From assembly GCA_001792215.1 (NCBI GenBank), contig MGGC01000040.1, positions 3,653 to 61,070 on the forward strand: a stretch of 57,418 bases of DNA. The letters are read 5' to 3'. This DNA is from Candidatus Woesebacteria bacterium RIFCSPHIGHO2_01_FULL_38_10. Lineage in GTDB: Bacteria > Patescibacteriota > Microgenomatia > UBA8517. Below are positions 1 to 57,418 of this stretch, in pieces; within the stretch, counting starts at the first letter, position 1; the number at the start of each line of letters is the position of its first letter. The translations under genes were made by a program, and so were the position numbers. The notes beneath the pieces are model-generated. The model saw only the letters and a list, made by a program, of their open reading frames with translations. It was not told the origin of the DNA and ran no database searches.

Positions 1-111
1 AACTACGTTGCCGGAAAGGTCATTCTCCCGCCGACTTATACTTTCCCAAAGCGGTGGATATTTGCAGTCCGGATCCAGTCTGTGAAGATTTTTCTGCTTG
101 AAATCCTTCAT
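1..111 (-). CDS. 5' end of an unidentified ORF running off the left edge (MKDFKQKNLHRLDPDCKYPPLWESISRRENDLSGNVV...)
   Basis: ATG at 111..109 (minus), open to position 1. Too short in-window for the ORF track. Locally more GC-rich than the surroundings. No family recognised. Confidence 0.3.
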   Translation of the reverse strand, partial: MKDFKQKNLHRLDPDCKYPPLWESISRRENDLSGNVV

Positions 112-123
112 TTTAAACTAGAT

Positions 124-337
124 ACAAGTTTCACACTTCCCTTAACAACATCTTCCTCGAAACTTGTTGCGAAGTATTATCTCTAAAAAAAGATGTTATC
201 TTTGCTTCGAGAATAACCACCTCGGATGGTGACCCGAAGGGACTCCTCCGAGATAATGTCAGTTGGCAACATCCACCTCCGAGGTGTCTGCAAAGATAGG
301 CCTGTCTACCACAGGCAGACCTGTCTTTGAAACTTGT
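124..337 (-). mobile_element. MITE-like repeat, composite copy R1 (inverted relative to copy R4)
   Basis: Termini ACAAGTTTC (124..132) and GAAACTTGT (329..337), with an extra internal GAAACTTGT at 159..167. The 50-nt core 217..266 is the reverse complement of 50879..50928 with 3 mismatches. Flanked by the direct repeat CTAGAT (118..123 and 339..344). Confidence 0.75.
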
Positions 338-338
338 G

Positions 339-2879
339 CTAGATAGAAAAACTACTCACAGCCTGTTTAAACTGATTACCTCTATCTTTATAATCTTTAA
401 ACATATCAAACGAAGAAGCGGCAGGTGAGAGAAGAATAATACCACCTTTAGAAGTATTTTTATAAGCAACTTTAATGATTTTTTTCATTGAACTAAAACC
501 TAAATCTATCAGCTTTCCCTTAAAATCTAATTTCATCAGACACTTTTTAAGAAGAGGCCCTATTTGTCCAATAAGCACAATTACCTTAACATTTTCCTTT
601 TCGGCTAAAAACTTACACATTTCCTCGTAACTCAGTTTCTTATCAAACCCGCCTAAAATCAATGTAATTGGTTTCTCGAATGACTCAACCGCGGCAATTG
701 TTGTTTGCGGGTTTGTTGAAAACGAATCATTATAGAAAGATGCATCGGCAATTCTGCCAACCAACTCGAGTCTGTGTTCCAATCCCTTAAAAGAAAACAC
801 AGTTTTTTTAATTGAATCAACATCTGCACCAGCTAGATATGAGGCACAAACAGAAGCACAAACATTTTCCCAGTTATGTTCTCCTCGTAACAATAAATCC
901 TTCGTACCGCCTATTTTACATCCCGCATTATCTATTTTTAAAATAATCTTCCCTTTTTCCACATAACATCCACTAACCCTCTTTTTCTTACTAAAGTAAT
1001 ACTCTTTCGCGCAAGATAGCCTTGAAAAACTTTTTGAACAAGAATAATCGTAGTTTAAAACCGCATAATCACATCTTTCTTGATAATTAACAATATTTTT
1101 CTTTGCGTCTATATACTCTTTTCTATCTTTGTGCCAGTCCATATGATCCTCAGTAATATTTAGAACTACAGCAATATGGGGGCTTTGTGTCATATCAATA
1201 AGCTGAAAAGAAGATAATTCTAAAACTACCCAACTTTCGGGTTTGAGTTTTGGCAACAATTTCAACATTGGCGCACCAATATTTCCTGCCAAGTGCACAT
1301 CCTTCTTAGCTTTTTTAAGAATTTGATAAATTAAAGTGGCCGTCGTCCCCTTGCCTTTTGTTCCTGTAACACCAATAATTTTGCTAGGACAAAGATCAAA
1401 AAATAATTTCACTGCCGAAGTTATTCCAACTCCTTTATTCTCAGCATCAATAATCTCCGGTAAATACCTGTAAACACCTGGAGAACGAACTATTGCATCG
1501 TACTCTATTAATCCGCGGACAATATAATTATCTCCGCATACAAACTCAACTTTCCTACTCTTAACACCAGTGAGATCAAGTTCATTTTTAGGCTTTTTAT
1601 CATAAACCGTGACATGAGCGCCCTTTTTTTGTAAAAAACCAACAGCATCTTTTCCCTCTAAGCCAAATCCCAATACTGCAACTTTTTTTCCTTTGTACTC
1701 GTGTTTTCTCATGAAGATTCCGGGGATAGGAAAAATTTTTTTACTATCTTTATAAACAGTTCTTATTTCGTATAATCTTTTTTTACGAAGCTCAATTTGA
1801 CGAGGATGTCTGAATTCTTTAATCTCTTTTTCTTCAAAGCCCAGTAAAAATACTTCCGGCACTAATTCTATGCCCAATTCTTTTTTGGCCTTCTTATAAA
1901 TTATCTTCATAACTGCAAGGTAGTCTTTTGCAGTTGCTTTACCTTCATTAACAATGAAATTGTGATGATCTTTTGAAATAGTAGCATCACCAATCTTAAA
2001 TCCTGTCATCTTTAAAAGATGTTCTATTACAAAACCAATACTTGTTGTTGGAATTCCAAGCTTTTCTTTCTGCCCTTGAGTTAAATTATGAAAAGCACAA
2101 CCAGGAGCATTTCTTGGTTGTAAACTTTTTCTCTTAGCCCATTCATTATGTATATATTTTGCTTTTTCAGCATCTCCTTTATAAAGCAGAAATGTTGCGT
2201 CAAGAATTATTTCTCCAGTCTCTTGAAAGCGACTTCTGTCATAATCTACCCCCAACTCTTCAATACTTAATGTGTGCGTTCCACCTTGTAAGTCAAGGAC
2301 AGTTACTGTATCTATAACTTCGCTTATAAAATGAGTACCGCCATGGATGTTATTAAAAATAGCTCCACCTATCTTTCCCGGAATCCCGGCATACCACTGT
2401 AATCCGGTTATCCCTCTTTCCAGCAAAAAATCCGTAGCGTTGGGGAGATTTACTCCGCCTTCCATTCTCACCCGAATACGAGGTTTATCACTTTCATCAT
2501 AATCTAAATCTTTAAATTCATATTTAAAAGTTCCGACCTTATCATCCGATTCCCAACGATAGACCGGCTTTTTAATCTTTTGAAAATTTGCTTCTACCTT
2601 TGGTTCACCGAAAATTTCAATTTTGTCTGAACTCTCAACTAAGACTAAGCCTCTAATTCCAGAATCCGATATCAAAACATTACTTCCATCTCCAAGAATG
2701 GTTACAGGTATGTCTAGCTGTCTTGCTTCAATAATGGCTTTTTTAAAATCGTTGACAGACTTGGCTTCATAAAAAATATCAGCCGGTCCGCCAATCTTTA
2801 AGAACGTGTGTCTAGTTAGAGATTTGTTTAATTTTGCTCTACTCCCAAGTTTCTCTTTTAATTTCTTAATGTTACTCAT
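339..2879 (-). CDS. murB/murD: Fusion protein: UDP-N-acetylenolpyruvoylglucosamine reductase (MurB, N-terminal ~385 aa) + UDP-N-acetylmuramoyl-L-alanine:D-glutamate ligase (MurD, C-terminal ~450 aa)
   Basis: 846-aa ORF. The N-terminus has MurB FAD-binding motifs (FLKIGGPADIF, ILGDGSNVLISD, GIPGKIGGAIFNN). From ~aa 395 it has the MurD Rossmann fold (KKVAVLGFGLEGKD) and the Mur ligase P-loop GVTGTKGKGTT. The MurB part carries a ~45-aa insert (EPKVEANFQ...DESDKPR) relative to S. aureus MurB as recalled. Confidence 0.85.
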   Translation of the reverse strand: MSNIKKLKEKLGSRAKLNKSLTRHTFLKIGGPADIFYEAKSVNDFKKAIIEARQLDIPVTILGDGSNVLISDSGIRGLVLVESSDKIEIFGEPKVEANFQKIKKPVYRWESDDKVGTFKYEFKDLDYDESDKPRIRVRMEGGVNLPNATDFLLERGITGLQWYAGIPGKIGGAIFNNIHGGTHFISEVIDTVTVLDLQGGTHTLSIEELGVDYDRSRFQETGEIILDATFLLYKGDAEKAKYIHNEWAKRKSLQPRNAPGCAFHNLTQGQKEKLGIPTTSIGFVIEHLLKMTGFKIGDATISKDHHNFIVNEGKATAKDYLAVMKIIYKKAKKELGIELVPEVFLLGFEEKEIKEFRHPRQIELRKKRLYEIRTVYKDSKKIFPIPGIFMRKHEYKGKKVAVLGFGLEGKDAVGFLQKKGAHVTVYDKKPKNELDLTGVKSRKVEFVCGDNYIVRGLIEYDAIVRSPGVYRYLPEIIDAENKGVGITSAVKLFFDLCPSKIIGVTGTKGKGTTATLIYQILKKAKKDVHLAGNIGAPMLKLLPKLKPESWVVLELSSFQLIDMTQSPHIAVVLNITEDHMDWHKDRKEYIDAKKNIVNYQERCDYAVLNYDYSCSKSFSRLSCAKEYYFSKKKRVSGCYVEKGKIILKIDNAGCKIGGTKDLLLRGEHNWENVCASVCASYLAGADVDSIKKTVFSFKGLEHRLELVGRIADASFYNDSFSTNPQTTIAAVESFEKPITLILGGFDKKLSYEEMCKFLAEKENVKVIVLIGQIGPLLKKCLMKLDFKGKLIDLGFSSMKKIIKVAYKNTSKGGIILLSPAASSFDMFKDYKDRGNQFKQAVSSFSI

Positions 2880-2915
2880 AGATCTTAGTTATCCAGCATC
2901 TGGCCAAAATCTGTC

Positions 2916-4316
2916 CTATAGACATCCCAAAATCTCTCTTGCCCATTTGTAGCTGTAGCCTGCACCCATCACGATAACAACGTCCCCTTTTTTAACCTCT
3001 TTTTTAACTCTATATGCAATTTGGACTGGCGAGGGAATGAATTTTATATCCTTGTGACCCGAAACTTTTACAATCGAGTGACTACTCACGCCAAACTTTT
3101 CCTTATCTCTTGCTTTAAATATTGGACCTATTATTACTTTATCTGAATCAGCAAAAACTCCTTTATATTTTTTAAGGAGCGCTTTTGTTCTTGAAAAGGA
3201 GTGTGGCTCGTAAATAACCCAGATACGATTCCCTGGGTGTTTTTGGCGAAGGGCTTCAATTGTAAGTTTGACTGCTGTTGGATGATGGGCGTAATCATCG
3301 TATAGTTTAACGCCCCTCTTTTCTCCGATCAACTCAAGTCTTCTACTGACTCCCTTAAAAGAACGAAGAGCCTTTTTAATAACTTGTGAATTTATCCCAA
3401 TAAACTTGGCCAAAATCACAACACCCGCAGCATTTGCAACATTATATTCTCCGGGAATACTTAAATAATATATATTATTTAAGTCTAGGTCCTTCGATTC
3501 CAATAAAAAGGTTGTTCCTTTGCAGTCTTTACTTTTAATTGTCATTTTTATTAATTTGACGAGGCGAAATTTCTTCATCTTGAAAGTGTAACCATAAATC
3601 CTAAGCGATTTGAGAAACTTACCAGGAAGTGTCGATAAGAGCTTTTTTACACCGGGTGAGTCAGCATTAACAATCAACATTTTTTCTCCCTTAAGCCTCT
3701 TTACGAACTTGGCGAAACTTTCAATGACCTTTTCTTCAGAGGAAAAATAATCCGGGTGGTCAAATTCAATATTATTTATAACTATAAACTGGGGGGTATA
3801 GTTAAAAAAATTATCATAAAATTCATCAGCCTCGGTGACAAAATACTCTCCCTTGCCAAATCTATAATTGGCCCTCCACTTTTTAACTTGGGCGCCGATA
3901 ACAACCGAAGGATCAAGAGAGGCTTTTTCTAAAAGAAGGCCTGCTAAAGCTGTTGTTGTCGATTTTCCATGTGTCCCGGCAACACAAATTACTTTTTTCC
4001 CTTTATGCAAAAAGTCTCCTAAAAATTTTTCCCAGGTAACTAGAATTCCTTTCTTTTCAGCCTCTCTTACCTCAGGCTGTTGGGGTTTTTTATATAAAAC
4101 TGCAGGTGAAACTACAACTAAATCCACATTTTTAAGGTGTTTTTCATCATGCCCAAAAAATACTTCTCCAATTTCTCTCCTGACTTGGGAAATGTAGGCT
4201 GTTTTAGCTTCCAAATCACAACCGCTCACTTCAAATCCAATCCTTTTTGCGATTAAGGAAACTGCCGAATTACCACTCCCACCAATACCTATAAAATGAA
4301 TCTTTTTTGTCCTCAT
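2916..4316 (-). CDS. murC: UDP-N-acetylmuramate:L-alanine ligase
   Basis: 466 aa. N-terminus KIHFIGIGGSGNSAVSLIA, P-loop GTHGKSTTT, DDYAHHP motif. Confidence 0.9.
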   Translation of the reverse strand: MRTKKIHFIGIGGSGNSAVSLIAKRIGFEVSGCDLEAKTAYISQVRREIGEVFFGHDEKHLKNVDLVVVSPAVLYKKPQQPEVREAEKKGILVTWEKFLGDFLHKGKKVICVAGTHGKSTTTALAGLLLEKASLDPSVVIGAQVKKWRANYRFGKGEYFVTEADEFYDNFFNYTPQFIVINNIEFDHPDYFSSEEKVIESFAKFVKRLKGEKMLIVNADSPGVKKLLSTLPGKFLKSLRIYGYTFKMKKFRLVKLIKMTIKSKDCKGTTFLLESKDLDLNNIYYLSIPGEYNVANAAGVVILAKFIGINSQVIKKALRSFKGVSRRLELIGEKRGVKLYDDYAHHPTAVKLTIEALRQKHPGNRIWVIYEPHSFSRTKALLKKYKGVFADSDKVIIGPIFKARDKEKFGVSSHSIVKVSGHKDIKFIPSPVQIAYRVKKEVKKGDVVIVMGAGYSYKWAREILGCL

Positions 4317-4321
4317 CTTGC

Positions 4322-6607
4322 TTAAATGACTGTCTGGGTAAGAATTCTCCTCATTTTCTTGTCAGCGTAGGCCAACTGCTCAGGTGTATTAACTCCCATC
4401 CATTGATCCTGATCTTTAAGATTAAAAACACACACTTTTTTCCCCTGACCAACTGCAATTTTCACTAAGTCAACAATATAATATTCCCCGCTTGCACTTT
4501 TTTCTATCCTACTAACATTTCCTTTAAGCCAGGAAATATCGAAAACATAAAGGCCGCAATTTACCTCTTTAATCTTTTTTTCTTCTTTTTTAGCTTCTTT
4601 TTCCTCAACAATTCTTAAAAATTTATAAGATCTGTCTCTCACAACCCTGCCCAAACCAGTTGGATCAGAAATTTTAAGGCTTGTAAAAGTAACAGTGGAT
4701 TTTTCTTTTTTATGTAGCTCAATAATCCTAGATAAAGTCTCAGGTCTGTAGAAAGCACTATCATCACCATTAAGAACTACTAAAGATTGTCTATTGGTAG
4801 GAATAACTTTTAATGCTTTTGCTAATGCGTCACCTGTACCCAAAGACCTTGGCTGGAATACATAATCGCATCCATTCCCGAAATAATCTTTAACAGTATC
4901 TTTTTGAAATCCGACAACTATTATAATTCTTCCAAATCCTGTCCGACGAAGCGTTGAAAGAGTATAGGATAACATCGGTTTACCGGCAATTTCATTTATT
5001 ACCTTTTGTCGATCTGATTTCATTCTTATACCTCGACCAGCAGCCAGAACGACAGCGGTCAAATTTTTATCCAAATTCATTGTTTCTATAGCTTGATGAT
5101 CCGACCAAGGATGCTCGACAGAATCGTAAGCCATACTTCTCTCATGCCCCTTTCCACATATAACAATCGTGTCGCCTTTTTGAGCAATTTTATTAATCAC
5201 AAACGCTATTGCTTCCCCACGTTCAGGTATTCTAACAAAGACATGTTTTTTACCCCTTCGATGATTCGAACCATCGTAGTCTTTGAACATAATTTCTTTT
5301 GCTTTTGTTTTTTTTGCTCCTTTAACTATTTCAGATATAATTCTACTAACATCCTCATGCCGCGGATCTTCGCTGGTAAAGATAGAAATATCTGCAATAC
5401 GGGATGAAATCTCTCCCATCAGTGGTCTTTTAGCAACATCGCGTTCTCCAGCACAACCGAAAATTGCGATAAGCTTTCCTTTTTTGCTCTGGAAATCCAG
5501 CCTTCTTCTCAAAAGCGTGAGAACTTTCTCTAATGAATTGGGAGTGTGGGCAAAATCAACAAAAACTTCCAAACCGGCTTTACTCTTAACTCTTTCAAGT
5601 CTACCGGGTAGTGCTTTAAAAGTTTTTATTGCCTTCTGAATACTCTCAATAGAAATACCGTAACCAAGCGCTGCTGCCATTGACGCTAAAATGTTTGAGA
5701 CGTTGTAATCGCCTAAAAGTTTTGTTTTTATCTGAAAAGTTTTATCCCAAAGACAAACATCAAAACTCATCCCACCCTCTGAAAACTTAATGTTTCTTGC
5801 CAGTATATCTACGCCTTTACCTTCCGCCAATCCGTAGGAGGTAATTTTTGAATTGGCGTTCATTCCTTGGGAGATACTTAAAAAACAGTTGTCATCGGCA
5901 TTAAGGACTGCGTAGTTAACACTTTCAAAAAGTTTTGATTTTGCTTTTTGGTAACTTTCGAAAGTTTTGTGGTAATCAAGGTGTTCGTGAGTAATATTTG
6001 TCAAAACCCCTGTATCAAAATTAACTCCCGTAACTCTTTCCTGATCCAGTCCGTGAGAAGTCACCTCGACAACTGCATATTCGCACATCTGTCTAACCAT
6101 TTCAGAAAAAATTCTCTGAAGAACTAAAGGTTCCGGATTGGTTACGTGTAAACCGGTGTTAAATTTCTTTTTTCCAATTTTTGCTCCAATTGTGCTTATT
6201 AAACCAACTTTTTTACCCGCTTGCAAAAGTAGATGATCGATAAGACTGGCTGTGGTAGTCTTCCCATCCGTACCGGTAACTCCTATTATTTTTAACTTTG
6301 AAGAAGGGTGATCATACCAAGCTGAAGCAAGATAGGATAGAGCTTTTCTAGAATTATCAACACGAACATAAGTCACTCTCTTTAACCACTCAGTTTTGGG
6401 TTTGAGCATTCCTACAATTGCCACCACACCTCCCTTTATAGCCTGATCTACAAACTCATGACCATTATAATTCGCCCCTTTAACAGCCACGAAAAGATAT
6501 CCCTTTTTAACTTTTCGAGAATCATCAACAATTGAACGAATACTGATTTTCTGGGATCCATAAACCTGGAAACTTCTAAGAGATTTAAGAAGATATGATA
6601 ATCTCAT
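4322..6607 (-). CDS. murE: Fusion protein: MurE-type UDP-MurNAc-tripeptide synthetase (N-terminal ~520 aa) + GlmU-N-terminal-like sugar-1-phosphate nucleotidyltransferase domain (C-terminal ~245 aa)
   Basis: The ORF track gives 4322..6649. The ATG at 6607 (MRLSYLLKSL...) removes the overlap with murA. MurE motifs: GVTGTDGKTTT and DNSRKAL. The C-terminal domain reads AVVLAAGRGIRMKSDRQKV...LGTGDA...GEYYIVD, as in the GlmU uridyltransferase domain, with no hexapeptide acetyltransferase part. Confidence 0.85.
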   Translation of the reverse strand: MRLSYLLKSLRSFQVYGSQKISIRSIVDDSRKVKKGYLFVAVKGANYNGHEFVDQAIKGGVVAIVGMLKPKTEWLKRVTYVRVDNSRKALSYLASAWYDHPSSKLKIIGVTGTDGKTTTASLIDHLLLQAGKKVGLISTIGAKIGKKKFNTGLHVTNPEPLVLQRIFSEMVRQMCEYAVVEVTSHGLDQERVTGVNFDTGVLTNITHEHLDYHKTFESYQKAKSKLFESVNYAVLNADDNCFLSISQGMNANSKITSYGLAEGKGVDILARNIKFSEGGMSFDVCLWDKTFQIKTKLLGDYNVSNILASMAAALGYGISIESIQKAIKTFKALPGRLERVKSKAGLEVFVDFAHTPNSLEKVLTLLRRRLDFQSKKGKLIAIFGCAGERDVAKRPLMGEISSRIADISIFTSEDPRHEDVSRIISEIVKGAKKTKAKEIMFKDYDGSNHRRGKKHVFVRIPERGEAIAFVINKIAQKGDTIVICGKGHERSMAYDSVEHPWSDHQAIETMNLDKNLTAVVLAAGRGIRMKSDRQKVINEIAGKPMLSYTLSTLRRTGFGRIIIVVGFQKDTVKDYFGNGCDYVFQPRSLGTGDALAKALKVIPTNRQSLVVLNGDDSAFYRPETLSRIIELHKKEKSTVTFTSLKISDPTGLGRVVRDRSYKFLRIVEEKEAKKEEKKIKEVNCGLYVFDISWLKGNVSRIEKSASGEYYIVDLVKIAVGQGKKVCVFNLKDQDQWMGVNTPEQLAYADKKMRRILTQTVI

Positions 6608-6620
6608 AAAGATAGAAGTA

Positions 6621-7919
6621 TTATTCGACTTCCTCGATTTCAGCTCCAAGCATCTTTAGGTTTTCGGAAAAATGGGGGTGCCCCCGATACAGAGCATCCG
6701 CATTAAGAATTAATGATTCTCCTTCGGCAATCATCACAGCCATTACCATTGCAACTACTGCTCGGATTATGTACGGTGCCTCTAAAGTTGCACTAGTGAG
6801 TTTTTGCCCCGCAATTACAATTATTCTGTGAGGGTCGCACATTACGATATTTGCTCCCAGCTTGTTAAGCTCGCTTGTCCAAAAAAGTCCAGCTTCGTAC
6901 ATCCAATTGTGAAACAACGCTTGGCCTTTTTTAGCCGAAAGGGCAATTGGGATAAAAATCGGTAAAAGGTCAACAGGCAGCGCCGGCCATGGTTGTGCTT
7001 TTATTGTTAGAATGCGCCTGCCTTCCTCTTCAGATTTAATTTGAATCTTTTGATTTGCCTCAAGAATGGCTGTCTCGCCTTTATAATAAATATTAATATT
7101 AAATTTTGAAAAAATTTCGTTTATCTGATGAAAAAGAAAGGGTAACGCATGATGAACTTTTATTCTCCCGCCTGTTACCGCAGCCATCGCCAGAAAAGTT
7201 GCGATTTCGTAGTGATCACTAAAAAGACTGTGGTCAACCCCGGAAAATTCTCCTACACCCTCTATCTCCAAAACGTTTGATCCAATCCCTTGTATTTTTA
7301 CACCAGCAGAACTTAAAAAATTACAAAGGTCTTGAACCTGTGGCTCAGAGGCAGCCCCGACTATCCTGGTTTTACCTTTGAGATTAGAAGCAAGCATAAG
7401 AGCGTTTCCTGTCGCAGTTGGACTCATTTCAGAAAGCCAAAATTCGCTTCCGTTTGCCTTTGTCGCATCCATTTTTACTCCATGAGAGGTTTCTTGAATT
7501 TTTACTCCCAAGTGCCTAAAAGCATCGTAATGGGGAAATAGCGTTCTAAAACCTAAAGTACATCCTCCGGGTAATTCATCAAAATTCACCTTTCTAAATC
7601 TGGCAAGCATTGGTCCCCAAAGAAGCGATGTTCCGCGCATATTGCCAAGATCATCCTTACTTATGTTATTAAAAGATAGTTCAGAATTATCAATCTTCAT
7701 CTCTTTCTCCTTTCTATTCCACTCAATTTTACTTCCCAGCTTCTTCATTATCGTAAGAAGTCTTTCAACATCTGAAACCTCAGGTACATTTCTTAAAATC
7801 ACTTCTTGATTAAACATTAGCGATGCTGGAAGAAGAAAGACAATGGAATTTTTGCTACCGGAAGGATATACTTCTCCAGAAAGTTTTTGTTTTCCTTTTA
7901 CGCGGATATTCACAGGCAA
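6621..7919 (-). CDS. murA: UDP-N-acetylglucosamine 1-carboxyvinyltransferase
   Basis: MurA-like from ...VNIRVKGKQKLSGEVYPSGSKNS onward. The ORF-track N-terminal extension to 8213 overlaps ftsI and is not MurA-like. The probable start is TTG at 7919 (or ATT/ATA at 7922/7928), just after the ftsI stop (TAG, 7932..7930). Confidence 0.85.
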   Translation of the reverse strand: MPVNIRVKGKQKLSGEVYPSGSKNSIVFLLPASLMFNQEVILRNVPEVSDVERLLTIMKKLGSKIEWNRKEKEMKIDNSELSFNNISKDDLGNMRGTSLLWGPMLARFRKVNFDELPGGCTLGFRTLFPHYDAFRHLGVKIQETSHGVKMDATKANGSEFWLSEMSPTATGNALMLASNLKGKTRIVGAASEPQVQDLCNFLSSAGVKIQGIGSNVLEIEGVGEFSGVDHSLFSDHYEIATFLAMAAVTGGRIKVHHALPFLFHQINEIFSKFNINIYYKGETAILEANQKIQIKSEEEGRRILTIKAQPWPALPVDLLPIFIPIALSAKKGQALFHNWMYEAGLFWTSELNKLGANIVMCDPHRIIVIAGQKLTSATLEAPYIIRAVVAMVMAVMIAEGESLILNADALYRGHPHFSENLKMLGAEIEEVE

Positions 7920-7929
7920 AATAAGTATA

Positions 7930-9642
7930 CTATTTTTCAGGCTGAATTCCAAAATATAAAAACAAATCCCTGGCAATAGCGTACCACAAAGGCGCCGCTG
8001 TTTCTGAGGCCCACTGAGAGCTTTCAGGCTCTTGTAAACTAACCAGCATAATAAATTTTGGATCGTCATAGGGAGCAAACCCAATAAATGAGGCAATTGT
8101 TTTTTCCTCATCGTAATGACCTGAAATCGGAATCTGAGCAGTACCGGTTTTACCGGCAATCTTAAAACCTGCCTGATGTGTCCACTTCGATTCTCCTTTT
8201 TTGGCTGCTTCAACCATCATGGCAGTTACCTGAGCTGCTGTTCCTTCAGAAATTACTCTTTGCTCATGTTTCTGATTAACATCTTCTTTCCAATTCTCTC
8301 CAATAAGTTGATCAACAACGTTGGGTTTGACTAAAATACCTTTATTAGCTATCGCGCTGACGGCTCGGACCATTTGAAGCGGGGTCGTTGCAATGCCTTG
8401 ACCAAACGCAGCTGTTGCCAAATCCACATCGCTCCAACTACTCTTTTCTCTTAACTTAGGAGCAATCTCTCCCTGAAGATCAATCTCAGTTTTATCTTCA
8501 AATCCAAATAATTTAAGGTAATCGTATAACTTTTCCTTTCCCAGCTTATTGGCAACAAATACCATCCCCACATTGTCTGAATTTATAATGACATCCTGCA
8601 TATTTGAATCTTTATTGTATTTCCTGTTCCATGTCTCAATTAAATATTTATCGACTTTATAAGGACCGCCACATATTTCACACTTTGTTTCTGGTGTAAC
8701 TACACCGTTATCTAACGCGGATGCCATGACAACCACTTTAAAAATTGATCCAGGTTCAAAGGATGAGGAAATCGCCGGATTAATGAAAAACTCATCTCCG
8801 TACTCCCAATAGGAAGACTGATCGTATGCCGGGTACGAACCCATTGCTAAAACCCTACCATCCTGAGGATTCATAACTATAGCAGTCCCCGACTTGGCCC
8901 CATATTTTTCAACCCCTTCTTTTAATTTTTTTTCCAAAGTTATCTGTATTGCTTTGTCTAAATGAGTTAATAAACTTATTCCCTGGATGGCTGAGACCTT
9001 TTTACTATCTTCAATAAAAATTGGGGAGCCTCGCGCGTCGGCTTCTCGAGACAAAAAACCAGGCCTTCCACTCAAGGATAAATCATAATAGCCTTCAAGT
9101 CCAAAATAACCCAGGTCTTCTCCTTGAGCGTTCTTGCCCACAAATCCTAATATATGTGCCGCAACTGACCCTTCGGGATAATCCCTGATCTCTTCTGGCT
9201 CAAAACCTATACCCTTTATTCCTAAAGCCTCAATTTGTATTTTGACTTCATCATTTACTCTGTGTTTAAGAGGAACCCAAACACTATTCTCTCGAGAAAG
9301 AAGTTCTTTTAATCTATCAGCCTCGGACAATACAGCTTTTTCCCCATCTTTTTCTTGGACAAAAAGGAAGCTCAGCTGGTCAGCAATTTTATTATGATCA
9401 TCATCAATCTTATCCAAAGACGCATAAACTAACCACCCCTGAGAACTTGCAGCAAGCCAGGTTCCATCTGAGGCTAAAATTTCACCTCTGAACGCGTCAA
9501 TTGAATGGCTGGATTCATATTGACTTCTTGCTTGAATGGATAACTCTTTACCCTTATAAATTTGCCAATAAAACAGTCTAACTACAAGCACAAGGAAGGC
9601 TATAAAGAATGCAAAAGAATAAAGTTTTAGACGGATAGACAT
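7930..9642 (-). CDS. ftsI: Penicillin-binding protein 2/3-type transpeptidase (FtsI-like)
   Basis: 570 aa. N-terminal TM anchor, PBP dimerisation region, transpeptidase motifs SIFK (SxxK) and KTGTA. Confidence 0.85.
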   Translation of the reverse strand: MSIRLKLYSFAFFIAFLVLVVRLFYWQIYKGKELSIQARSQYESSHSIDAFRGEILASDGTWLAASSQGWLVYASLDKIDDDHNKIADQLSFLFVQEKDGEKAVLSEADRLKELLSRENSVWVPLKHRVNDEVKIQIEALGIKGIGFEPEEIRDYPEGSVAAHILGFVGKNAQGEDLGYFGLEGYYDLSLSGRPGFLSREADARGSPIFIEDSKKVSAIQGISLLTHLDKAIQITLEKKLKEGVEKYGAKSGTAIVMNPQDGRVLAMGSYPAYDQSSYWEYGDEFFINPAISSSFEPGSIFKVVVMASALDNGVVTPETKCEICGGPYKVDKYLIETWNRKYNKDSNMQDVIINSDNVGMVFVANKLGKEKLYDYLKLFGFEDKTEIDLQGEIAPKLREKSSWSDVDLATAAFGQGIATTPLQMVRAVSAIANKGILVKPNVVDQLIGENWKEDVNQKHEQRVISEGTAAQVTAMMVEAAKKGESKWTHQAGFKIAGKTGTAQIPISGHYDEEKTIASFIGFAPYDDPKFIMLVSLQEPESSQWASETAAPLWYAIARDLFLYFGIQPEK

Positions 9643-9649
9643 TTAAACA

Positions 9650-9967
9650 TTATGGTTTTCCTGCAAATGAATCTCCTGGAGTCAAATAAATCACTTTTTC
9701 TAATCTTTCAAAACCCAAATCTTTCGCTTTAGCTTCTACTTCTGCCAGTGATGTTTTCTGAACCAACTCTCTTGAAAGTTTTTTATTTTCACTTGACAAC
9801 CTCTCCTCCTCCTTTTCATACAAAGAAAGGGTTGTCCCTAAGGTTACAGCTTTTATTGTCAAAACTAGCTCAAAAATGATAAACAAACCCAAAAATAGGA
9901 TGCTTATATTTTTTTTGTCTAGGATCTTTTTCTTTTGAGAAATTACCTTTTTACGTCTGTCTCTCAT
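9650..9967 (-). CDS. ftsL: FtsL-like cell-division protein (single TM + coiled coil)
   Basis: 105 aa. TM segment ISILFLGLFIIFELVLTIKAV followed by a heptad-like charged region. Sits at the canonical position between rsmH and ftsI. ATGA overlap with rsmH. Confidence 0.5.
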   Translation of the reverse strand: MRDRRKKVISQKKKILDKKNISILFLGLFIIFELVLTIKAVTLGTTLSLYEKEEERLSSENKKLSRELVQKTSLAEVEAKAKDLGFERLEKVIYLTPGDSFAGKP

Positions 9968-11040
9968 ATTTTTTCCAAAACGCGCATTTTAGCGCTTCTT
10001 GATCTGGGGTTTCTGAACATTTCCTCAGTTGAGGCTAATATTGGTTTTCTGGTAATAATTTTCCCTCCACTTTCTTTAAAAAATTCTTTAACGATTCTAT
10101 CCTCCCCTGAGTGAAAACTAATCACGATAAGGCAACCCCCTTTCCTCAAAACCTTTAAGGCTTTGGGCAAAGCTTCTTTCAAATTTTCAAGTTCACTATT
10201 TACCACAATCCTCAATGCAAGCATGGAAAGTGTAACTGGATGTAATTTTTCTCCCTTCTTGCTTGCGAAAAGTTCCAAAAAATCTGAAACTACCTTAAAT
10301 TTCTTTACCTTTCTTTTCTCAGCAACCATTCGCGCAAGATTCCTTGCTTTACCTTCAGGCAAAACGATCTTAAAAAGTTGAAACAACTTTTTCTGATCTA
10401 GGCTGTTAAGCAAATCGGATGCCCTAATCTTTTGAGTTTTCTTATCCATCCTCATATCAAGCTCATCTTTAGTATTTTTGAATGAAAAACCTCTTGACTC
10501 GGAGGCCAGTTGATGACTGGAAACTCCAAGATCAAAAAGAATTCCGTAAACTTCTCTAAAACCATACTTTTCCAAAATACTATCCAGGTCTTTAAAATTA
10601 CCATGAATAGCCACAAAGCGCAGCCTTGCAAAAAGCGGATAAATCTTATTCGTTCGAGAATGCCTCGCGGCAAGACGCGAGGATGAATGAGCGAACGAAC
10701 TTGCCGAAGGATACTTCGTAGCAGAGCTACGAACCAGTTCATCGTCTGAATCGTTTAAGGTAAGCTCTGGTAAAGACCGAGATACTTTCCTTAACCTCTC
10801 TTCAGCAATCCTCAAAGAATCGCAATCTGTCTCTATTCCTAAAACAAAACCACCTTCTTGGATAATCTTCTCGCTATGCCCACCCAATCCCAAGGTGGCA
10901 TCAATAATCAGGGGGTGTACTTTTAAATGTGCAAATTTCTTTAGCTTAAGCGCTTCAACTACTTCACGAACCATAACAGGATCATGAAGATTTTGACTTC
11001 TCAGTCTGTTTTCCATTTTGATTCTTTTTCTCTTCTTCAA
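9964..11040 (-). CDS. rsmH: 16S rRNA (cytosine1402-N4)-methyltransferase RsmH with a ~50-aa internal insertion
   Basis: Motifs HDPVMVREV, IIDATLGLGGHS, ILFDLGVSSHQL, SFHSGEDRIVK. The track start is TTG at 11040; the ATG at 11016 (MENRLRS) is more likely. Confidence 0.85.
   Translation of the reverse strand: MKKRKRIKMENRLRSQNLHDPVMVREVVEALKLKKFAHLKVHPLIIDATLGLGGHSEKIIQEGGFVLGIETDCDSLRIAEERLRKVSRSLPELTLNDSDDELVRSSATKYPSASSFAHSSSRLAARHSRTNKIYPLFARLRFVAIHGNFKDLDSILEKYGFREVYGILFDLGVSSHQLASESRGFSFKNTKDELDMRMDKKTQKIRASDLLNSLDQKKLFQLFKIVLPEGKARNLARMVAEKRKVKKFKVVSDFLELFASKKGEKLHPVTLSMLALRIVVNSELENLKEALPKALKVLRKGGCLIVISFHSGEDRIVKEFFKESGGKIITRKPILASTEEMFRNPRSRSAKMRVLEKI
10649..10733. repeat. GC-rich nested/double hairpin inside the rsmH reading frame
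   Basis: TTCGTTCG (10649..10656) pairs with CGAACGAA (10692..10699) and encloses CCTCGCG (10663..10669)/CGCGAGG (10676..10682). A second hairpin is TTCGTAGC (10715..10722)/GCTACGAA (10726..10733). Confidence 0.6.
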
Positions 11041-11110
11041 CGCTATTGATAAATTCCATCATTGACTTAAGCCTTTCTTCCATCTGAATTTTATTGAATT
11101 TAATCATTTA

Positions 11111-11557
11111 CTAATCACCCACCTTCTTTTTCCCAACTGCAATTCTTTCAAGCGCCTCATAAGCTTTTTCTTCAATGGCTTTTTCTAAAGTATCCCATTC
11201 AGTGCTATCCCAAATTTCTACTCTATCTCCTAAACCTACAAAGATAACTTCTGACTTTATGCTCGCATAATTAAGCAATACCTTGGGTATAATAAATCTG
11301 CCCTGCCTGTCCAGTTTTATTTCAAACCCTTGGCCAAAAATAAACCTGTCCAGATCTCTAACCGGCGATATGATTAAGTAAGATGGTCCAGTAAGCCTCT
11401 TTACCAAATTTTGCCAAGCATCTTTTGAAACCAGAACCAAACATTTTTCGTACCATCTTGCAACAATCAACTCATCTCCCAATTCCCGTCTTAACTTTTT
11501 TGGTACAGACACTCTATCTTTATCTGTTAATTTGCTCAAATACTGTCCGATAAGCAC
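11111..11557 (-). CDS. mraZ: Transcriptional regulator MraZ
   Basis: 148 aa. Two SpoVT/AbrB-like halves (DKDRVSVPKKLRREL and LDRQGRFIIPKVLL). First gene of the dcw operon. Confidence 0.9.
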   Translation of the reverse strand: MLIGQYLSKLTDKDRVSVPKKLRRELGDELIVARWYEKCLVLVSKDAWQNLVKRLTGPSYLIISPVRDLDRFIFGQGFEIKLDRQGRFIIPKVLLNYASIKSEVIFVGLGDRVEIWDSTEWDTLEKAIEEKAYEALERIAVGKKKVGD

Positions 11558-11606
11558 GTTCGTTAATCGGGCAGGATAGTTTTAAGAACAGTGATTACTA
11601 ATAATC

Positions 11607-11636
11607 ACCACTTTTTACCACTTTTTACCATTTTTA
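11607..11636 (-). promoter_or_regulatory. Putative MraZ operator: three direct repeats at 10-bp spacing
   Basis: The minus strand reads AAAAATGGT-AAAAAGTGGT-AAAAAGTGGT, 50-80 nt upstream of mraZ. An adjacent inverted repeat is GTGATTA/TAATCAC (11591..11608). Confidence 0.6.
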
Positions 11637-11658
11637 TACTTTTTCACGTCTGTGTCAA
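11630..11658 (-). promoter_or_regulatory. Candidate sigma70-type promoter of the dcw operon
   Basis: Minus strand: TTGACA (plus coordinates 11653..11658), a 17-nt spacer, then AAAAAT (11630..11635). It overlaps the first MraZ box. Confidence 0.4.
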
Positions 11659-11743
11659 TATGGTCAGTTAATAATTTTTGCCACCATATCTGGGGTAGAT
11701 TTCAAAATGCATAATTTGAAGTTTCTTTAAAAAAGACAGTTAA

Positions 11744-12505
11744 TTATGGAGTAAAGCCAACAAATATCCCCTCGCAAGGATAGTCAGAAGAGCTTTCAAG
11801 TTTCAACCACTGCGAGTCTTGTGAGGCAAGACGATAAACACTTTCCCCTCCCAAAGCTACTTTCCCTGAAGGCACATCTTTGCTTCCTGAAGATCTGAAC
11901 ACTCCATATGGTCCTTCGGAGACATTTCCAGGAGGTAACTGGAAAACTCCAAAAGTTCCCATAGTCAGCCAAAAATGTTCTCCAGGAGCATCAACAAAAG
12001 TGCAAGAAAATTTGTTATCAATTGAAGTTAATTTATCCATCCCGGTCTGCAAATGAAAATCCGTTTGAAATTTGGCAATGAGTTTTCCCTTGGCGTTTCT
12101 AAAACGTAAAGTTAAAGTTCCCCTTTCAACACCCTCATCATATCTAAACTTACCGGATGACTCAGATCCCAATAAAAGATCTGCCTCAAACGAATCCTTT
12201 CCCTTTAAATCCACTGTTCCGGGAACACCTTGGGAAGCTCCGTCAGGAACCTGATACAGTAGTTCATAATCCAGTGACTCCGCATCAATTAGTCCAAGCT
12301 TTTCAATCGAGAAAGTTAGATAATGACCGTCTTTTTCAGGAATTAAAGAAACAAATGGCCGCTTTTCAAAAGGAATCTCTTTAAGAAAACTCTCTTCCTC
12401 TTCAAATTGAGCTTCTTTCCCTTTTCGACTGCGAAGAATAAAAAAAGTTCCCGTAAGGACAATTATTCCCAATAAAAAAAAAGAGACAGGTAGATACTTT
12501 TTCAT
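11744..12505 (-). CDS. Hypothetical N-terminally membrane-anchored / secreted protein
   Basis: 253 aa. N-terminal hydrophobic segment YLPVSFFLLGIIVLTGTFFIL. No recognisable family. Confidence 0.55.
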   Translation of the reverse strand: MKKYLPVSFFLLGIIVLTGTFFILRSRKGKEAQFEEEESFLKEIPFEKRPFVSLIPEKDGHYLTFSIEKLGLIDAESLDYELLYQVPDGASQGVPGTVDLKGKDSFEADLLLGSESSGKFRYDEGVERGTLTLRFRNAKGKLIAKFQTDFHLQTGMDKLTSIDNKFSCTFVDAPGEHFWLTMGTFGVFQLPPGNVSEGPYGVFRSSGSKDVPSGKVALGGESVYRLASQDSQWLKLESSSDYPCEGIFVGFTP

Positions 12506-12518
12506 CTTTAAATTCCAC

Positions 12519-13805
12519 TCAACCTACAAGTTTATTGTGGAAGTAGTTTTCCAAATTGTCAACTGATACTCTTTCCTGTCTTGTCGTATCCCGATCACGA
12601 ACCGTGACTGTATTATCATCCAAAGTCTGAAAATCGATAGTCACACACCATGGCGTTCCAATCTCGTCCTGAGAAAAATAACGCTTACCGATATTTCCCC
12701 GATCATCCCAAGCAACATAAAAATTTCGGCGAAGTTCAGCAAAAATTTTTCTTGCTTTTTCTACAAGCTTTTTATTATTTGCCAAAAGAGGAAAAACCGC
12801 CAATTTGTAAGGTGAAAGTTTAGGATGTAACTTAAGTATTTTCCTATCCTTATCTTCAGAATAAGCATCAATTAGGAAAAAAAGTAGACTTCTATCAACT
12901 CCACCCGAGGTCTCAATTACCCAAGGTGTATACTCTTCTCCTGTCTTAGGATCTTTATAGATTAGCTTATGGCGTGACAAATCCCAATCACCCCGATAAT
13001 GAACCCCTTCAAACTCTTTCCAGCCAAAAGAAGATTTATATTCTATATCTTCGGCTTTCCGGGCATAATGAGCTTTTTCACTGACAGCATGTTCCCGAAA
13101 TCTTAAATTCACTTTTTTAATACCCAGACCAACATACCAATTCATTCTTTGCTCTTTCCAATATTCAAATACCCTCTCTACCTCTTTTTCTTCTGGTTTG
13201 ATAAAGTACTCCAACTCCATCTGTTCAAATTCCCTACTTCTAAATGTAAAGTTGCCTGGTGTTATCTCATTTCTAAATGCTTTACCTATTTGAGCAATAC
13301 CGAAAGGAATTTTTATTCTTGTTGAATAAACAATATTCTGGAAGTTTACAAACACACCCTGAGTAATCTCACCGCGAAGATAAGCCTTTTGTTTCGGTTC
13401 TGTTACTCCAAGAAACACTTCTGTCATCAAATTAAACAACTTTGATTCTGTCCATTCTATTATTTCATCTTTATGACTTTCTTTGTGTTCTTCAATTGCT
13501 TCCTTATTGTCGGCTCTTACTCTTTGGTGGCAAACCTTACATTCAACCAAGGGGTCCGTGAATGAATCTAAGTGGCCCGAGGCCTTCCAAACTTCGGGGT
13601 TCATGATTATGGAAGCATCAATTCCGACAACATCATTCCGATTATAAACCATTGTTCTCCACCACTCATGCTTGATATTATTTTTCAGCTCAACACCCAA
13701 AGGTCCATAATCCCAAAAACCTTGTATCCCTCCGTAAATCTCACTACCAGGAAAAATAAATCCCCGCCGCTTGGCCAAAGAGGTTATTTTCTCCATCAAA
13801 TCCAT
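12519..13805 (-). CDS. glyQS: Glycine--tRNA ligase (dimeric class II GlyQS type)
   Basis: Motifs RRGFIFPGSEIYGG, FRNEITP, GGVDRS. The track ORF extends to 13874, but the ATGs at 13805 and 13796 match the usual N-terminus (MEKITSLAKRRGF). Confidence 0.9.
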   Translation of the reverse strand: MDLMEKITSLAKRRGFIFPGSEIYGGIQGFWDYGPLGVELKNNIKHEWWRTMVYNRNDVVGIDASIIMNPEVWKASGHLDSFTDPLVECKVCHQRVRADNKEAIEEHKESHKDEIIEWTESKLFNLMTEVFLGVTEPKQKAYLRGEITQGVFVNFQNIVYSTRIKIPFGIAQIGKAFRNEITPGNFTFRSREFEQMELEYFIKPEEKEVERVFEYWKEQRMNWYVGLGIKKVNLRFREHAVSEKAHYARKAEDIEYKSSFGWKEFEGVHYRGDWDLSRHKLIYKDPKTGEEYTPWVIETSGGVDRSLLFFLIDAYSEDKDRKILKLHPKLSPYKLAVFPLLANNKKLVEKARKIFAELRRNFYVAWDDRGNIGKRYFSQDEIGTPWCVTIDFQTLDDNTVTVRDRDTTRQERVSVDNLENYFHNKLVG

Positions 13806-13876
13806 AATGACTTGATTATATACCCAATTTAATTGACTTTGTAAGTTTTGTACGGGACCAGTACTTTTTAGCACTA

Positions 13877-13914
13877 TCCACCCCCAGGGTGGATTAGATA
13901 CGCCACCTCAGGGT
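13877..13914. repeat. Partial copy (A) of the ~55-nt hairpin repeat family 2
   Basis: CCACCCccaGGGTGGattagatacgCCACCTCAGGG. Shares the CCACCC..GGTGG hairpin and the tacgNCACCTCAGG arm with 19968..20022 and 36605..36660. Confidence 0.5.
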
Positions 13915-13919
13915 ACTCA

Positions 13920-15023
13920 TTAATCCTTGCCGCTTTCAAGTTCGGGTAAATCAAGTCCCTTAATTTGAAGCGCTGATGTACCAATTCGCCCCTGAATACT
14001 GCCAACAACGTTAGCTGTTGAATTTACCAGACGACGAATCTGTCCTTCACGAGCTTTCCACATCCGTTCAAAAGCTATTCTTTCTTTAGCAACCTGCTCC
14101 TGCATTTCTCTATAAACCTCAACTAAAGCCTCTAACTGTTGTCTAAACTCATGAGAAGTTACATATTCATAAAGATAATCCTTCTTCTCTCCCTTGTGCA
14201 CTGAAAGAGCCTTTTGAAAACCTATGTCAAGTAAATTTTTTCTCAAAAGAGTGGCTAAAGGAATAATTAAAGAAAAATTGACAATCCAAACTCCGTCTTT
14301 TAAACCAAAACCATTCTCGATTCCTTTGGGAAGGGTGGAAGTGACAATTACCGGAATATTGGCTTTTTCGCCCCTTAAATCCTCTTTTAACTTGCTAATC
14401 CATAAGTCTTTCCAGGCTTTAGTTCTTTTCGCCTCCCAGAGAATAACTCCACAAACGTATCCTTTTGGACTTTTTACAATCTGCCTTATATCAGCTCCCT
14501 TGACACCTTTCCCCACCGGTTCTAATTCATCATTGGGAAATGAAGTGCGCAAAGTTTCCTCTAAATCAAGTTCTAAGACTTCTCCTTGAAGCTGCTGAGA
14601 ACCAATTTTTGATTTTCGCAAAGCCTCTTCCAGTTGAAGCTGGAGTTGAGAAATTTTCTTGTCCTTCTCAAGATCTTTCAACCGATGTTCTTCTGCTGCC
14701 TGTTTAAAAACTTCCTCTTCCAGTTTCTTCTTTTCCTGATCAATTTGTCTTTGAAGCTCAAGCTTCAACTCTTTTTCCCTATCCTCAATCTTTCTTCTTT
14801 CTGCACGCAGTCTTAATTCCTGTTCCCTGAATTCATCAACTTTTTTATCTCTCTCAACCAACTGCCTTCTCAAATCCTCAATCACTTCACTTGTCTTTTT
14901 ATTTAACTCAGTTTTAATTCTTGCTTCCAATTTTTTCCTGAGGGTATCTTCAACCTGATGTCTAAGAACTTCATCAATCTCTATCTGCTTCCCACAATGA
15001 GGACACCTAAAAGTCTCTACCAT
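13920..15023 (-). CDS. DUF2130-like protein: N-terminal zinc ribbon, long coiled coil, C-terminal PD-(D/E)xK-like domain
   Basis: 367 aa. CPHCGK at the N-terminus, ~150 aa of E/K/R/L-rich heptads, then GADIRQIV...GVILWEAKRTK (D...E-x-K pattern). Confidence 0.65.
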   Translation of the reverse strand: MVETFRCPHCGKQIEIDEVLRHQVEDTLRKKLEARIKTELNKKTSEVIEDLRRQLVERDKKVDEFREQELRLRAERRKIEDREKELKLELQRQIDQEKKKLEEEVFKQAAEEHRLKDLEKDKKISQLQLQLEEALRKSKIGSQQLQGEVLELDLEETLRTSFPNDELEPVGKGVKGADIRQIVKSPKGYVCGVILWEAKRTKAWKDLWISKLKEDLRGEKANIPVIVTSTLPKGIENGFGLKDGVWIVNFSLIIPLATLLRKNLLDIGFQKALSVHKGEKKDYLYEYVTSHEFRQQLEALVEVYREMQEQVAKERIAFERMWKAREGQIRRLVNSTANVVGSIQGRIGTSALQIKGLDLPELESGKD

Positions 15024-15050
15024 ACGCTTGATTTTAACATTAAAATGAGG

Positions 15051-15590
15051 TTATATAAGAATTTCTTTCCCAACCCGGGCTGAAAACATTTCCCGCTCAG
15101 CAATGTCTCTTAAGACTTTGTCCGGGTCTTCCATTCTTCTCCCTTCTGGCCAAAACCCTAAAACTACTAAACATTGATAAATAAAATCTTTTCTTAGACC
15201 TTTTAAATTTTTACTTTTAACAGTTTTGTTGAAGGAGACAAGAATTAAATTTAAAAGCCTTTCGTTTTTTTCCCCGTCGCGAGTTAATCGAGTAATGGCC
15301 TCCGCCAAGAAATAAAAAACCGACATTTTTCTTAAATCATTGCGTAGCAGATTAAAGGAGACAATAGTTTCAACCTCAGAAAGTATATCCAAACTTCTTC
15401 CCCTGACAACCGAAAATTTAATATAATTAAAAACCTCAATATGGCCTCTTTTCCTACTCTCAGGTTTTCTTACGCCTCTTGCCAAAAGACGAACCTTTCC
15501 ATAATCTTTGCTGAAAATAGTCAAAATTCGGTCTGCCTCGAAAAAATTTTGTCTTGCTAAAACAATTCCTTGAGAAGAATAGTGCCTCAC
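15051..15590 (-). CDS. recO: DNA repair protein RecO, short form
   Basis: 179 aa. N-terminal OB-fold signature QGIVLARQNFFEADRILTIFSKDYGKVRLLARGVRK. No Cys-rich zinc module. Confidence 0.7.
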   Translation of the reverse strand: MRHYSSQGIVLARQNFFEADRILTIFSKDYGKVRLLARGVRKPESRKRGHIEVFNYIKFSVVRGRSLDILSEVETIVSFNLLRNDLRKMSVFYFLAEAITRLTRDGEKNERLLNLILVSFNKTVKSKNLKGLRKDFIYQCLVVLGFWPEGRRMEDPDKVLRDIAEREMFSARVGKEILI

Positions 15591-15592
15591 AA

Positions 15593-17614
15593 TTAAATTT
15601 TAATCTTTAGCTCTCCATCCATTCTTAAAAAAAACTCCTCTTGCTTTTTACCAAGCGTAATTAAGTAGGATGGAGCGTCTTTTCCCGGCTGTTTTTGAAT
15701 ATAAAGTTTGTAAACCAGGCTAACTTTAAACGGCAATCTATATCTGGCAATGACTTTTACGATTCCCTGTGGTCTTAATTCAAAAAAACCAGCAAAAACA
15801 GTTTTACCCAACTCCTCATAAGGATTTTCCCGATCCTCAACTCCGGAAAACTCAATCAGCTCGCTGCCTTTGGGAACATAAATTCTTACCCAATTAGGCA
15901 ACAGCGAATTCAACCAGCCGTCGTATTTTTCTGGGTTGTTGTAAGTAATTGTAAGTGTTTTAACTACCGATCCATCTTTTCCGATCTCTACTTCCTGCAA
16001 TACCTCCTCTTTGACATAGAGGTTTGATTTTCTGCCTCCAAGATTTGCATCGTTGATAAAAAGAAAATCGTGCTGATAATTATCCTTTAACTTTCCTGCT
16101 ATCTCAAAGCTCTCGACAGCCGCCTGAGCCTTTTCATCCGTAAGATAAAAAAGCACATGCTTTTCAATCAATGATCTCAAGATAGCCTCAGCTAATTGGG
16201 GGATTTTATCTTTTGGCTGTCCAAGGGCGTTTGCTAAAACAGAATTCATTAAAGGACCAATAATTTTTTTTCTATTATCGTAATTGGGTGGAGCAAAAAC
16301 AATCTTTCCAGGTTCATTTTCACTCCAAACAACAGGCCCTTCAATATCAGCAAAACTTTCAAGTTCATAAATAACCTGCGGACAATTACAGTCTGAAATT
16401 ATCTTTGTACTAAATTCTCCATACCCGGGCACACCGATCGGCCCGATTACATTCAAAATATTCACTAAAAGCTGAGTGTCAACTCCAATCACCCCATCAA
16501 CATTTTTGATCCCCACTTTTTCTGCCTCTTGAGTAAAAAGACGCATTGACTCTTCAAAATCAGGAGACCAGTTTATGTCTCTTAAGCGGTACTTTCTGGA
16601 TAAAATATAAGGTCCTTTTAAATATTTAATTAAGGGCTCGGGCGCAGTCAGGCTTGGGGTATAGTGGGAATCTAAATTATAAATATCACTCGATTCAACA
16701 GCTTCAAATTTAGCGTTTTTTACTTTGGCTATCGAATAAGCTGTAATAAAGCCACCAGTTGGTCTTAATTCCTTATCATTCTGAAAAAGAATTAAATATT
16801 TTCTTTCTGAATCAACACCCAGAAGATAAGAAGACGCTTCAAGCAGGGGTTTACTTTTCTCAAGTAAATCACTGCCCAGAGAAATCAGTTCCATCACCTT
16901 TTCAATCCTTAATCTGATTTTTTTACCGGCCAGTTCTTCTGGGTAGTCAGTAGGATCAATTTCATCAATCTCTACCTTTACTAATTTTACCTTTTCAATC
17001 AATTTATCAGCCTTGGGAACAACCTCAGGGATAGTTTTAATTACAAAATCAAGCCTATCTTGGGCTGTTTCTTGACCGCTTTTTGCCTGTTCGGAATCCT
17101 TAACAAAACCTATTATATCGGAATAGGGTTCTACTACCTCCACAACTATCTTTAATGCTTCCAAACCATATGAAGCGCCGTTAAGCCCATGCTGACCGTC
17201 ATTAATGTATTCACCCAGCCAAGGTACAGATTTCATCCACAAGATGGTTTTATAGGCATTTTTCAGGTTTTGAAAAGATTTTTCAGTGTTTGCAAGTTCT
17301 TGTTTAACTTTATCTATATCTTGTTCCTCAAAAGCAAGTTTGAGGTTCAAAACTGAGGCTCCAACAACCTCTACCTTTTTGAAATAACTGTAAGCCCAAA
17401 TGCCACTTAGGGATATAAAAAAAAGAAATATCACAAGAACAATACCTCCCAGCCTCACCCATTTCTTCTGCCAAATTTTTTTCCTCATCGGCTTCCCTTC
17501 TTTCTCAGGAACATTAAGTTTCCCATCAGGATCAATTTTGGAAATGGGAATAAGAATAGAACCGCCAGGATCTTTAGACCCATCTTCCAGTCTTATCTGA
17601 TCTATATCATCCAT
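15593..17614 (-). CDS. DUF4012-like membrane-anchored extracytoplasmic protein
   Basis: 673 aa. One N-terminal TM (WVRLGGIVLVIFLFFISLSGIWAY). Motif NDKELRPTGGFITAYS, recalled as typical of DUF4012 proteins found beside polysaccharide loci. Confidence 0.6.
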   Translation of the reverse strand: MDDIDQIRLEDGSKDPGGSILIPISKIDPDGKLNVPEKEGKPMRKKIWQKKWVRLGGIVLVIFLFFISLSGIWAYSYFKKVEVVGASVLNLKLAFEEQDIDKVKQELANTEKSFQNLKNAYKTILWMKSVPWLGEYINDGQHGLNGASYGLEALKIVVEVVEPYSDIIGFVKDSEQAKSGQETAQDRLDFVIKTIPEVVPKADKLIEKVKLVKVEIDEIDPTDYPEELAGKKIRLRIEKVMELISLGSDLLEKSKPLLEASSYLLGVDSERKYLILFQNDKELRPTGGFITAYSIAKVKNAKFEAVESSDIYNLDSHYTPSLTAPEPLIKYLKGPYILSRKYRLRDINWSPDFEESMRLFTQEAEKVGIKNVDGVIGVDTQLLVNILNVIGPIGVPGYGEFSTKIISDCNCPQVIYELESFADIEGPVVWSENEPGKIVFAPPNYDNRKKIIGPLMNSVLANALGQPKDKIPQLAEAILRSLIEKHVLFYLTDEKAQAAVESFEIAGKLKDNYQHDFLFINDANLGGRKSNLYVKEEVLQEVEIGKDGSVVKTLTITYNNPEKYDGWLNSLLPNWVRIYVPKGSELIEFSGVEDRENPYEELGKTVFAGFFELRPQGIVKVIARYRLPFKVSLVYKLYIQKQPGKDAPSYLITLGKKQEEFFLRMDGELKIKI

Positions 17615-17635
17615 ACCTAAAATATATTACACCAC

Positions 17636-18289
17636 TCATATCGCCCCTTTTCCCGATATCATTACCCAAGGGGTCTTGAGAAGAATAAGGAAATCCAAAA
17701 AAAGCGATTTTTTCCTAGCATAATACGCATCCATCTCAATTCGTTTATCAAAATTAACTTCACTCCTTCCGGTAACCTGCCAGTATCCTGTTATACCTGG
17801 CCTTACCGTCAACATCTCCTTTACATATTTTTCTGTACCGGGAAACTTTCCCTGCTGCTCACTCAACTCTTCGGGCAAATATGGCCTTGGTCCAACTATG
17901 CTCATCTCCCCTTTTAGTACATTAATAAGTTGAGGAATTTCATCTATTGAGTGTTTCCTAATAAATTTTCCGACTTTGGTAATTCTGGAATCATTGAACG
18001 ATTTGTACTTACCACTCGTACGTTTTTCTATATAGACACTCCTAAATCTAGGATCTATCTTTTCTAATTTATCTGCATCAACCATCATTGATCGGAATTT
18101 GTATAACCTAAAAACTTTCCCGTTTTTACCCAATCTCTTCATATGAACATTGGTTTTTTCAACCAAGATAGGACCTGTTGAAGTTAATTTTATTAGAACT
18201 GCGGAAACTAGTATGATCGGAGAAAAAAAGATCAGAAGTAGAATCGACCCGACTACATCAGTTAGTCTTTTGATAGTTGCGTAAAACAT
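17636..18289 (-). CDS. Polyprenyl-phosphate phosphoglycosyl transferase (small monotopic PGT, WbaP/PglC-like)
   Basis: Motifs KRLTDVVGS, YKFRSM, DEIPQLINVLKGEMSIVGPRP. The track start at 18355 overlaps manC; the ATG at 18289 (MFYATIKRL) fits the family N-terminus. Confidence 0.85.
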   Translation of the reverse strand: MFYATIKRLTDVVGSILLLIFFSPIILVSAVLIKLTSTGPILVEKTNVHMKRLGKNGKVFRLYKFRSMMVDADKLEKIDPRFRSVYIEKRTSGKYKSFNDSRITKVGKFIRKHSIDEIPQLINVLKGEMSIVGPRPYLPEELSEQQGKFPGTEKYVKEMLTVRPGITGYWQVTGRSEVNFDKRIEMDAYYARKKSLFLDFLILLKTPWVMISGKGAI

Positions 18290-18335
18290 ATCCAGGCAGG
18301 CAATTATACAACTATATAACAAACTTGAGCATTCT

Positions 18336-19460
18336 TCAGAGATACTCTTTTTCACTCTTTTGTTTTAGTTGTTCAACAATTTTTTTTACATTTTGGGCCT
18401 TACTCTTAGAGCAGATCAATAAAGCATCGTCCGTATCAACAACAATAATATTATCAACATCGATTATTGCAATGAGCCTTCCGTCTGTATGAATCAGTGC
18501 GTCTGAAGTATCAAGATTAATGACTTCACCACCGGGAGCATCACCATCTATAACAACATTACCGTACTCGTCCTTAGTCAAATTCTTCCAAACCTCATTC
18601 CAATCCCCTATATCCGTCCATTCATAGTCAGCAACAAGCATTAAGAAGTTTTTCGCTTTTTCAGATACTGCGTAATCGACAGAAATCTTTGGCATCAGGT
18701 TGTAATACTTTTCCAACACTTGTTTCTCTTTTTTTGTCCCAATAAATTTGCCTATCATCATCAAATTTTTATATATTTCAGGCTGGTAGTTTGAAAGAGC
18801 TTGCAGAAACGAATCCGCCTTCCAAACATATTGGTTTGCATTCCAGAAATAATTTCCCGAAGAGGTATACCTTTTGGCTTGAGGTAAAGGAGGTTTCTCA
18901 ACAAATTTGTCTAACTTGTAAACAATCTTTCCTTCGACTGTCTTTATTTTCTTTCCCCTTCTGATATGCCCCATACCGGTATGGGGATAACTGGGCCGCA
19001 CCCCGACTGCAACCAAAAAATTCCCCTCGTAGGCCACACAAGATGCGGCGTACATTATTTTTTTATAATTTTTTTCAGGACGGATAAAATGATCAGAAGC
19101 TGCGTTAATTATTACAGCCTGATCATCCTTTTTATAAATATGCAAAGCCCCCAATCCATGAGCCGGGGCTGTATCTCTGCGAGCCGGCTCGACAATAATA
19201 TGATTTTTGGGTACAGACGGAAGAAGGCGTTTTATCTCTATCTCGTATTTTATCGTTGCGGTTGATATAAAAATTCTCTCCCAAGGCAAAAACTTTCTCA
19301 GCCGTTCAATAGTAATCTCAAGAAGAGTTTTATTTCCGAAAAGTTTCAGAAATTGTTTTGGGGTTTTATCTCTTGATCTGGGCCAAAGCCTTGTCCCTCC
19401 ACCACCAGCCATTACTAAAGCGTATAAATGATCTTTATAACTTTTTGCGGACATTTCCAA
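18336..19460 (-). CDS. manC: Mannose-1-phosphate guanylyltransferase-like NDP-sugar pyrophosphorylase
   Basis: 374 aa. N-terminal ALVMAGGGGTRLWPRSRDKTPKQFL. Confidence 0.8.
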   Translation of the reverse strand: MEMSAKSYKDHLYALVMAGGGGTRLWPRSRDKTPKQFLKLFGNKTLLEITIERLRKFLPWERIFISTATIKYEIEIKRLLPSVPKNHIIVEPARRDTAPAHGLGALHIYKKDDQAVIINAASDHFIRPEKNYKKIMYAASCVAYEGNFLVAVGVRPSYPHTGMGHIRRGKKIKTVEGKIVYKLDKFVEKPPLPQAKRYTSSGNYFWNANQYVWKADSFLQALSNYQPEIYKNLMMIGKFIGTKKEKQVLEKYYNLMPKISVDYAVSEKAKNFLMLVADYEWTDIGDWNEVWKNLTKDEYGNVVIDGDAPGGEVINLDTSDALIHTDGRLIAIIDVDNIIVVDTDDALLICSKSKAQNVKKIVEQLKQKSEKEYL

Positions 19461-20631
19461 TAACCTTTAAAAATTCTTTCTTAAACTTTTTTTCTGTAAA
19501 CCTTTTTGCATTTCTAAGTAATTCATTTCTACTAAATTTCAGTTTTTCAAACCGGTTAATTGCAGATATTAAACTTTTTTTATCCTGTTTGTCAAAAAAT
19601 ATACCCGTTTTAGTGTCGATTACAGTATCAAGTGCGCCACCCACTCCGTATGCTATCACCGAACACCCTGCAGCCTGTGCTTCAACAGAAACCAGACCAA
19701 AATCCTCTTCCTGCGGAAAAATTAAAGCGCGCGCATTCTGATAGTAACCTGCGAGTTCGCTATCTGTCAAATTCTTCACAAATTTAATATTTCTGCCTGC
19801 CATCTTTTTTAATCTTCCCTCTTCTTTTCCGGAACCGACAATAATTAACCTATGTCCAAGTTCATTAAGCGCTTCAATCACCAAATCCACTCTTTTATAC
19901 TTCACAAGCCGGGAGACAACCAGATAAAACCCTTTACTTTTACTATCCCTTCTCCTTCTCATTCTTCCCTGATGTGTCAAGGACATTCCACCCTTAGAGT
20001 GGAATAGGTACGACACCTCAGGATTCTGCCGATCTCTATCCACGGAACTATCTCCAAACACAGACCTTTTGAAACTAAGTGGTGGAAATATCAGTTTTAC
20101 CTCCCTGGCGTAATACTTCCTAATTCTTTCTCTAACCGCTAACGAAATTGCAACCATTTCATCCGGTCTTTGGGCAGCAATTAAATCCCAATGTTTAAGA
20201 TAGAAAACCAGCGGTTTTGTTACAGCCCTAAAAACCGCATTTTTAAAATAAAGCTCATAATGGCTCCATAGGTAACGCGTAGGCGTAAGACAGTAGCAAA
20301 CATGTAAAGTTCCCGGTTTTGTAATTACCCCCTTTGCCGCCTCCGAGGTCACAGAAATTACCAAATCATAACCAGAAAAATCAAACGATTCGAAAGCCAA
20401 AGACATCAAAGGCGCCAGTAATTCATGCCTGTCCCGCAGAAATGAAAACTTTTGTAAAAAACTGGGAATTACTTCGGGGAAAACATTCGCCCAAGGAGCT
20501 TTTTCTCGAGAATAGACAGAAGTATAAAGAGGCGCATCTGGAAACATTTCATGAAGCATTAAAAGAACTCTTTCCGCTCCACCCCATTTATTTACCCGAT
20601 CATAAACCAGAGCAACTTTATCATATTGCAT
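19435..20631 (-). CDS. GT4 (group 1) glycosyltransferase carrying a repeat-derived inter-domain insertion
   Basis: 398 aa. Has GGAERV near the N-terminus and the C-terminal EEDFGLVSVEAQAAG motif. The linker DRDRQNPEVSYLFHSKGGMSLTHQGRMRRRRDSKSK is encoded by and around repeat copy B. Confidence 0.8.
   Translation of the reverse strand: MQYDKVALVYDRVNKWGGAERVLLMLHEMFPDAPLYTSVYSREKAPWANVFPEVIPSFLQKFSFLRDRHELLAPLMSLAFESFDFSGYDLVISVTSEAAKGVITKPGTLHVCYCLTPTRYLWSHYELYFKNAVFRAVTKPLVFYLKHWDLIAAQRPDEMVAISLAVRERIRKYYAREVKLIFPPLSFKRSVFGDSSVDRDRQNPEVSYLFHSKGGMSLTHQGRMRRRRDSKSKGFYLVVSRLVKYKRVDLVIEALNELGHRLIIVGSGKEEGRLKKMAGRNIKFVKNLTDSELAGYYQNARALIFPQEEDFGLVSVEAQAAGCSVIAYGVGGALDTVIDTKTGIFFDKQDKKSLISAINRFEKLKFSRNELLRNAKRFTEKKFKKEFLKVIGNVRKKL
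19968..20022. repeat. Hairpin repeat family 2, copy B, inside a coding sequence
   Basis: CCTGATGTGTC...CCACCCttagaGTGG...GACACCTCAGG. The outer arms are complementary with 1 mismatch. It aligns as the reverse complement of 36605..36660. Confidence 0.65.
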
Positions 20632-20643
20632 ACCTAAAAATAT

Positions 20644-21819
20644 TTATATCTGAGTCCTAACAGGCCTCGGATAGTCGCTTAAGACATTATATATATCTAA
20701 CGTTTGCTTTGCCATTTTTTCCCAGGAATATTTTTTAATAAACTTTTGGCTTTTTTTGATAAGCTCTATGCGCTTGCCTTTTTCCATTCCCAAAGCATCT
20801 TTCATAGCCCCCTCAATTGAATAAAAGTCGTTGGGGTTAAAATACAATGCATTTCCCTTATAAACTTCTTTGAAAGTGGGAATGTTTGAAGCCAAGACTA
20901 AGGTCCCTGCGGCCATTGCCTCTAAACCCTGAAGTCCAAACCCTTCTGATAAAGATGGATAAATAAAGCCGATAGAATTTTGATATAAACTTACCAATTC
21001 TTCATCACTGACAAACCCCAAAAACCTAACAAACTTACCGGCGTTTTCCTCTCTTACCCATTTCTCAATTCTTTTGGAAAAGATATCTTTCGAACCGACA
21101 ATCACAAAACTTGCCCTTTTCACAAATTTTTCATTCAAATTGCTAACCGCCTTAATAACTCTTTTTAAATTCTTATGAGGATACGCATTTCCTGTATAAA
21201 TAAAATAATCTCCTTTTAGTTCATAATCAAATTTTTTGCCTGTCTTTGCCTTCAAATATGTAGGATCATATCCTTCATATATCTGAACTACTTTATCTTT
21301 ATTTAGATTAAAATTTTCAACCAATTCTTTCTTGACCGACTTAGAAGGTGTGATTATTTTCACACTATCTTTCACTGCTTTTCTAAAAATCAATTTATAG
21401 GGTAATCTCTTGAATAAATAAAAGAGAGTGGGTAAATTAGTTGCGCTGATTCCTTGTTTGTGCATGGTTATATCATGAATTGTTACCACGAATCTTTCTT
21501 TGCAAAAGAAAGGTATATTGAAATGAGGAAAATGAACAAGATCAGGATTCTCTGCCCTGAGAATCTTCGGTAAGTAAATTTGTTCTTGGAAAGAGTAATG
21601 CCTGAAGTCAGCCAGGACTTTTTTCCAATTTTTTGGAAGTTTTAGTAAATCCTTATTTAAAAAACGATCAGACTTTACCTGAAAGTATTTCTTTCTAAGA
21701 AGAAGGATATAGTTGTTCTCTTCATCGATCTTACTAATCTCCTTAATTAAATTTATTAGATATCTTCCAATTCCAGAATGCTCTAGCCCATATAATCTCG
21801 CATCAATTAAAATTTTCAT
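20644..21819 (-). CDS. GT4 glycosyltransferase
   Basis: 391 aa. KILIDAR...SGIGRY N-terminus; PSLSEGFGLQGLEAMAAG motif. Confidence 0.8.
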   Translation of the reverse strand: MKILIDARLYGLEHSGIGRYLINLIKEISKIDEENNYILLLRKKYFQVKSDRFLNKDLLKLPKNWKKVLADFRHYSFQEQIYLPKILRAENPDLVHFPHFNIPFFCKERFVVTIHDITMHKQGISATNLPTLFYLFKRLPYKLIFRKAVKDSVKIITPSKSVKKELVENFNLNKDKVVQIYEGYDPTYLKAKTGKKFDYELKGDYFIYTGNAYPHKNLKRVIKAVSNLNEKFVKRASFVIVGSKDIFSKRIEKWVREENAGKFVRFLGFVSDEELVSLYQNSIGFIYPSLSEGFGLQGLEAMAAGTLVLASNIPTFKEVYKGNALYFNPNDFYSIEGAMKDALGMEKGKRIELIKKSQKFIKKYSWEKMAKQTLDIYNVLSDYPRPVRTQI

Positions 21820-21830
21820 GACAGATGAAA

Positions 21831-22751
21831 CTAGCCTGAAATCAGAACTTTAATTATCCGAATAAATTTCAGAGCCTTTACACCTATAAGAACAATAATT
21901 ATCAAGGGAAGGGGGTATTCATTCCAAAGTCTTTTTTTAATAAAAATCTCCATCGAGTTAACTCCTGCCATCCTGTATTTAAGTTTTTCTGAAAATGAAA
22001 CGCTTCTTAACTTCTTGCCGCCCAATGAAGCATTTTTACCCTTGCTTGCACCTTTTAAATGAAGAATAGAGACCAAAGGATAATAAATAATCTTCCAGCC
22101 TTTCTTCTTGATCTTCCAACAAAGATCTATATCTTCGCCATCCAAAAAGTACTCTTCATCAAACCAACCAACCTGATCTAAAACTTTCCTTCTGGTCAAG
22201 AAAAAGGCTCCTTGGATAGCATCAACTTCATGAATTTCATCTTCAGGCATAAAACCGTACCAATATTTTGCCAAAAATTTTGATTTAGGAAAAACCCTAT
22301 CAAGTTTCAAAAAAATATGAATAAAACCGATCCAGGGAGTTATAAAAGATCGCCTGGCATCTTTATCGAGTCTTCCGTCGAGAAGCAGGATCTTACAAGT
22401 CAGAGCACCAATACTTTTGTGTTCATCCAAATACTTAACCACTTTTTTCAAAGTATTCTTCCTAAGCTTTGTATCAGAATTCAAAAACAACACATATTCT
22501 CCCTTACAGTAATCCTTAGCTTCATTGTTACCCTTAGCAAAACCTAAATTTTCCTTATTTTCTATTAAGCTAACCTCGGGAAAATATCTTTTAATCATCT
22601 GACAACTTGCATCAGTTGACCCATTGTCAACAACAATAATTTGGGCTTCAACTTCATCTAGCCTTTTTTGAATGGATAAAAGACAGTTTTTCAAAAGGGC
22701 TTTTGTATTAAAATTTAAAATTATAATTGAAAGTTTGAATTCCCTACCCAT
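21831..22751 (-). CDS. GT2 glycosyltransferase
   Basis: 306 aa. LSIIILNFN, VVDNGSTD, LNSDT, GAFFL, DGEDIDLC. Confidence 0.85.
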   Translation of the reverse strand: MGREFKLSIIILNFNTKALLKNCLLSIQKRLDEVEAQIIVVDNGSTDASCQMIKRYFPEVSLIENKENLGFAKGNNEAKDYCKGEYVLFLNSDTKLRKNTLKKVVKYLDEHKSIGALTCKILLLDGRLDKDARRSFITPWIGFIHIFLKLDRVFPKSKFLAKYWYGFMPEDEIHEVDAIQGAFFLTRRKVLDQVGWFDEEYFLDGEDIDLCWKIKKKGWKIIYYPLVSILHLKGASKGKNASLGGKKLRSVSFSEKLKYRMAGVNSMEIFIKKRLWNEYPLPLIIIVLIGVKALKFIRIIKVLISG

Positions 22752-23943
22752 TTTTTACAAGCTCATCATATAAAGGTTTATGAAGGTTAACTATTGCCTG
22801 CCAATCAAACTTTTCTTTAACAAATTTTCTTCCAGCTTCTCCTATCTTTCTTGCCAACTTTTTTCCCCTGATAATTTTAATTACCGCCTCTGCCAATTCT
22901 TGTGTAGAATCACAAATTAAAGCATGCTTACCGTTTATTAAACCCAACCCCGATACTCCTATTGAAGTAGAGACAACAGGAAGTCCTGCAGCCATAGCTT
23001 CCAATATCTTAAGTCTTGTTCCGCCACCCCCCCTTATTGGAGCAACCATTACAGTTGCAGACAAGTAGGCATCTCTGGCCTCCTTAATTGATTCGGTTAC
23101 CTCTATATCATTTCTTTTAAAGGACAATTGAACAATTTCTATCGGTATCTTTCTGCCTACAATCCAAAGCTTCAATTCTGGTTCATTCGCATGGATCTCA
23201 GGCCAAACCTTATCTATCAACAACTCCACAGCCTCTACATTCTGCAACCACTCGAAGTTTGTAACTCCATACAATACCCTGACTGGATCCTTCTTTTTAA
23301 CCACTTTGGCAGCGTAAAAACTTGTATCTACACCGTTGGGAATTATATCGACTTTAACTGTCGGGATTAACTTTTGCATCACTTTTTTATCTTCATCTGA
23401 TACTGCCACTAATCTATCGGCCTTTCTCCAGTAATATTTTTCCCAAAATCTAAGTTTAACCACATCCAGCATATAAAAAGGTTTAAGAAAAAGAGGAACT
23501 TTTTTATCTACATAACGCTTATAAACTAAATATTCAATTGTCTGCTCAACCAAAATAATCGGGATTTTAGTCTTTGGGATGTGCGGCATAACATAAAAAG
23601 CCTCCGCATGAATCAGGTCGTATTTTTTTCTTTGCAACTCATTTTTTATTGTCTGTCTTTCACTGAAAGAAAAATTTCTGATGACAACCAGAGGGTAAAG
23701 ACCTAATTCCGCCAGGAAAATATTTTTTAAACTCCAGGGTGACTTGGAACGTCTAAACACTCTTACATCTTTACAATACTTTTTAAGATCGGGAATAAAT
23801 TTTTTTTCCGTGTCGTCTTTTATCATCGAAAAAAGAGTTATATCGTGTTTTTTGGACATAAATTTTATTATGTTGTACCAGCGGGTCTGCCCGCCTGAGG
23901 TGTGGGTATTGGGCAAGAAAGGAACGAGCATTAAAATTCTCAT
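22744..23943 (-). CDS. GT4 glycosyltransferase
   Basis: 399 aa. C-terminal GGGTRLKILEAMAAGLPVVST. Confidence 0.8.
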   Translation of the reverse strand: MRILMLVPFLPNTHTSGGQTRWYNIIKFMSKKHDITLFSMIKDDTEKKFIPDLKKYCKDVRVFRRSKSPWSLKNIFLAELGLYPLVVIRNFSFSERQTIKNELQRKKYDLIHAEAFYVMPHIPKTKIPIILVEQTIEYLVYKRYVDKKVPLFLKPFYMLDVVKLRFWEKYYWRKADRLVAVSDEDKKVMQKLIPTVKVDIIPNGVDTSFYAAKVVKKKDPVRVLYGVTNFEWLQNVEAVELLIDKVWPEIHANEPELKLWIVGRKIPIEIVQLSFKRNDIEVTESIKEARDAYLSATVMVAPIRGGGGTRLKILEAMAAGLPVVSTSIGVSGLGLINGKHALICDSTQELAEAVIKIIRGKKLARKIGEAGRKFVKEKFDWQAIVNLHKPLYDELVKNG

Positions 23944-25403
23944 TTTACTCGAGATAAATCAAGAATGATGTAATTTTCAGTTTCCTCAAGGGTTTCAAAT
24001 ATTTCCATAAACTCTTTAGTCTGTGCATCATAGTTGACTGATAGATAATAATCAGCCCCATTTTTTATTAATTCCTGAATAGGCCGATCAACGTACGGCC
24101 AGCCCCAACGGCCAGTTTGATAAAGTAAAGCGGTATCTCCATTATAAGGAGCAACAATTAATGAGTCTTTGGTCGTTAGTCTATCAACAGCTATCCCAGA
24201 TTCAATAATCTCTGGGTGATTGATTTTATAGAATTCTTTAACCTGAAGACCTCCTGTAAAAAACATAACCATTAAGGAAAATACCAATAAAATCCTTGTA
24301 ATCTTTTTATCGTACCCACCTTGTTCCCAAAAATTTACCACTCCCTGAGCCAAAACAAGACATATCGCAGGAATAATTATCGTCTGATAATAATCGTGCA
24401 TCACATTAGCAGATGCCACAATTAAAAGGTAAAAAAAAGATCCAATAAAAAAGAAGTGATTGAAATATTCTCCTTTTGGTTTTTTTAGGAGCCCAAAAGA
24501 AAACGGTATCAACCCCCATGAACCCAAAATCAAATGTCCCACTCTTTCCCCAAATATCCATCTCCAAAAAGATGGCTTAAAACGGATCTTATTTCCATTA
24601 AACGCCCATTTCCAAAAGGGTATCCCTTCCGGAAATTTACTCATCCATCCTCGCCAAAATAAAAATGGCAAAATAGTAATTAGGGAAAATACAAAAAAAT
24701 GAATAAATAATTTGGAATTTTTTACTAAACTTTTAAGACCGTACTTTCTAAGGACAAGGTAAATCATGGGAATCGAGTAAAAAAGGGTAAATGGTTTCGT
24801 CAAGATTGCCAAAGAAAGACTAATTGCAGCAAGGTAAAAAAAGGAAAAATTGCCCCTGTCAATAAATTTGACAAAGAGCCAGACAGATATTAAAGCAAAA
24901 GTGACAGACAAGGGCTCAGGTAAAATCACTCTAGAAAAATAAATATTAAAAGGAATCAGGGAAAAAAAGAAGGATGCAATTAAACCTCCCCATCTGTCTA
25001 TAAATCTTCTGCCAATTAAATAAATAAAAAAGGTTGAAATCAGTGAAGAAAATATCGAAAGCAGCCTTCCCCAAACTTCTAAATTTAAAAAAGGAAAGTT
25101 TAAAAATAATAAAGAATGGATCAGATTATAAATCGGAAACTCAACGAATCTATAACCTTGAGGATTAAAATAGCCTGTCTGGATGGTAGAAATATCATGA
25201 TAACGAGGAAGTAGAATATTAATTCCTTGTTCAACGTATGTCCTGGAAACTGAGGAAGTATCTGCCTGACGCCAGGAATGCCAATCGGCAATAGGATTGT
25301 TAATTTTGTACAATCTGGCAAATAAGAATAATAATATTATAATTGATAGTATTAAATATTCGAAATATTGGCGATGAAATACTCGATTAATTTTCTTGAA
25401 CAT
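23940..25403 (-). CDS. GT-C fold polytopic glycosyltransferase (ArnT/PMT, GT39/GT83-like)
   Basis: 487 aa, ~11 hydrophobic segments. N-terminal loop motif DWHSWRQADTSSVSRTY. Confidence 0.7.
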   Translation of the reverse strand: MFKKINRVFHRQYFEYLILSIIILLFLFARLYKINNPIADWHSWRQADTSSVSRTYVEQGINILLPRYHDISTIQTGYFNPQGYRFVEFPIYNLIHSLLFLNFPFLNLEVWGRLLSIFSSLISTFFIYLIGRRFIDRWGGLIASFFFSLIPFNIYFSRVILPEPLSVTFALISVWLFVKFIDRGNFSFFYLAAISLSLAILTKPFTLFYSIPMIYLVLRKYGLKSLVKNSKLFIHFFVFSLITILPFLFWRGWMSKFPEGIPFWKWAFNGNKIRFKPSFWRWIFGERVGHLILGSWGLIPFSFGLLKKPKGEYFNHFFFIGSFFYLLIVASANVMHDYYQTIIIPAICLVLAQGVVNFWEQGGYDKKITRILLVFSLMVMFFTGGLQVKEFYKINHPEIIESGIAVDRLTTKDSLIVAPYNGDTALLYQTGRWGWPYVDRPIQELIKNGADYYLSVNYDAQTKEFMEIFETLEETENYIILDLSRVK

Positions 25404-26826
25404 ATCTGTTTAATAAATATCCTACTGTTAACCCCACTATTAACCAAAAAATTATGGCAAACTTGGATGCCTCAAAAATATCTATAAAAATAGCGTTTAT
25501 AAATAGACCAGGTATTGCTCCAATTAAACCAGAAACGAATGCCAAATTTGCTCCTTCCAATCTTGGAATGTCGGGAAGAACTCTTAAAAAAAGCTTTCCA
25601 ATTCTAAAAAATATCAGTAAAAACGCACTAAAACCCAAAATACCAACCTCCCCCAAAAGTCTCAAATAATCATTATCAGTTGCTAGACCAATGGAAGAAT
25701 AACCTGTACCCAAAAATGGGTTTTTTCTCAAAGAACTTATCGCTCTTGGCCATTCAACATTCAATCTGATTGAAGTAGATCTGTCTTCAAAAACAGGATT
25801 CTCTGTTGGCGTGGGAACAGGTTTTTCTTTTTTGTTAAAAACACCCTCAGCATAAACCTTTCCCGGATCAATAAAGTTGATCATCTTCATTTTCTTTACC
25901 GTACCGAAAGAAACTTCAATCAGCCTTTGATAGCGCGCTAAAAGATTGGAAGAAAAACCAATAAATGCTAGACTTATCAAAAAGACAAGCGCCATCTCTT
26001 TAAATTTTTTCATTATAATCAAACTGAAACAGGAAGATATTAAATAGGTAACAAAGGAGATCCTCGAGGCCGAATATACCAATAACCAAAGCCCGGCGAA
26101 AGACGCGAAAGACAGAATCAATCGGGTCAGCATACCCTTAAAAATAAAAAGTGAAGATATAATTATAGGCAAAACTAGCACTAAAAAACTTGCTAAATCA
26201 TAATGGCCTGCAAAAGTTGAGTTAATATGACTACCCTGAACCCACCTTAAGGCAATCCCTTTAGAATATTCTTCGTTCTGAGTAATTATAATTGGAAAAG
26301 TAAGATATCTTTGTCCTAAACCATAGATAAATAGCAAAATAATAACCATTAATAAGACCTTTAGATAAAAATCAAATCCTTTAGGTACCCTTACAACAGT
26401 TTCAATACCCAAATAAAAAGGAATCATATACTCTATTCTCCTTAACCAATGCAAGACAGCAATATGTGTGTCTAGGGTCTTTGTTAGAAAAATTCCACTT
26501 AGTAAAGAAACAAAACCCACTGCCCAAAAAAGAAGTATAGCTTTATTGACTGCGTTTTTAAAAAAAGAACTCCTTTTTGTCGAATCAGTAAAAGTAATAA
26601 AAACTAAAATGGCGCCAAAAGCTAAAAGTAAATCTTCCAGTCTTATTGAGACAAACGTTCCCGGAACCCTAATAAAAGGAAATTTCGGATACAAGGGGAT
26701 CGTGATTAATATCGCGACAATTACATATTTGAAAAGAAAATCAGGCAATTTTAAACGCTTTAGCATAGATTTTGACAAGGCCTTTTCTCTGAAGCACGCT
26801 CCAAAGAAAAAATCTTGCCAACGCAC
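25387..26826 (-). CDS. O-antigen ligase/polymerase (Wzy_C-like) family membrane protein
   Basis: 479 aa polytopic protein. YSASRISFVTYL motif followed by a large loop. The start may be the internal ATG at 26766 (MLKRLKL). Confidence 0.65.
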   Translation of the reverse strand: MRWQDFFFGACFREKALSKSMLKRLKLPDFLFKYVIVAILITIPLYPKFPFIRVPGTFVSIRLEDLLLAFGAILVFITFTDSTKRSSFFKNAVNKAILLFWAVGFVSLLSGIFLTKTLDTHIAVLHWLRRIEYMIPFYLGIETVVRVPKGFDFYLKVLLMVIILLFIYGLGQRYLTFPIIITQNEEYSKGIALRWVQGSHINSTFAGHYDLASFLVLVLPIIISSLFIFKGMLTRLILSFASFAGLWLLVYSASRISFVTYLISSCFSLIIMKKFKEMALVFLISLAFIGFSSNLLARYQRLIEVSFGTVKKMKMINFIDPGKVYAEGVFNKKEKPVPTPTENPVFEDRSTSIRLNVEWPRAISSLRKNPFLGTGYSSIGLATDNDYLRLLGEVGILGFSAFLLIFFRIGKLFLRVLPDIPRLEGANLAFVSGLIGAIPGLFINAIFIDIFEASKFAIIFWLIVGLTVGYLLNRYVQEN

Positions 26827-27655
26827 CTCCTTTTAAAAATAACCTTATTATGGGAAGCTGCCATTCAGGCTTATTCTTTTGGAAAAATGTTTTTATTCCC
26901 TGAAATTCAGAAACTAAAGAGAATTCGTTAGTTGCACTTCCACCTCCAAGATGGATAATACTCCACCTCGGTAAATAGATAATTTTCCAGCCCATCTTTT
27001 TTACCCGATAGCAATAGTCAACATCCTCAGTGTACATAAAATAATCTTCATCAAGTAGGCCAACACTTTCAATTACCTCTTTTCTAATCAAAAAAAAAGC
27101 TCCAGTTAACCAATCTCTCTGTCTAAAAAAATGACGTTTATCTTTACATAAAGGTAATAGGGAATGTGACAGATGAAAAGGTTTAATTATTTTCTCAAGA
27201 AAAGGAATGTCGTCGATAAAAAACATCCAGCTAAAAAAATTTATAAGACTGGGGAAATAACCTCCACTTGCTTGCACGCTACCATCCCGATTTCTAAGGC
27301 TGCAACCTGACACCCCAACTTTCTTGTGTCGATCCATCCAAAAAACCATTTCCCCAAGAACGTTATCCTTAATAAGCGTATCTGAATTTAAAAGTAAAAT
27401 ATATCTTCCTTTAGAATTTTTTATACCAATATTATTGGCTTTTGCAAACCCCAGATTTTCCTTATTTTTAACCAAAACAATCGGATATTTTTTTGCTAAT
27501 TTTTTTATTTCCTTCAGACTGCCGTCGGAAGAAGCATTATCCACAACAATGATTTCATATTTTATGTTTTCACTATTTTTCACAAGAGAATTGATACACT
27601 CAAGCGTGAGTTTTCTCGTATTAAAACTGAGAATAATAATTGATAAATCAAGCAT
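26741..27655 (-). CDS. GT2 glycosyltransferase
   Basis: 304 aa. LSIIILSFN, VVDNASSDGS, LNSDT, TEDVDYC. Confidence 0.85.
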   Translation of the reverse strand: MLDLSIIILSFNTRKLTLECINSLVKNSENIKYEIIVVDNASSDGSLKEIKKLAKKYPIVLVKNKENLGFAKANNIGIKNSKGRYILLLNSDTLIKDNVLGEMVFWMDRHKKVGVSGCSLRNRDGSVQASGGYFPSLINFFSWMFFIDDIPFLEKIIKPFHLSHSLLPLCKDKRHFFRQRDWLTGAFFLIRKEVIESVGLLDEDYFMYTEDVDYCYRVKKMGWKIIYLPRWSIIHLGGGSATNEFSLVSEFQGIKTFFQKNKPEWQLPIIRLFLKGGALARFFLWSVLQRKGLVKIYAKAFKIA

Positions 27656-28181
27656 TTCGAAGATTCTTAAATGAAATCAACCATTCTCTAAATAAGATAA
27701 GCCCAAACACAAGAGTTAAAAAAGCAATTATAAATCTAGTATACCAATCACTTGGTACAAATCTAATTGTGATTTTCTGTCTCCAGAGCTTCCCCTGAAT
27801 ATTAATTGCGTCTTTCTCTTCTTTGGGTTCAAATCCGTTGACAAACAACGATTCTCTAAGAGGATGAACGATCTCTTCTAAAAACGTGCTTCTTGTTTGT
27901 TCTCTGATTACCCTTTTGGCCTCCTCAGGAGGATAATTTAAGCGGTAAGTAGGAGGTAATATAGTGTTCCCAAATTTAAATTCATTTTCATAATGTTCCG
28001 TAACCTCCTCACGGGTAAGATTGGTAAAATAAGAACGCCTAAGTGGAGTTTCCGTATCCGCCGGCTCAAATGACTGAAGAGAATCAGGAGGGGGAGTTGG
28101 AAATACCGGATTTGGAAGGAGAACATAAGAAAAAAAAAGAAAAGAAATAAACAGAAAAGTAATTTTCACGACCATTTTCAT
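27648..28181 (-). CDS. Hypothetical membrane protein (N-terminal signal/TM and C-terminal TM)
   Basis: 177 aa. In-operon position with overlapping junctions. No recognisable family. Confidence 0.5.
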   Translation of the reverse strand: MKMVVKITFLFISFLFFSYVLLPNPVFPTPPPDSLQSFEPADTETPLRRSYFTNLTREEVTEHYENEFKFGNTILPPTYRLNYPPEEAKRVIREQTRSTFLEEIVHPLRESLFVNGFEPKEEKDAINIQGKLWRQKITIRFVPSDWYTRFIIAFLTLVFGLILFREWLISFKNLRNA

Positions 28182-28187
28182 AAAAAA

Positions 28188-28829
28188 TTATTGGAAAAGA
28201 CGGGATCTTCCCAGTCTATAATTGAGATTTTTAATTACTCTTCTTTTTATAATATTAGCAGGAACACCACCAACAACAGCATAATTGGGTACATCTTTAG
28301 TGAGAACTGCTCCAGCAGCCACAACCGCTCCTTTGCCTATTTTGACTCCTGGTAGGATTATAACCCTTGGCCCAATGAATACATAATCTCCAATCTCAAC
28401 AGGAGCATTTTTTGTTTTAAATTCTTCACTCTCAATATCGTGTTCCGAATTATAAATCAGAACCGAAGACGCAAGATCAACATGATTTCCAATCGAAAGC
28501 GGCGCCCTTCCGTCTAAAAAGGCATTATCCCCAATTTTTGTATCATCACCTATCGTTACTCCTCTCGGTTCAAAAAATTTACATCCCATATGTATTGTTG
28601 AACCTTTCCCAATTTTCACCCCTGCCAGCTTGAATACTAAGTGCCTGATAGATGCCAATGGTACGTGAATGCTTACTTGATGAATTAAAAAAAGCTCTAA
28701 ATCGAACCGCCAATTATAAAACCTGCTCAATGCCTTACTTAAGGCTTTAGAAAAGCTTAAAATGTTGCCGTGTTTATCAGTAAAGATAATTCCTTTCTTA
28801 CCAATCTTTATGTTTTCTTGGTACAACAT
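28188..28829 (-). CDS. Hexapeptide-repeat (left-handed beta-helix) sugar O-acetyltransferase
   Basis: 213 aa. Repeated [LIV]G-x4 hexapeptides (IGKGSTIHMG, IGDDTKIGDNAF, IGDYVFIGPRVIILPGVKIGKGAVVAAGAV). Confidence 0.8.
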   Translation of the reverse strand: MLYQENIKIGKKGIIFTDKHGNILSFSKALSKALSRFYNWRFDLELFLIHQVSIHVPLASIRHLVFKLAGVKIGKGSTIHMGCKFFEPRGVTIGDDTKIGDNAFLDGRAPLSIGNHVDLASSVLIYNSEHDIESEEFKTKNAPVEIGDYVFIGPRVIILPGVKIGKGAVVAAGAVLTKDVPNYAVVGGVPANIIKRRVIKNLNYRLGRSRLFQ

Positions 28830-28849
28830 AAACTAATTCGTACTTTCTT

Positions 28850-29772
28850 TTCCAAACGAAGCAGATATTTTTGTCACAAAAGAAAGTGCGGCAAAAAAAC
28901 TCAACCATTAATTACACACAGGCTTTTTGCAAAACATCTAAAGTTTTCTTTAGTTCGCCCAGGAAAACTTTTAAATCTGTTTCAAACCAACCTCTACAAG
29001 TTTATCATACTCTCTCTTATCTGAACCTATAACCTTTTTTACTCCTTGAAAAATACTTTCGCGACTCTATGGGTTAACACAAGTTTCACACTTCCCTTAA
29101 TAACATCTTCCTCGAAACTTGTGATTAGAGAAAAAAGCGGACAAAAGACCCTCCATATTCTCACTCGGTTTAGGAGTTGGCAAAAAAAGTAAATAATTTT
29201 TCCTAATCCTATATTTTTAAAGAAAATGTCGCATAAAATTTTTAGGCATATTTGTGTTGAATTTATCTTTACCGTAACCATATAGAATAACCTTGACCTT
29301 TTTCCTGCTAAAATAGTAATGTCGTACAATGTCTTTTTTAGTCGTTTTAGAGGGACAGATGATATACTTTGATATAATTATAGAAATAGCACTCCAGTAC
29401 TTTAATTGCCAATAATCTTTTCTTTTAAATTGTTCCGAAAACTTGAGGTATCCAAGATCATGAATAGTAGTAACTTTAGGAATTAAAGATATGGGGGGTA
29501 AATAATGACTCGGACCAAAAAGACATCCGTTTTCCGGTAGCCAATAGATAAGGCACTAACTTCACAAGTACCCAAAACTTTCCACCTTTAATAACTTTGT
29601 ACTTCCAAAACCTGCTTTCCGGGGGCAAATCATCAAGAGCCCTATTTTTTAAATAAACACAAAACCTGTGTCTTATATCCTGTAGTTTACAAGAACCCCA
29701 TAAAATTTCAAAAGAGTACTGATGTACTCCAACCCCCTGAGAAACATTGACCTCATCACCGTCTATACCTTA
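28850..29772 (-). pseudogene. Decayed GT4 glycosyltransferase gene (multiple frameshifts/stops), interrupted by a 44-nt MITE-like module
   Basis: My hand translation of the minus strand gives GT4-like pieces in different frames. These are GIDGDEVNVSQGVGVHQYSFEIL..., IPKVTTIHDLGYLKFSEQFKRKDYW...KVKVILYGYG, KNYLLFLPTPKPSENMEGLLSAF, then after the repeat KKVIGSDKREYDKLVEVGLKQI and KVFLGELKKTLDVLQKA. Compare the intact paralogue at 30079..31176. Confidence 0.6.
29079..29122 (+). mobile_element. MITE-like repeat, 44-nt minimal module (copy R2)
   Basis: ACAAGTTTCacacttcccttaataacatcttcctcGAAACTTGT. Differs from 124..167 by a single C/T mismatch. 9-bp terminal inverted repeats. Confidence 0.75.
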
Positions 29773-30078
29773 ACATATATTTATATAAACTAAGTAGACT
29801 GTGCAAACTGTCTCGAAGCTACCTGAAAAACTTCTCCATCAACAAGCCAATTGTAGACCGTTGAAATGCTTTAGTGCAAGAAAATTTAAAGTATTTTGGG
29901 CATAAAGACATTTTCACAACCTGAGTAATCTTTTTATACTTAACAAACTCGAGTTTGTAATTACAAACGAGAGTTTTTGAATATACACAAGTGCCTTAAG
30001 ATACTGCAAATTCAAGTAAGACAGGTATATTAACTCTCTTTCACGACAGGAAGTTTTTTAGAATCACAAATGTCTTAA

Positions 30079-31176
30079 TCATATAAACAGACTGTTATTT
30101 CTAACCTCCTGATAAACATCTAGGGTCTTTTTCGCTACTTTTCCCCAAGAAAAGTCCTTGGCCCGAGACAAGCCTTTTTTAATTAAAGATATCTTACATC
30201 TTAACGTCTTTTGAATTCCTTCAGTTATTGAAGCTACATCATATGGATCAACCAAAACTGCAGCCTTCCCTGCTACTTCTGCCATGCTACCAAAATTTGA
30301 AGTTACGACAGGAGTACTGCAAACAAACGCCTCCAAAATTGGAAGCCCAAACCCTTCATACAACGAAGGATAAATAAGTGCTTCTGAACCCGAGTAAAGA
30401 ATTGGCATCAGTCGATTGTCGACATGGCCCAGAAATAAAACCTCCTTCCTCGGCCTGAAATCCATATACTTATGGCCGGTAATAAGAAGTTTTAATCTAG
30501 ATTCACCTCTAACTTTCTCAAACGCCTCTATTATCCGATCGGTATTTTTCCTCGGATTCACTCCAACTGCAAGTAAATATTTTCCTTCAACCTTGTACTT
30601 TCTTCTCAGCTTCTCAATTTCAACTTTCTTACCAGGCTTGAACATTTTATCAGGCGCTTCCGGAATCACTCTAATCTTTTCTCTTTTTATTCCCAGCCCT
30701 ACCGCATCCTCAGCTGTTTTCCGCGAAGGAACTATCACTCGATCCACCTCCCGAACAATCCATCTCAGACGCGCCTTATGGGTAGATACAATTCTAGGAT
30801 GGGATAGTTTGGGAAATTTAATTGGTACTAAATCGTGAATCGTTGTAACTTTAAACGCCTTCGACGGTGGTTGAGTCCAGTCTGAGGAATGGAAAACATC
30901 GATTTTGCCGATTAATGTCTCGATCGGAAAAAGGTGAAACTTGTTCCAAATCAAGTCCGCCAAGACTGGTGAGATCGGGTAGAATCTACCCTTAAAGACG
31001 CCGTCTTTAAAAGTCTGAAATGCCCGCTTTAATTCCCCCCACCTTCTCAGCGAACCTCCGCACAATATATACTCGTTCTTCTTGTCAATCCTAAGTAAGT
31101 TTTCAACCAAATTCTTGGTATAAACTGAAACCCCTGTTCCATAAACAATTGGTGAGATGTCAATTGCTATCCTCAT
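30079..31176 (-). CDS. GT4 glycosyltransferase
   Basis: 365 aa. RIAIDISPI...GTGVSVYT N-terminus; PSLYEGFGLPILEAF motif. Confidence 0.85.
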   Translation of the reverse strand: MRIAIDISPIVYGTGVSVYTKNLVENLLRIDKKNEYILCGGSLRRWGELKRAFQTFKDGVFKGRFYPISPVLADLIWNKFHLFPIETLIGKIDVFHSSDWTQPPSKAFKVTTIHDLVPIKFPKLSHPRIVSTHKARLRWIVREVDRVIVPSRKTAEDAVGLGIKREKIRVIPEAPDKMFKPGKKVEIEKLRRKYKVEGKYLLAVGVNPRKNTDRIIEAFEKVRGESRLKLLITGHKYMDFRPRKEVLFLGHVDNRLMPILYSGSEALIYPSLYEGFGLPILEAFVCSTPVVTSNFGSMAEVAGKAAVLVDPYDVASITEGIQKTLRCKISLIKKGLSRAKDFSWGKVAKKTLDVYQEVRNNSLFI

Positions 31177-32566
31177 AATAATCCTTTCTAAGCAAAAACT
31201 CTGTCTCTCCTATTTTATTAACTTGTACATAGTTATCCCAGAGAAAGTTATTTATCTTTTTCGAATATTCAACTAAAAATTGATTATCCACTTGCACAGT
31301 CCTGTCCGCTACCACCAATCGCGGCCTTCCCGTTTCCAAACTTCTTAGTATCTGATCTTCGGAAACAATAAAAAACCAAGAAAATTGCTGAACATAAACA
31401 TCACCGACAGGCAGTGTATCACTCATCTGATATAGATGGGGAATTGATCCGTAGATAAAAATTCTTTCCTTTGGTAACGCCATTTGCCTAATTTCTTCAG
31501 CAATCTTTTTAGTCTCTTGGTCAAAGAAAAAAACCTTATTCCCCAGATGACCACGATAAAAAGTTGTGAGAAGAAGTATACTCCCTGCGATGTATCCTCC
31601 TTTAATCAAAGCTGCTAGACCCTTAAAAGGGAGTGATTGAAAGGAGAGAACTGTTGCAATCGCCAAAAAAGGCAAAACAGGCTGAAAATGCACAAAATCA
31701 AAACGAGCATAAGCACTTGCCAATCCTCCCAACAAAAATAAGAATATCCAAAAAACTAGTCTCTTTTTTTTAAAAGATAGAGAAAACAGGCTCATTCCGA
31801 AAACCCCGACTATTCTTAGTAAACCGGGAGTATCGGGGTATTTTTTTCCAAACTGAGAAAAGGTGGTCAGATTATAAATAACCGTCCAATACCAGAAATC
31901 GGGAAAAACATCGATTTTAATGAAATAAAATATCATTAAAAGGGGAAACGGAATAATTCCAAGTATAAAATAACTAAATCCTTTCCTTTGTCTTGCCAGA
32001 AGAAAAACCAATCCCACTAAGAAAGCCACAGGAATAACAACCTGCTTTAAAACTATACCGGCACCCAGGAATAATCCCGATAATAAATAACTTCTGTTAA
32101 GTTTAGTCTCGAAAGCATGATATGAAAAATAAAACGAGAAAAGTAAAAATAAAGGCAAAAATGAATCTATCCACAAAACCCAGCCCTCAAAAAACGGCTG
32201 CCAAATAAGATAAACAAAGTTGACAAATAGAGCATTTTTATCCGACTTGAAAATCCTTCGGGAAACAACAAATATCAGAACCTGAATAAATGCTACATTC
32301 AGCATAGCCCAGAACCTTGCAGAATATTCATCAGTCATCCCAAGAGTCGCCAAATTTACTGGGAAAAACATTAATCCAGGGAAGTGTTGGTCCCATATTT
32401 GTTTGTAAGGAAGAAGACCGCTATTTACAAAATAAGGATAGGTAAAAAGTTCCTGATAGGGGAAAAAAATTAACTTACTTAATAAAAAAAGGTGAATTCC
32501 AATTATTACAAAAAGCAAAACGAAATAATAATTTAAGTATGTCTTTTTACTCCTTTTTTTCAACAT
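31160..32566 (-). CDS. Polytopic membrane protein, probable GT-C fold glycosyltransferase
   Basis: 468 aa, >10 hydrophobic segments. Early loop LPYKQIWDQHFPGLMF resembles the ArnT/PMT-type first loop. Confidence 0.55.
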   Translation of the reverse strand: MLKKRSKKTYLNYYFVLLFVIIGIHLFLLSKLIFFPYQELFTYPYFVNSGLLPYKQIWDQHFPGLMFFPVNLATLGMTDEYSARFWAMLNVAFIQVLIFVVSRRIFKSDKNALFVNFVYLIWQPFFEGWVLWIDSFLPLFLLFSFYFSYHAFETKLNRSYLLSGLFLGAGIVLKQVVIPVAFLVGLVFLLARQRKGFSYFILGIIPFPLLMIFYFIKIDVFPDFWYWTVIYNLTTFSQFGKKYPDTPGLLRIVGVFGMSLFSLSFKKKRLVFWIFLFLLGGLASAYARFDFVHFQPVLPFLAIATVLSFQSLPFKGLAALIKGGYIAGSILLLTTFYRGHLGNKVFFFDQETKKIAEEIRQMALPKERIFIYGSIPHLYQMSDTLPVGDVYVQQFSWFFIVSEDQILRSLETGRPRLVVADRTVQVDNQFLVEYSKKINNFLWDNYVQVNKIGETEFLLRKDYYEDSN

Positions 32567-34068
32567 TACCTTTTCCAGTAAAAAACTTGTCCCACTCCAA
32601 CGAAATTATAAACTTCAGAAATCTCAAATTTTTCTTCCTTTAATACCCTCTCAACCACTCTAGTCGGATCAGACAGATCGCGCAAATATTCAAAGTAGAA
32701 AATTCCACCCTTATTTTCAACTATTTCTCTGGTTATTTTAGACGTTTTTTGATTATCTGCCGAAATTGAGTCTGTGGCCCCCAGAGCATTAATTTTCCCC
32801 TTTGCATACCACCTGTAAGGGGCAAAGGGTTCGGGATACTCAAAAAGGGCAACATCTCCCTCTCTTGCATTATGTTCAATTAAAGAAACTGCTTGTCTCC
32901 ATTGTTCTCTTTGTTCTACCTCATCGTAAACATAAATTAAAAAGCTTAAAAAATTAAACGCGATGAGTGTAAAAAAAACCATTCGTGATAAAAATTTAGA
33001 TTTAATTTGATAAATACCCCAGGAGATGGTCAAATAAAATGCAGGCAAGACATATAAAAATCTAAAGTAGATAAAAGCTGGGAATATAAATGAGACCAAA
33101 AATCCTAAAGAGAGCGGAAGTATGAGCCAAAGCCAAATCAAAACTACACTTCTTTCTTTCTTTCTTGTTGCCTGATAAAACGAAGTAAGGATAGGAAGTG
33201 AAGCCAAACCAATGAGCAGAAAGTAAAGTTTCTTGTCCAAAAGCGAGATCCTTCCGAAAACAAACTTTGTCCAAACAAGGACTGCCTGTTTAACTGTTGC
33301 TCCACCTACGACACTTTTCCAGGCTGGCAATATCGAAAGCAACCACCTGCCATTTTCTGCTTGAATTTTAAATATCGGAAGCCATATCAAAAACAATATT
33401 GTCAAAGGAATAAAAGAAGCTACAAATCTTAGCCACCAATCACCATCTTTTTTTTTCAATATTCCGTAAAGCCAAAAAACAGGAATTAAGAAAATCGGAA
33501 CATAATCTGTAAAAACTAATACTGTTATAGATAAAGAAAATAATATCCAAGCTAAAGTTCCAAAGCGTCTGAGAGTTTGGAATCGACCAGACACAATAAG
33601 AAAAGCGAAAGTCGAGAGTGCCGCGAAAAATGTCGCCATTGAATACATCCGAGCTTCCTGGGAATAGTAAATATGAAATTGTGAAGTAGTAATTAAAAGA
33701 GCGGAGCTAAGGGAAACTCTCCTTGTAATTCCTGAATCGTATTTTCTTCCTTTTTTCCCAATTTTTTTTGCAATCAAGTAAGTTAAAAGTATCGTTCCGA
33801 CACCAAACAAAATCGAGGGAAATCTCAATGAAGCTTCTGAATAGCCGAATAATCCCGACCAAAATTTTAATACCAGATAATATAGTGGAGGGTGATTATC
33901 AAATTTCGAAAATTCAAAAAAAAGATGAGTATATGAATTATCCCTAACCTCAATCGCCCCAATCGCTTCGTCTAGCCAAAGCGACTGATTAATAGAAACT
34001 AACCTCAAAGTCGTTGCCAATATAAGAAAAATTAAAATTATTTTGTGTTTTTTGATAAAACTGATCAT
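32566..34068 (-). CDS. GT-C fold glycosyltransferase (ArnT/PMT_2-like)
   Basis: 500 aa. SLWLDEAIGAIEV and DNHPPLYYLVLKFW motifs, then multiple TM segments and a soluble C-terminal domain. Confidence 0.7.
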   Translation of the reverse strand: MISFIKKHKIILIFLILATTLRLVSINQSLWLDEAIGAIEVRDNSYTHLFFEFSKFDNHPPLYYLVLKFWSGLFGYSEASLRFPSILFGVGTILLTYLIAKKIGKKGRKYDSGITRRVSLSSALLITTSQFHIYYSQEARMYSMATFFAALSTFAFLIVSGRFQTLRRFGTLAWILFSLSITVLVFTDYVPIFLIPVFWLYGILKKKDGDWWLRFVASFIPLTILFLIWLPIFKIQAENGRWLLSILPAWKSVVGGATVKQAVLVWTKFVFGRISLLDKKLYFLLIGLASLPILTSFYQATRKKERSVVLIWLWLILPLSLGFLVSFIFPAFIYFRFLYVLPAFYLTISWGIYQIKSKFLSRMVFFTLIAFNFLSFLIYVYDEVEQREQWRQAVSLIEHNAREGDVALFEYPEPFAPYRWYAKGKINALGATDSISADNQKTSKITREIVENKGGIFYFEYLRDLSDPTRVVERVLKEEKFEISEVYNFVGVGQVFYWKR

Positions 34069-34073
34069 TTAAT

Positions 34074-34820
34074 TCACTTTCTCTGCCTCTCCCAAACTTT
34101 AATCCAGTTAGTAATCCTGTAAATTGCCATCATGTAAGAGAGAACAAAACCCCGCCAGCCGTCTAAGTACCCACGCTTGTAAATAAAACGCCTGAAGAAA
34201 GAAAGGGCAGGATCAAAAAACATCTTAAAGATTGAAAAAATCTCTCCTCTTTCAATCTTTTCTCCGGCTTCTTCTTCTGTATATTTATTTATCATCAAAA
34301 AAAATTCACCAACCGTCTTATACTGAAAATGAACTTTTGTGTGTTTCAATCTTCCCACACTTCCATCTACTTTAACCTCAGCGTGTACCCCTCCCTCAAA
34401 CCTTCCTCTATCTTTTCGGTATAACCACACATGTTCATCCGGCGACCAGCGTGTGTGCTTAATTTCTTTTCCCAAGATTATGTTTCGACGAGGGATTAAG
34501 TAACCTACAAATTTGTCTGTCTTCACGGCATTTACAACCTCACCAGCTAGTCTTCCGGTCATAACTTCGTCAGCATCCAAGGAAAATACCCAGTTGTTCT
34601 TTGCTTTATCTGCGGCAAAATTTTTCTGATTGGAAAAATTATCGAATTTTCGGTAAAAGACTCTGGCACCAAACTTTTTTGCTATTTCGACAGTCTTATC
34701 TATACTCCCCGAATCTACAATGACAATCTCGTTTGCAAATTTCTTAATAGAATCAAGACAACGAGCTAGATTTTCCTCTTCATTTAACGTAACCAATGTT
34801 ACTGATATTTCCATTCTCAA
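34074..34820 (-). CDS. GT2 glycosyltransferase
   Basis: 248 aa. VTLVTLNEEENL, IVIVDSGSIDKT, SLDADE. Confidence 0.8.
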   Translation of the reverse strand: MRMEISVTLVTLNEEENLARCLDSIKKFANEIVIVDSGSIDKTVEIAKKFGARVFYRKFDNFSNQKNFAADKAKNNWVFSLDADEVMTGRLAGEVVNAVKTDKFVGYLIPRRNIILGKEIKHTRWSPDEHVWLYRKDRGRFEGGVHAEVKVDGSVGRLKHTKVHFQYKTVGEFFLMINKYTEEEAGEKIERGEIFSIFKMFFDPALSFFRRFIYKRGYLDGWRGFVLSYMMAIYRITNWIKVWERQRK

Positions 34821-35512
34821 CTTGAACCGAGAGTTAATTTCGTAATAGAACCTTCTCGCTTTCCTGAAAACCTACTCCACCAGAAAGCAACAAAAACACT
34901 GTAGACAAGTATCAAAAATAAATAAGCTACTTTTATGAGGATTGACTGCTTTGGGAAAAAAGCCAAAGAAACATAAAACGTATTAATAATAATTCGTGTA
35001 ATAAGAATTACCGTAATAAATTCGCGGTAAGACATTCGAGTAAACCCAGCCGCATAACTTGCTAAGTCTTGAACCGGAAGAAACGAGACGACCAAAAATC
35101 CCCTCCACTCTCCCAAATAGTGGTAAAGCTTATCTATTATTCTCAGGGATCTTTTTCCAGTCAGGCGTAAGGCTACCTTCCTACCTAGTTTCCTGGCAAT
35201 CAAAAAACAAATTGTACTGCCAAAAAGATCACCTATAAATGTTATTAAAAAGGCCCCAAAAAAACCATAAAGTAGAGCGGTTAAAATATAAATGGGACCT
35301 CCACTAAGTGGGGCAAGAACAAGGGTCAAAGACTTCATTAGTATTATCAACAAAGGACCGTAAACGCCCGCTCTTTCAACTAATTCAGAAAGCTTTCCTT
35401 CTCCAATCACTCCAAATCCTAGCCAATAGGAAAGAAGTGTAAATAAAAGTAAAAATATAAACCCTCCCAAAAATCCTAAAACATATTTTATATCTATTTT
35501 TTTAGGTCTCAT
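34817..35512 (-). CDS. DedA/TVP38-TMEM64 (VTT domain) family membrane protein
   Basis: 231 aa. APLSGGPIYILTALLYGFFGAFLITFIGDLFGSTICFLIARKLGR pattern. Confidence 0.65.
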   Translation of the reverse strand: MRPKKIDIKYVLGFLGGFIFLLLFTLLSYWLGFGVIGEGKLSELVERAGVYGPLLIILMKSLTLVLAPLSGGPIYILTALLYGFFGAFLITFIGDLFGSTICFLIARKLGRKVALRLTGKRSLRIIDKLYHYLGEWRGFLVVSFLPVQDLASYAAGFTRMSYREFITVILITRIIINTFYVSLAFFPKQSILIKVAYLFLILVYSVFVAFWWSRFSGKREGSITKLTLGSS

Positions 35513-35517
35513 TATAT

Positions 35518-36585
35518 TTATAATTCTTTAAATAAAGCATCATATTTTTCAACTATTTTATCCAACGAAAATTTCTCAGCTTGCTTGCGCGGCCTAACAT
35601 TCCAGTCCGTGCATAATGCCTTTTGAACTGCTTCTGAACATCTTTCAACATCAGTCGGGTCAGTCAAAATTCCTGCGTCCCTTACGATTTGAGCTCTTAT
35701 CGGATCATTATTAGCAACAACCGGCAGATTTGTTGCCATTGCCTCCAAAAGCACCATTTCAAATGAATATTCTGGTCTTGAGGCGGATGTAAAAACATCG
35801 ACTGACCGATAGACAGAGGGCATCTCATCAAACTTAAACTTTCGCAATAAAAACCGCTTTCCCAAAACTTTTTTTCCAAGATTGTCCAACTTTTCTCTTT
35901 CAATCCCGTCACCTACCACCAAAAGACTTGCTTTTTTTAATTTTGAAACTGCTTTAATTATAAGATCAACCCTTTTCGTCTTTTCCAGAGCAGAAACACA
36001 AAGAATAATAGGTTTTGCAAGTTTAATTACTTTCTTTACTCCTTGAGGCTTAAATTTATCAGAATCGACTCCGTTTGGTATATAAACAGTTTTAACAAAC
36101 GGGTTAATTTTCTTTGCCCAATTTTTTACCTGGGTCGACAAAGCAACAAAACAATCAGGAAAAGTCCACAGATTATTGGCATCATCCCAACCGATCCCGG
36201 CGTGCCCAACAATAATCATCTTTTTTCTTTGAAGCCAAGTTAATAACCTCATGAAAGCTGGTTGCCAACCACCGTTTATTGGAATTAAAAGGTCATATTT
36301 TCCTTTAAACAAAACCGGAATTACTTTTAGACTAAAAAGTGCAATCAACCTGCTCTTGTAATCGATAAACAACCTTCGTGTCAGAATCCCTGGTGAATCT
36401 TTTTTTTTCCAATTTATAGAAATATTTGTAGAAACGACTTTATATTCTTTGCTCACTCCTGATGGCCCGTTTTGAAAAACGCAGACTTCATGACTTTTAG
36501 ACAATCTGCTAGCAAATTGAAGAGTCCAGTTTTCTGCTCCACGTTCCAGGTACCCGCAATAAAAAGATAATATGGCGATCTTCAT
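35518..36585 (-). CDS. GT4 glycosyltransferase
   Basis: 355 aa. C-terminal SFEMVLLEAMATNLPVVAN motif. Confidence 0.8.
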   Translation of the reverse strand: MKIAILSFYCGYLERGAENWTLQFASRLSKSHEVCVFQNGPSGVSKEYKVVSTNISINWKKKDSPGILTRRLFIDYKSRLIALFSLKVIPVLFKGKYDLLIPINGGWQPAFMRLLTWLQRKKMIIVGHAGIGWDDANNLWTFPDCFVALSTQVKNWAKKINPFVKTVYIPNGVDSDKFKPQGVKKVIKLAKPIILCVSALEKTKRVDLIIKAVSKLKKASLLVVGDGIEREKLDNLGKKVLGKRFLLRKFKFDEMPSVYRSVDVFTSASRPEYSFEMVLLEAMATNLPVVANNDPIRAQIVRDAGILTDPTDVERCSEAVQKALCTDWNVRPRKQAEKFSLDKIVEKYDALFKEL

Positions 36586-36604
36586 ACCGCTTTTATACTT
36601 TATA

Positions 36605-36660
36605 CCCTAGGGTGTCGTATCTTTTCCACCCTTGGGGTGGTTTGTCCTTGACACCTCAGG
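36605..36660. repeat. Hairpin repeat family 2, copy C (intergenic)
   Basis: CCCTAGGGTGTCgtatcttttCCACCCttgGGGTGGtttgtccttGACACCTCAGG. It is the reverse-complement homologue of 19968..20022. Confidence 0.65.
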
Positions 36661-36663
36661 TCT

Positions 36664-37365
36664 TCAGTCCACAAACCTATACTTAATTAACGTCCACAAT
36701 GCAATAAACCCATCTCTCCACGATATCTTTTTGCCATCACTATAACTTCGGGGTTTAACTTCAATAGGAATTTCACAAATTCTCTCGCCCGCTTTTAACA
36801 ACTTTGCGGTTATTTCTGGTTCAAATTCAAACCGCTTGGCTTTGATCTCTATGTCATCAAGAACAACTCTCTTAAAAACTTTATAACAGGTTTCCATATC
36901 GGTTATACTTGATCCAAATAATAAATTTGTTATGAAAGTTAAAGTCTTGTTTCCAATGTAATGAGTAATCAAAGGAGTCTTTCCCTTTCCGAATAACCTA
37001 AAAGGATAATTTACCAATCTACTTCCGTATACAACCTTTGTTTTCCCTTCAACTATCGGTTTTAACAACCGAGCATAGTCAGAAGGATTGTATTCCAAAT
37101 CTGCGTCCTGAATCAGGACAATATCGCCAGATGAATTTTTAATTCCGTTTCTAACGGCCGACCCTTTGCCTTTATTGACTTTATGGCTGATAAGCTTAAT
37201 GCCTTTTTGTTTCTTAAGAATCTTGGCGGTTCTATCACTAGATGCGTCATCAACCACGACTATTTCCTTCTCGACACTTACAAGCTTTTCTTTTTTAACC
37301 CTATTAATAACCTCGCCAACAGTCTTTTCCTCGTTATAAACCGGTATAATTATGGATAATTTCAT
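36664..37365 (-). CDS. GT2 polyprenyl-phosphate glycosyltransferase (Dpm1/GtrB-like)
   Basis: MKLSIIIPVYNEE, VVVDDASSDRT, IQDADLEY. The ATG at 37365 forms an ATGA overlap with the upstream methyltransferase stop. The track start at 37416 adds 17 unlikely residues. Confidence 0.85.
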   Translation of the reverse strand: MKLSIIIPVYNEEKTVGEVINRVKKEKLVSVEKEIVVVDDASSDRTAKILKKQKGIKLISHKVNKGKGSAVRNGIKNSSGDIVLIQDADLEYNPSDYARLLKPIVEGKTKVVYGSRLVNYPFRLFGKGKTPLITHYIGNKTLTFITNLLFGSSITDMETCYKVFKRVVLDDIEIKAKRFEFEPEITAKLLKAGERICEIPIEVKPRSYSDGKKISWRDGFIALWTLIKYRFVD

Positions 37366-38060
37366 TTCTTTTCCCCCACTGCCAAAACTGAAAGTCCCAT
37401 GGGTAGTTTGATACACTCTTCCAGAAAAAGGAAGGGCTTTGAGATAACATTAAAAATCCTTAATTGGTTTTGGCTGATAACTTTCTTCCTAAACACCTTA
37501 GAACTCAAAAACCAGCCCCAAAGCCCTATAAAATTCAAATAACGTATTAAGCTTATCCTAAAACCTGTTTTTCCTAATTTAACCTTAAGATCTTTTTTTG
37601 AATATCGCGTAATATGTCCCAACTCTCGGTCAAGGGTTCCAAAAACCCATTGGTGGGCAGGTACCAATAATAAAAGTTTTCCCCCTTTTTTAAGTAAAGC
37701 GTAAGTATTTTTTAATGCCTTTGCATCATCTTTTACATGCTCTAAAACATTAAGACAAATTATGCAATCAAATCTTTTCCTTTTTCCAAAAAAATACTCT
37801 CCTTTTGCTATATCTCCATAACCAACCGATACATCTTTTGCAAATCTTTTCGTCAACTTCTTTAGGTAATATCTGTCATAATCTATAGCCGTAAGAGCGC
37901 CCCTTTTTTTAAGTAAACAAGTAAAATTCCCGATCCCTGACCCCACTTCGAGCATCTCGCCTCCAAGATATGAATAAATTAATGAAAAAAGCCACTGGTT
38001 ATACCAACCAGCTTCTCTCATTATCCCCAGAGTATATTCGCCCGGCGAATCCATTTCCAA
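37362..38060 (-). CDS. Class I SAM-dependent methyltransferase
   Basis: 232 aa. Motif I MLEVGSGIGNFT, then DCIICLNVLEHV. Confidence 0.8.
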   Translation of the reverse strand: MEMDSPGEYTLGIMREAGWYNQWLFSLIYSYLGGEMLEVGSGIGNFTCLLKKRGALTAIDYDRYYLKKLTKRFAKDVSVGYGDIAKGEYFFGKRKRFDCIICLNVLEHVKDDAKALKNTYALLKKGGKLLLLVPAHQWVFGTLDRELGHITRYSKKDLKVKLGKTGFRISLIRYLNFIGLWGWFLSSKVFRKKVISQNQLRIFNVISKPFLFLEECIKLPMGLSVLAVGEKK

Positions 38061-38121
38061 TATTTTACCTCAATACTCAACTAATTGACTAAAGCAGTCT
38101 TGAAAGAGCATTATAAATTAT

Positions 38122-40038
38122 ATGTGCGGAATTGCTGGAAAAGTTTACTTGGGAAGCGGCACTGTCAATTCTTCGGATTTAAAGAAAATGGCTTCAAATA
38201 TCGCTCATAGAGGACCCGACGATCAGGGAATCTATATATCGCAGGATAAAACGGTTGGATTAGTTAACAGAAGGCTGGCAATTATCGACTTGACACTGAC
38301 CGGACATCAACCTATGGGTCTCAAAAACCGATACAGGATAACCTTCAATGGAGAAATATACAACTTTCAAACTGAGCGTAAAAAAATGGAGAAAGAAGGT
38401 TATCGATTCGAATCAGGAACCGATACCGAAATAATTTTGGCACTTTATGATAAATATCAAAAAGGTTGCTTGAAATATTTAAGGGGAATGTTCGCATTCG
38501 CAATCTTTGACGAAAAAGAAAAAACCCTTTTTTTAGCCAGAGACAGGATCGGCAAAAAACCCCTGAAGTACTATTGGGATGGAAATGTATTTATTTTTGC
38601 CTCGGAACTTAAGGCGTTTTTGGACCAAAAAGAAATCCATACAGCCCCTGATTGGCTGGCAATACATCATTACTTGACATATGGTTATGTTCCACCACCC
38701 CAAACCGGCTTCGAAAAGATTTATAAATTGGAGCCGGGAAATTACCTTTGGCTCGACATAAAAAGAAAAAAATTCGAGAACAAAAGCTACTGGAAACCCG
38801 ATTTTTCTGAAAAACTGCATTTATCAGAAGGTGAGTGGTGTGAAAGAATAATAGCCGAGCTGAATGAAGCAACCAAATTAAGAATGATTGCCGACGTTCC
38901 CATAGGTGCATTTTTATCGGGAGGAGTGGACTCCTCATCGGTAGTTGCAATAATGGCTTGTTTATCTGCCAATCCTGTTAAAACCTTCACAATAGGTTTT
39001 AAGGATCAAAAAGACGATGAAAGACCTCACGCAGAAAGAATTGCAAAATTGTTTCACACCGATCATCAAACCCTTATTGCTGAACCGGAATCAATAGAGG
39101 ACCTCCTGCCCAAATTGGTTTATCACTACGAAGAGCCTTACGCAGATTCAAGCGCAGTTGCTACCTACATGGTAAGCAAACTGGCCAAAAAATATGTAAG
39201 TGTAATATTAAACGGCGACGGAGGAGACGAAAACTTCGCGGGATATGACAGGTACTGCAGGTTAAAGAGAGACACCTTGATTGATAAATTTGGATACTTG
39301 ATAAAACCAATAGGATTACCATTATCAAACTTTTTATCTTCATCAACCAATTCAAAATTTTGGAAAAAAGGTTATAAATTCTTAAAAAACTCTGAATTAC
39401 CTTTGGCTTATCGGTTCGCCACATACAATTGCTACTTCAAGAATGAAGATAAAGAAAGATTATATTTAGTACCATCAACTGAGAAACCCCTTCGAGCGGC
39501 CAAACGACCTCCGAGGTGGATATCAAACTCCTACGAACTTATGAGAAAGAAGTTCGAAGAATCACAGGCAGCTGATCCAAGAGACCAGGCTCTTTATGCA
39601 GATCTCAGCATGTATTTTCCTGAAATGCTTTTAACTAAGGTTGATATTGCAAGTATGGCCGTTTCACTCGAGGCTCGATCTCCATTTCTGGACCATAAGA
39701 TGATTGAACTTGCAGCCAAAATACCTTTTAACTTAAAAGTAAAAGGCTTCTGTCAACACAAATACATTCTTAAAAAAGCAGTCGAGGAATTAATCCCCAA
39801 AGAAAATATTTATCGTCCAAAAATCGGTTTCACGATTCCCCTACATAGATGGTTTACTGGGAAACTAAACTCGTACGCGACGGGCAAATTACTTACAAAA
39901 AAAGGCACTGTCAGAAAATATTTAAACGAAGATTATATTCGCGGAATGCTAGAAACCCACAGCAAACAAACTGATTTCGGCCCAAAACTTTGGTCTCTCC
40001 TTACCCTAGAACTCTGGTTTAAGAAGTTTTTTAACTAA
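38122..40038 (+). CDS. asnB: Asparagine synthase (glutamine-hydrolysing) family amidotransferase
   Basis: 638 aa. N-terminal nucleophile MCGIAG and PP-loop SGGVDSS. The only plus-strand gene in the window. Confidence 0.9.
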   Translation: MCGIAGKVYLGSGTVNSSDLKKMASNIAHRGPDDQGIYISQDKTVGLVNRRLAIIDLTLTGHQPMGLKNRYRITFNGEIYNFQTERKKMEKEGYRFESGTDTEIILALYDKYQKGCLKYLRGMFAFAIFDEKEKTLFLARDRIGKKPLKYYWDGNVFIFASELKAFLDQKEIHTAPDWLAIHHYLTYGYVPPPQTGFEKIYKLEPGNYLWLDIKRKKFENKSYWKPDFSEKLHLSEGEWCERIIAELNEATKLRMIADVPIGAFLSGGVDSSSVVAIMACLSANPVKTFTIGFKDQKDDERPHAERIAKLFHTDHQTLIAEPESIEDLLPKLVYHYEEPYADSSAVATYMVSKLAKKYVSVILNGDGGDENFAGYDRYCRLKRDTLIDKFGYLIKPIGLPLSNFLSSSTNSKFWKKGYKFLKNSELPLAYRFATYNCYFKNEDKERLYLVPSTEKPLRAAKRPPRWISNSYELMRKKFEESQAADPRDQALYADLSMYFPEMLLTKVDIASMAVSLEARSPFLDHKMIELAAKIPFNLKVKGFCQHKYILKKAVEELIPKENIYRPKIGFTIPLHRWFTGKLNSYATGKLLTKKGTVRKYLNEDYIRGMLETHSKQTDFGPKLWSLLTLELWFKKFFN

Positions 40039-40070
40039 AAGATTCTGTAAATATTTTTGATTGAGATATT

Positions 40071-40868
40071 TCACTTTTGCAAAACCAAAACCAGGTGAGG
40101 ACCCCAAAGGGTGAATGGAAAGATTCCCTTTTCAGCCAAAAATCTAAACAATCTTTGCTGAATTTTAACATCTTTCTTTTCTTCTTCCCAACACACCGAC
40201 CAGACTTTAACAGAAAGTCCAAAGGATTTTGAAAAAGGAATAAGAGTTCCAATGTACGGCTCTATGCTGGTGTCATAGTCCGACTCATGCTCTTTTGGAT
40301 TCTCCATCGGCTGGACTTCATTCCAAAGAAGTGAGAATGAATTCGAAAACGGATAAACTAAATCGCCCAATAAACCCTTAAAGAACTTGCTAACCCTTGA
40401 TCCTTTGAAAACCGGCGATGCTCTGTTTGGAGCGCCATAATTCGGCGCTGCAAAAACCAGGTAACCGCCCTTTCTAGTAACTCGAATCGCCTCTCTTATT
40501 ACTTTCTCGGGATTTGTAAGATGTTCCAGCACAAATGCGCAATAAACTAAATCGAAACTGTCATCTTCAAAAGGCAGGTTCTCAAGATTGGCTCTTTTGA
40601 AGGTTAAATTAGAATAAGTTCTTCTGGCTAAACCGATCGCAGTCCTGCTGATGTCAACCCCCACCCCCTTTTTCCCTTTAGCAATAATCGAAAGCCTTGT
40701 TCCTTCCCCGCAGCCCAAGTCAAGAATGCAGGAAGAATTTTCTGCAAGCTTTTCCAGCACTTTGATTCCGAAGTGACTCTTGTTTAAGCTCCCTTCCTTG
40801 GCAAGCTGATAATAATATTTACTTTTCCATACCTTCAAAGCTTTGCCCTTAATATCCTGTCCTCTCAT
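40071..40868 (-). CDS. Class I SAM-dependent methyltransferase
   Basis: 265 aa. ILDLGCGEGT, FDLVYCAFVLEHL, KGGYLVF. Confidence 0.8.
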   Translation of the reverse strand: MRGQDIKGKALKVWKSKYYYQLAKEGSLNKSHFGIKVLEKLAENSSCILDLGCGEGTRLSIIAKGKKGVGVDISRTAIGLARRTYSNLTFKRANLENLPFEDDSFDLVYCAFVLEHLTNPEKVIREAIRVTRKGGYLVFAAPNYGAPNRASPVFKGSRVSKFFKGLLGDLVYPFSNSFSLLWNEVQPMENPKEHESDYDTSIEPYIGTLIPFSKSFGLSVKVWSVCWEEEKKDVKIQQRLFRFLAEKGIFPFTLWGPHLVLVLQK

Positions 40869-41730
40869 ATTTAAAGATCCTCCTTTTTATTAACTTTAAC
40901 GGCCACTCTATGTAAGACCTTAGTTTATATTCTTTCGACCTTCTTTCCCAAGGCGAAGGGACAATATCGGGTTTTGGCCTGAAAAAGACCTCCGGATAGT
41001 AAAAATCATGTGGAAAGTTTATTCCCAAATCGAACTTAAACTTGACATCTCTTTTTGGTACATAAAGATCGTTTTGTCGGGTAGAAGAGCGTATAACATT
41101 TGTGAAATGCAAATATCCCAACCCCAGATGTTTTCTTTCTTTTGCTGGTCGATTTTGTATCAAGACTCCGCCCTTATCATAAAGGCCAAGTTGACCGTGT
41201 GGTTTGTCAAAATGAAGGCCTTTAATTTTTCTATTTACTGCTCTTATATTAAGATGTCCTCTAAGACCATCTATTTCGTACATTCCAGCAACTTCTTCCT
41301 GGTAATGGTAGATGTCTCCAATAATATTGGAATACCTATTTACTATCGATTCGACTCTGTTCCCATTTTTACGGATAGTCTCTACCAGTAATGATATTGC
41401 AGAATCCCACCAAACCTCGTCTCCATCAACTATCACAAACCAATCAGCTTCTGTTTTAGCAAGCATCTCTTGCCTAGCTTTAGTGAAAGATCTAATATCC
41501 ACCTCACCAAATTCTCGAAAATCGATCTTATCAGGATACAATTTTCTAATCTCATTAATTATTTGAACAGTATTATCTGTGCTGCCTGTATCCCAAATTA
41601 AAATCCGATCTAGATGTTCAATAACACTCATTACTGAAAACCAGATATAGCGCTCTTCGTTTTTAACTAAGGTATTTGCCCAAATTTTCATCTGTCGATA
41701 GCCTTTTAGTTTGATTTTGTTTTTGTACAA
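40849..41730 (-). CDS. GT2-like glycosyltransferase
   Basis: 293 aa. LVKNEERYI...IWDTGSTDNT...IVDGDEVW. The start is probably the ATG at 41691 (MKIWANT). Confidence 0.65.
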   Translation of the reverse strand: MYKNKIKLKGYRQMKIWANTLVKNEERYIWFSVMSVIEHLDRILIWDTGSTDNTVQIINEIRKLYPDKIDFREFGEVDIRSFTKARQEMLAKTEADWFVIVDGDEVWWDSAISLLVETIRKNGNRVESIVNRYSNIIGDIYHYQEEVAGMYEIDGLRGHLNIRAVNRKIKGLHFDKPHGQLGLYDKGGVLIQNRPAKERKHLGLGYLHFTNVIRSSTRQNDLYVPKRDVKFKFDLGINFPHDFYYPEVFFRPKPDIVPSPWERRSKEYKLRSYIEWPLKLIKRRIFKYERTGY

Positions 41731-43016
41731 ATCTTTCTCAACACCCAGATTAATGGAACTATAAAATTAAATATCTGTCCCAGCAAAACTGTTATTGCAG
41801 CACCGGTTGTGCCATTCACTGAAATCAGATTCCAGCCTAAAAATCCCACTAAAATCATATTAGTGATTGACAGATAAAAGAAGAACTTAGGATAGGAAAA
41901 ATAATAAATGATGGCCATGTGAACCGGAACAGAAATAAGAAGGACAAGCATCCCAAAAAACAAAATTAGAAAGGGAGTCGTTGATCCCAGATAGGCTTTT
42001 CCATAAATAAGGGGTAAAAGTTGTGTGGCAAAGGGGACAAAGAATAGAGCGAGTATTGCTATTCCTAAAACCATAATCTGAACCTTTTTCATATATTTGA
42101 CTAGCTCGCCGATTGTTGACAATCCTGCCATCCTTGGTGCAACAACAGTTGAAATTGCAGCTACGCACTGGGGCACTATTTGAACTAATTGAACTGCCGC
42201 AGAGTAGATACCAACATCAGTTGCGCTTAAAAGCCGGGCAGATATAAAAGTATCCAGTCTTGCGCCAATTGCGCTAGCAATTGAAAAAAGAGCCACCCAT
42301 TTGTTATAAGCGAAAAAGTCTTTGACAATACTTCCTTCGTTTTTCACCTTCCAAAATTTAACGGAAAGTAAATTTAATCCAACCAAAAATCCCATAAATG
42401 GCACAAGTGTATAAACTAATAGGGCATTTTTTAATCCTAAAATTCCCAGACTTATAAATAGAAAAACGATGAAAAGTCTCAAAAAATTAGTTCCAATTTG
42501 GATCAGACTCCATTGGATAAATTTTTGAAAAGCCTGCAAACTTGAAATTACAAAACTGAAAAGAAGATACGAACCTACCCCGACAAACGCAATCTTTAAA
42601 GGTGCTGCCAAACCCTCTTCTGAAAAAAGCAAATCTGCCAGATCTGAACTTCCCAAAAAACCAAAAATTAAGACTAGACAGATAACTCCTAACTTAACTT
42701 TTAACCCTAATTTCAGAAACCGTTCTGCCTTTTCTAAATTCTGACTTGCGTACTTACCCACAAATTTCACAATGCCTGTATTCGTACCCAAATCGCCGAT
42801 GTCTCCGACCAAAGTAAGAGTTGTAATTGCCACTATCATTAATCCAAAGTCCGAAGGCCCCAAATAACGCGCAGTAACAATATAAAAGATTGCGCCCAAT
42901 CCTCCATTTATCAAAGTTCCTACTGAAGTGATTACCGACTGTCTAAAAGTCGCTGTTGCAAAAACACCTGAAGCAAAACTATATGCCGGAATTCTTGTAA
43001 ATGCTTTCTTTATCAC
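41706..43016 (-). CDS. wzx: Wzx-like oligosaccharide flippase (MOP superfamily polysaccharide biosynthesis protein)
   Basis: 436 aa, ~12-14 TM segments. N-terminal TARYLGPSDFG motif. Confidence 0.7.
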   Translation of the reverse strand: MIKKAFTRIPAYSFASGVFATATFRQSVITSVGTLINGGLGAIFYIVTARYLGPSDFGLMIVAITTLTLVGDIGDLGTNTGIVKFVGKYASQNLEKAERFLKLGLKVKLGVICLVLIFGFLGSSDLADLLFSEEGLAAPLKIAFVGVGSYLLFSFVISSLQAFQKFIQWSLIQIGTNFLRLFIVFLFISLGILGLKNALLVYTLVPFMGFLVGLNLLSVKFWKVKNEGSIVKDFFAYNKWVALFSIASAIGARLDTFISARLLSATDVGIYSAAVQLVQIVPQCVAAISTVVAPRMAGLSTIGELVKYMKKVQIMVLGIAILALFFVPFATQLLPLIYGKAYLGSTTPFLILFFGMLVLLISVPVHMAIIYYFSYPKFFFYLSITNMILVGFLGWNLISVNGTTGAAITVLLGQIFNFIVPLIWVLRKICTKTKSN

Positions 43017-43183
43017 TAACTGAAATTATACATTTTTTGGAAGTAAATGAAGAAATTAAACATTATTCACAAAGTGGGGCAGTATAATTATACTCAAATC
43101 CCTGAGTTCCAGTTTCGTTTCAACCTTCAAGGTTCAACGTCAATCAAGGCCGAAGAACTTATCTAAATAAAGTTTAAATCTAA

Positions 43184-43366
43184 TCAGATTTCAGCTTCTT
43201 TTCTTGACTGTTCTACTTTCTTACCATTAAGGGCTTCTATATTCTCTTTCGCTGGGACACCAACATCCTCTCCACCTTCATCTTCTTGTTTTGGGGTGAG
43301 AACTTCAAAAATCTTCTCCCAAAAATGTCGAAAATTTCCTCTATATTCTATATCCACCAGTTTCAC
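43184..43366 (-). CDS. Possible small acidic protein (57-60 aa)
   Basis: GAGAGGAG immediately precedes the GTG start at 43366, and the second in-frame GTG lies 9 nt further downstream (my reading of the reverse complement). No family, low-complexity charged C-terminus, isolated between long intergenic gaps. Confidence 0.25.
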   Translation of the reverse strand: MKLVDIEYRGNFRHFWEKIFEVLTPKQEDEGGEDVGVPAKENIEALNGKKVEQSRKEAEI

Positions 43367-43444
43367 CTCCTCTCAAAACAGTATAGCAATCTCGTCTAAC
43401 TCACACTTATACAAAATATAGTCGTGTAGTTCAATTATAAAGTA

Positions 43445-46330
43445 TTATAAACTATGCTTCGTGATATTTTTCCTTTGGAGCAAAACTAGCAAGGTAAAAA
43501 TTGAAACTAAAGTTACCGCACTTATAACAAGTCCGGGGAGGACGTATCTTTGGGGCTCGAAGTAGATATCATACTCCCCATCTTCTTCAATCACGAATCC
43601 GTTAATCAGGGAATAAAGGGGGAATGAATTATGAACTTGCTTTTCATTCGTTCCAGCCCCGGAGAGTCTATTCAGCCATCCCGGAGGCGTTTTTTCTGAA
43701 TCGGTCTTAGCTATCATCCATAACGGGTCATAGGTTTCAGAAAAAGCAAGTGTTACTGGATTAGTTACGCCCTTCACTTCAACTTTATAATGTGTCGAGT
43801 TAAGCTTTTCATGTCGGACAGTCGGACCTTTTTCAATCTCAGAAAATAGTACAATCTTATTTTCATCAGTCAGATCATCCCATCTTACAATGTCGCTTTG
43901 ACTGATCAGCTCATCAAAATGGGAAAGCTCGTTCCTGCTAACAACAGCTAACGCGTTTACGATGTTTATATTACCTTCAGTTTTAATAATTATTTCATCA
44001 TCTTGCTTGACCTTCAGATTCCCGCCTGTCAAATTTCCCACCTCAAACCATCTAAACTCAGCCTTTTCATACTCAAAATACTGATCAGAAATTTTGCCAT
44101 ATCCTGTTAGTTTTATAGCAACTTTCTCGGGATCTTCGACCAACGTATCAATTTCCCCAATCTTTTTATCGCTCTGCCAAAATTCAACCTTTCCAGCCTG
44201 TTTACTTCTAATAACTCGAGCAAGAAGAATGTCACCTTCCGAAAATTGAAAAGTGGAAATTGAAAATTCGTAATTTCCCTCAGAAATTGCCCATCCACCT
44301 CCGTAATCAAAATCCTGATTATCGATTCCATATTTTGTTTGCAAAAAATCTCTAAACCAGACAAAATCAGACGCATCCCTTTTCCACCAATTCGGGGATC
44401 CTGAGCTCGTCGAAGGACTGTAATTCAGAAATGATGCAGGAAATATATACCTACTTTTATCAATAAAACTAGCAATTAAATCAACTTCAGTCTTTTCATA
44501 AAGTAAATATGTACAAGGAAAATCCTTGTGCGCTGCACTCATGCCAGGATATTCCTCCAGAAAAATCAGTGAATTTTCCGATAGTTCAAAATCAGGTAGT
44601 TTAACTAATTCTTTATAAATATCATCTGACCCAACAATACAAAAGCTTTCTTTCGAGAGAAAAAAATGATCTTTGGACTTTTTGGTTTTTAAAAGCGCTA
44701 AAGGCGGGTCAAATATTCTCTCCTCAACCCAAGGTAAATCGGTAAGTTGATTTAAAAAAGTGTAGTAATAGTCAATACTGTCTTGCTTTAGCTCTTCTTT
44801 CCTTACATCAGGGTAGGGATAAGCAATATAGCCGACGGCCGCTATATCCAATAGTTCTCCCATGAAAGTTGACTCGCGCAAATAGTTGTGCTGTTCATAA
44901 CTACCGACCCTGGCAACAGCAAATGGTCTTTTTTCGGAAATCAAATACCCCAACGCCTGGGGATGAAGGGGACTGGAAAAAGCCAAGGGGGTGCTTCCGG
45001 GAATCCATAAAACTCTTCCGAAACCTATGTCCCTTTCAAGAAAATTATTAACTTCTTTATGCTCTTTCTGATAGACAGGATTTGAAAACAGACCAGTCAT
45101 TTTACCGGTGTAGACAGGGAAGATGAGAAGTAGGAGATAAAAGGTAAAAAATAAAGGGATTGTCTTAAACGACCAACGACTAATAACCAATGACCAATTA
45201 AACTTCTTGGTCAACTCATCAACAGCAACACCGATGAGAAATGAATAAGAAAGAACTATTAAAAAGAAAAACTTTGTTGGATCCCTAAAAAGTAGAAATC
45301 CTGGAACATTATCAATAATCCAGGGATACAAAGAAGCGAAGGGGGGGTTAGCCCCTTTTGCTAAAAACAAAGATAGTATCGCCACAACCAAGTAAAATCC
45401 GATATTTTTATCTTTCTTTCTTAGAATGGGGGCAGAAAACGCAAATACAGGAAGCAAAACAAAAATCGGACTTACATGTTCTAACTTTCCGAATACGTTT
45501 TTGTACCAATGCGGCTGAAATAAATAAAGTGCGTGGCTTAAACTGGTATAAGTTTGAAAATCGCCCGATAGCGATTTCAGGTAACTTTCAGGGATAACAC
45601 CAACTCCTGTTTTTAATGACGGATATATCCAGTAAAAATGAAAACCCGTAAGAAAAATAAAAGATAGAACTGCAATAAAAAAAGCATTTTTAATAAGGAT
45701 AAATTTCTTCTCTTTTTTTAAAACTAAGAAACCGTAAAAAAAATAGATTACTGCAAAAAAAACAAAAAGAAAGACTATTCTAAGGTCAAATATCGAAAGG
45801 GTTATTAAAAAAAAAGTAAACTTCAAAACACTACCAAGCGAATAATCGTTTATTAATTTAATGAATAAAACTGAAACCATTGGAAAAACAGCGTAAGCTA
45901 AAGAAATAAATAACTGCCCCCCATCAATAAGGAGAAGTACGTAAGTATTAAGTAAGAAGACAAAACTACCAACGGTTATCCCATACTTTCTAACACCAAA
46001 GTAACTCAAAAACTTAGCTATCGAATAAGAAGAAAGTATAATAAACGGAATAATGAAAACTATCCTGGAAAGAAAAGAAAAACTAAGACCAACTTTTGTC
46101 AAAAACGCCAGAAGAAAAATTATTGGCCAGGCCCAAGCCGTAGAGACTACGTTATACCCCATCCCGTCAGCTCCGAGAGTATTTCTCCAGAGTTGAGGAA
46201 AATTAAAAGCCGAAATTAACTCCTGAGGATACCAATATATAAAATCAGTTGCGACTTTGGTACCCGGATTCCAAAGCATCCAAAATACAATCAATAAAAG
46301 AAGGACTGTAACTTTTATACTTCTATTCAT
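43445..46330 (-). CDS. Giant polytopic membrane protein with large extracytoplasmic domain and C-terminal TM anchor (GT-C-like, YfhO/DUF3367-type architecture)
   Basis: 961 aa. ~14 N-terminal hydrophobic segments, ~500-aa soluble region, terminal TM LVISAVTLVSIFTLLVLL. Shares NVPGFLLFRDPTKFFFLIVLSYSFLIG with RVPGFSILRTPFYKFGVIVWFSYSFLIA in the 54314.. protein. Confidence 0.8.
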   Translation of the reverse strand: MNRSIKVTVLLLLIVFWMLWNPGTKVATDFIYWYPQELISAFNFPQLWRNTLGADGMGYNVVSTAWAWPIIFLLAFLTKVGLSFSFLSRIVFIIPFIILSSYSIAKFLSYFGVRKYGITVGSFVFLLNTYVLLLIDGGQLFISLAYAVFPMVSVLFIKLINDYSLGSVLKFTFFLITLSIFDLRIVFLFVFFAVIYFFYGFLVLKKEKKFILIKNAFFIAVLSFIFLTGFHFYWIYPSLKTGVGVIPESYLKSLSGDFQTYTSLSHALYLFQPHWYKNVFGKLEHVSPIFVLLPVFAFSAPILRKKDKNIGFYLVVAILSLFLAKGANPPFASLYPWIIDNVPGFLLFRDPTKFFFLIVLSYSFLIGVAVDELTKKFNWSLVISRWSFKTIPLFFTFYLLLLIFPVYTGKMTGLFSNPVYQKEHKEVNNFLERDIGFGRVLWIPGSTPLAFSSPLHPQALGYLISEKRPFAVARVGSYEQHNYLRESTFMGELLDIAAVGYIAYPYPDVRKEELKQDSIDYYYTFLNQLTDLPWVEERIFDPPLALLKTKKSKDHFFLSKESFCIVGSDDIYKELVKLPDFELSENSLIFLEEYPGMSAAHKDFPCTYLLYEKTEVDLIASFIDKSRYIFPASFLNYSPSTSSGSPNWWKRDASDFVWFRDFLQTKYGIDNQDFDYGGGWAISEGNYEFSISTFQFSEGDILLARVIRSKQAGKVEFWQSDKKIGEIDTLVEDPEKVAIKLTGYGKISDQYFEYEKAEFRWFEVGNLTGGNLKVKQDDEIIIKTEGNINIVNALAVVSRNELSHFDELISQSDIVRWDDLTDENKIVLFSEIEKGPTVRHEKLNSTHYKVEVKGVTNPVTLAFSETYDPLWMIAKTDSEKTPPGWLNRLSGAGTNEKQVHNSFPLYSLINGFVIEEDGEYDIYFEPQRYVLPGLVISAVTLVSIFTLLVLLQRKNITKHSL

Positions 46331-46494
46331 CGAAGTTTATGGATATATATCCCTGTACCTACTAAAATCAACAAAAAACAAATAGTGGCCAATTCAGAAG
46401 AAAAACCCCGGTGTCCCAAAACGGAAGAGAGAGAAGATAATATAACTACCATAATTCCTAAACCAAAAAAAATATTGATATAAATATCTTTCAT
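46327..46494 (-). CDS. Unannotated 55-aa two-TM micro-protein, translationally coupled to the 961-aa gene
   Basis: Hand translation gives MKDIYINIFFGLGIMVVILSSLSSVLGHRGFSSELATICFLLILVGTGIYIHKLR. Its TGA (46329..46327) overlaps the ATG (46330..46328) of the next gene as ATGA. It is below the 60-aa track cutoff. Confidence 0.5.
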   Translation of the reverse strand: MKDIYINIFFGLGIMVVILSSLSSVLGHRGFSSELATICFLLILVGTGIYIHKLR

Positions 46495-46556
46495 GAAATT
46501 TATGCTTTACATGACATTATTTTAGCAAAACTACAATGAGTTTTTCTTGAAAGAAA

Positions 46557-47483
46557 TTATTTTCGGGCAACGGCTTTATGCATGGGCCAAAAAAGAGGGC
46601 TTTTGACACATAGGTAGGTAAATAACCTTTTACTCCAGGAAGGTAGAGACTCCAGGACTAGATAAGTATCAAATCTAGTGATATCTGTCTTCTTAAAACC
46701 TGCAACTTTATGAAGATTTTTCAAAGTTGATGCTAAAAAAGAAAGTTCATAACCGAAAGACATGTGTTTACCCTTTAATAAATTAAGATTAACAAATTCA
46801 AAAATTTGTCTGACTACCGGAATGTTTGGTATGTTCCCCCACCTGAATCTGTAAAGAGTTCCCAAGTTAAGGCAGGGCACTGTATTAAATGAAACTCCAC
46901 CTTTTTTTAAAATTCTATAAATTTCCGTTAAAACAACCTTAGTATTCTTAAAGTGTTCAATAGTGCCCCCCCCGTAAACAAAGTCAAAAGAATCGTTTGC
47001 AAACGGCATCTGGGTTATATCACCACAGACAAATAAAGTGTTTTTAATTCCAAATCTTTTGGCAAACTTTTGAGCAATCTTAAGCGCGGAGGTAGAGAAA
47101 TCAATTCCGATAATCATGCTGCCCTTCTTTCCGTAATAAAGTCCCAAATACCCCGGACCGCAGCCAATTTCTAAATAAACGGTGCCCTTTCCTATTTTTT
47201 TTGAGGCGTCAATCTGTTCGACAATTTTGGGTTGATGATTTAATTGATAATCATCCATATCTTTTAAGTATTCCTTAGTTTTTAACTTCTTTTCATATAT
47301 GGCATCCCACTTCTCCATACTCAATTTCACATCATCAGTTATTTCAGGTATTAATACAGGAAAGCCATACTTAAACCCGTACTCCTCGCCACATTTGCCA
47401 CATATGAGTCTCCTTTTTTCTTGTCGAAGGACGAATTTACAAACCGGACAGACCAATATCCTTAATTGACTTTTTGACAGCAT
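46557..47483 (-). CDS. Trm112-like zinc-ribbon + class I SAM methyltransferase fusion
   Basis: 308 aa. N-terminus LRILVCPVCKFVLRQEKRRLICGKCGEEYGFKYGFPVLIPE, then YLEIGCGPGY and FDFVYGGGTIEHF. Confidence 0.8.
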   Translation of the reverse strand: MLSKSQLRILVCPVCKFVLRQEKRRLICGKCGEEYGFKYGFPVLIPEITDDVKLSMEKWDAIYEKKLKTKEYLKDMDDYQLNHQPKIVEQIDASKKIGKGTVYLEIGCGPGYLGLYYGKKGSMIIGIDFSTSALKIAQKFAKRFGIKNTLFVCGDITQMPFANDSFDFVYGGGTIEHFKNTKVVLTEIYRILKKGGVSFNTVPCLNLGTLYRFRWGNIPNIPVVRQIFEFVNLNLLKGKHMSFGYELSFLASTLKNLHKVAGFKKTDITRFDTYLVLESLPSWSKRLFTYLCVKSPLFWPMHKAVARK

Positions 47484-47516
47484 ATCTGACTACTCCAGCA
47501 CAAAACACATAATATC

Positions 47517-47596
47517 ACAAGTTTCGTAGACACCTCTAAATCATCTCCGAGGAGTCTCTTCGGGCCACCATCCGAGGTGGTAAGTACAAAACTTGT
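47517..47596 (+). mobile_element. MITE-like repeat, 80-nt copy R3
   Basis: ACAAGTTTC...atctccgaggagtctcttcgggccaccatccgaggtgg...AAAACTTGT. The core matches R1/R4. It lies between the 779-aa gene stop and the methyltransferase start. Confidence 0.7.
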
Positions 47597-47612
47597 AATT
47601 TGGTAAATTTGT

Positions 47613-49952
47613 TTAACTCGATTCAAACAAATCTGGATGTGTATTTCCTACAAAGTTTCTTCTGTAAAGACCATAAGTTAAAGACAATGCAATTAAAAAA
47701 AGAATCGACCCGGCATAAAAACTCCTGGGAACATATTGCATGACAATAACATGATCGCCTGGCCGATCAATAACAACGCCTTTTACAAGACTGTCTGCCA
47801 TGTAACTGTTCACCTTATTCCCGTTTAAAAAAACTTTCCAATTTCTGTCAAATGTATTGCTGTAAATAAAAAATCCCTTATGATCGGTTCTAAAAATGGA
47901 TTTCATAAAACCCGGTTCTTCAACAAATTCAGAAAACTCAAAACCTGACTTTTTTATATCTCTTATACGATAATCATTTGAGTCTTTAATCACTTTACCA
48001 CCATTTGCTTTGTAGGTCGTTATTAGATCGTCAACATACGTCTGATTACGAATTAGGGGGTCATTGAGAATCAACACATCAAACATCTTTAATTCTTCCA
48101 ATGTATAGTCATCAAGATACGGGCTTTGTCCACTGAATACCGACTGTTCCATCGGAATAAATTCCTCGCTATAGATAATCTTCCTAGCCAGATTAGAGTT
48201 AAATTTGTCTTTCTCTTGTTTTCCGACAATTAAGGACCCATTAGTAACGAAGTAAGGACGATCTCGAGTTTTTAACATCTCAAAAACAAAAACTGGATTT
48301 TCGTTTACGCTTCCGCCCTCGTTTATCACTCTAACTTTCGACACAAACTTGGGGTTATTATAAGTTTCCTGCTCTTTCTCCCAGATAAATAAGTACTTTG
48401 TGTTAAGAATCGAGAATGTTTTGAAATTATTTTCCCAAGGCGTACCTTTACTAATAGTGGAATAGAAATAAGGCGACGTTGGTCTGTAATATGGGCCAAT
48501 TGAATCAAGATTATCCCTATTTACCGACTCATAAGTGTAAAAGTTAAGCCCGGGTGATTCATACCCTAAAATCGCCCTATAAGGATCACTATTGTTGGAT
48601 TTGGACGCTGAGAACAACGTCACGTTCGAACTTGAATATTCTGTGAACTCAGTTTCTTCAATAAAAAACTGCGCTTGGTCAATAAATATACGAAGTGGGG
48701 GAATAATTAGTACAAAAAAAACAATCGTCAATATATTTAAATATCTTATTTTTCTCATCCAGTTGACAAAAAAATTAAGGCCTAAACAAAAAAGTAAGGG
48801 TAAAACGAAATAGACGTTTATTAAGAAACGGATCGTATAATGTGCAGACTTGAAAAAAGGCACAAGGTAATAAAAGAGAGAATAGAAATCAATTGGAATT
48901 GAAGAGCCAAAAGATGCCAACAGTGAAACCAAAAAAACAATAAAAATGGGAAAAGTAATCTTTAGTCTTTTTCGATCAAACAAAGACGCCAAAGAAAAAA
49001 GATAAAGACTAACATGGAAACCTTTAAATATGTTATTGATCTTTCTAGTTGACTCTATCTTAAGAAAAAATTCCTGTGTCAGTTTACTTATTATCGTTTG
49101 ATAATATTTGGGAGTTACATCGGCCTCGGCTGACTCAAGGCTAAGATCTTTTCTTAGTGAATCACTTAAAGATTCTTGTACTGGAAGTAGTTTGGGAGCA
49201 GAAAAAATAAATGCAAAGATTATAAAAGTAACGAACAACTTACTCAGTCCCAACAAATAATTAAGGTTTCTTGTTTTAGAATTGTTAATCAAATTAAACG
49301 CCAAATAAGATAAAAAAAATATTCCTAATGCAACTGCCGCATAAGTTGTATTATATAAAGCCCCACCATGAATCAACATTGAAAAAACAAATCCCAAAAA
49401 CGCTGTGAATATGTACTTTCTTGTTATTAACATTTCTATAAAAAGTAATAAAATTAGTGGAAACCAAGCAATCATAATCAAGTCGGAACGAAAACCGTTT
49501 TGAAATATTAAACTTGTCTCAGTGTTATACAGATAAAAAAAAGAACCAACAGTCGCTACGATTATATTCACTTTTAGTAATTTAGTTAAAAGAAGAAAGA
49601 AAAATGCTCCCAGAAAATAGTGTATAAAAAAGGAGATTCGAGTCGCATAAAGTTGATCCCTAAAAGGGAAATTTATTAAGTAGGTCAAAGGGTAGGTTTG
49701 TGGATATGAAGGATTGCCTATTGCAGAGCTTCCCGACCCAAGTTTATTGTCCCATAACAATATTTTATGTTTTTCTATAAAATATTGTCTTATTTTTGCA
49801 ATAGGATATGTTTCAAACACAATCGACTCACCAATTGTGTATCGAGTATCATCTGTTATCAGCCTTGAATATATAGCCGAAGTCACTATTAGAGCAATAG
49901 AAGCATAAACAAAGTATATCCATAAGTATTTACTAAATTTAAGCAGTTTCAT
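47613..49952 (-). CDS. Giant polytopic membrane protein (YfhO-like architecture), possibly distantly related to the 961- and >1026-aa proteins
   Basis: 779 aa. ~13 hydrophobic segments, ~330-aa soluble domain, C-terminal TM GSILFLIALSLTYGLY. ATGA overlap with the upstream methyltransferase gene. Confidence 0.75.
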   Translation of the reverse strand: MKLLKFSKYLWIYFVYASIALIVTSAIYSRLITDDTRYTIGESIVFETYPIAKIRQYFIEKHKILLWDNKLGSGSSAIGNPSYPQTYPLTYLINFPFRDQLYATRISFFIHYFLGAFFFLLLTKLLKVNIIVATVGSFFYLYNTETSLIFQNGFRSDLIMIAWFPLILLLFIEMLITRKYIFTAFLGFVFSMLIHGGALYNTTYAAVALGIFFLSYLAFNLINNSKTRNLNYLLGLSKLFVTFIIFAFIFSAPKLLPVQESLSDSLRKDLSLESAEADVTPKYYQTIISKLTQEFFLKIESTRKINNIFKGFHVSLYLFSLASLFDRKRLKITFPIFIVFLVSLLASFGSSIPIDFYSLFYYLVPFFKSAHYTIRFLINVYFVLPLLFCLGLNFFVNWMRKIRYLNILTIVFFVLIIPPLRIFIDQAQFFIEETEFTEYSSSNVTLFSASKSNNSDPYRAILGYESPGLNFYTYESVNRDNLDSIGPYYRPTSPYFYSTISKGTPWENNFKTFSILNTKYLFIWEKEQETYNNPKFVSKVRVINEGGSVNENPVFVFEMLKTRDRPYFVTNGSLIVGKQEKDKFNSNLARKIIYSEEFIPMEQSVFSGQSPYLDDYTLEELKMFDVLILNDPLIRNQTYVDDLITTYKANGGKVIKDSNDYRIRDIKKSGFEFSEFVEEPGFMKSIFRTDHKGFFIYSNTFDRNWKVFLNGNKVNSYMADSLVKGVVIDRPGDHVIVMQYVPRSFYAGSILFLIALSLTYGLYRRNFVGNTHPDLFESS

Positions 49953-50716
49953 TTATTTGCTCTTTTATATAATGTCAAACTAGACCCGCATAAAACGACT
50001 CTAATTACGGGAATCTTCTCAACAAAAGCTTCTGATCGTTTCAATAATATTGCAATCCATTTGGGGCAGAAATAAGGAACCGTACCAAAAACATACTGCT
50101 CCACTACCTGATAACCTTCTTCTGAAAACCAATTATTTAAAGTTTTCGTCGAATAGGACTTTTCTTCATGCTGTCTGTGATAAGCAGATGTTTTTTCAAT
50201 TACTTTCAGTATCGGGTTATAGCCATTCGGTTCTAAGACTAATATGTATTCAAAATATCTGCTCAAATTTTTTATTGCTTTTTGAGGGTAATACAAGTGA
50301 TGCAACACTCCCTTCACCAACGCAATATTATAATTACCCTCCTTCTTTAAAAAATCGAGCTCATATATATTATCGACTCTAAATTTAATTAACTTCATAT
50401 ATTTCTTAGGAACCATTTTCCTGGCCCTGATAACAGCTTGTCTTGCGGGATCAACGCCGACAATTCGCTTAAGTTTCGATTGATTAAATATCTCTATCGT
50501 GTATTTCCCATCTCCGCAACCTATATCAATTACACTAATTTTTCCACCAAAGTTTCTCCCTATGCATTCTATAACCTCTTTAGACTGTCTTTGGTTTGCA
50601 ATAAAAGCTGGATAGAGATCTTTATTGGTATAAATATAACTCCCGGTCAAAGTAATATCTTTGTTATAAAAGTCAATATTTTTCTCTGTCCCAAACTTAG
50701 ATTTACTTTTGGCCAT
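49949..50716 (-). CDS. Class I SAM-dependent methyltransferase
   Basis: 255 aa. VIDIGCGDGKYT, VGVDPA, GVLHHL. Confidence 0.8.
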   Translation of the reverse strand: MAKSKSKFGTEKNIDFYNKDITLTGSYIYTNKDLYPAFIANQRQSKEVIECIGRNFGGKISVIDIGCGDGKYTIEIFNQSKLKRIVGVDPARQAVIRARKMVPKKYMKLIKFRVDNIYELDFLKKEGNYNIALVKGVLHHLYYPQKAIKNLSRYFEYILVLEPNGYNPILKVIEKTSAYHRQHEEKSYSTKTLNNWFSEEGYQVVEQYVFGTVPYFCPKWIAILLKRSEAFVEKIPVIRVVLCGSSLTLYKRANK

Positions 50717-50762
50717 ATTAAGGAAATCGACATTCTACCCAAATTCTAAAATCTTACCAGTC

Positions 50763-50953
50763 ACAAGTTTCGCAGACAGGCTTGCCTGCGCAAGACAAGC
50801 TTAAACCACCTTCGAGATGTGCGAAGCCAGGTACCATACAGTACTTGGCGAAGTACTCCTCGGAGGTGGATGGATTTACCAACTGACATTATCTCGGAGG
50901 AGTCCCTTCGGGCCACCATCTGAGATGGCTATTAAGGGAAGTGTGAAACTTGT
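50763..50953 (+). mobile_element. MITE-like repeat, 191-nt full-length copy R4
   Basis: Termini ACAAGTTTC (50763..50771) and GAAACTTGT (50945..50953). Flanked by the direct repeat ACCAGT (50756..50761 and 50954..50959). Its internal modules are shared with R1, R2 and R3. Confidence 0.8.
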
Positions 50954-50979
50954 ACCAGTGTCTAATTTAGAATTCTTTT

Positions 50980-52005
50980 TCAATCCTGGTAATTTTCCAA
51001 GCCCCCTCCGACATAACGATAATAGGATAGGCGGGGGTTTTTGAAAATATATTGATTAACTAGACTACCCGGCACTTTTCTTATTTCTGATTGAATACGT
51101 TTTCTTTCTCTTAAGGTGTTATTTAAATTTAGTAAATTTGCTCCTATTGCATGAAGAACAGCAAACCCTTTCTCATAATTACCTTTTGCGACTTCCACAA
51201 AAGTTACTCCAATAAGGGTAAATATATGGATAGGCAAAAGCCACAAAAGAGTTGGTAATTCAAAATTTTTTATAAATGACCTGATTCTGTTGCGGTGACT
51301 TTTAAAAACGGTATCAATATTGTCCCTTTTTTTGTAAGTCGCACCCACAAAATGCTCCACTACCGCTCTAGGTGTATACCAACACTCATAACCTGAAAGC
51401 CACACTCTATGACAAAAATCACTCTCTTCAAAATATGCAAACATATAATCATCCAAAAATCCTGTCTTTTCAATAACTTTTCGACGGATAAGTATACAAG
51501 CCCCCTTACCCGAATAAACTTTCAAGTCAGAATTATACTTTGGATCGTCTGCGTCTTTATAAAGTCCGAAATAATACGGAATGCCAGTTTTAGTCAGATA
51601 TGCGCCAACGTTATCAAGTTTTTTATTATCAGACATAAAGACAAGCTTTGGTTGTACGACTCCCGCCTTTTTGTGGGTTTTGAAAAAATCGACAAGCTTG
51701 TCGATTACTTCTTTATCAAACTTTGTATCTGCATTCAAAAGTAAAATATATTCTCCCTGTACTTTTTTATAAGCCAAGTTGTTACCTTGCGCAAAACCTA
51801 AATTTTCTTTACTTTCAATGAGAGTAAAATTTTTTTTCCTGGTATATTTCTTTAGGGTTTCAAGTGAAGAGTCAGAGGAGGCATTATCGAGAACTATAAC
51901 TTCATAGTTTTTATAAGTCTGGTAAAATATTGATTTAAAACAATCATCAAGAAATTCTTGCTGATTCCAATTAACAATCAATATTGAAACCAATCCTTTT
52001 TTCAT
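50980..52005 (-). CDS. GT2 glycosyltransferase
   Basis: 341 aa. VSILIVNWN, VLDNASSDSS, LNADT, FEESDFC. Confidence 0.85.
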   Translation of the reverse strand: MKKGLVSILIVNWNQQEFLDDCFKSIFYQTYKNYEVIVLDNASSDSSLETLKKYTRKKNFTLIESKENLGFAQGNNLAYKKVQGEYILLLNADTKFDKEVIDKLVDFFKTHKKAGVVQPKLVFMSDNKKLDNVGAYLTKTGIPYYFGLYKDADDPKYNSDLKVYSGKGACILIRRKVIEKTGFLDDYMFAYFEESDFCHRVWLSGYECWYTPRAVVEHFVGATYKKRDNIDTVFKSHRNRIRSFIKNFELPTLLWLLPIHIFTLIGVTFVEVAKGNYEKGFAVLHAIGANLLNLNNTLRERKRIQSEIRKVPGSLVNQYIFKNPRLSYYRYVGGGLENYQD

Positions 52006-53129
52006 TTTAGGAAAGGAAGCAGATTTTCTCTATACATCAAGTTCCAATCAAACTTTTCCACATACTCTTTAGCGTTTTTGCTTAAGGTTTTTATTAGATT
52101 CTTGTTTTTTGAAAACTTCTGCATGGCTTCAAATAGCTGACGCTTACTATTGTAAACATAACCCAACTTATATTTCCGGACGTCTCCAGAAATCTCCGGA
52201 ACGCTAGATATAATAACCGGCATTCCGCAAGCAAGATATTCTTTAACTTTAAGAGGGCTTGCGTACTTAGTCCAACCTTCAGACTCGTTATATGAAGCAA
52301 TACCAACCCCACCGTTCTTTACTAAAAATCTTAGGGCCTTGTCGTGTTCCAATCTTCCTAGAAGATATACCCTATTTTCAAGATTGTTTTCTTTAACAAA
52401 AGTTCTAATTTTTTCTTCCTTGCTTCCTGTTCCCAAAAATGCAAGTTTCACTCTCCTGAAACTTTTAGCTATTTTGCTAAATACATGCAAAAGCTCAATC
52501 ACACCATGGGTTTCAGATAAAGTTCCAAGATAAACAAAGTCGAAGATGATTCTTTTTTTAAGTCTAGGAATAAGACCTAAGTCAACTCCGTTTGGTATCA
52601 CCAACGATTTTCGTTTGTTGAGGCCTAATGAGATTCTTCTTTCTTCTGCTCTTTTAGTATTACTGATAACTAAATCGGAAATTCTTAAGGCTACCAGTTC
52701 AACCATTCTATATACGATATTCATAATAGAATTTTTGAATCTTTCATCAGCATAGTCTGATCCGTAATAAATAACGCGTTTTATCTTCCAACCCTTAAAA
52801 AAAATAGCTGGAAAAGTATCAAAGTTATCAAGGCCAATATAGTTATCAACTTTCCCGCAAGTTGTAGCAATTTCATATATGGTGATCAGTGCATTTCTAA
52901 ATAATCGTACAACCGTTTCTCCCTTTTTCTTGTAATTTTTCACTGTTTTAGATTTTTTCATATTCGAATACTGCTCTACAACCGTTTCTTCCAACTTAGT
53001 TCCAAGCATCGGGTGAAAGACAACTTTTATATATGTGTCAGGAATTGCTACCAAAAAATCCCTAAGATGCTGTCCCGGACCCACAATTTCGCTTACATGT
53101 CCAACCAACAAAGTCTTTTTTGTGTTCAT
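52002..53129 (-). CDS. GT4 glycosyltransferase
   Basis: 375 aa. C-terminal ASPLKVKEYLACGMPVIIS. ATGA overlaps on both sides. Confidence 0.75.
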   Translation of the reverse strand: MNTKKTLLVGHVSEIVGPGQHLRDFLVAIPDTYIKVVFHPMLGTKLEETVVEQYSNMKKSKTVKNYKKKGETVVRLFRNALITIYEIATTCGKVDNYIGLDNFDTFPAIFFKGWKIKRVIYYGSDYADERFKNSIMNIVYRMVELVALRISDLVISNTKRAEERRISLGLNKRKSLVIPNGVDLGLIPRLKKRIIFDFVYLGTLSETHGVIELLHVFSKIAKSFRRVKLAFLGTGSKEEKIRTFVKENNLENRVYLLGRLEHDKALRFLVKNGGVGIASYNESEGWTKYASPLKVKEYLACGMPVIISSVPEISGDVRKYKLGYVYNSKRQLFEAMQKFSKNKNLIKTLSKNAKEYVEKFDWNLMYRENLLPFLK

Positions 53130-53980
53130 AGGCCTAAAATTCCTTTCAATCTCGCCATCGCTAAACCGAAAACCACAGCCATAAGTTCAACAGATTTCAT
53201 AATAATAAGGCCCATGCCCAATATTGGATACTTTACAAACTTATTAACATTCCTAAAGTAAGCAGGTCTAAAAAGTGTATTCGCTTGTTTGAATGCGTGG
53301 TCTCTATGCTTGGAGATAAAAACACCTACTGTTTTTCCGTAAAAATACTTTTTTTTCATTGTTTTAAGTAAACTTAACTTTCCCTCATTATGATAGACAG
53401 GAGATTTGATCCTCCCGATTTTATAGCCGGCCTCTTTTACTTTTAGATGAATGTCTTTGTCCTCAGATGCAACCATAGTTTTATCGTGACCACCCACGTC
53501 CCAATAAGCTTTCTTCGAAAAAAACCTCGCCGATTCCATCAGATCGTCTCCAATATACAATGACCTCTCAAAAGCTTTAACCTTTGCCCAAAAACCCTCC
53601 CCATATGAAACTTCAGAAATAATAAGGGCGTCATAACCTTTTTTCATTTTTTCAACACACTCTCCCAAAACCTTGGGGTGTAAAGACATGTCCGCATCAA
53701 GATGGTAAAGATCATCTCCTTTTGCAACTTTCGCTCCTTCCCTTCGACCTTGAGCCATCATTTTGTTTTTTTTGATATAGTTTATTTCTAATTTTTTGGA
53801 ATAGTCCTTAATAACTTTTGGTGTGTCATCAGAAGTCGATAAGTCATCATTAATAATAACTTCAAAGTTTTTGTAGGTTTGGAGAGTCAAAGACTTAAAA
53901 AACAGTTTCAAATGCTCTCCTGCATTTTTAGTAGGAATTATCAATGAAATTAAAATGGCTTTCATAAGATGATCTTTCAA
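53126..53980 (-). CDS. GT2 glycosyltransferase
   Basis: 284 aa. ISLIIPTKN, INDDLSTSDDT, HLDADM. Confidence 0.8.
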   Translation of the reverse strand: MKDHLMKAILISLIIPTKNAGEHLKLFFKSLTLQTYKNFEVIINDDLSTSDDTPKVIKDYSKKLEINYIKKNKMMAQGRREGAKVAKGDDLYHLDADMSLHPKVLGECVEKMKKGYDALIISEVSYGEGFWAKVKAFERSLYIGDDLMESARFFSKKAYWDVGGHDKTMVASEDKDIHLKVKEAGYKIGRIKSPVYHNEGKLSLLKTMKKKYFYGKTVGVFISKHRDHAFKQANTLFRPAYFRNVNKFVKYPILGMGLIIMKSVELMAVVFGLAMARLKGILGL

Positions 53981-54357
53981 AAACTATCTTTTTCAGAAAG
54001 AATAAACGTAATAACAGCAGTTAACAATAATACGTACAATAAACTCCCCAAGAATTCATAACTCTGGGAACCCAGAAAGGTAAAAAGCGGCATTGTAATA
54101 ATAAAAGCAAGAATCACCTTTGTCTGCAAAAAGTGATTAATTCTAAAAAAAAATATACCTACCATCCATACAAGCAATATCTTTACGAAAAAATTTTGCA
54201 CAAGAAGATTTACATAGGGAAGTTCTGTAACAATATTAAATATAAAAAAGAGAACAATAAGTTGCATGAGGATTTCTAACGATCTTTTCCTTATAACTCT
54301 TTTGATATTTTTCTCAATTTTTGGCAGCATAGGATTTTCTTCTAAAGTAAAGAACAA
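53977..54357 (-). CDS. Small polytopic membrane protein (about 100-126 aa, start uncertain)
   Basis: 3-4 hydrophobic segments. Lies between the giant membrane protein gene and a GT2 gene, with overlapping junctions. Confidence 0.45.
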   Translation of the reverse strand: MFFTLEENPMLPKIEKNIKRVIRKRSLEILMQLIVLFFIFNIVTELPYVNLLVQNFFVKILLVWMVGIFFFRINHFLQTKVILAFIITMPLFTFLGSQSYEFLGSLLYVLLLTAVITFILSEKDSF

Positions 54358-57300
54358 AAATTACAATTGGCAGAATTACTAAACTTATTCCGCTTGCTAG
54401 CGCCCCTCTGTAAAAAAGAATCTGAGGTTCATATTCAACAATAAAGTTTGTCTCTTTTCCTTCCAACACCCACGAATTGTTATATCCATTATTAAGAAAG
54501 TGGCTTAATTCAGATGTATCGCGTTTACGATTAATCAAGTCAAGAAGATTTACCTCGGGATTTAATCCATATTCTTCTGTGTTATAGCTACTACCTAAAA
54601 TAAACTTCTCGTCAAACACTGCCTCCAGGTCTTTTATATCAACTGGTCTCAACTTCCAACCGTCATCAAACCGTTGACCAAAATTAAGAAAAGATGTATT
54701 TGTGTTCCCTTTTATCGATACAAGGTATTTTGTTTGGTTTATTCGAATAAACTTTATTTCTTGTGACAAGGGAGTTTTTCTCTCACTTGCAGAAATAAAA
54801 AACACATCTGGTCTGCTTTTTCCAATAACTTCTAATCCATCGACCTTTACCAGAGAATTTTCAATACTATTCGAATTAACACAAAACTTAAGTTTAAACT
54901 TTTGTGTATATTTATCAGGTTGAAATTCTGCCTCAAACCTGCTCCATGAAGAGTCTCTTTTTAAAAGGGAATTGACACGGTAGGTCGGGCGTTTGTTTAA
55001 GTTTATGGTATCTACGTCTTGTTCAACCAGAAAACGTATTATTGGTTCTCCAATTTCAGTTCGATAAAGAAATGACACTTTATATTTTATATCTGAACTC
55101 AAATCATTCATTTCAAAATCCCGACAGGTGAGACTACTTTGGGAAGAAAGCAGATCAAACTGAGACGGAACGGAATGTTGAAGTAAAACCGTTTCTTCAA
55201 AAGGAATCTTAATTTTGTGGGTCCCTTTTTCAAACCAAATTTTGCCAAAACTCATCCACTCATCGGCTGTTTTTGTTACCTTTGTTGCAACTTCACCTTG
55301 ATCTATGGTAATAACTTGTGAATCAGGATAGGAAGAAACAAAATTTTTGTTGAAATAAAGCATAATTTGATATTCGGCGGGAAACGGAATGTTAACATCA
55401 AAAGAATGTTTATCTATAATTTCCTCTTTTTCCCTAGGAATTGATAGACTGGCAAGTCTCCACTGTAAATCCAAAAACTTTGACTTAAGATCTTGACTGT
55501 CAGTCGACTGCTCCCAGGTGATAAGATTTCTGTCATTATATTTGTAGTAGGATGAGACCCTGTTAATGTAAAAGTTTTGTCGTTGTTGATCAGGAATAGA
55601 ATAAATTAGAGCAGCTATTTTAGCAAAATTTTCATAAATATCTTCAAGAATAATTATAATAAGAGCAGGTTCCTTTTTCTGTTTTAGTATTCCTTGAATT
55701 AGCACCTGTTTTTTTAGTACATTTCCCAGCAGGTAGTCTATATGTTGCTCGGGGTTGGGAAACATAACCTCTTTTCTTTCTTCCCGAATAGCCTCTAGAT
55801 AATACAAGAATCGGGAATTGGGCAAAATGCGCATGCGGGGCGTTTCAACAACTGTCTGAATTGGAAAACATAAAGTACAAATACCTTTAACAACATTGTT
55901 AGTGACATACTTTTGCGGTAATTCGTACTTAAGCATAGATTCTGTTATAAAAAATGAGTCCAGAAGTTCTATCTGGGGATTACCCACAATTTTGTTAAAA
56001 TCGGCCATAGAAATATCAAGAAAGCTATTTTGGGACGACAGATAAAAAAGTGGGTAAGGTTCTTGTTCTTTAAATTTGTAGACAATCCATTTTTCAAACT
56101 CCTTAATTTTTTCAAATTTTGAATTGTCCTCTATCGAATTTATAATTTTTTGTGGACTATACGACCCATTCGCGGAAGCCGAAAAATCTTTCCTGACTAA
56201 AATATAGTGAATCCCTAAATATTTGGCGATATCAAAGTTCTTGTTAAATCCCAAATCATCATAGAGCGTTCTTACCAGCTCTTGTTCACTTCCTTTTAAA
56301 TAGGCGTCGTTTGCAACTACCGATTTGTTAGTAAGAATTGTAGGGATAGTAGATAAGCTAAAATATCTCCAATCATAGATTTCATATCTTGTATTCGGAT
56401 CAATATCGGGGGCAAGAAGAACCCTTTTACTTGAACCAGAAGTCTCATCAATCCACTTTTTAAAATCAAACAAATAGTTTGGGACTTGAAGCATTGTGGA
56501 GTAACTTTTTGACCAATGAAAAAATCCTCCAGTAAAGTAAGGATAATTATACAAAGACCATATAGCTATAAAGAGCATAAACCCTGACAGAGCTAAAAAA
56601 CGTTGAATCTTAAATATAATACGAACTTTTTTTAAACTATTGACTATATGAAAGAGTGTATAAGCAATGAGAAAGGAATAGGAAAACCATACAATAACTC
56701 CGAACTTATAAAATGGAGTTCGGAGGATTGAAAAGCCAGGGACACGGAGCAATAGCAAATCATAGATAATACCACTTGGCCTATGACTACCCGCAGCAAA
56801 AAATATTCCAACTAAACAAAGAAGAGTAAAAAAAACAACGTAAACTTTGTCTTTGTTTGAAGAAGTCTTTCGCAAGAACAAAAAAGACGAGAATGCCAAA
56901 AACGGCCAAAGAAAACTTAAAAATACAAATAAAGGGTTATAGAGAAAAGTCTTAGAGTACGGATGTTCCAAGTTATCATACCAATCAGGTATCCCTTGCA
57001 ATCTAAAAAGATTAGTAAAACTAGTGTTTTTGCTAATCTCCCGACTCCAGGAAATCGCCCCCTCTACACCCCCTGCCGCTCCAACCCGGGAGGCAAAGCT
57101 CTGAGAGAAATAAAGGAAAAGAGGCACAATCCAATAAAGATTTAGAAAAATAAATGATATTAATGCTGCCAGAGAAAAAATCAGAGCTCGCACAATTTTT
57201 CTAAATATATTCTTTCTATTTGCCCGTAGCAGAGTAAAATAGGAAACTGCAAAACCAGCCACAATTCCCAAACCAGCGTAAAAAGGTATACCTGGACCTG

Positions 57301-57418
57301 CATTAAAGAAAAATAGTGTTAAACCTACCAACAATGCATTTATGAGAAAAGACCGTCCCTCAGAAAGGGCGCTTATTGTGAAAAGAGTTATCAAGGGTAA
57401 AGAAACCGCTGCTGAAAA
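54314..57418 (-). CDS. Giant polytopic membrane protein (GT-C-like, DUF3367/AftD-type architecture), 5'-truncated by the window edge
   Basis: The frame stays open from the track start (TTG at 57394) to position 57418, so the N-terminus probably lies outside the window. More than 1026 aa, with multiple TM segments, a ~650-aa soluble domain and a terminal TM ISLVILPIVIFVLYF. Paralogous to the 43445..46330 protein. Confidence 0.8.
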   Translation of the reverse strand, partial: FSAAVSLPLITLFTISALSEGRSFLINALLVGLTLFFFNAGPGIPFYAGLGIVAGFAVSYFTLLRANRKNIFRKIVRALIFSLAALISFIFLNLYWIVPLFLYFSQSFASRVGAAGGVEGAISWSREISKNTSFTNLFRLQGIPDWYDNLEHPYSKTFLYNPLFVFLSFLWPFLAFSSFLFLRKTSSNKDKVYVVFFTLLCLVGIFFAAGSHRPSGIIYDLLLLRVPGFSILRTPFYKFGVIVWFSYSFLIAYTLFHIVNSLKKVRIIFKIQRFLALSGFMLFIAIWSLYNYPYFTGGFFHWSKSYSTMLQVPNYLFDFKKWIDETSGSSKRVLLAPDIDPNTRYEIYDWRYFSLSTIPTILTNKSVVANDAYLKGSEQELVRTLYDDLGFNKNFDIAKYLGIHYILVRKDFSASANGSYSPQKIINSIEDNSKFEKIKEFEKWIVYKFKEQEPYPLFYLSSQNSFLDISMADFNKIVGNPQIELLDSFFITESMLKYELPQKYVTNNVVKGICTLCFPIQTVVETPRMRILPNSRFLYYLEAIREERKEVMFPNPEQHIDYLLGNVLKKQVLIQGILKQKKEPALIIIILEDIYENFAKIAALIYSIPDQQRQNFYINRVSSYYKYNDRNLITWEQSTDSQDLKSKFLDLQWRLASLSIPREKEEIIDKHSFDVNIPFPAEYQIMLYFNKNFVSSYPDSQVITIDQGEVATKVTKTADEWMSFGKIWFEKGTHKIKIPFEETVLLQHSVPSQFDLLSSQSSLTCRDFEMNDLSSDIKYKVSFLYRTEIGEPIIRFLVEQDVDTINLNKRPTYRVNSLLKRDSSWSRFEAEFQPDKYTQKFKLKFCVNSNSIENSLVKVDGLEVIGKSRPDVFFISASERKTPLSQEIKFIRINQTKYLVSIKGNTNTSFLNFGQRFDDGWKLRPVDIKDLEAVFDEKFILGSSYNTEEYGLNPEVNLLDLINRKRDTSELSHFLNNGYNNSWVLEGKETNFIVEYEPQILFYRGALASGISLVILPIVIFVLYFRRKSYAAKN

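Follow-up and report, generated by a model that had tools for sequence, protein, structure and literature searches.

A MurE ligase fused to a GlmU-type uridyltransferase domain in a Woesebacteria genome

GlmU is regarded as the universal and essential route to UDP-GlcNAc in bacteria, and it is a target for antibiotics. Here we consider a gene from Candidatus Woesebacteria bacterium RIFCSPHIGHO2_01_FULL_38_10 in which the uridyltransferase half of GlmU is joined to the ligase MurE. The window is the whole stretch of DNA that was analyzed (57,418 nucleotides), and all positions are counted from its first letter.

The locus and the fusion gene

The fusion gene lies on the minus strand among genes for cell wall synthesis and cell division:

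339..2879, minus strand: murB::murD fusion, 846 amino acids
2916..4316, minus strand: murC, directly downstream of the fusion gene
4322..6607, minus strand: murE::glmU-N fusion gene, 761 amino acids (the open frame reaches a TTG at 6649)
4325..5056, minus strand: GlmU N-terminal (GlcNAc-1-P uridyltransferase) domain, which closes with the helix that leads to the beta-helix in GlmU, with no LbH after it
5057..5098, minus strand: junction or linker, HQAIETMNLDKNLT; an ATG at 5069-5071 is at the expected start position of a separate glmU-N gene
5099..6607, minus strand: MurE part, of the UDP-MurNAc-L-Ala-D-Glu:meso-DAP ligase type, with the P-loop GVTGTDGKT and an EDPR motif
6621..7913, minus strand: murA (UDP-GlcNAc 1-carboxyvinyltransferase), directly upstream of the fusion gene and called as 430 amino acids
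7930-9642, minus strand: ftsI/PBP
9650-9967, minus strand: small ftsL-like open reading frame
9964-11040, minus strand: rsmH/mraW
11111-11557, minus strand: mraZ

The last four features make up the upstream part of the dcw cluster (7930..11557), in which ftsI, rsmH, and mraZ were identified with Pfam. The assignments of murA (NF006873, 345 bits, cut-off 297) and murC (TIGR01082, 378.6 bits, cut-off 335) are above the models' cut-offs, and the murB::murD gene is a single open reading frame that matches MurD (TIGR01087) at 370 bits and MurB (NF010480) at 209 bits, which is below the cut-off of 259. The product of murA is the first consumer of UDP-GlcNAc.

A scan of the window gives an open frame at 4322..6649 (minus strand) of 775 codons from the TTG, and it ends 5 bases ahead of murC. 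The ATG at 6607, 14 codons inside the TTG, is the start in the gene calls of seven assemblies and is likely the true one. The first-pass annotation, which was made from the DNA alone, had described a complete MurE that continues in the same frame into a GlmU-type domain without the acetyltransferase half. This is confirmed: 4322-6649 is one real gene. In Pfam, the N, M, and C domains of Mur_ligase cover residues 39-501 and NTP_transferase covers residues 532-765, with no hexapeptide or LbH match after it. The MurE part, with all three ligase domains covered, passes the equivalog cut-offs of NF001126 from NCBIfam (491.6 bits over residues 15-524, cut-off 373) and of TIGR01085 (488 bits, cut-off 257). 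The GlmU models match only residues 527-772 or so, at profile positions 2-243 of 452 (NF010934, 216-220 bits; TIGR01173, 200-204 bits, against a whole-protein cut-off of 366.85), and the frame ends at position 243 of the GlmU profile. About 12 residues separate the two enzymes, and the junction, which had been placed near 5060, is at about 5057-5098.

The join is no product of misassembly. In the class, murE and glmU-N occur more commonly as separate genes that overlap, and one might suspect that a stop codon was lost, or a frame shifted, between two genes by an error of sequencing or assembly, but we find this barely conceivable. The identical 761-amino-acid protein, in frame and with the same neighbors, is found on 14 contigs from at least seven independent assemblies (from NCBI, ENA, JGI, and Logan, with different samples and assemblers). 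Furthermore, the same Pfam architecture recurs in over 100 diverged clusters of proteins (44-57% identity) and in several genomes including single-contig ones, and the length of the linker is kept across 117 fusion proteins. When we searched GTDB with patterns from the MurE part, we found mostly plain MurE proteins of Chloroflexota, along with proteins under the names Woesebacteria, Daviesbacteria, Gottesmanbacteria, and Levyibacteriota.

Two apparently intact enzymes in one polypeptide

The C-terminal domain is of the GlmU type, as the first-pass annotation had proposed. It scores 200-220 bits against GlmU models, as compared to 117 bits for archaeal-type GlmU (TIGR03992, N-terminal part only, cut-off 292), 82 for AglF, 53-68 for RmlA, and 46.5 for MurU (NF045761, cut-off 250). 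Relatives among the GlmU proteins with solved structures (E = 9e-43 to 1e-29) align end to end over the N-terminal domain only. The GlmU signature motifs that had been noticed in the sequence are present and sit at known catalytic positions. In the numbering of the S. pneumoniae enzyme, the catalytic residues R15, K22, Q72, G77, T78, D102, G139, N169, and E195 are invariant in all 117 fusion proteins, while E154 is found in 113 and Y197 and N227 in 112 each. The domain differs from canonical GlmU at positions 12 (K to R), 14 (T to I), and 199 (T to V). On the MurE side, the P-loop and the EDPR motif are kept in 116-117 of the 117 proteins; EDPR corresponds to the DNPR-type motif, whose arginine we take to be the marker of specificity for DAP.

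An AlphaFold model of all 761 residues has a pLDDT of 91.4 and a pTM of 0.88, and Foldseek finds the two halves as separate matches. The MurE half superimposes on MurE from S. aureus (4c13) with a TM score of 0.89 and an rmsd of 2.7 A, and the GlmU half superimposes on S. pneumoniae GlmU in complex with UDP-GlcNAc and Mg (1g97) with an rmsd of 1.3 A over 244 columns. From the high pTM, one may suspect that MurE and GlmU-N meet at a fixed interface in the modeled structure, which would mean that the fusion is more than a neutral merging of genes.

Bifunctional GlmU (TIGR01173) is among the closest known relatives, as characterized from E. coli, S. pneumoniae (1g97 and 1hm0), and M. tuberculosis (3spt). 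The C-terminal 245 residues of the fusion are 34-36% identical to the solved GlmU proteins, and the residues for uridyltransferase catalysis and for binding GlcNAc are kept. Unlike GlmU, the fusion protein has no left-handed beta-helix, and hence neither a GlcN-1-P acetyltransferase nor a trimerization module, and the domain is attached to the C terminus of MurE. The N-terminal part of E. coli GlmU, when isolated as a fragment, reportedly retains uridyltransferase activity. Judging from the conserved residues and the profile scores, we think it probable that this single polypeptide contains two independent and intact enzymes, a meso-DAP-type MurE ligase and a GlcNAc-1-P uridyltransferase, and that the latter is most likely fed by salvage.

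Could the C-terminal domain activate a different sugar phosphate? MurU, a small stand-alone uridylyltransferase of the same fold, brings a salvaged sugar to peptidoglycan by acting on MurNAc-alpha-1-P in the AmgK/MurU recycling pathway, and a similar activity here, or one on GlcN-1-P, would imply salvage of muropeptide sugars. The genome encodes one kinase of the APH family, to which AmgK belongs; in four related genomes GlmU-N is linked or fused to HAD-like proteins, and the MurU route includes a HAD phosphatase, MupP; and the substitutions at positions 12, 14, and 199 depart from canonical GlmU. Nevertheless, we consider this very unlikely. In sequence the domain is much nearer to GlmU than to MurU, and the residues that contact GlcNAc in structures of GlmU are all conserved, including N169 and E154. 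Also, MurA and MurB, which are encoded in the same operon, require UDP-GlcNAc, and we found no second candidate for a UDP-GlcNAc pyrophosphorylase in this genome. As for the APH-family kinase (on contig C6), its only resemblance, a weak one, is to APH(9) and ThiK. A role as an anomeric kinase of the AmgK or NahK type has no support, and the genome has no convincing AmgK.

Origin of the fusion

The fusion is best explained as a merger of translationally coupled neighbors. In eight related genomes, murE is a gene of its own (406-446 amino acids), and the glmU-N that comes after it (245-272 amino acids) overlaps with it. Because these genes adjoin and overlap, the fusion arose by loss of a stop codon: in Patescibacteria that resemble Microgenomates or Woesebacteria, a uridyltransferase-only glmU-N is found in the mur operon between murE and murC, with its start overlapping the stop of murE, and once that stop was lost the two became one gene. 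On a tree of the domain, the fusion to MurE has at least two origins. In sister lineages the GlmU-N module is fused instead to MurC or to a HAD-like domain, and the fusion to MurC is monophyletic.

The first-pass annotation had stated that the fusion physically couples the formation of UDP-GlcNAc to the MurE step. As a description of the architecture this holds, but channeling of substrate between the halves is unlikely, because four steps (MurA, MurB, MurC, and MurD) lie between them. The benefit may instead be a fixed 1:1 co-expression and greater stability, and perhaps docking in an assembly of Mur enzymes. Natural chimeras of Mur enzymes are known (MurE-MurF, MurC-Ddl, MurC-MurB, MurG-MurC, MurD-FtsW, and MraY-MurG), and stoichiometry, stability, and complex assembly have been proposed as their benefits (PMC10214165). 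Like these, the gene we describe combines a Mur ligase and an enzyme of the same pathway from the dcw neighborhood in one open reading frame, in several genomes, and the partners need not catalyze consecutive steps. It differs in its partner, a nucleotide-sugar pyrophosphorylase that does not belong to the Mur set. The MurE-GlmU-N type is missing from that survey, which omitted unidentified species.

Supply of GlcNAc-1-phosphate

From the shortened domain, it had been predicted that the acetyltransferase activity of GlmU is either split off or missing. Both situations occur: it is a separate gene in some related genomes, and in this genome (G000 in our sample; 93% complete, in 41 contigs) we found no stand-alone acetyltransferase of the GlmU type, bacterial or archaeal. 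The best score in G000 against a lineage-specific profile of the LbH half (GlmU-C) was 43 bits, as compared to 195-316 bits for true members, and a class-wide search agrees. The search for GlmS in G000 gave at best 41 bits. Since GlmS is absent too, the question concerns the whole supply of hexosamine and not just the transfer of the acetyl group. We found neither a UAP/NagU-type enzyme (UDPGP) nor any other candidate UDP-GlcNAc pyrophosphorylase in G000, and the only candidate for GlmM is a PGM/PMM-like protein (385 bits for PgmG and 315 bits for Arch_GlmM).

Two proteins were considered for the missing half and rejected. The sole protein of G000 that combines an NTase domain with LbH (388 amino acids, on contig C26) is not an archaeal-type GlmU: it scores 353 bits against RmlA-long (TIGR01208), which passes the cut-off of 320, it adjoins an RmlB-like gene, it matches only positions 1-326 of 393 in the Arch_glmU model, and it scores just 31 bits on the lineage's GlmU-C profile. 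The LbH protein at 28188-28829 of the window lies in a polysaccharide region and is an O-acetyltransferase of the WcaF type; its score on the GlmU-C profile is the 43 bits given above.

GlcNAc-1-P would most likely be made from scavenged GlcNAc, possibly by the single ROK sugar kinase, encoded at C11:884-1780, and then the single mutase of the PGM/PMM family, encoded at C5:7763-9157. This kinase does not consistently accompany the fusion: the other three genomes of the family that have a ROK kinase are without GlmU-N, and the kinase is missing from the other genomes with the fusion that were sampled from the family. A precedent for a uridyltransferase-only GlmU comes from bacteria with NagU, in which a shortened GlmU without the acetyltransferase domain implies an unidentified acetyltransferase (bioRxiv 10.64898/2026.06.23.733835). 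In those bacteria NagU is present and GlmU is free-standing, whereas G000 has no NagU or UDPGP and carries its GlmU domain on MurE; Patescibacteria and fusions are not mentioned in that report. UAP/NagU-type enzymes were found in just 2 of the 151 genomes of the class.

Alternatively, the de novo pathway might be complete, with parts that escaped recognition or assembly. GlcN-6-P would have some source, the acetyl group would be added by a non-orthologous N-acetyltransferase, such as a small GNAT of the kind that acts on GlcN-6-P in eukaryotes, and these would feed the fused uridyltransferase. The fusion would then say nothing about salvage. We found GlmS in 24 of the 37 genomes of the class with GlmU-N. 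With LbH halves counted by the lineage-specific profile (TIGR01173 at E <= 1e-25 under-counts the archaeal type), most of these 24 lack any LbH GlmU-C, so another acetyltransferase must exist in them and salvage is no general explanation for the shortened GlmU. There are candidates. In family f29, a conserved GNAT of about 142 amino acids (48-64% identity between genomes) is encoded divergently beside an ATP-citrate-lyase-like (ACL-like) module, at the site where genome G059 has the LbH half, and in G032 a GNAT lies within the dcw cluster. G000 itself encodes a GNAT (on contig C33) besides the WcaF-like protein, so a non-orthologous N-acetyltransferase is possible, and the part of the genome that the assembly lacks could include glmS or an acetyltransferase. 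But for G000 we consider a complete pathway unlikely. Of the 8 genomes of its own family that the class sample contains, 7 lack GlmS, of which three are single contigs rated 99-100% complete (the exception is G121), and all three sampled members with the fusion, including G000, lack both GlmS and GlmU-C. The best match in G000 to the profile of the f29 GNAT is 35 bits, as compared to 247-260 bits for members; G000 has no ACL-like homolog (Citrate_bind is absent); and it lacks the HAD-like protein that is linked to GlmU-N elsewhere (best match 14.5 bits).

In four genomes of the class, G059 among them, ACL-like genes adjoin GlmU-C. The idea that GlmU-C was lost because the supply of acetyl-CoA was lost is only partly tenable, as GlmU-C is missing from 6 of 7 genomes of f29 in spite of their ACL module, and G000 keeps genes for acetyltransferases. 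There may be a broader pattern, although as a whole we hold it tentatively and would lean against it: across the class, the last steps to UDP-GlcNAc would have been rebuilt around the mur operon, with GlmU-N welded repeatedly (to MurE at least twice, to MurC, and to a HAD-like domain). Acetyl transfer would be specific to each lineage, by a separate LbH gene with a dedicated ATP-citrate-lyase-like supply of acetyl-CoA or by a small GNAT at the same locus with a eukaryote-like order of steps. The family of G000 would have neither and would depend on GlcNAc from a host, while a true interface between MurE and GlmU-N, suggested by the pTM, would tie supply to the Mur assembly.

Returning to our preferred reading, of two intact enzymes with GlcNAc-1-P from salvage, public records annotate the fusion protein as MurE only, so metabolic reconstructions miss the UDP-GlcNAc step. 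The gene adds a new type of partner to the natural Mur chimeras, which are cited in support of a complex of Mur enzymes in the cytoplasm. The organism is uncultured and probably attached to a host. This lineage of the ultra-small Patescibacteria keeps only the uridyltransferase half of GlmU and has built it into Mur enzymes. With no GlmS and no recognizable GlcN-phosphate acetyltransferase, the bacterium is predicted to depend on external GlcNAc, which may be useful for attempts to cultivate it.

The fusion gene and its setting

Along the minus strand the gene order is mraZ, rsmH, a small ftsL-like ORF, ftsI, murA, murE::glmU-N, murC, and murB::murD, where glmU-N is the uridyltransferase half of glmU. 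The operon runs past the window: two more genes stand just left of its start, on contig C40 of the window's own genome (G000).

Window 4322-6649, minus strand: open frame of 775 codons from TTG (ORF reading)
Fusion residues 39-501: three Mur ligase domains (Pfam)
Fusion residues 532-765: NTP_transferase domain (Pfam)
Window 339-2879, minus strand: MurB::MurD fusion, 846 aa, joining non-consecutive steps
C40:812-3303: alpha/beta-hydrolase (237 aa) and MurF-like ligase (599 aa; Mur_ligase_M and C)

In seven independent assemblies, gene callers start the fusion at the ATG at window 6607, which is 14 codons inside the open frame and 13 bases past the murA stop, giving 761 aa. The frame ends at 4322, five bases from murC, with no hexapeptide or beta-helix part after the GlmU-N domain. 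The first-pass annotation had described a complete MurE followed by a GlmU-type uridyltransferase domain that lacks the acetyltransferase half, and the placement of domains by Pfam and NCBIfam bears this out. Residues 15-524 match the meso-DAP-type MurE equivalog NF001126 (491.6 bits versus a cut-off of 373), and residues ~527-772 align with the first half of bacterial GlmU (profile positions 2-243 of ~450) at 200-220 bits. Other nucleotidyltransferase families reach at most 117 bits (Arch_glmU 117, AglF 82, RmlA 53-68, and MurU 46), so the assignment to GlmU holds.

We measured conservation in an alignment of 117 fusion proteins, with S. pneumoniae numbering mapped via alignment to 1hm0. The uridyltransferase residues R15, K22, Q72, G77, T78, D102, G139, N169, and E195 are invariant, and 112-113 of the proteins retain E154, Y197, and N227. 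(A change to Ser at the position of N169 cripples the GlmU of S. aureus; bioRxiv 10.64898/2026.06.23.733835.) On the MurE side, the P-loop GxTGTxGKT and the EDPR motif are conserved. In an AlphaFold model built with 58 homologues (mean pLDDT 91.4, pTM 0.88), Foldseek matches the first 510 residues to MurE structures (4c13 at TM 0.89) and the last 244 to S. pneumoniae GlmU with UDP-GlcNAc and Mg2+ (1g97, rmsd 1.3 A). The high pTM of a two-enzyme chain suggests that the halves may hold a defined mutual orientation.

An assembly artefact is effectively excluded as the origin of the join, because 14 contigs, all with the same flanking genes, encode a protein identical over all 761 aa, and over 100 clusters with 44-57% identity share the combined Pfam architecture. 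The 14 contigs include sources from NCBI (GCA_001793025.1, MGHD01000022.1), three ENA assemblies, one JGI metagenome, and two Logan assemblies; the clusters come from a search of 5.8 billion proteins. A survey of other genomes had been proposed, and the fusion recurs both in these clusters and in two families of the class (f1 and f18). The clusters are named plain "MurE," from Candidatus Woesebacteria, Patescibacteria, and similar sources; the fusion is already in public databases, unannotated as such.

As for the neighboring genes, murA is called in pieces, including a 93-aa C-terminal piece, in MGHD01000022.1 (locus L027, 2966-5987) and in one ENA assembly (L032, 4695-5987), and ftsI is likewise in pieces (223 aa) in the NCBI record. 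Both genes are called whole in other assemblies of the same sequence, so the broken calls upstream of the fusion probably reflect local errors in the sequence or differences between strains. MurB::MurD is also intact on independent contigs that carry the 761-aa protein, and this type is missing from the published list of Mur chimeras (PMC10214165). The MurF-like ligase on C40 is extended at its N terminus by ~170 residues, which look membrane-spanning; the cluster thus does not lack murF. A second MurA/EPSP-synthase-like paralogue (466 aa) lies at C41:35343-36743, and several relatives carry homologues of it within their dcw clusters.

UDP-GlcNAc synthesis in this genome and its class

The first-pass annotation implied that the acetyltransferase activity is split or missing, and our searches of G000 (1.02 Mb, 41 contigs, 93% complete) found neither a stand-alone GlmU nor GlmU-C, the left-handed beta-helix (LbH) acetyltransferase half. 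The GlmU model found no other family member. Other nucleotidyltransferases in G000 are RmlA-long, a glucose-1-P cytidylyltransferase, a GalU-like protein, and an unassigned 272-aa enzyme whose gene adjoins that of a flavoprotein. For GlmU-C, we built a profile from seven stand-alone genes of the class; in a six-frame search of G000 its best scores were 43 and 31 bits, versus 195-316 for members, and a nine-sequence version used class-wide agrees. Only one free LbH protein is present, a WcaF-type O-acetyltransferase. GlmS was not found in G000 (the top match, at 41 bits, is an unrelated amidotransferase), nor was any member of the UAP/NagU family, which is present in just 2 of 151 class genomes. 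Given that no other UDP-GlcNAc enzyme was found, the fused domain is the only recognizable route to this compound, which the products of the adjoining murA and murB need.

G000 has no recognizable maker of GlcN-6-P, nor a recognizable enzyme for the acetyl transfer. The most economical reading is that GlcNAc would be salvaged and passed from a kinase to a mutase to the fused uridyltransferase; this is also the weakest link of our account. The only phosphohexomutase is of PGM/PMM type, and its scores are each below cut-off (PgmG 385, Arch_GlmM 315, and GlmM 154 bits). The kinases are one ROK protein, equally weak as glucokinase and as NagK, and one APH-like protein; the ROK kinase and the fusion do not co-occur in the family. 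Among the sugar-nucleotide genes, contig C26 (L006, 417-2232) has the RmlA-long gene and then an RmlB-like ORF whose frame stays open for just 198 aa; this dTDP-glucose dehydratase may carry a frameshift or be cut short.

The relatives temper the idea of salvage as a general rule for the class. We searched 151 genomes with the GlmU model, found bacterial-type GlmU-N in 37, and fetched and dissected those loci. GlmS is in 74 of the 151, and ~43 encode an archaeal-type bifunctional GlmU (400-470 aa), often adjoining glmS; the type is shown for G105, whose full copy (419 aa) sits between murE and a GlmU-N::HAD-like gene. A stand-alone LbH GlmU-C gene (207-259 aa) is present in eleven class genomes; it directly follows glmU-N in G001, G004, G040, G056, G065, and G103 and is divergent, upstream of mraZ, in G028 and G133. 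The class search found no GlmU-C-like LbH in any MurE-fusion genome. Because GlmS is in 24 of the 37 GlmU-N genomes but any GlmU-C-like LbH is in only 12, many relatives make GlcN-6-P without a recognizable GlcN-phosphate acetyltransferase. The same puzzle has been raised for other truncated GlmUs (bioRxiv 10.64898/2026.06.23.733835).

Some GlmU-C genes have neighbors resembling ATP-citrate-lyase (ACL) or citryl-CoA-synthetase/lyase:

L026 (G001) 6736-10309: ACL-like genes after GlmU-C, inside the dcw cluster
L024 (G059) 1836-5437: ACL-like genes after GlmU-C
L016 (G028) 11766-12738: Citrate_bind gene adjoining GlmU-C
L020 (G133) 2-948: Citrate_bind gene adjoining GlmU-C

The ACL-like set comprises an ATP-grasp plus citrate-binding protein, a CoA-ligase, and a citryl-CoA-lyase-like protein, and Citrate_bind genes are in 13 of the 37 GlmU-N genomes versus 8 of the 114 others. 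Such neighbors hint that the acetylation of hexosamines may draw on an acetyl-CoA supply of its own. Where family f29 lacks GlmU-C, a conserved GNAT of ~142 aa (48-64% identity between genomes) occupies the spot of G059's GlmU-C, divergent and adjoining the ACL-like module, in the five we examined of the six other f29 genomes (L146-L150, from G082, G149, G134, G119, and G102); it is a candidate replacement GlcN-phosphate N-acetyltransferase. In G020, G032, G148, and G105, glmU-N is either followed by a HAD-like gene or fused to one. G000 has no orthologues of the ACL-like genes, the f29 GNAT, or these HAD-like genes. The run of glmU-N, HAD-like ORF, CofD/YvcK (GlmR-like) gene, and glmS in G020 (L058, 940-3753) is a compact node of UDP-GlcNAc supply and regulation.

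Origin of the fusion and known chimeras

Among the dissected loci, glmU-N is separate or is fused to MurE, MurC, or a HAD-like protein. In the separate state (G028, G032, G058, G118, G133, G025, G055, and G001), the stop of murE (406-446 aa) overlaps the start of the glmU-N gene directly after it (245-272 aa), and murC comes next. (In G028, a Cu-oxidase_4 gene of YfiH/PgeF type sits between glmU-N and murC; L016, 5283-6005.) MurE::GlmU-N is found in the window's own family, f1 (G000, G038, and G136, with fusion-size ORFs also in G154, G156, and G157), and in f18 (G018, G050, G074, and G095). GlmU-N::MurC, with GlmU-N at the N terminus, is in all seven sampled f29 genomes (L042, L044, L046-L050; 661-695 aa, with the G029 copy shortened by a contig end), and GlmU-N::HAD-like is in G105 (L041, 469 aa).

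On a maximum-likelihood tree of the GlmU-N domain, the MurC fusions form one clade (support 100/99), and the MurE fusions need at least two origins, as the f18 clade (100/100) is apart from f1. The linker HQAIET-M-NLDKNLT has an ATG at window 5069-5071, the expected place of the former glmU-N start. The simplest history is that a uridyltransferase-only glmU-N gene was first embedded between murE and murC, translationally coupled to both, and that loss of a stop codon would then have merged it, repeatedly, with one neighbor or the other.

Known natural Mur chimeras are MurE-MurF, MurC-Ddl, MurC-MurB, MurG-MurC, MurD-FtsW, and MraY-MurG (PMC10214165). That survey left out unidentified species, and GlmU and Patescibacteria do not appear in it. 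Several of its chimeras join non-consecutive steps, and rather than channelling it favors stoichiometry, stability, and the assembly of complexes as explanations (PMC10214165); these arguments also apply to MurE::GlmU-N. N-terminal-only GlmUs are also found in NagU-bearing bacteria, but those are free-standing, and neither fusions nor Patescibacteria are reported (bioRxiv 10.64898/2026.06.23.733835). Our full-text search of the literature found no description of a MurE-GlmU fusion.

The fusion seen in the first-pass annotation is confirmed by the domain calls, the 14 contigs, and the >100 clusters, and its interpretation is supported: judging from sequence, this is probably a genuine bifunctional MurE and GlmU-N protein. 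MurE::GlmU-N is a new partner type among the Mur chimeras, from the merging of neighboring genes. Its main interest is that it exposes a lineage, and this organism in particular, without a recognizable means of making GlcNAc-1-P.

Follow-up and report, generated by a model that had tools for sequence, protein, structure and literature searches.

The window analysed here, a 57,418-nt stretch of one contig from an ultra-small groundwater CPR bacterium (genome 1.02 Mb, 37.7% GC), carries rsmH, the gene of the 16S rRNA m4C1402 methyltransferase, on its minus strand (9964..11040) within an mraZ-rsmH-ftsL-ftsI cluster. The assignment follows from the ORF call, which gives a TTG start codon with an alternative ATG start at 11016, and from Pfam Methyltransf_5, which matches the product (E = 7e-71) in two separate stretches, the second beginning at residue 141 (profile position 70). 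Homologues of the product carry the name RsmH in Patescibacteria/Microgenomates, and the closest of them shares only 49% identity with it. The invariant columns of a 16-sequence RsmH alignment are retained in the protein, by definition, as it is itself part of that alignment.

Inside the gene lies a repeat copy of 93 nt, or 31 codons (DELVRSSATKYPSASSFAHSSSRLAARHSRT; D-E-L-V...H-S-R-T), at 10651..10743, whose limits were set by alignment with the other copies and by comparison of filled and empty MITEs. Its family orientation runs along the plus strand and is thus antisense to rsmH, and both of its ends are codon-aligned; the encoded residues are numbered 100-130 if counting begins at the TTG start and 93-123 in the 351-aa version of the protein. 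The match to R1 (G000:C40:14296-14397, window 10644-10745) scores 86.4 bits with E = 2.7e-15. The original prediction had placed a GC-rich double-hairpin element at 10615-10775 and ascribed about 50 extra residues to it: this span does contain the element, but the repeat unit is narrower, and only 31 of the residues belong to it, the remainder being part of a loop that varies between 0 and 30 residues in orthologues. The compositional contrast is real, with 100-nt windows reaching a GC fraction of 0.49-0.53 at 10600-10749 versus 0.31-0.45 in the remaining rsmH, and the segment itself standing at ~51% versus 35-38% around it.

The nested hairpin and the second, 8-bp hairpin that had been described are present with every stem exactly as written. 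Domain 1 (10649..10699, plus strand), supported by inverted repeat I6, by folds and by covariation of helices 1 and 2, is closed by an outer stem in which TTCGTTCG (10649-10656) pairs with CGAACGAA (10692-10699). This stem surrounds a GAATxCC ... GGATGAA internal loop and the inner hairpin a (10663-10682, plus strand; inverted repeat and folds), formed by CCTCGCG (10663-10669), gcaaga and CGCGAGG (10676-10682). Domain 2 holds hairpin b (10715..10733, plus strand; inverted repeat I8), in which TTCGTAGC (10715-10722) and GCTACGAA (10726-10733) flank an aga loop. The 102-nt core folds better as DNA than its shuffled versions (z = -3.8; 0/200 shuffles equally good), the wider 191-nt span is not outstanding (z = -1.8), and both strands of the 93-nt segment form strong structure. 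The copy is abutted by ..CTTATT on its left and by GTCTGAATCG.. on its right. At 10644..10650 on the plus strand, TCTTATT is an instance of the (T/C)TATT motif that a flank table of 57 copies shows to be conserved at the left element end; read in the orientation of rsmH it supplies AAT AAG (Asn-Lys) directly after the insert, and it represents either a target or a duplicated sequence.

In the protein, the insert is preceded by VSRSLPELTLNDSD (..NDSD) and followed by NKIYPLFAR, both part of the length-variable loop; a tryptic peptide predicted from the insert-bearing RsmH is YPSASSFAHSSSR. The site falls after the helix that follows beta2 and before strand beta3 (..FVAIHGNF) of the Rossmann-like methyltransferase fold, where the orthologue alignment gives a spacing of 0-30 residues from the helix to F.LVHGNF and where alignments to the PDB RsmH structures are interrupted. 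An AF2 model of the insert-bearing protein resembles PDB 1n2x and 1wg8 (Foldseek E ~1e-26; target-normalised TM 0.88-0.91), with pLDDT <50 at residues 95-124 and >85 on both sides. The model thus predicts an intact RsmH fold around a disordered surface loop, which, judging from the fold topology, would face away from the SAM pocket, and the enzyme is probably still active. In orthologues P0005 and P0003, the same loop was considered as the seat of a second hairpin element, a candidate we rejected as their extra residues look like a local partial duplication. An identical protein, insert included, is recorded on 14 contigs from several sources, and the insert is therefore no assembly artefact. 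We found no rsmH site lacking it: the insert is present throughout the same-sequence cluster of four, and the nearest other homologue is 49% identical. In the absence of an empty rsmH site, we infer the insertion from membership of the segment in a repeat family.

A repeat family with covarying hairpins

BLAST finds further copies of the segment in this genome at 74-87% identity, namely C27:10374-10470 (87%), C27:5513-5612 (82%) and C31:8034-8157 (74%). Altogether the genome holds ~25-30 copies; nhmmer and covariance model R1 return ~21 at E < 1e-4 and ~30 with fragments. Members measure ~93-145 nt; an 'ATACC-stem-loop' hairpin forms the centre of each of their two domains, and the two hairpins share one orientation. 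Similarity among copies ends sharply at both element ends, of which the left reads ..TATT|CG(A/C).., with (T/C)TATT adjoining in almost every copy, and the right reads ..GT(T/C)ATT|, i.e. T(T/C)ATT. The hairpin loops are often G(CTTG)C, a sequence that gives the stable CUUG tetraloop in RNA.

Compensatory changes preserve the hairpins. Among nine copies, such changes affect 12 of the 26 predicted pairs. In an alignment of 58 distinct sequences, 91.6% of the cells are paired, a percentage somewhat inflated by the fitting of that alignment to the model; shuffling lowers the figure to 65.1% and sliding the partners to 41-49%. Changes on both sides occur in 24/26 pairs, a level reached by 0/500 shuffles. 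In helix 4 (hairpin b) all 11 pairs have changed on both sides, and other copies carry the compensatory variants TTCGCAGC/GCTGCGAA and CCTCGCTAC/GTAGCGAGG.

The core element is a discrete unit, as seen in a filled/empty pair within the genome. A copy of a larger mosaic MITE lies at 50756..50959 on the plus strand of the window without the core. This MITE type has terminal inverted repeats (ACAAGTTTC...GAAACTTGT), and the core is nested inside it. The empty site, GCTATT^AAGG, is at 50930-50934, with TATT at 50930-50933; ~8 other MITE copies hold the 104+4-nt core exactly at this point with TATT on both sides, and in the BLAST alignments to C16 and C27 the MITE query positions 175-178 are used twice, once to the left and once to the right of the insertion. 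A second family copy in the window, partial and consisting of domain 2 only, occupies 146..210 on the minus strand (nhmmer C40:3798-3862, HMM positions 49-113, E = 6e-13) and sits within a mosaic MITE fragment at the corresponding point; the adjoining part of that fragment is C40:3864-3939. Divisibility of the length by three was considered as a property of the whole family and discarded: it holds for the genic copies (93 and 102 nt) and the full subfamily-A unit (108), and several intergenic copies, of 100 and 107 nt, break the rule.

In-frame copies and distribution across lineages

In-frame copies occur in six or more real genes of this genome: rsmH, a SAM methyltransferase gene, a thymidylate-kinase/GT4 fusion, a 23S_rRNA_IVP four-helix protein with the element in the opposite orientation, a Wzy_C membrane protein and an RmlC-like epimerase. 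The host genes are unrelated, and on each side of the insertion the host domain is preserved, with Methyltransf_5 in rsmH, Thymidylate_kin in the fusion and the 23S_rRNA_IVP domain each split into two stretches. Relatives have in-frame copies in PMT-type glycosyltransferases, a class A PBP and a Y1_Tnp-like gene. Only ~7 of the 30 copies are genic although ~89% of the genome consists of long ORFs, which points to selection against most genic insertions. All 25 copies examined for open frames retain at least one, and their total of 37 exceeds the 14.8 expected.

The insert peptide is Ser/Arg/Ala-rich, as the original prediction had it, but is not merely the by-product of translating a palindrome, because the same frame and a similar peptide recur in independent insertions: ..YPS..SS.AH.SSR.AAR[YH]SR is read in the same frame in rsmH, in two genes of contig C27 and in a class-level relative (L059). 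When residues 88-128 were compared with a collection of 5.8 billion proteins, no other protein matched the insert, which suggests that this subfamily is rare.

Beyond this genome, the distribution is patchy. R1 matches in 19 of 41 related genomes, and copies per genome among relatives range from 0 to 31. The same two-hairpin architecture occurs in Saccharibacteria (31 copies in one 1.2-Mb genome), Minisyncoccales, Berkelbacteria, Nitrospira, proteobacterial MAGs and Geminisphaera, with low copy numbers in phyla beyond the CPR (1-3 copies in Nitrospira). The cross-phylum matches also share the termini, which lie outside the search pattern, and the unpaired motifs GAATACC and GGATGAA together with the loop sequence are conserved across phyla. 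Because these motifs are conserved and the family is present in distant phyla, the pattern points to a dedicated recognition protein. The Nitrospira and Geminisphaera copies are intergenic, and no transposase-like ORF is recognisable by eye beside them. A phage vector receives no support from viral contigs, which gave seven pattern matches, only two of them weak and domain 1-like.

Junctions, candidate mobilisers and known elements

Both junctions of the element share 3-4 nt, ATT/TATT or, in one subfamily, ATA, and one filled/empty pair has TATT twice versus once. Since these bases are short and constant, a target-site duplication and a target-like element end would look the same. The core element has no terminal inverted repeats, its ends not being reverse complements in any subfamily, and a search for an autonomous partner or transposase returned none. 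We consider present or past mobility of the element probable, and as the mover we would guess first at a recombinase specific for hairpins or single strands, in preference to a DDE transposase, because terminal inverted repeats are absent, two same-orientation hairpins lie near the ends and the short A/T junction motif is constant. Copy orientation agrees with the sign of the local GC skew in 11 cases and opposes it in 7, giving no clear replication-strand bias.

Three intact RAYT-like genes are present in this genome, whose products have NF047646 as their best NCBIfam match, below its cut-off. No element copies flank the three genes; their flanks hold unrelated inverted hairpins of their own, whose similarity to the element and the MITE is at chance level and not significant. 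The RAYT-like Y1 genes were therefore set aside as mobilisers and stay as a lead only. Across the 41 relatives, the element and a Y1_Tnp gene are distributed 18/1/13/9 (Fisher p = 0.011, a value that ignores phylogeny and genome size): the gene is present in 18 of 19 element-bearing genomes, and 13 genomes have it without the element. R1 gave no match in the four relatives whose best Y1_Tnp is classical IS200 TnpA-like (G004, G005, G013 and G015; two intact, two with stop codons). An IS608-like 'guide' pairing, in which GAATA 5' of the hairpins would recognize the TATT junctions, was also rejected: the right-end T/C covaries with the A/G of GAAC(A/G)AACT, a segment that forms an outer stem of domain 2.

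Several known systems resemble the element in part. REPs are extragenic by definition, and a REPIN joins two inverted REPs into a single long hairpin and carries a GTAG or CGTC tag. Like the REP/REPIN-RAYT system, the rsmH element is a hairpin-forming, non-autonomous repeat in a genome with RAYT-like genes; unlike REPINs, its hairpins stand in direct, not inverted, orientation, and GTAG follows hairpin b only in some subfamilies, others having GAAG, CCAG or GAGC. IS608-type elements lack terminal inverted repeats, have a same-orientation hairpin near each end and a fixed short left-end sequence, and produce no clear target duplication. The rsmH element shares direct subterminal hairpins, the lack of terminal inverted repeats and a fixed short adjoining target with IS200/IS605-derived miniatures (PATEs); in contrast to such derived elements, it has no full-length IS counterpart with the same ends in this genome, in a search that left tnpB out. 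Classical MITEs such as ERIC, BOX, Correia and QMITE are small, gene-less and multi-copy and occasionally fuse in-frame with host ORFs (PMC10969869). The rsmH element is likewise small, gene-less, multi-copy and sometimes in-frame in genes, but its core lacks terminal inverted repeats and the 3-4 nt shared at its junctions are constant in sequence rather than variable. Rfam 15, intron models included, gave no match to four copy-bearing loci at E <= 1.

The closest parallel in behavior is found in Rickettsia. According to PMC10969869, the Rickettsia palindromic elements RPE-1 to RPE-10 (Ogata et al. 2000) are short (~100-150 bp), palindromic, gene-less repeats of a small genome, present in many copies both between genes and in-frame in housekeeping genes that are unrelated to one another; within each family the encoded peptide recurs, and the insertions are compatible with the protein fold. 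Set against the RPEs as portrayed there, the rsmH element would be similar in being short, hairpin-forming and multi-copy, in residing in-frame in unrelated genes, in encoding a recurring peptide and in its predicted compatibility with the fold. It differs in its occurrence in Patescibacteria/CPR, in its two same-orientation 'ATACC-hairpin' modules with (T/C)TATT and T(T/C)ATT ends, and in the reach of its family to other phyla at low copy number. Because host phylum and architecture differ, we do not file it as an RPE proper; the likeness, drawn by comparing descriptions, appears to be one of behavior and not of family membership. Among the best-ranked literature matches, no paper linked Rickettsia palindromic elements with the CPR, and within that search we found no description of RPE-like behavior of in-frame repeats for the CPR.

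Readings of the rsmH insertion and their meaning

The idea of a structured repeat or mobile insertion tolerated by the reading frame is supported by the other copies, by their in-frame residence in unrelated genes and by the compensatory changes. What the original prediction had named as refuting it, a lack of other genomic copies or of conserved hairpins, is contradicted by these copies and by the covariation. In all probability, the rsmH segment is a 93-nt copy of a dispersed non-autonomous hairpin repeat that is translated through as a disordered 31-residue surface loop, in the manner of an RPE. We posit that a copy landed in the rsmH coding sequence at a loop already variable in length among orthologues; since the added length is divisible by three and no stop interrupts the frame used, rsmH would stay intact and the element would be translated as a Ser/Ala/Arg-rich disordered loop of the protein surface. 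Membership in the repeat family is observed, as are in-frame copies in six or more real genes here and in several genes of relatives; translation of the insert itself is likely.

How such a family came to be where it is admits a broader but tentative proposal, which we regard as possible and on balance somewhat doubtful. A cross-phylum family of 93-145 nt, with two 'ATACC-hairpin' modules, CTTG-type loops, (T/C)TATT...T(T/C)ATT ends and no inverted repeats, may have been moved as single-stranded DNA by a hairpin-specific enzyme, of the HUH/Y1 type or other. The family would have stayed rare in large genomes, e.g., that of Nitrospira, and bloomed in the CPR, where genomes have almost no intergenic space and copies would consequently survive in-frame in tolerant protein loops.

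Two functional readings start from the structure of the nucleic acid. It is unlikely that (i) the copy was exapted for that structure, with a role in the pausing of transcription or translation, in the stability of the mraZ-rsmH-ftsL-ftsI mRNA or as a small antisense RNA, or that the family as a whole is a protein-binding hairpin module and not purely selfish. Structure is conserved by compensation even in genic copies, the cross-phylum conservation of GAATACC, GGATGAA and the loop sequence hints at protein recognition, and the insert is fixed in 14/14 contigs that carry the protein; however, a single function in cis does not fit copies that sit in unrelated genes and in spacers in both orientations, and the patchy 0-31 copies per genome are as expected for a selfish repeat. 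Very unlikely is (ii) that the element is kept in DNA and left out of the protein by removal or skipping, through intron-like excision, as a target of RNA processing or by hairpin-driven bypass, to yield an RsmH without the 31 residues. Strong structure on both strands and loops that often form a CUUG tetraloop as RNA would suit such a process; yet the CUUG-type strand is antisense in rsmH, genic copies occur in both orientations, 93 nt is far below the size of a self-splicing intron, and the four copies searched match no Rfam family, introns included, at E <= 1. Moreover, an excised segment would need neither an open frame nor a length divisible by three, whereas the genic copies are all divisible by three and open in the host frame, and one frame recurs in independent insertions, with the caveat that out-of-frame insertions would never have been scored as genic. 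Ordinary lineage-specific growth of the RsmH loop by slippage or duplication, with a GC-rich palindrome arising by chance, could draw on the 0-30-residue variation at the site and on the apparent local partial duplication by which P0005 and P0003 differ there, but is already refuted, unless the other genomic copies are assembly artefacts, by the existence of those copies, by the end-to-end alignment of the 93 nt with them at 74-87% identity with sharp edges, and by the 86 bits that R1 assigns to the segment.

Proteins of CPR/Patescibacteria are known for odd insertions. Reading the rsmH segment as a translated copy of a dispersed hairpin repeat traces one of these insertions to a specific repeat family and not to the slow drift of a loop, and GC-rich, low-complexity inserts in CPR housekeeping genes thus need not mean errors or pseudogene scars. 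The family offers, beside Rickettsia, a second independent system in which selfish hairpin DNA is accommodated in essential genes of reduced genomes and may seed protein loops. If the broader proposal of movement as single-stranded DNA proves true, the element would regularly supply essential CPR proteins with new surface loops.

The repeat within rsmH

The rsmH gene (9964..11040, minus strand; Pfam Methyltransf_5), which follows mraZ (11111..11557) in the order mraZ, rsmH, ftsL-like, ftsI, carries an apparently undescribed hairpin repeat resembling the Rickettsia palindromic elements (RPEs), cleanly delimited at 93 nt. The insert (10651-10743) is codon-aligned, has the predicted peptide DELVRSSATKYPSASSFAHSSSRLAARHSRT (residues 93-123, 351-aa numbering) and is followed by AAT AAG (Asn-Lys). 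All the inverted repeats of the original prediction were found: the outer stem of domain 1 pairs TTCGTTCG (10649-10656) with CGAACGAA (10692-10699) and encloses an inner hairpin, CCTCGCG/CGCGAGG, and a second hairpin pairs TTCGTAGC (10715-10722) with GCTACGAA (10726-10733). The predicted GC enrichment is likewise real, at 0.49-0.53 in 10600-10749 versus 0.31-0.45 in the remainder of the gene (100-nt windows) and 37.7% genome-wide. A 102-nt core folds with z = -3.8 on one strand, where none of 200 shuffles does as well, and z = -3.6 on the other, where 1 of 200 does; folding of the 191-nt span first proposed is unremarkable against shuffles (z = -1.8).

Sixteen RsmH sequences align well on either side of the insert, and only this one has an extra 31 residues between the ..RL.. 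helix and F.LVHGNF. Of the roughly 50 additional residues originally proposed, these 31 belong to the element; the loop itself spans 0-30 residues in orthologues. Methyltransf_5 matches RsmH in two stretches (E = 7e-71), the second from residue 141 (profile position 70), and HMMER alignments to the PDB RsmH structures 1m6y and 1wg8 are interrupted at the insertion point. An AlphaFold2 model (mean pLDDT 82, pTM 0.80), for which Foldseek retrieves 1n2x and 1wg8 at E ~1e-26 and target-normalised TM 0.88-0.91, puts the insert between helix 66-82 and strand 135-139, with pLDDT <50 at residues 95-124 and >85 around them. Helix-to-strand loops in class I methyltransferases lie on the face opposite the SAM pocket; as modeled, the insert sits in such a loop of RsmH, probably a tolerant one. 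The identical insert-bearing protein occurs on 14 contigs from several sources, all cluster members being 100% identical across the region, so the insert is genuine and has gone to fixation in the populations sampled. RsmH homologs bear the names Patescibacteria, Microgenomates and Woesebacteria.

In two orthologues encoded by closely related genes (L187:520-640 and L188:520-600, loci of other genomes), the same loop differs by ~14 codons, which in the sequences resembles partial duplication of a local stretch around GGCGAGACAAGCC; this length difference implies that more than one mechanism has repeatedly altered the length of the loop. A short ..ACP.. motif present there in many orthologues is absent from the insert-bearing RsmH.

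Family architecture and boundaries

The host genome (1.02 Mb in 41 contigs, an estimated 93% complete) contains further copies: BLAST with the rsmH segment finds three, at 87, 82 and 74% identity, and a profile HMM followed by R1, a covariance model built from nine copies, finds ~21 at E < 1e-4 and ~30 including fragments. These copies, whose mutual similarity ends abruptly at both edges, support the main interpretation offered originally, a structured repeat or mobile insertion that the reading frame tolerates. A 93-nt subfamily resides in three genes, among them rsmH; a 102-nt form, in a gene (C31:8050) and a spacer (C38:52360); a 100-nt form, in two copies flanking rplT; and a 108-nt form, subfamily A, in ~10 copies nested within a larger mosaic MITE. 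The rplT gene (L20; 22178-22597, +) is bracketed by near-identical copies, C38:22029-22137 and C38:22594-22702, both on the minus strand, the latter starting within the final codons of rplT.

On the model plus strand, nearly all copies have (T/C)TATT before the left end and T(T/C)ATT at the right end, one subfamily having TATA and CATA instead; flanks beyond these bases are unrelated among copies. A mosaic MITE without the core (window 50756-50959) presents the empty site GCTATT^AAGG, and ~8 other MITE copies hold the core (104 + 4 nt) precisely at ^, flanked left and right by TATT; compared by sequence, the two states act as a filled/empty pair within one genome. With the left TATT counted as target, the inserts measure 93 nt (rsmH and two genes on contig C27, where AAT AAA follows), 102 nt (C31) and 108 nt (subfamily A). 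Terminal inverted repeats are absent from the element. The two junction motifs of a copy match over 3-4 nt at most, and a short target duplication is therefore indistinguishable from a target-like element end. The mosaic MITEs themselves (~190-200 nt; also at C26:21495-21664, C35:11915-12108 and C6:13715-13901) have terminal inverted repeats, ACAAGTTTC...GAAACTTGT, and consist of separable hairpin modules in varying combinations, as in BIMEs.

Each copy has two domains: (i) an outer stem around GAATACC, hairpin a and GGATGAA, and (ii) a variable outer stem, at times with a small extra hairpin, around (G)ATAC(C) and hairpin b. RNAalifold predicts 26 pairs from nine copies, with compensatory changes in 12. 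Across 58 distinct sequences from the host genome, its relatives and other phyla, standard pairs fill 91.6% of cells versus 65.1% after shuffling and 41-49% when partners are displaced by 1-3 columns, and 24 of the 26 pairs change on both sides, a number reached by none of 500 shuffles; fitting this alignment to the model favors the structure somewhat, and the displaced-partner control and an independent MAFFT alignment agree with the paired structure. Hairpin loops on the model strand are mostly G(CTTG)C, with the inverse, CAAG, in subfamily A. Around the loop of hairpin a, subfamily A (e.g., C16:7195-7309) has GATAC-AAG-TATTGG, and the sister copies C9:5054-5169 and C17:20181-20298 have GATAC-TTG-TATTGG; the subfamily A loop appears from these sequences to have been flipped on an unchanged stem, as by inversion or template switching inside the hairpin.

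Genic copies and mobilization

Besides rsmH, in-frame copies lie in genes for a SAM methyltransferase, a thymidylate-kinase/GT4 fusion (kinase domain divided in two), a 23S_rRNA_IVP four-helix protein (domain likewise divided in two; element in the opposite orientation and a different frame), a Wzy_C membrane protein and an RmlC-like epimerase, and a 272-aa ORF without Pfam matches holds a partial copy. Among relatives, PMT-type glycosyltransferases, a class A PBP and a Y1_Tnp-like gene host in-frame copies. The antisense frame recurs as ..YPS..SS.AH.SSR.AAR[YH]SR and the sense frame as ..QTSR....[MV]KRSS[ED]QT... All 25 full copies have at least one open frame, with 37 open frames versus 14.8 expected, the copies being non-independent. 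Only ~7 of 30 copies are genic, though ~89% of the genome is long ORFs, so most genic insertions are presumably lost. The Wzy_C/TPR host ORF (C37:31949-34222) contains a short N run (eight X when translated), which is an assembly gap or masked stretch within the gene. In a class-level relative, a RAYT-like Y1 transposase gene (L059:1240-2022) itself contains an in-frame copy of the element, between the ..LFQ.TYKA.L strand and the catalytic-Tyr-motif helix (..LLHLSRYIHLNP).

From the lack of inverted repeats, the two same-orientation subterminal hairpins and the constant junction motif, we infer that a hairpin- or single-strand-specific enzyme would move the element, a better fit than a DDE transposase. 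The genome encodes three intact 225-aa Y1 proteins, nearest to REP-associated tyrosine transposases and below the curated cut-off (C8:6495-7169, -; C38:1506-2186, -; C27:20130-20861, +). Across 41 relatives, 18 have both element and Y1 gene, 1 the element only, 13 the Y1 gene only and 9 neither (Fisher p = 0.011, uncorrected for phylogeny or genome size); relatives with classical IS200 TnpA lack the element. The Y1 gene flanks bear their own, unrelated inverted hairpins rather than the element. On C8 and C38 these are short and GC-rich, on either side of the gene (e.g., CCAGGTGTC-ttggctt-GACACCTGG upstream and AGGTGTC-aagctaa-GACACCT downstream), a REPtron-like arrangement in a CPR genome, with no further BLAST-detectable copies in that genome. 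Element orientation relative to GC skew (11 against 7) is without clear bias.

Distribution and known relatives

R1 matches occur in 19 of 41 related genomes of the same family, order and class (0-17 copies each). A scan for the domain-1 motif GAATACCYCG..CGRGGATGAA, in which each species is represented by one genome, yields at least 120 stretches, against ~80 expected by chance on our own estimate; R1 also scores 35 of the 80 loci among the matches listed, and the best of those have the full architecture, including the second hairpin and, at the ends, TTTATTC.. and ..TTCATTT, all outside the search pattern. The sources of these best loci are CPR (Saccharibacteria, Minisyncoccales, Berkelbacteria) together with Nitrospira (207- and 954-kb contigs), MAGs of proteobacteria and one of a Planctomycetales member, and Geminisphaera colitermitum TAV2. 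One 1.2-Mb Saccharibacteria genome has 31 copies versus 1-3 in the 3-6-Mb genomes; viral contigs yield only two weak, domain-1-like matches. The Nitrospira and Geminisphaera copies are intergenic. Two-domain copies with the same termini (L077:4797-4939 and L127:5804-5947, Nitrospira sp. CG24A and CG24C; L068:6568-6661, G. colitermitum TAV2) are single or few in these large non-CPR genomes and share the elevated GC of their hosts (55-59%), and those of Nitrospira adjoin LuxR-type response-regulator genes.

RPEs, as PMC10969869 describes them, come nearest in behavior; the element differs from them in architecture, and the likeness is one of behavior. Miniature elements derived from IS200/IS605 fit in part; no cognate IS was found. 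REP/REPIN sequences were rejected, the hairpins being direct, without a tag, and the copies not flanking RAYT genes, as was a classical MITE for want of terminal inverted repeats. Rfam has no model for the element, our literature searches returned no description of such elements in CPR, and none of the ten best-ranked matches of a combined search brings RPEs and CPR together. In-frame hairpin repeats seem widespread across CPR genomes, and the rsmH insert illustrates them well; while this kind of behavior is already known, the element is of interest for the biology of mobile elements and of CPR genomes.

Follow-up and report, generated by a model that had tools for sequence, protein, structure and literature searches.

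A conserved surface-glycan assembly locus with giant AftD-like membrane proteins in a Woesebacteria-type member of the Microgenomates

We analyzed a stretch of 57,418 nucleotides (hereafter the window) from Candidatus Woesebacteria bacterium RIFCSPHIGHO2_01_FULL_38_10 and confirmed that positions 15,593–57,418 belong to a genuine locus for surface-glycan assembly, at least 47 kb long, in this ultrasmall groundwater bacterium, a Woesebacteria-type member of the Microgenomates (CPR). Rather than being a foreign island, the locus is native to the chromosome and conserved, and among its proteins is a large, still unnamed family of giant membrane glycosyltransferases similar to AftD. In the best reading, to which we give moderate confidence, it encodes a two-stage pathway for an envelope glycopolymer, akin to the synthesis of lipomannan/lipoarabinomannan (LM/LAM) and arabinogalactan (AG).

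Pfam and NCBIfam searches over 15,593–57,418 assigned 30 of the 33 ORFs to glycan functions (Table 1), which establishes the enzyme classes directly. The first-pass annotation had described a glycan-assembly locus combining Wzx/Wzy-type and GT-C machinery, and nearly every ORF kept its glycan function in these searches. As also claimed, every ORF in 15,593–57,394 lies on the minus strand except 38,122–40,038 (asnB). However, the dcw block at 1–15,590 is likewise entirely minus-strand, so this co-directionality is not peculiar to the glycan genes, which lie directly upstream of the dcw/peptidoglycan genes and read the same way. The locus extends about 5.9 kb past the end of the window, where it encodes a GtrB/PgfS-type GT2, an NAD-dependent epimerase, a PLP decarboxylase, a methyltransferase and an SDR. 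No Wzz/PCP, canonical LCP or ABC exporter was found within the window.

Table 1. Features of the glycan locus within the window (whole-stretch positions)
Feature	Position	Strand	Evidence
DUF4012 protein, 673 aa	15593..17614	-	Pfam DUF4012, 78 bits
Small monotopic PGT, predicted to start on polyprenyl phosphate	17636..18355	-	Bac_transf, 204.6 bits
ManC, mannose-1-phosphate guanylyltransferase (GDP-mannose)	18336..19460	-	NTP_transferase + ManC_GMP_beta-helix; GMP_PMI N-terminal part, E 9e-88
GT4	19435..20631	-	Glycos_transf_1, 97 bits
GT4	20644..21819	-	Glycos_transf_1, 101 bits; Glyco_transf_4
GT2 with C-terminal TM helix	21831..22751	-	Glycos_transf_2, 83.5 bits; TM 282-300
GT4	22744..23943	-	Glyco_trans_1_4, 82.6 bits
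ArnT/PMT-like GT-C, 487 aa	23940..25403	-	PMT_2, 56 bits; PMT, 31.5 bits
Wzy_C-domain polytopic protein	25387..26826	-	Wzy_C, 45.1 bits (cut-off 31.7)
GT2	26741..27655	-	Glycos_transf_2, 97 bits
Bitopic membrane protein, 177 aa	27648..28181	-	no Pfam/NCBIfam match
Hexapeptide-repeat acetyltransferase, WcaF-like	28188..28829	-	Hexapep, 67.8 bits; WcaF-family, E 1.4e-30
Decayed GT4 pseudogene, frameshifts and stops	~28959..29796	-	tblastn with relatives' intact GT4
GT4	30079..31176	-	Glycos_transf_1, 86 bits
PMT_2-type GT-C, 468 aa	31160..32566	-	PMT_2, 36 bits (cut-off 26.1)
PMT_2/TMEM260-like GT-C, 500 aa, marginal	32566..34068	-	TMEM260-like, 24.7 bits (cut-off 24.2); PMT_2, 22.9 bits
GT2	34074..34820	-	Glycos_transf_2, 74.6 bits
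DedA/VTT-domain membrane protein	34817..35512	-	VTT_dom, 63.8 bits
GT4	35518..36585	-	Glyco_trans_1_4, 80 bits
Dpm1/ArnC/AglJ-like GT2, 250 aa, no TM helix	36664..37416	-	PDB and NCBIfam matches
SAM-dependent methyltransferase	37362..38060	-	Methyltransf_23/11/12
AsnB-type glutamine-dependent amidotransferase	38122..40038	+	Asn_synthase, 314.6 bits; GATase_7
SAM-dependent methyltransferase	40071..40868	-	Methyltransf_11, 87.7 bits
GT2	40849..41730	-	Glycos_transf_2, 52.9 bits
Wzx-type MOP flippase, ~11 TM helices	41706..43016	-	Polysacc_synt, 96.5 bits
Giant 1, AftD-like GT-C, 961 aa	43445..46330	-	no Pfam domain; AF2 + Foldseek
SAM-dependent methyltransferase	46557..47483	-	Methyltransf_11, 78 bits
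Giant 2, 779 aa	47613..49952	-	PTPS_related, 32.4 bits
SAM-dependent methyltransferase	49949..50716	-	Methyltransf_31/23
GT2 with C-terminal TM helix	50980..52005	-	Glycos_transf_2, 96.6 bits
GT4	52002..53129	-	Glycos_transf_1, 61.6 bits
GT2 with C-terminal TM helix	53126..53980	-	Glycos_transf_2, 80.5 bits
117-aa protein, ~4 TM helices	53977..54330	-	TM prediction
Giant 3, residues ~150-1184 of 1184-aa AftD-like GT-C	54314..57418	-	N-terminus beyond window

The initiating PGT and the GDP-mannose-type enzyme proposed earlier were both recovered (Bac_transf and ManC profiles), as were the Wzx-like and Wzy/ligase-like proteins, and Pfam returned the four methyltransferases, the O-acetyltransferase and the amidotransferase. 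The PGT matches the EPS_sugtrans/WbaP C-terminal domain (E 3e-76), carries the motif SIDEIPQL...VGPRP directly in its sequence and is 217 aa long according to gene callers in other assemblies. The previous count of 13 soluble glycosyltransferases (six GT4, seven GT2) plus a Dpm1-like enzyme needs amending: the six GT4 stand, but “seven GT2 plus Dpm1-like” over-counts by one because the gene at 36,664 is itself Dpm1/ArnC-like and is included in the window's total of seven GT2. Nor are all of them soluble, since three GT2 (21,831, 50,980 and 53,126) have a predicted C-terminal TM helix. The decayed GT4 is real: in relatives, the corresponding syntenic position is taken by an intact GT4, which matches the pseudogene in different frames (49% over 129 aa and 41% over 96 aa; E 4e-45; tblastn). 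The pseudogene also weakly matches the GT4 at 30,079–31,176. AsnB has as its best NCBIfam match by E-value TIGR03108, the amidotransferase of the EPS-associated XrtA/PEP-CTERM system (E 2e-161, under the model cut-off), and this sole plus-strand gene keeps its position and orientation in 10 of 35 relatives. The 177-aa protein has homologues in three related loci (L037, L051 and L050) and adjoins the acetyltransferase in a few relatives.

The claim that a polyprenyl-phosphate synthase and many outward-facing GT-C enzymes stand beside the Wzx/Wzy set was strengthened by several results. The 250-aa GT2 matches DPMS (5mlz, E 4e-18), ArnC (E 8e-15) and GtrB (E 2e-8) in PDB, and AglJ (best, E 3e-35) and PpgS (E 1e-21) in NCBIfam, suggesting that it is a polyprenyl-phosphate hexose synthase-like enzyme. 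With up to 69% identity, it is the best-conserved glycosyltransferase of the cassette. The GT2 beyond the window matches GtrB over its full length (5ekp, E 8e-67) and the PgfS model with E 2e-63, under the PgfS equivalog cut-off; it is a bona fide GtrB/PgfS homologue and a candidate second polyprenyl-P-sugar synthase. Three smaller proteins match PMT_2/TMEM260 profiles, as anticipated, with the third barely over threshold. An acidic residue straight after TM1 is the hallmark position of GT-C enzymes, and we observed one in all six GT-C candidates, the three PMT-like proteins and the three giants. It lies in PIADWHSWRQADT in the 487-aa protein and in the motif SLWLDEA in the 500-aa protein.

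These same matches could be read differently: all or much of the locus would serve the O-glycosylation of proteins at the cell surface, such as S-layer proteins or pilins. We consider this reading unlikely. The Wzy_C protein would then be a PglL/WsaB-type O-oligosaccharyltransferase, the PMT/TMEM260-like GT-C would be protein O-mannosyltransferases fed by polyprenyl-P-mannose, and the streptococcal Pgf machinery would have its working counterpart in the GtrB/PgfS-type GT2 together with the epimerase and one giant membrane protein. The PMT, PMT_2 and TMEM260-like profiles fit this reading, as does AglJ, an enzyme of an S-layer glycoprotein pathway. The Wzy_C domain spans O-oligosaccharyltransferases and polymerases; the sequence of the protein here fits both of these roles and that of a ligase. 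However, no PglL_A or other O-oligosaccharyltransferase-specific profile (Pfam, NCBIfam) matched in the locus, no target protein gene is encoded there, and 13 glycosyltransferases, six GT-C and the CBM-like domains of the giants better suit the elaboration of a polysaccharide. The likeness to S. mutans Pgf (PgfS/PgfM1/PgfE/PgfM2) lies in the PgfS match, whose gene has an NAD-dependent epimerase and a large polytopic membrane protein encoded nearby, but the membrane partners are unrelated in sequence and the locus lacks a gene for a target adhesin. The prominence of pili and sortases in CPR also counts for O-glycosylation (PMC6744442).

The three giant GT-C-like proteins of the first-pass annotation are paralogues according to sequence comparison, and modeling shows a GT-C fold. 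The third, in contrast to its earlier description, was cut by the window: its full gene (L007:5262-8816) encodes 1184 aa, and the ORF at 54,314–57,394 with a “TTG start” was rejected as a window-edge artefact. Giant 1 has an N-terminal multi-TM domain and an extracytoplasmic domain of about 500 aa that contains CBM-like beta-sandwiches, and it ends in a TM helix. Its AF2 model (pLDDT 92.1, pTM 0.90) is best matched in Foldseek by AftD (6w98, E 3.9e-13), followed by STT3, EmbB, AftA and CBM6/35. Giant 2, which has a DD motif after TM1, is a distant paralogue (E 9e-7 with the giant 1-family profile; E 3e-5 with giant 1 by blastp), and giant 3 matches the giant 1-family profile (E 2e-29) both in its TM domain and in the C-terminal part, which comprises a beta-sandwich and TM, and GT-C_AftD weakly (E 0.004, under cut-off). 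It is improbable, in our judgment, that the giants are instead non-catalytic scaffolds or lipid/glycolipid delivery proteins of the AftD/MmpA superfamily, such that the extracytoplasmic GT-C capacity is over-counted. This possibility draws on the lack of any Pfam GT-C model over threshold for giants 1 and 3 and on the only sequence-profile match of giant 1, a weak one under cut-off to the trehalose-lipid delivery family MmpA (NCBIfam, E 3e-12). MmpA is homologous to the N-terminal domain of AftD, lacks recognisable catalytic motifs and may be non-catalytic (PMC8698533). In contrast, at least 90% of giant 1 family sequences keep D29 after TM1, and D136, D182, R184 and K325 are invariant; the best fold matches are active GT-C enzymes, the CBM-like modules are attached as in AftD, and polyprenyl-P-sugar synthases are encoded alongside.

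The DUF4012 protein adjoins the PGT and is highly conserved (more than 2200 homologues, the top 120 at 55–66% identity), and it is a candidate extracytoplasmic enzyme. Besides its N-terminal TM helix it has a long bundle of helices and an alpha/beta domain, and it ends in a beta-sandwich. Its AF2 model (pLDDT 81.6) suggests a marginal resemblance in fold to LCP ligases (Foldseek E 0.018–0.06 for Cps2A-type LCP structures; E 1e-3 for 3pe5), for which profile comparison gave no sequence- or profile-level support.

We further analyzed the conservation of the locus. Among 35 orthologous loci whose flank downstream of the giant spans at least 9 kb, all collinear, Wzx was present in 33, the Dpm1-like GT2 in 34, and GT4 and GT2 in 32 each. 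Collinear cassettes were found in dozens of Woese-, Davies-, Ames-, Levy- and Gottesmanbacteria genomes (Microgenomates), and the junction of DUF4012-PGT-ManC-GT4 with RecO...MraZ-RsmH-FtsL-FtsI is kept in another species. The GC-content of the locus is close to that of the dcw genes (respectively, 0.36 and 0.38), and codon usage correlates between them (r=0.93) as well as it does within the core. This conservation and native composition, both directly established, make the earlier term “island” misleading. A horizontally acquired, strain-variable island, or a chimeric assembly of several loci, is largely refuted and we regard it as very improbable. Its best arguments are that one GT4 is decayed, that many short contigs break within the locus with two assemblies ending at the same upstream point, and that several genes are not found in relatives: DedA (no homologue in 80 related loci), giant 2 and its two methyltransferases, the 4-TM protein, the PLP decarboxylase and the SDR. 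However, the locus contains no tRNA genes, and a Pfam domain search turned up neither integrase nor transposase domains. The block is also not chimeric because its gene order recurs in five or more independent assemblies (99.9–100% identity), and long independent contigs of 45–74 kb share it. DedA, giant 2 and the 4-TM protein are lineage-specific. DedA, predicted previously and present, is thus not a conserved part of the cassette; it is possibly a polyprenyl-phosphate recycling flippase. The 4-TM protein, directly downstream of giant 3, is by size and topology a possible GtrA/ArnE-F-like flippase, although it gave no Pfam or NCBIfam match even at E <= 10 and a GtrA-family flippase was not detected.

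In the two-stage pathway that we favor, the succession of steps, together with donors, acceptor and products, is inferred as follows. At the cytoplasmic face, the small PGT would prime polyprenyl phosphate, and GT4 and GT2 would lengthen a lipid-linked oligosaccharide from nucleotide sugars including ManC-made GDP-mannose, possibly with the addition of acetyl and methyl groups. Wzx would flip the product, which would be polymerised or transferred by the Wzy_C protein. At the outer face, the Dpm1/ArnC-like GT2 and the GtrB/PgfS-type GT2 would supply polyprenyl-P sugars, with which the six GT-C would branch or extend the glycan. The DUF4012 protein would possibly attach the polymer to the wall. 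The locus is modular, with modules occurring apart in some relatives (L062–L064), and it may make more than one product.

Mycobacterial/corynebacterial LM/LAM and AG synthesis (PimA/B GT4, Ppm1, MptA-D, Emb, AftA-D) follows the same two-stage logic: cytoplasmic GT-A/GT-B enzymes use nucleotide sugars including GDP-mannose, and after flipping several outside GT-C use polyprenyl-P-sugars from Dpm1-like GT2. The best structural match of giant 1 is part of this system, CBM-like extracytoplasmic modules included. However, the present locus belongs to a different phylum, has no Pfam AftD, Emb or Mpt model over threshold, shows neither a DPA pathway (UbiA/DprE1) nor identified PI-anchor enzymes, and carries a PGT/Wzx/Wzy_C set; the giants have one C-terminal TM helix versus five in AftD. 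In three-component extracytoplasmic systems (GtrA/GtrB/GtrC, ArnC/ArnE-F/ArnT, CsbB/GtcA/YfhO and pentofuranose systems; PMC11127046), a polyprenyl-P GT2 likewise works with an outward-facing GT-C. The full-length GtrB homologue, the small protein after giant 3 and the YfhO/PTPS_related-style architecture of the giants (TM domain, large loop, terminal TM helix) are shared, but the 4-TM protein is without detectable GtrA-family or ArnE/F homology, and six GT-C candidates rather than one lie inside a much larger assembly locus. Finally, monoderm Wzx/Wzy loci (S. pneumoniae cps, L. lactis eps pNZ4000) also gather PGT, GT2/GT4, Wzx, Wzy_C and acetyltransferase genes in one co-directional cluster. 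In contrast to these, the present locus has no CpsC/D (Wzz plus tyrosine kinase), CpsB phosphatase or recognisable LCP, its PGT adjoins a DUF4012 protein, and it is conserved across a superphylum-level clade instead of being serotype-variable.

Profile searches assigned nearly all ORFs from position 15593 to the window end to glycan biosynthesis, beside a block of cell-wall and division (dcw) genes. These matches establish the enzyme classes of the locus, and all of its components belong to known kinds of enzymes. The first-pass annotation had read the region as a glycan-assembly block with both Wzx/Wzy-type and GT-C-type machinery; this block is real and its interpretation was essentially right. 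The gene inventory was also accurate except for the count of GT2: the Dpm1-like enzyme is itself one of the seven GT2, and the cytoplasmic glycosyltransferases therefore number 12 + 1, not 13 + 1. Nor are they soluble throughout, as had been proposed, since three of the GT2 have a predicted C-terminal TM helix. The 57,418-bp window has a GC-content of ~0.36 and nearly all of its ORFs lie on the minus strand; the description of a minus-strand block interrupted only by asnB was correct.

Features of the window and of the adjoining extension
Feature	Coordinates	Strand	Basis or remark
dcw/cell-wall and division block	1-15590	minus	profile searches
MurB-MurD fusion, one 846-aa ORF	339-2879	minus	FAD_binding_4 and MurB_C, then MurD-like_N, Mur_ligase_M and Mur_ligase_C
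MurC	within 1-15590		profile searches
Mur ligase (MurE/F type) with C-terminal NTP_transferase (nucleotidyltransferase) domain, 775 aa	4322-6649	minus
MurA	6621-8213 as listed	minus
FtsI	7930-9642	minus
FtsL-like protein, RsmH, MraZ, class-II tRNA synthetase, RecO	within 1-15590		profile searches
DUF2130 protein with N-terminal zinc-ribbon-like motif	13920-15023	minus	between tRNA synthetase and RecO
DUF4012 protein; small Bac_transf phosphoglycosyl transferase (PGT); ManC; Wzx flippase; Wzy_C protein	glycan block		profile searches
Six GT4; seven GT2; three PMT_2/TMEM260-type GT-C	glycan block		profile searches
WcaF-like hexapeptide acetyltransferase; VTT/DedA protein; four SAM methyltransferases; three very large polytopic proteins (giants)	glycan block
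Decayed GT4 (ORF-free)	28830-30078		matched in at least two frames
Dpm1-like GT2, 250 aa	36664-37416
AsnB amidotransferase	38122-40038	plus	only plus-strand gene
Giant 3 as listed ('TTG-start' ORF)	54314-57394		edge artefact; full protein 1184 aa
NAD-dependent epimerase/dehydratase, LysA-like PLP decarboxylase (L007:2975-4285, in another assembly), fifth methyltransferase, GT2, SDR	5.9-kb extension outside window

Two ENA contigs match the window at 100% identity, and NCBI MGHD01000022.1 (GCA_001793025.1) matches it at 99.9%. Independent assemblies of 45-74 kb present the same gene order, which excludes a chimeric assembly and bears out the earlier view of a contiguous block. The proposed decayed GT4 was also recovered: relatives have an intact GT4 at the syntenic position, and it matches the ORF-free segment at 49% over 129 aa and 41% over 96 aa (E 4e-45). 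The proposed extent (15593-57418) ended too early: giant 3 is cut by the window end and the locus continues ~5.9 kb upstream of this gene, to a contig end common to two assemblies. The locus thus spans at least 47 kb. These two independent assemblies (NCBI, 71 kb; ERZ4903072, 74 kb) share an end position immediately upstream of the SDR gene (L007:1-350 and L008:1-350), and many shorter contigs break within the glycan locus, which may reflect strain-level heterogeneity or a repeat.

Several details of the dcw block were clarified by other assemblies. The fusion of a Mur ligase with an NTP_transferase domain is called in independent assemblies as well (761 aa). The MurA ORF as listed overlaps FtsI by 284 bp, and the gene callers of other assemblies gave a 430-aa MurA; the long ORF start is therefore an artefact of mechanical ORF listing. 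Around FtsI, ~100 bp of MGHD01000022.1 (L001:18862-18960) did not align to the window (~8654-8754), with 20 mismatches beyond, and the gene calls of that contig contain FtsI and MurA as fragments only; the window matches the ENA contigs at 100%. The position of the DUF2130 gene is kept in relatives. Sizeable intergenic gaps of the glycan locus are limited to 43017-43444 (428 bp), 46331-46556 (226 bp) and 50717-50979 (263 bp), where other assemblies call ORFs of 55-60 aa. An Rfam scan of the whole window, including these three gaps, returned no family, and a promoter/terminator scan gave motifs no better than in shuffled sequence.

We then considered whether the locus is a horizontally acquired island, as the term used in the first-pass annotation implied. 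Its GC-content is 0.360 versus 0.379 for the dcw block (GC3: 0.329 versus 0.315), and its codon usage correlates with that of the dcw genes (r = 0.93) as well as the two halves of the dcw block correlate with each other. No tRNA gene was found in the window, and Pfam profile searches of its ORFs revealed no integrase or transposase domain. Homologues of giant 1 were identified in 80 representative genomes of Woese-, Davies-, Ames-, Levy- and Gottesmanbacteria. Searching the loci of these genomes with the window proteins (tblastn) revealed a collinear cassette ordered as [GT2]n - (giant 3-like) - giant 1 - Wzx - GT2 - (methyltransferase) - (AsnB, opposite strand) - methyltransferase - Dpm1-like GT2 - GT4 - GT2 - GT-C - GT-C - GT4 - GT4 (decayed in the window) - acetyltransferase - 177-aa protein - GT2 - Wzy_C - GT-C - GT4 - GT2 - GT4. 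We counted genes in the 35 orthologous loci that extend 9 kb or more downstream: Wzx was present in 33, the methyltransferase of the 37362 type in 31, and the GT2 of the 40849 type, the GT4 of the 35518 type and the GT2 of the 34074 type in 32 each; the Dpm1-like GT2 (34/35 loci; identity up to 69%) is the best-conserved glycosyltransferase of the cassette. Given this native codon usage, the lack of tRNA, integrase or transposase genes and the conserved, collinear cassette, we rejected horizontal acquisition of the locus as an island.

The junction GT4-ManC-PGT-DUF4012-RecO...MraZ-RsmH-FtsL-FtsI is also kept in another species of Woesebacteria (locus L095). Three consecutive genes with PEP-utilizers domains and two small ORFs are inserted between GT4 genes of that locus (L095:3481-6994), suggesting a lineage-specific modification module, and a histidine kinase and response regulator pair that the window lacks lies between RecO and DUF2130 (L095:12553-14649). 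In the loci of Levy-/Gottesmanbacteria type (L062-L064), the giants directly adjoin the acetyltransferase/Wzy_C module, which indicates that the supercluster is modular. DedA, giant 2 and its flanking methyltransferases, the 117-aa protein with four TM helices, the PLP decarboxylase and the SDR were absent from the neighbourhoods of relatives.

The locus shares an initiating PGT (Bac_transf, 204.6 bits; DE and GPRP motifs) and a Wzx of the MOP family (Polysacc_synt, 96.5 bits against a cut-off of 28.2; ~11 TM helices) with Wzx/Wzy pathways, but it lacks their chain-length regulator: no ORF, whether in the window or in the 5.9-kb extension, matched a Wzz, GNVR or tyrosine-kinase profile (Wzz/PCP, CpsC/D). 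The Wzy_C domain (45 bits; cut-off of 31.7) occurs in polymerases as well as in WaaL ligases and O-OTases of the PglL/WsaB type. For part of the locus, O-glycosylation of proteins (S-layer proteins or pilins) is a serious rival explanation.

The 250-aa GT2 had been described as a Dpm1/GtrB-like polyprenyl-phosphate glycosyltransferase, and our searches agree. Among solved structures, it is closest to such enzymes (Pyrococcus DPMS, E 4e-18; ArnC, 8e-15; GtrB, 2e-8), and it matches the NCBIfam models AglJ (3e-35) and PpgS (1e-21), as well as ArnC and dolichyl-P-hexose transferase; it has a DAD motif and no TM helix. A second polyprenyl-phosphate GT2 of the Gtr/Arn type lies just beyond the window: this 329-aa protein is homologous to GtrB over its full length (5ekp, E 8e-67) and also matches the PgfS model (E 2e-63). 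A small flippase of the GtrA/ArnE-F type was not found; the 117-aa protein fits by size and topology only, and neither this protein nor the 177-aa protein matched Pfam at E <= 10, the former also lacking an NCBIfam match. Outward-facing GT-C proteins are represented by two proteins with PMT_2 matches and a third with a marginal match, all with DE-type motifs, and by the GT-C fold of the giant 1 model. Searches of PDB sequences returned nothing for two of the PMT_2-type proteins.

The three giants are paralogues by blastp. A profile built from giant 1 homologues matches giant 3 (E 2e-29) and giant 2 (E 9e-7) over the N-terminal TM domain and also over a C-terminal segment that consists of a beta-sandwich and then a TM helix. 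No Pfam domain was recognized in giant 1, and PDB sequence searches with giant 1, giant 3 and the profile found nothing. All 69 word-index homologues of giant 1 are hypothetical proteins without a name, from Woese-/Daviesbacteria and related CPR lineages; an exhaustive profile search extended the family to 10,898 cluster representatives (50% identity clusters) at E <= 1e-3, and 2,239 at E <= 1e-30. The AlphaFold2 model of giant 1 (64 sequences; pLDDT 92.1, pTM 0.90) best matched mycobacterial AftD in Foldseek (E 3.9e-13, TMq 0.49), followed by STT3, EmbB and AftA (probability 0.93-1.0), and its extracytoplasmic part (~500 aa) resembles CBM6/CBM35-like beta-sandwiches. This model favors the original suggestion that the giants are GT-C-like. 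At the sequence level, giant 1 has a weak match to the MmpA family (E 3e-12), and MmpA is reported to share homology with the N-terminal domain of AftD (PMC8698533). Giant 3 matches GT-C_AftD (PF11847) at E 0.004 (15.7 bits; cut-off of 26), and giants 1 and 2 do not match it. These independent, weak sequence signals point the same way as the AftD fold match.

The N-terminal domain of the giants is polytopic (~12-14 TM helices) and carries the acidic first-loop residue of GT-C enzymes: D29, directly after TM1, is at least 90% conserved among 64 giant 1 homologues, and DD and HD motifs are found at the equivalent position of giants 2 and 3. AftD has 16 TM helices, including a bundle at its C-terminus, as well as three CBMs, and it binds an ACP (10.1101/2019.12.22.885152). 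In contrast to the five C-terminal TM helices of the AftD family proper, the giant 1 model has a single one (925-960), and it has fewer beta-sandwich modules. With this single helix and sub-threshold profile scores, we rejected membership of the AftD family proper, and the giants are predicted to be AftD-like GT-C enzymes rather than AftD. Our literature searches turned up no account of this locus, nor of any GT-C enzymes from CPR.

The DUF4012 protein (673 aa), encoded beside the PGT, is far better conserved than the glycosyltransferases: it has more than 2,200 homologues, of which the best 120 are all 55-66% identical, and many invariant Arg, Lys and Asp residues. According to Méheust et al. 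2019 (PMC6744442), this family is enriched in CPR and Gram-positive bacteria and is connected with a CPS/EPS locus of bifidobacteria. The model (pLDDT 81.6) consists of a TM helix, a helical bundle, an alpha/beta domain and a beta-sandwich. Its top Foldseek match was 3pe5 (E 1e-3), which we take, with 3owq, to be a LytR-CpsA-Psr (LCP) family protein, and five LytR-Cps2A-Psr entries (3tep, 3tfl, 3tel, 2xxq and 4de8) gave marginal matches (E 0.018-0.06, probability 0.93-0.98, TMt 0.33-0.35). None of 61 family members matched PF03816 at E <= 10, the DUF4012 profile retrieved no LCP entry among PDB sequences, and a regular-expression search of 97 homologous or related loci found no LCP gene that would confirm the link. 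An hhalign comparison with LCP sequences aligned the TM helix only (probability 32%), a weak negative because the LCP alignment, built from the pNZ4000 protein, has little depth and represents a divergent lactococcal subfamily. We consider an LCP-like wall ligase a tentative and rather doubtful lead for this protein.

From these components we infer an order of pathway steps. The PGT would prime polyprenyl phosphate, the GT4 and GT2 would lengthen the glycan with nucleotide sugars, among them the GDP-Man made by ManC, Wzx would flip the product, and the Wzy_C protein would polymerize or transfer it. On the outer face, up to six GT-C would add residues from the polyprenyl-P-sugars made by the two GT2 synthases. 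In this lineage, DedA perhaps recycles the lipid carrier. Modification of sugars or precursors would fall to the methyltransferases, the acetyltransferase and AsnB, although AsnB could equally amidate peptidoglycan instead. AsnB (TIGR03108) and the PLP decarboxylase (TIGR03099) resemble EPS-associated exosortase/PEP-CTERM families; no exosortase was seen at the locus.

The closest known logic is the synthesis of actinobacterial lipomannan/lipoarabinomannan (LM/LAM) and arabinogalactan (AG), together with three-component systems of the Gtr/Arn/YfhO type. This logic may not be confined to Actinobacteria. In its most extended form, our reading is that, in CPR of the Microgenomates group, an essential heteroglycan or lipoglycan associated with the wall would be made by a route like that of actinobacteria, with the clade-specific, unnamed AftD-like family (~10,900 cluster representatives) performing extracytoplasmic elongation and branching and DUF4012 serving as a non-canonical phosphotransferase of the LCP type that joins the lipid-linked polymer to peptidoglycan. 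We regard this full scenario as improbable; if true, it would offer a first molecular entry point to the cell envelope of CPR.

The genomes of CPR/Patescibacteria are tiny and, to our knowledge, the envelope chemistry of these bacteria is essentially uncharted. That such a genome devotes at least 47 kb to a glycan locus that is conserved over a superphylum-level clade and lies beside genes for cell division and the wall suggests a product with a central role at the surface, and perhaps in host attachment. This analysis adds that the locus is native and conserved across the clade, establishes how far it extends, identifies by structure a very large unnamed family of predicted AftD-like GT-C enzymes and contributes the DUF4012 lead. 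Testable candidates are the putative polyprenyl-P-hexose synthase, the six GT-C, including the large AftD-like family with its confident model, and DUF4012 for wall attachment. Finally, many third-party MAG records with this CPR/Microgenomates locus (L017, L019, L021-L023 and many more) are titled 'uncultured Gammaproteobacteria bacterium', and these labels are probably wrong.

Follow-up and report, generated by a model that had tools for sequence, protein, structure and literature searches.

A REP-type palindrome within and between the genes of a Microgenomates bacterium and its association with RAYT-like Y1 transposase genes

The window, by which the whole stretch of 57,418 nucleotides analysed here is meant (C40:3653-61070), belongs to a 93%-complete assembly of 1.02 Mb in 41 contigs. 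The host is a tiny groundwater bacterium of the candidate phyla radiation (CPR), and the names borne by the homologues of its GT4 protein fit the Microgenomates/Woesebacteria part of that radiation. One glycosyltransferase gene and three copies of a palindromic repeat, one of them inside this gene, concern us here:

19435..20631, minus strand: GT4-family (GT-B fold) glycosyltransferase, 398 aa, intact (Pfam)
19968..20022, no strand assigned: full-length REP doublet, a nested palindrome of 55 nt inside the GT4 reading frame, reading CCTGATGTGTCAAGGACATTCCACCCTTAGAGTGGAATAGGTACGACACCTCAGG
36606..36660, no strand assigned: full-length intergenic copy, inverted counterpart of 19968-20022
13874..13915, plus strand: half copy made of inner hairpin, spacer and tail (13877-13914 in the preliminary description), R1 60.3 bits

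The scores marked R1 are those of a covariance model built from alignment A2. The preliminary description had reported an imperfect palindrome of about 55 nt occurring three times in the window, and these copies are real: a degenerate 36-nt pattern, with as many as three mismatches allowed, matches these three sites and no others, against 0.00 expected from 100 shuffles. Its outer arms and inner hairpin are also as described, and RNA folding yields a nested stem. The copy inside the GT4 gene scores 58.8 bits on the plus strand and 52.5 bits on the minus strand. The intergenic copy, located and inverted as had been stated for 36605..36660, is 82% complementary to it across 55 nt according to a repeat finder and scores 50.7 and 50.0 bits on its two strands; it lies 3 nt past the stop of the minus-strand ORF 36664-37416 and 20 nt before ORF 35518-36585. 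The third copy is indeed partial, having the inner hairpin and one arm only, and occupies the short gap between the minus-strand ORFs 12519-13874 and 13920-15023, 4 nt after the stop of the upstream gene. A scan of the whole window at the Rfam gathering thresholds gave no match.

The GT4 protein has a PF13439-type N domain at residues 16-175 and a Glycos_transf_1 domain (PF00534) at residues 231-377 (9e-28). Read on the minus strand, 57 nt of the palindrome encode residues 205-223 (PEVSYLFHSKGGMSLTHQG) with no stop, and the placement of the coding copy in the interdomain linker of an unbroken frame, as first described, was borne out by the Pfam domains on either side. The orthologues in 40 of 40 related genomes align in two blocks, covering residues ~5-189 and ~231-392 of the query; they are 355-385 aa long compared with 398 here, and their linkers have 10-25 residues compared with 47. 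The comparison of orthologues, which had been proposed as a way of defining the insertion, thus finds 19 codons in the linker that are absent from all 40 relatives. In the AlphaFold model of the protein (pLDDT 86.5) both domains exceed 90, and residues 193-232 fall below 50 and have no secondary structure. The gap in the orthologues together with this low-pLDDT stretch indicates that the insert is a 19-residue addition to a disordered linker. The invariant columns of a 51-sequence alignment, including the E309/E317 motif, are kept. As the best identity to the GT4 protein among 5.8 billion proteins is 62%, the ends of the insertion are ambiguous by 1-2 nt, and at this level of identity no empty-site allele from a close relative was found. 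Judged from the open frame, the 19 residues are most likely just translated and functionally neutral.

A census of all 41 contigs with BLAST, nhmmer and R1, of the kind that the preliminary description had called for, revealed 10 strong copies (48-62 bits) and about seven weak or decayed ones, and four of the copies are coding. The similarity of the three window copies would have been coincidental had they been the only loci and had the GT4 orthologues carried an equivalent linker; the genome holds about 17 copies and the linkers of the orthologues are shorter and lack the sequence.

Strong copies (48-62 bits), part 1: C32:33028; C33:8190; C14:7523-7583; C40:17526; C40:23617-23677
Strong copies (48-62 bits), part 2: C19:3133; C37:18065; C14:8504; C40:40255-40315; C26:10161
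Weaker copies: C38:1463; C38:2203; C26:22204; C37:39358; C21:19023; C27:26727; C8:11042

When the copies are aligned the basic unit proves to be not the 55-mer but a hairpin followed by a spacer and a tail. The hairpin has 8 bp (TTCCACCC-TTG-GGGTGGAA), the spacer has ~9 nt and is of the TAGATAC or of the TAGCCTT type, and the conserved tail is GACACCTCAGGRTA, with the consensus form GACACCTCAGG(R)TA. Most copies are half units of this kind. Three copies (GT4, UvrB and window position 36606) and a decayed one are doublets, in which the hairpin has a second, inverted tail opposite the first. A full copy therefore consists of two units with one common hairpin, and its tail pairs with the inverted tail to form an outer stem, giving 55-57 nt or 19 codons. 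An all-against-all BLAST of the 800-nt flanks found no homology past ~55 nt between copies, so that it does not form the terminus of some longer element. In the top strand, arms of one type read GTC-GTA[T/C/G]-CTA-hairpin, which places a tag-like GTAK 3 nt from the foot in that arm type only; arms of the other type read CAAGG or CAAGC, and the conserved block is the CCTGAGGTG tail. The GTAG/CGTC tetranucleotide was absent directly 5' of the hairpin foot in the aligned copies.

The pairing of the hairpin has been maintained. In an alignment of 69 distinct matches from about 25 genomes, which was itself fitted to the R1 model, 90.6% of the hairpin cells pair and compensatory changes occur in six of the eight hairpin pairs. 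The same model-fitted alignment contains 66 double-change cells against 24.6 in shuffles, a number reached in none of 500 shuffles, and slid controls are near zero.

Besides the GT4 gene, the coding copies of this genome lie in uvrB and in two PMT-type genes. The relatives of UvrB (C14:6244-8364) have the baseline loop ...SMAKGN|VVEQLLRPTG, which in some lineages is expanded by 12-16 residues. The protein of the host adds PQGSKAIPPLGWNRYDTSG, 19 REP-coded codons, directly before IVEQ, and the left arm of this copy has lost a TGA that the consensus has in that frame. In both PMT-type genes the copy falls in a loop beside a transmembrane helix:

C27:26243-28006: PMT-type gene with a decayed copy encoding NPPIGWIRYAP
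C26:21670-23334: PMT-type gene with a copy encoding SVNLFHLPGGRSESG

The segment is absent from the true orthologues of the C27 gene. A PMT-type paralogue from another family within the order carries, in the same alignment column, a well-preserved copy that is its own, which points to independent insertions in the same permissive loop. Further in-frame copies were found in the related genomes:

UvrC: one relative (G027)
Two Mur ligases: G035 and G033
DRG-type GTPase: same site in G027 and G033
CapA/PGA_cap: same site in G022 and G048, with one compensatory hairpin change
Another PMT-like protein: among the relatives
C-terminal tails of GatA and of a large membrane protein: relatives

The genes with coding copies are otherwise intact, and the insertions lie in their variable regions, disordered stretches or loops. 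Counted over classifiable sites only, roughly a quarter of the copies are coding: four of ~17 in the genome of the host, 7 of the 26 best matches elsewhere and 3-6 of 16 in a 240-kb stretch of the relative G033. Compared with a coding density of 88% in that stretch they are about 3.5-fold depleted, yet far from excluded. The idea that the genome tolerates structured insertions in coding regions is upheld by the four coding copies (GT4, UvrB and two PMT-type). The insertion in rsmH that had been cited in its favour is not of the same family, being a different, GC-rich element that R1 does not match. REP-like elements had been taken, in the same context, to occur normally in intergenic DNA only; this premise is out of date, as intragenic REPs and the RPEs of Rickettsia have been published (PMC3733652, PMC10969869). 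There is no sign of a special adaptation of the repeat to coding, two of the six frames of the consensus being open against ~2.5 for a random 55-mer. A length of 57 nt has a prior chance of one in three of being a multiple of three.

The genome also has four Pfam matches to Y1_Tnp (PF01797), three of which are intact genes of ~225-245 aa. What the preliminary description missed is that RAYT-like genes for Y1 transposases have relatives of the element on their flanks.

C8:6492-7169: intact Y1 gene (PF01797)
C27:20130-20864: intact Y1 gene (PF01797)
C38:1503-2186: intact Y1 gene (PF01797)

On either side of the C38 gene stands a sequence built like the repeat unit, composed of CCCAC-loop-GTGGG, ~7 nt and GACAC-N3-GGGA; the two are inverted, with the tails facing the gene. 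These flanks score 32.5 and 11.9 bits with R1 compared with 48-62 for the dispersed copies. The C8 gene is flanked by CCACC-N5-GGTG/TCTTRGCTT/GACACCTSS, whose likeness to the unit was judged by eye only. Within the 93%-complete assembly no RAYT gene is flanked by near-identical copies of the dispersed subfamily; by score the C38 product is the best candidate for the cognate enzyme.

The association is clearer among the relatives, of which 61 genomes were searched with R1 and PF01797. R1 matches were found in 23 of them, belonging to 19 genera, and are very unevenly distributed (0-34 per genome). The repeat is present in 21 of the 40 genomes with Y1 genes versus 2 of the 21 without (Fisher p=9e-4). 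At least 15 loci in 14 related genomes have an R1 match within ~300 nt of a Y1 gene; including C38 of the host, 16 adjacent genes were observed versus 1.3 expected (Poisson P=8e-13). An unfiltered repetition of the search showed that the layout is a plus-strand repeat, the gene and a minus-strand repeat irrespective of the strand of the gene, with both sides occupied in at least 11 loci. The tree of the Y1 proteins has two deep clades (support 97/95), and all 16 flanked genes fall in the clade that contains the C38 and C8 genes of the host, with none in the C27-like clade. When the 31 best-scoring PF01797 loci were searched with R1, only C38 of the host and one weak match were obtained; the best-scoring Y1 genes lack flanks because the flanked genes belong to the other, lower-scoring clade.

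The HUH motif (PNH-x-H) and the tyrosine of RYIHxNP are invariant in the aligned Y1 genes. The only real NCBIfam match is NF047646, the REP-associated tyrosine transposase, at 35-50 bits and thus below the 80-bit cut-off. A phmmer search of the C38 enzyme against the PDB sequences gave nothing. Its AlphaFold model (pLDDT 94.7) found 4ER8 as the best match in a fold search (E=1.8e-6, TM 0.67 on the target), the TnpA proteins of IS608 and ISDra2 following at ~1e-3. The structure 4ER8 is that of the E. coli RAYT (YafM) bound to a REP hairpin. On this modelled fold the enzyme of ~225 aa looks like a distant, longer relative of the RAYTs. In most defining features the repeat and the Y1 genes are a REP/RAYT ('REPtron') system as known from the literature (PMC6006769), in which the tag is absent and the enzyme scores below the NCBIfam RAYT cut-off.

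The copies also show a strand bias. The stretch of the repeat-rich relative mentioned above (G033:C3:440-680 kb, 240 kb) is 88% coding and has a positive GC skew throughout. When the palindromic and RAYT-flanking copies are left out, its single-orientation copies lie on the same strand relative to the skew in 14 of 14 cases, and five of the 14 adjoin or lie inside genes of the opposite strand. In the host the same relation between orientation and local GC skew holds for seven of seven clean half units, the decayed C27 copy being the sole exception. The joint count is 21 of 21, in genomes in which GC skew is entangled with gene orientation. The strand reading 5'-(TA)CCTGAGGTG-GTAT-CTA-hairpin-3' is always the G-rich one. 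As a rule the G-rich strand is the template of the lagging strand. The IS608-type Y1 transposases act on the lagging-strand template (PMC6006769). The bias is as expected for single-strand transposition, which is the mechanistic meaning that we infer for it.

Taken together, the palindrome is likely a non-autonomous element of the REP/REPIN type that is mobilised by a RAYT-kind clade of Y1 transposases, and the copies in tolerant loops are those left by selection. The family would be mobilised, probably, by a clade of HUH/Y1 transposases of ~225 aa whose genes are bracketed by inverted copies with tails facing the gene, the candidate members in this genome being C38:1503-2186 and C8:6492-7169. 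The enzyme may bind the hairpin on one strand, 5'-CCTGAGGTG..GTAT..hairpin-3', as lagging-strand template, and would then cut and rejoin that strand during replication, leaving no target-site duplication. Insertions would land anywhere and selection would purge those that break genes. The surviving copies are found between genes, typically 0-31 nt after a stop codon, or in frame and free of stops in loops that tolerate extra residues.

Other origins and roles can be considered for the same repeat. Since the outer arms resemble an 11-bp inverted repeat, they could be taken for the terminal inverted repeats (TIRs) of a classical MITE, derived by deletion from an IS with a DDE transposase and moved by cut-and-paste with target-site duplications. 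No consistent duplication accompanies the full copies, of which there are three: the GT4 copy has an ATTCT pair with an offset of 2 nt, the UvrB copy has a GAGCAAT pair with an offset of 8 nt, and the intergenic copy has none. Moreover the half units, which predominate, have one arm only and could not be moved by a TIR-dependent transposase, no parent IS is visible as the similarity ends at ~55 nt, the flanking genes are Y1/HUH and not DDE, and the strand bias is typical of single-strand transposition. Given the inconsistent duplications, the predominance of half units and the lack of extended homology, the repeat is not counted among the DDE-derived MITEs, and we regard such an origin as very improbable. 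The position of the intergenic copies calls for another comparison. Six of the nine lie 0-31 nt past a stop codon and share one orientation, and such a placement has been taken as a sign of RNA-level function (PMC3733652). The repeat might accordingly be a host regulatory signal (a stabiliser of transcript ends, a terminator or a protein-binding site) kept by selection at the 3' ends of genes and not, or no longer, mobile, the coding copies being accidents of an old burst. The maintenance of the hairpin by compensatory changes would agree with this. However, the orientation in G033 follows the replication strand even beside or inside genes of the opposite strand, the same sequence occurs inside unrelated coding regions, it occurs patchily among genera and in company with Y1 genes, and no run of T follows the hairpin in the three window copies. 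A purely regulatory signal is thus unlikely, and a regulatory reading can be compatible with a REP origin. The REPs of E. coli have both a REP origin and a regulatory role.

It could also be supposed that the coding copy in GT4 is removed at the RNA or protein level in the manner of an intron or intein, or that the gene is a dead pseudogene. Nothing speaks for this directly, and the only hint is the strong hairpin of the mRNA, as the region of the copy folds at -35 kcal/mol in a stretch of 121 nt. All coding copies have an open and continuous frame and inserts that are multiples of three in length, and the UvrB copy has lost the TGA of its left arm; both features count against removal, since an insert that is spliced out would require neither. 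No features of an intron or intein were seen, Rfam returned nothing and the catalytic residues of GT4 are intact. Removal of the insert or death of the gene is hardly credible.

The mobile REP-type reading can be compared with the known REP/RAYT systems (Quentin et al. 2018, PMC6006769; Bertels and Rainey 2011, PMC3116915), among them E. coli YafM/4ER8 and the REPINs of Pseudomonas. Common to both are a short dispersed hairpin repeat occurring singly or as inverted doublets that fold into a larger hairpin, the bracketing of a single-domain HUH/Y1 gene by inverted copies, a repeat type particular to each enzyme clade, a patchy taxonomic distribution, copies mostly just downstream of genes and an enzyme fold nearest to 4ER8. 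In contrast, the repeat described here has no GTAG/CGTC tag at the foot and instead has a conserved tail of 11-14 nt situated ~9 nt from the hairpin, its doublet has one central hairpin rather than two, and the enzyme of ~225 aa has a helical C-terminal extension of ~75 aa and scores below the NCBIfam RAYT cut-off. Several paralogous enzymes occur per genome here, the copy number is low (~17) and the host is a CPR bacterium (Microgenomates).

The coding copies have their own precedents. Intragenic GTAG/CGTC REPs are in frame, add ~20-30 residues, are over-represented in uvrA/uvrB and have been argued to occupy flexible linkers or loops; published REPs, likewise, are mostly found just after stop codons (Di Nocera, De Gregorio and Rocco 2013, PMC3733652). 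The copies described here are similarly in frame in known genes, among them UvrB and, in a relative, UvrC. They differ in belonging to another sequence family and another phylum, in being intragenic in about a quarter of cases and in the recurrence of independent insertions in the GT4 linker, the UvrB loop and a loop of PMT-type paralogues. The RPEs are palindromes of ~100-150 nt that, in the account of Ogata et al. 2000 given in PMC10969869, occur in Rickettsia only and have no known transposase. Like them, the present repeat is palindromic selfish DNA that has entered unrelated housekeeping genes in frame, in a reduced genome and with the proteins staying functional, whereas it is 40-57 nt long, has an identified candidate transposase family and bears no sequence relation to them. 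With a different host, a different length and no Rfam match it is not an RPE, although it works alike. The IS200/IS605 elements (IS608, ISDra2) share Y1 HUH chemistry, subterminal hairpins recognised on one strand, the absence of target duplication and a bias to the lagging-strand template, but they carry the transposase between the hairpins and move as a unit, whereas the hairpins here are dispersed without the gene.

A full-text literature search found no paper that joins RAYT or REPIN with Patescibacteria. The CPR setting of REP/RAYT thus appears to be unpublished, and each separate trait has a published precedent (PMC3733652, PMC6006769). The finding extends REP/RAYT biology to the candidate phyla radiation and turns an odd palindrome into something that can be tested, as the repeat is defined, there is a candidate clade of enzymes and the active strand is predicted.

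A wider conjecture, which we put forward tentatively and consider rather doubtful, is that in CPR bacteria, which have scant intergenic space, REP/RAYT persists largely inside genes and hits the same permissive loops across lineages. If this were true, the recurrent targets would include the linker between the GT-B domains, the loop that precedes the RPTG motif in UvrB and, in PMT-type glycosyltransferases, a loop on the periplasmic or cytoplasmic side. Some inserts would be long inherited with the DNA hairpin kept by compensatory change, as in CapA and the DRG-type GTPase (two genera each), and the element would have protected reservoirs in its coding copies. On this view a main source of the lineage-specific loop expansions that are typical of CPR proteins would be the insertion of REPs.

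For the annotation of these genomes there is also a warning, since lineage-specific inserts of 10-20 residues in CPR housekeeping proteins can be selfish DNA and not adaptation. Moreover, the loops that are hit repeatedly form a natural chart of where conserved enzymes such as UvrB, Mur ligases and the GT-B or GT-C glycosyltransferases tolerate insertions.

The in-frame copies of the REP-type hairpin repeat in related genomes include two cases in which orthologous genes of different genera carry it at the same place, and two in which it lies at the end of a gene.

L026 (extracted locus, genome G022), 1470-1545: repeat in CapA/PGA_cap gene
L041 (extracted locus, genome G048), 1470-1545: repeat in CapA/PGA_cap gene
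L050 (extracted locus, genome G027), 1482-1542: repeat in DRG/Obg-type GTPase gene
G033:C3:605939-605980: repeat in DRG/Obg-type GTPase gene
G033:C3:528892-528932: repeat at the end of the gene encoding GatA (amidase)
G033:C3:507562-507602: repeat at the end of the gene encoding a 1005-aa membrane protein

The CapA/PGA_cap copies of the two genera occupy the identical codon position in the identical frame; their sequences have diverged, and one hairpin pair is altered on both sides, from C-G to A-T. Either an old insertion was inherited and its DNA hairpin preserved within coding sequence, or the site was hit twice. In the DRG/Obg-type GTPase the positions also match between two genera of one family, and the peptides encoded by the G027 and G033 copies are STPEVQVQFHLGGGIDTTRRE and STEIHLSGGSDTTRMEK. 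The final 10-20 codons plus the stop codon of GatA and of the membrane protein come from the repeat, which therefore rewrites C-termini in addition to internal loops.

The stop-to-stop frame of one RAYT-like Y1 gene (L119, G033:C3:446200-448700) extends upstream through its flanking repeat, which reads in frame as ...PLRWNSIDTSG...; the true start of this gene is probably the later MPGR. RAYT-like Y1 genes also form a second clade, well separated from the first, that is common within this family of bacteria. Its members (~230-245 aa) comprise C27:20130-20864 of our own genome and genes of nine relatives (L061-L081), and they have no flanks of the type recognised by R1, the covariance model of the repeat.

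Other hairpin-rich sequences are present in the window.

9964-11058, minus strand: rsmH, with a Ser/Ala/Arg-rich stretch of ~50 residues between conserved blocks
212-269, 47540-47581 and 50876-50933: different hairpin-rich repeat family, complementary pairs (91% and 90%)

The RsmH stretch, which includes …SRSLPELTLNDSDDELVRSSATKYPSASSFAHSSSRLAARHSRTNKIYPLF…, is the putative insert that the preliminary description had named beside the GT4 copy. R1 gave no match on it, and this places it in another element family. The repeats at the three remaining positions are unrelated in sequence to the R1 family.

The UvrB loop before the RPTG motif, where our own genome carries a copy, holds expansions of 5-25 residues, differing in sequence, in at least eight relatives (L086-L094; in G034, for example, YRLRTTDYSKKSAVVRSRLAVDG), which may be what is left of earlier, since decayed insertions. 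The interdomain linker of the GT4 orthologue in a related genome contains an unrelated insert, different from the R1 repeat.

L002 (G028:C1), ~186 nt from the codon for VIYPPVGIM onward: GT4 linker insert

This insert has a GC content of 58% and encodes the peptide GPAARSSRPTSSPPTVEQSGRVAGARWDSLRSRHPSS; its fold is a long hairpin of -65 kcal/mol. Its presence at the same linker means that a second family of hairpin elements has independently struck this permissive site.
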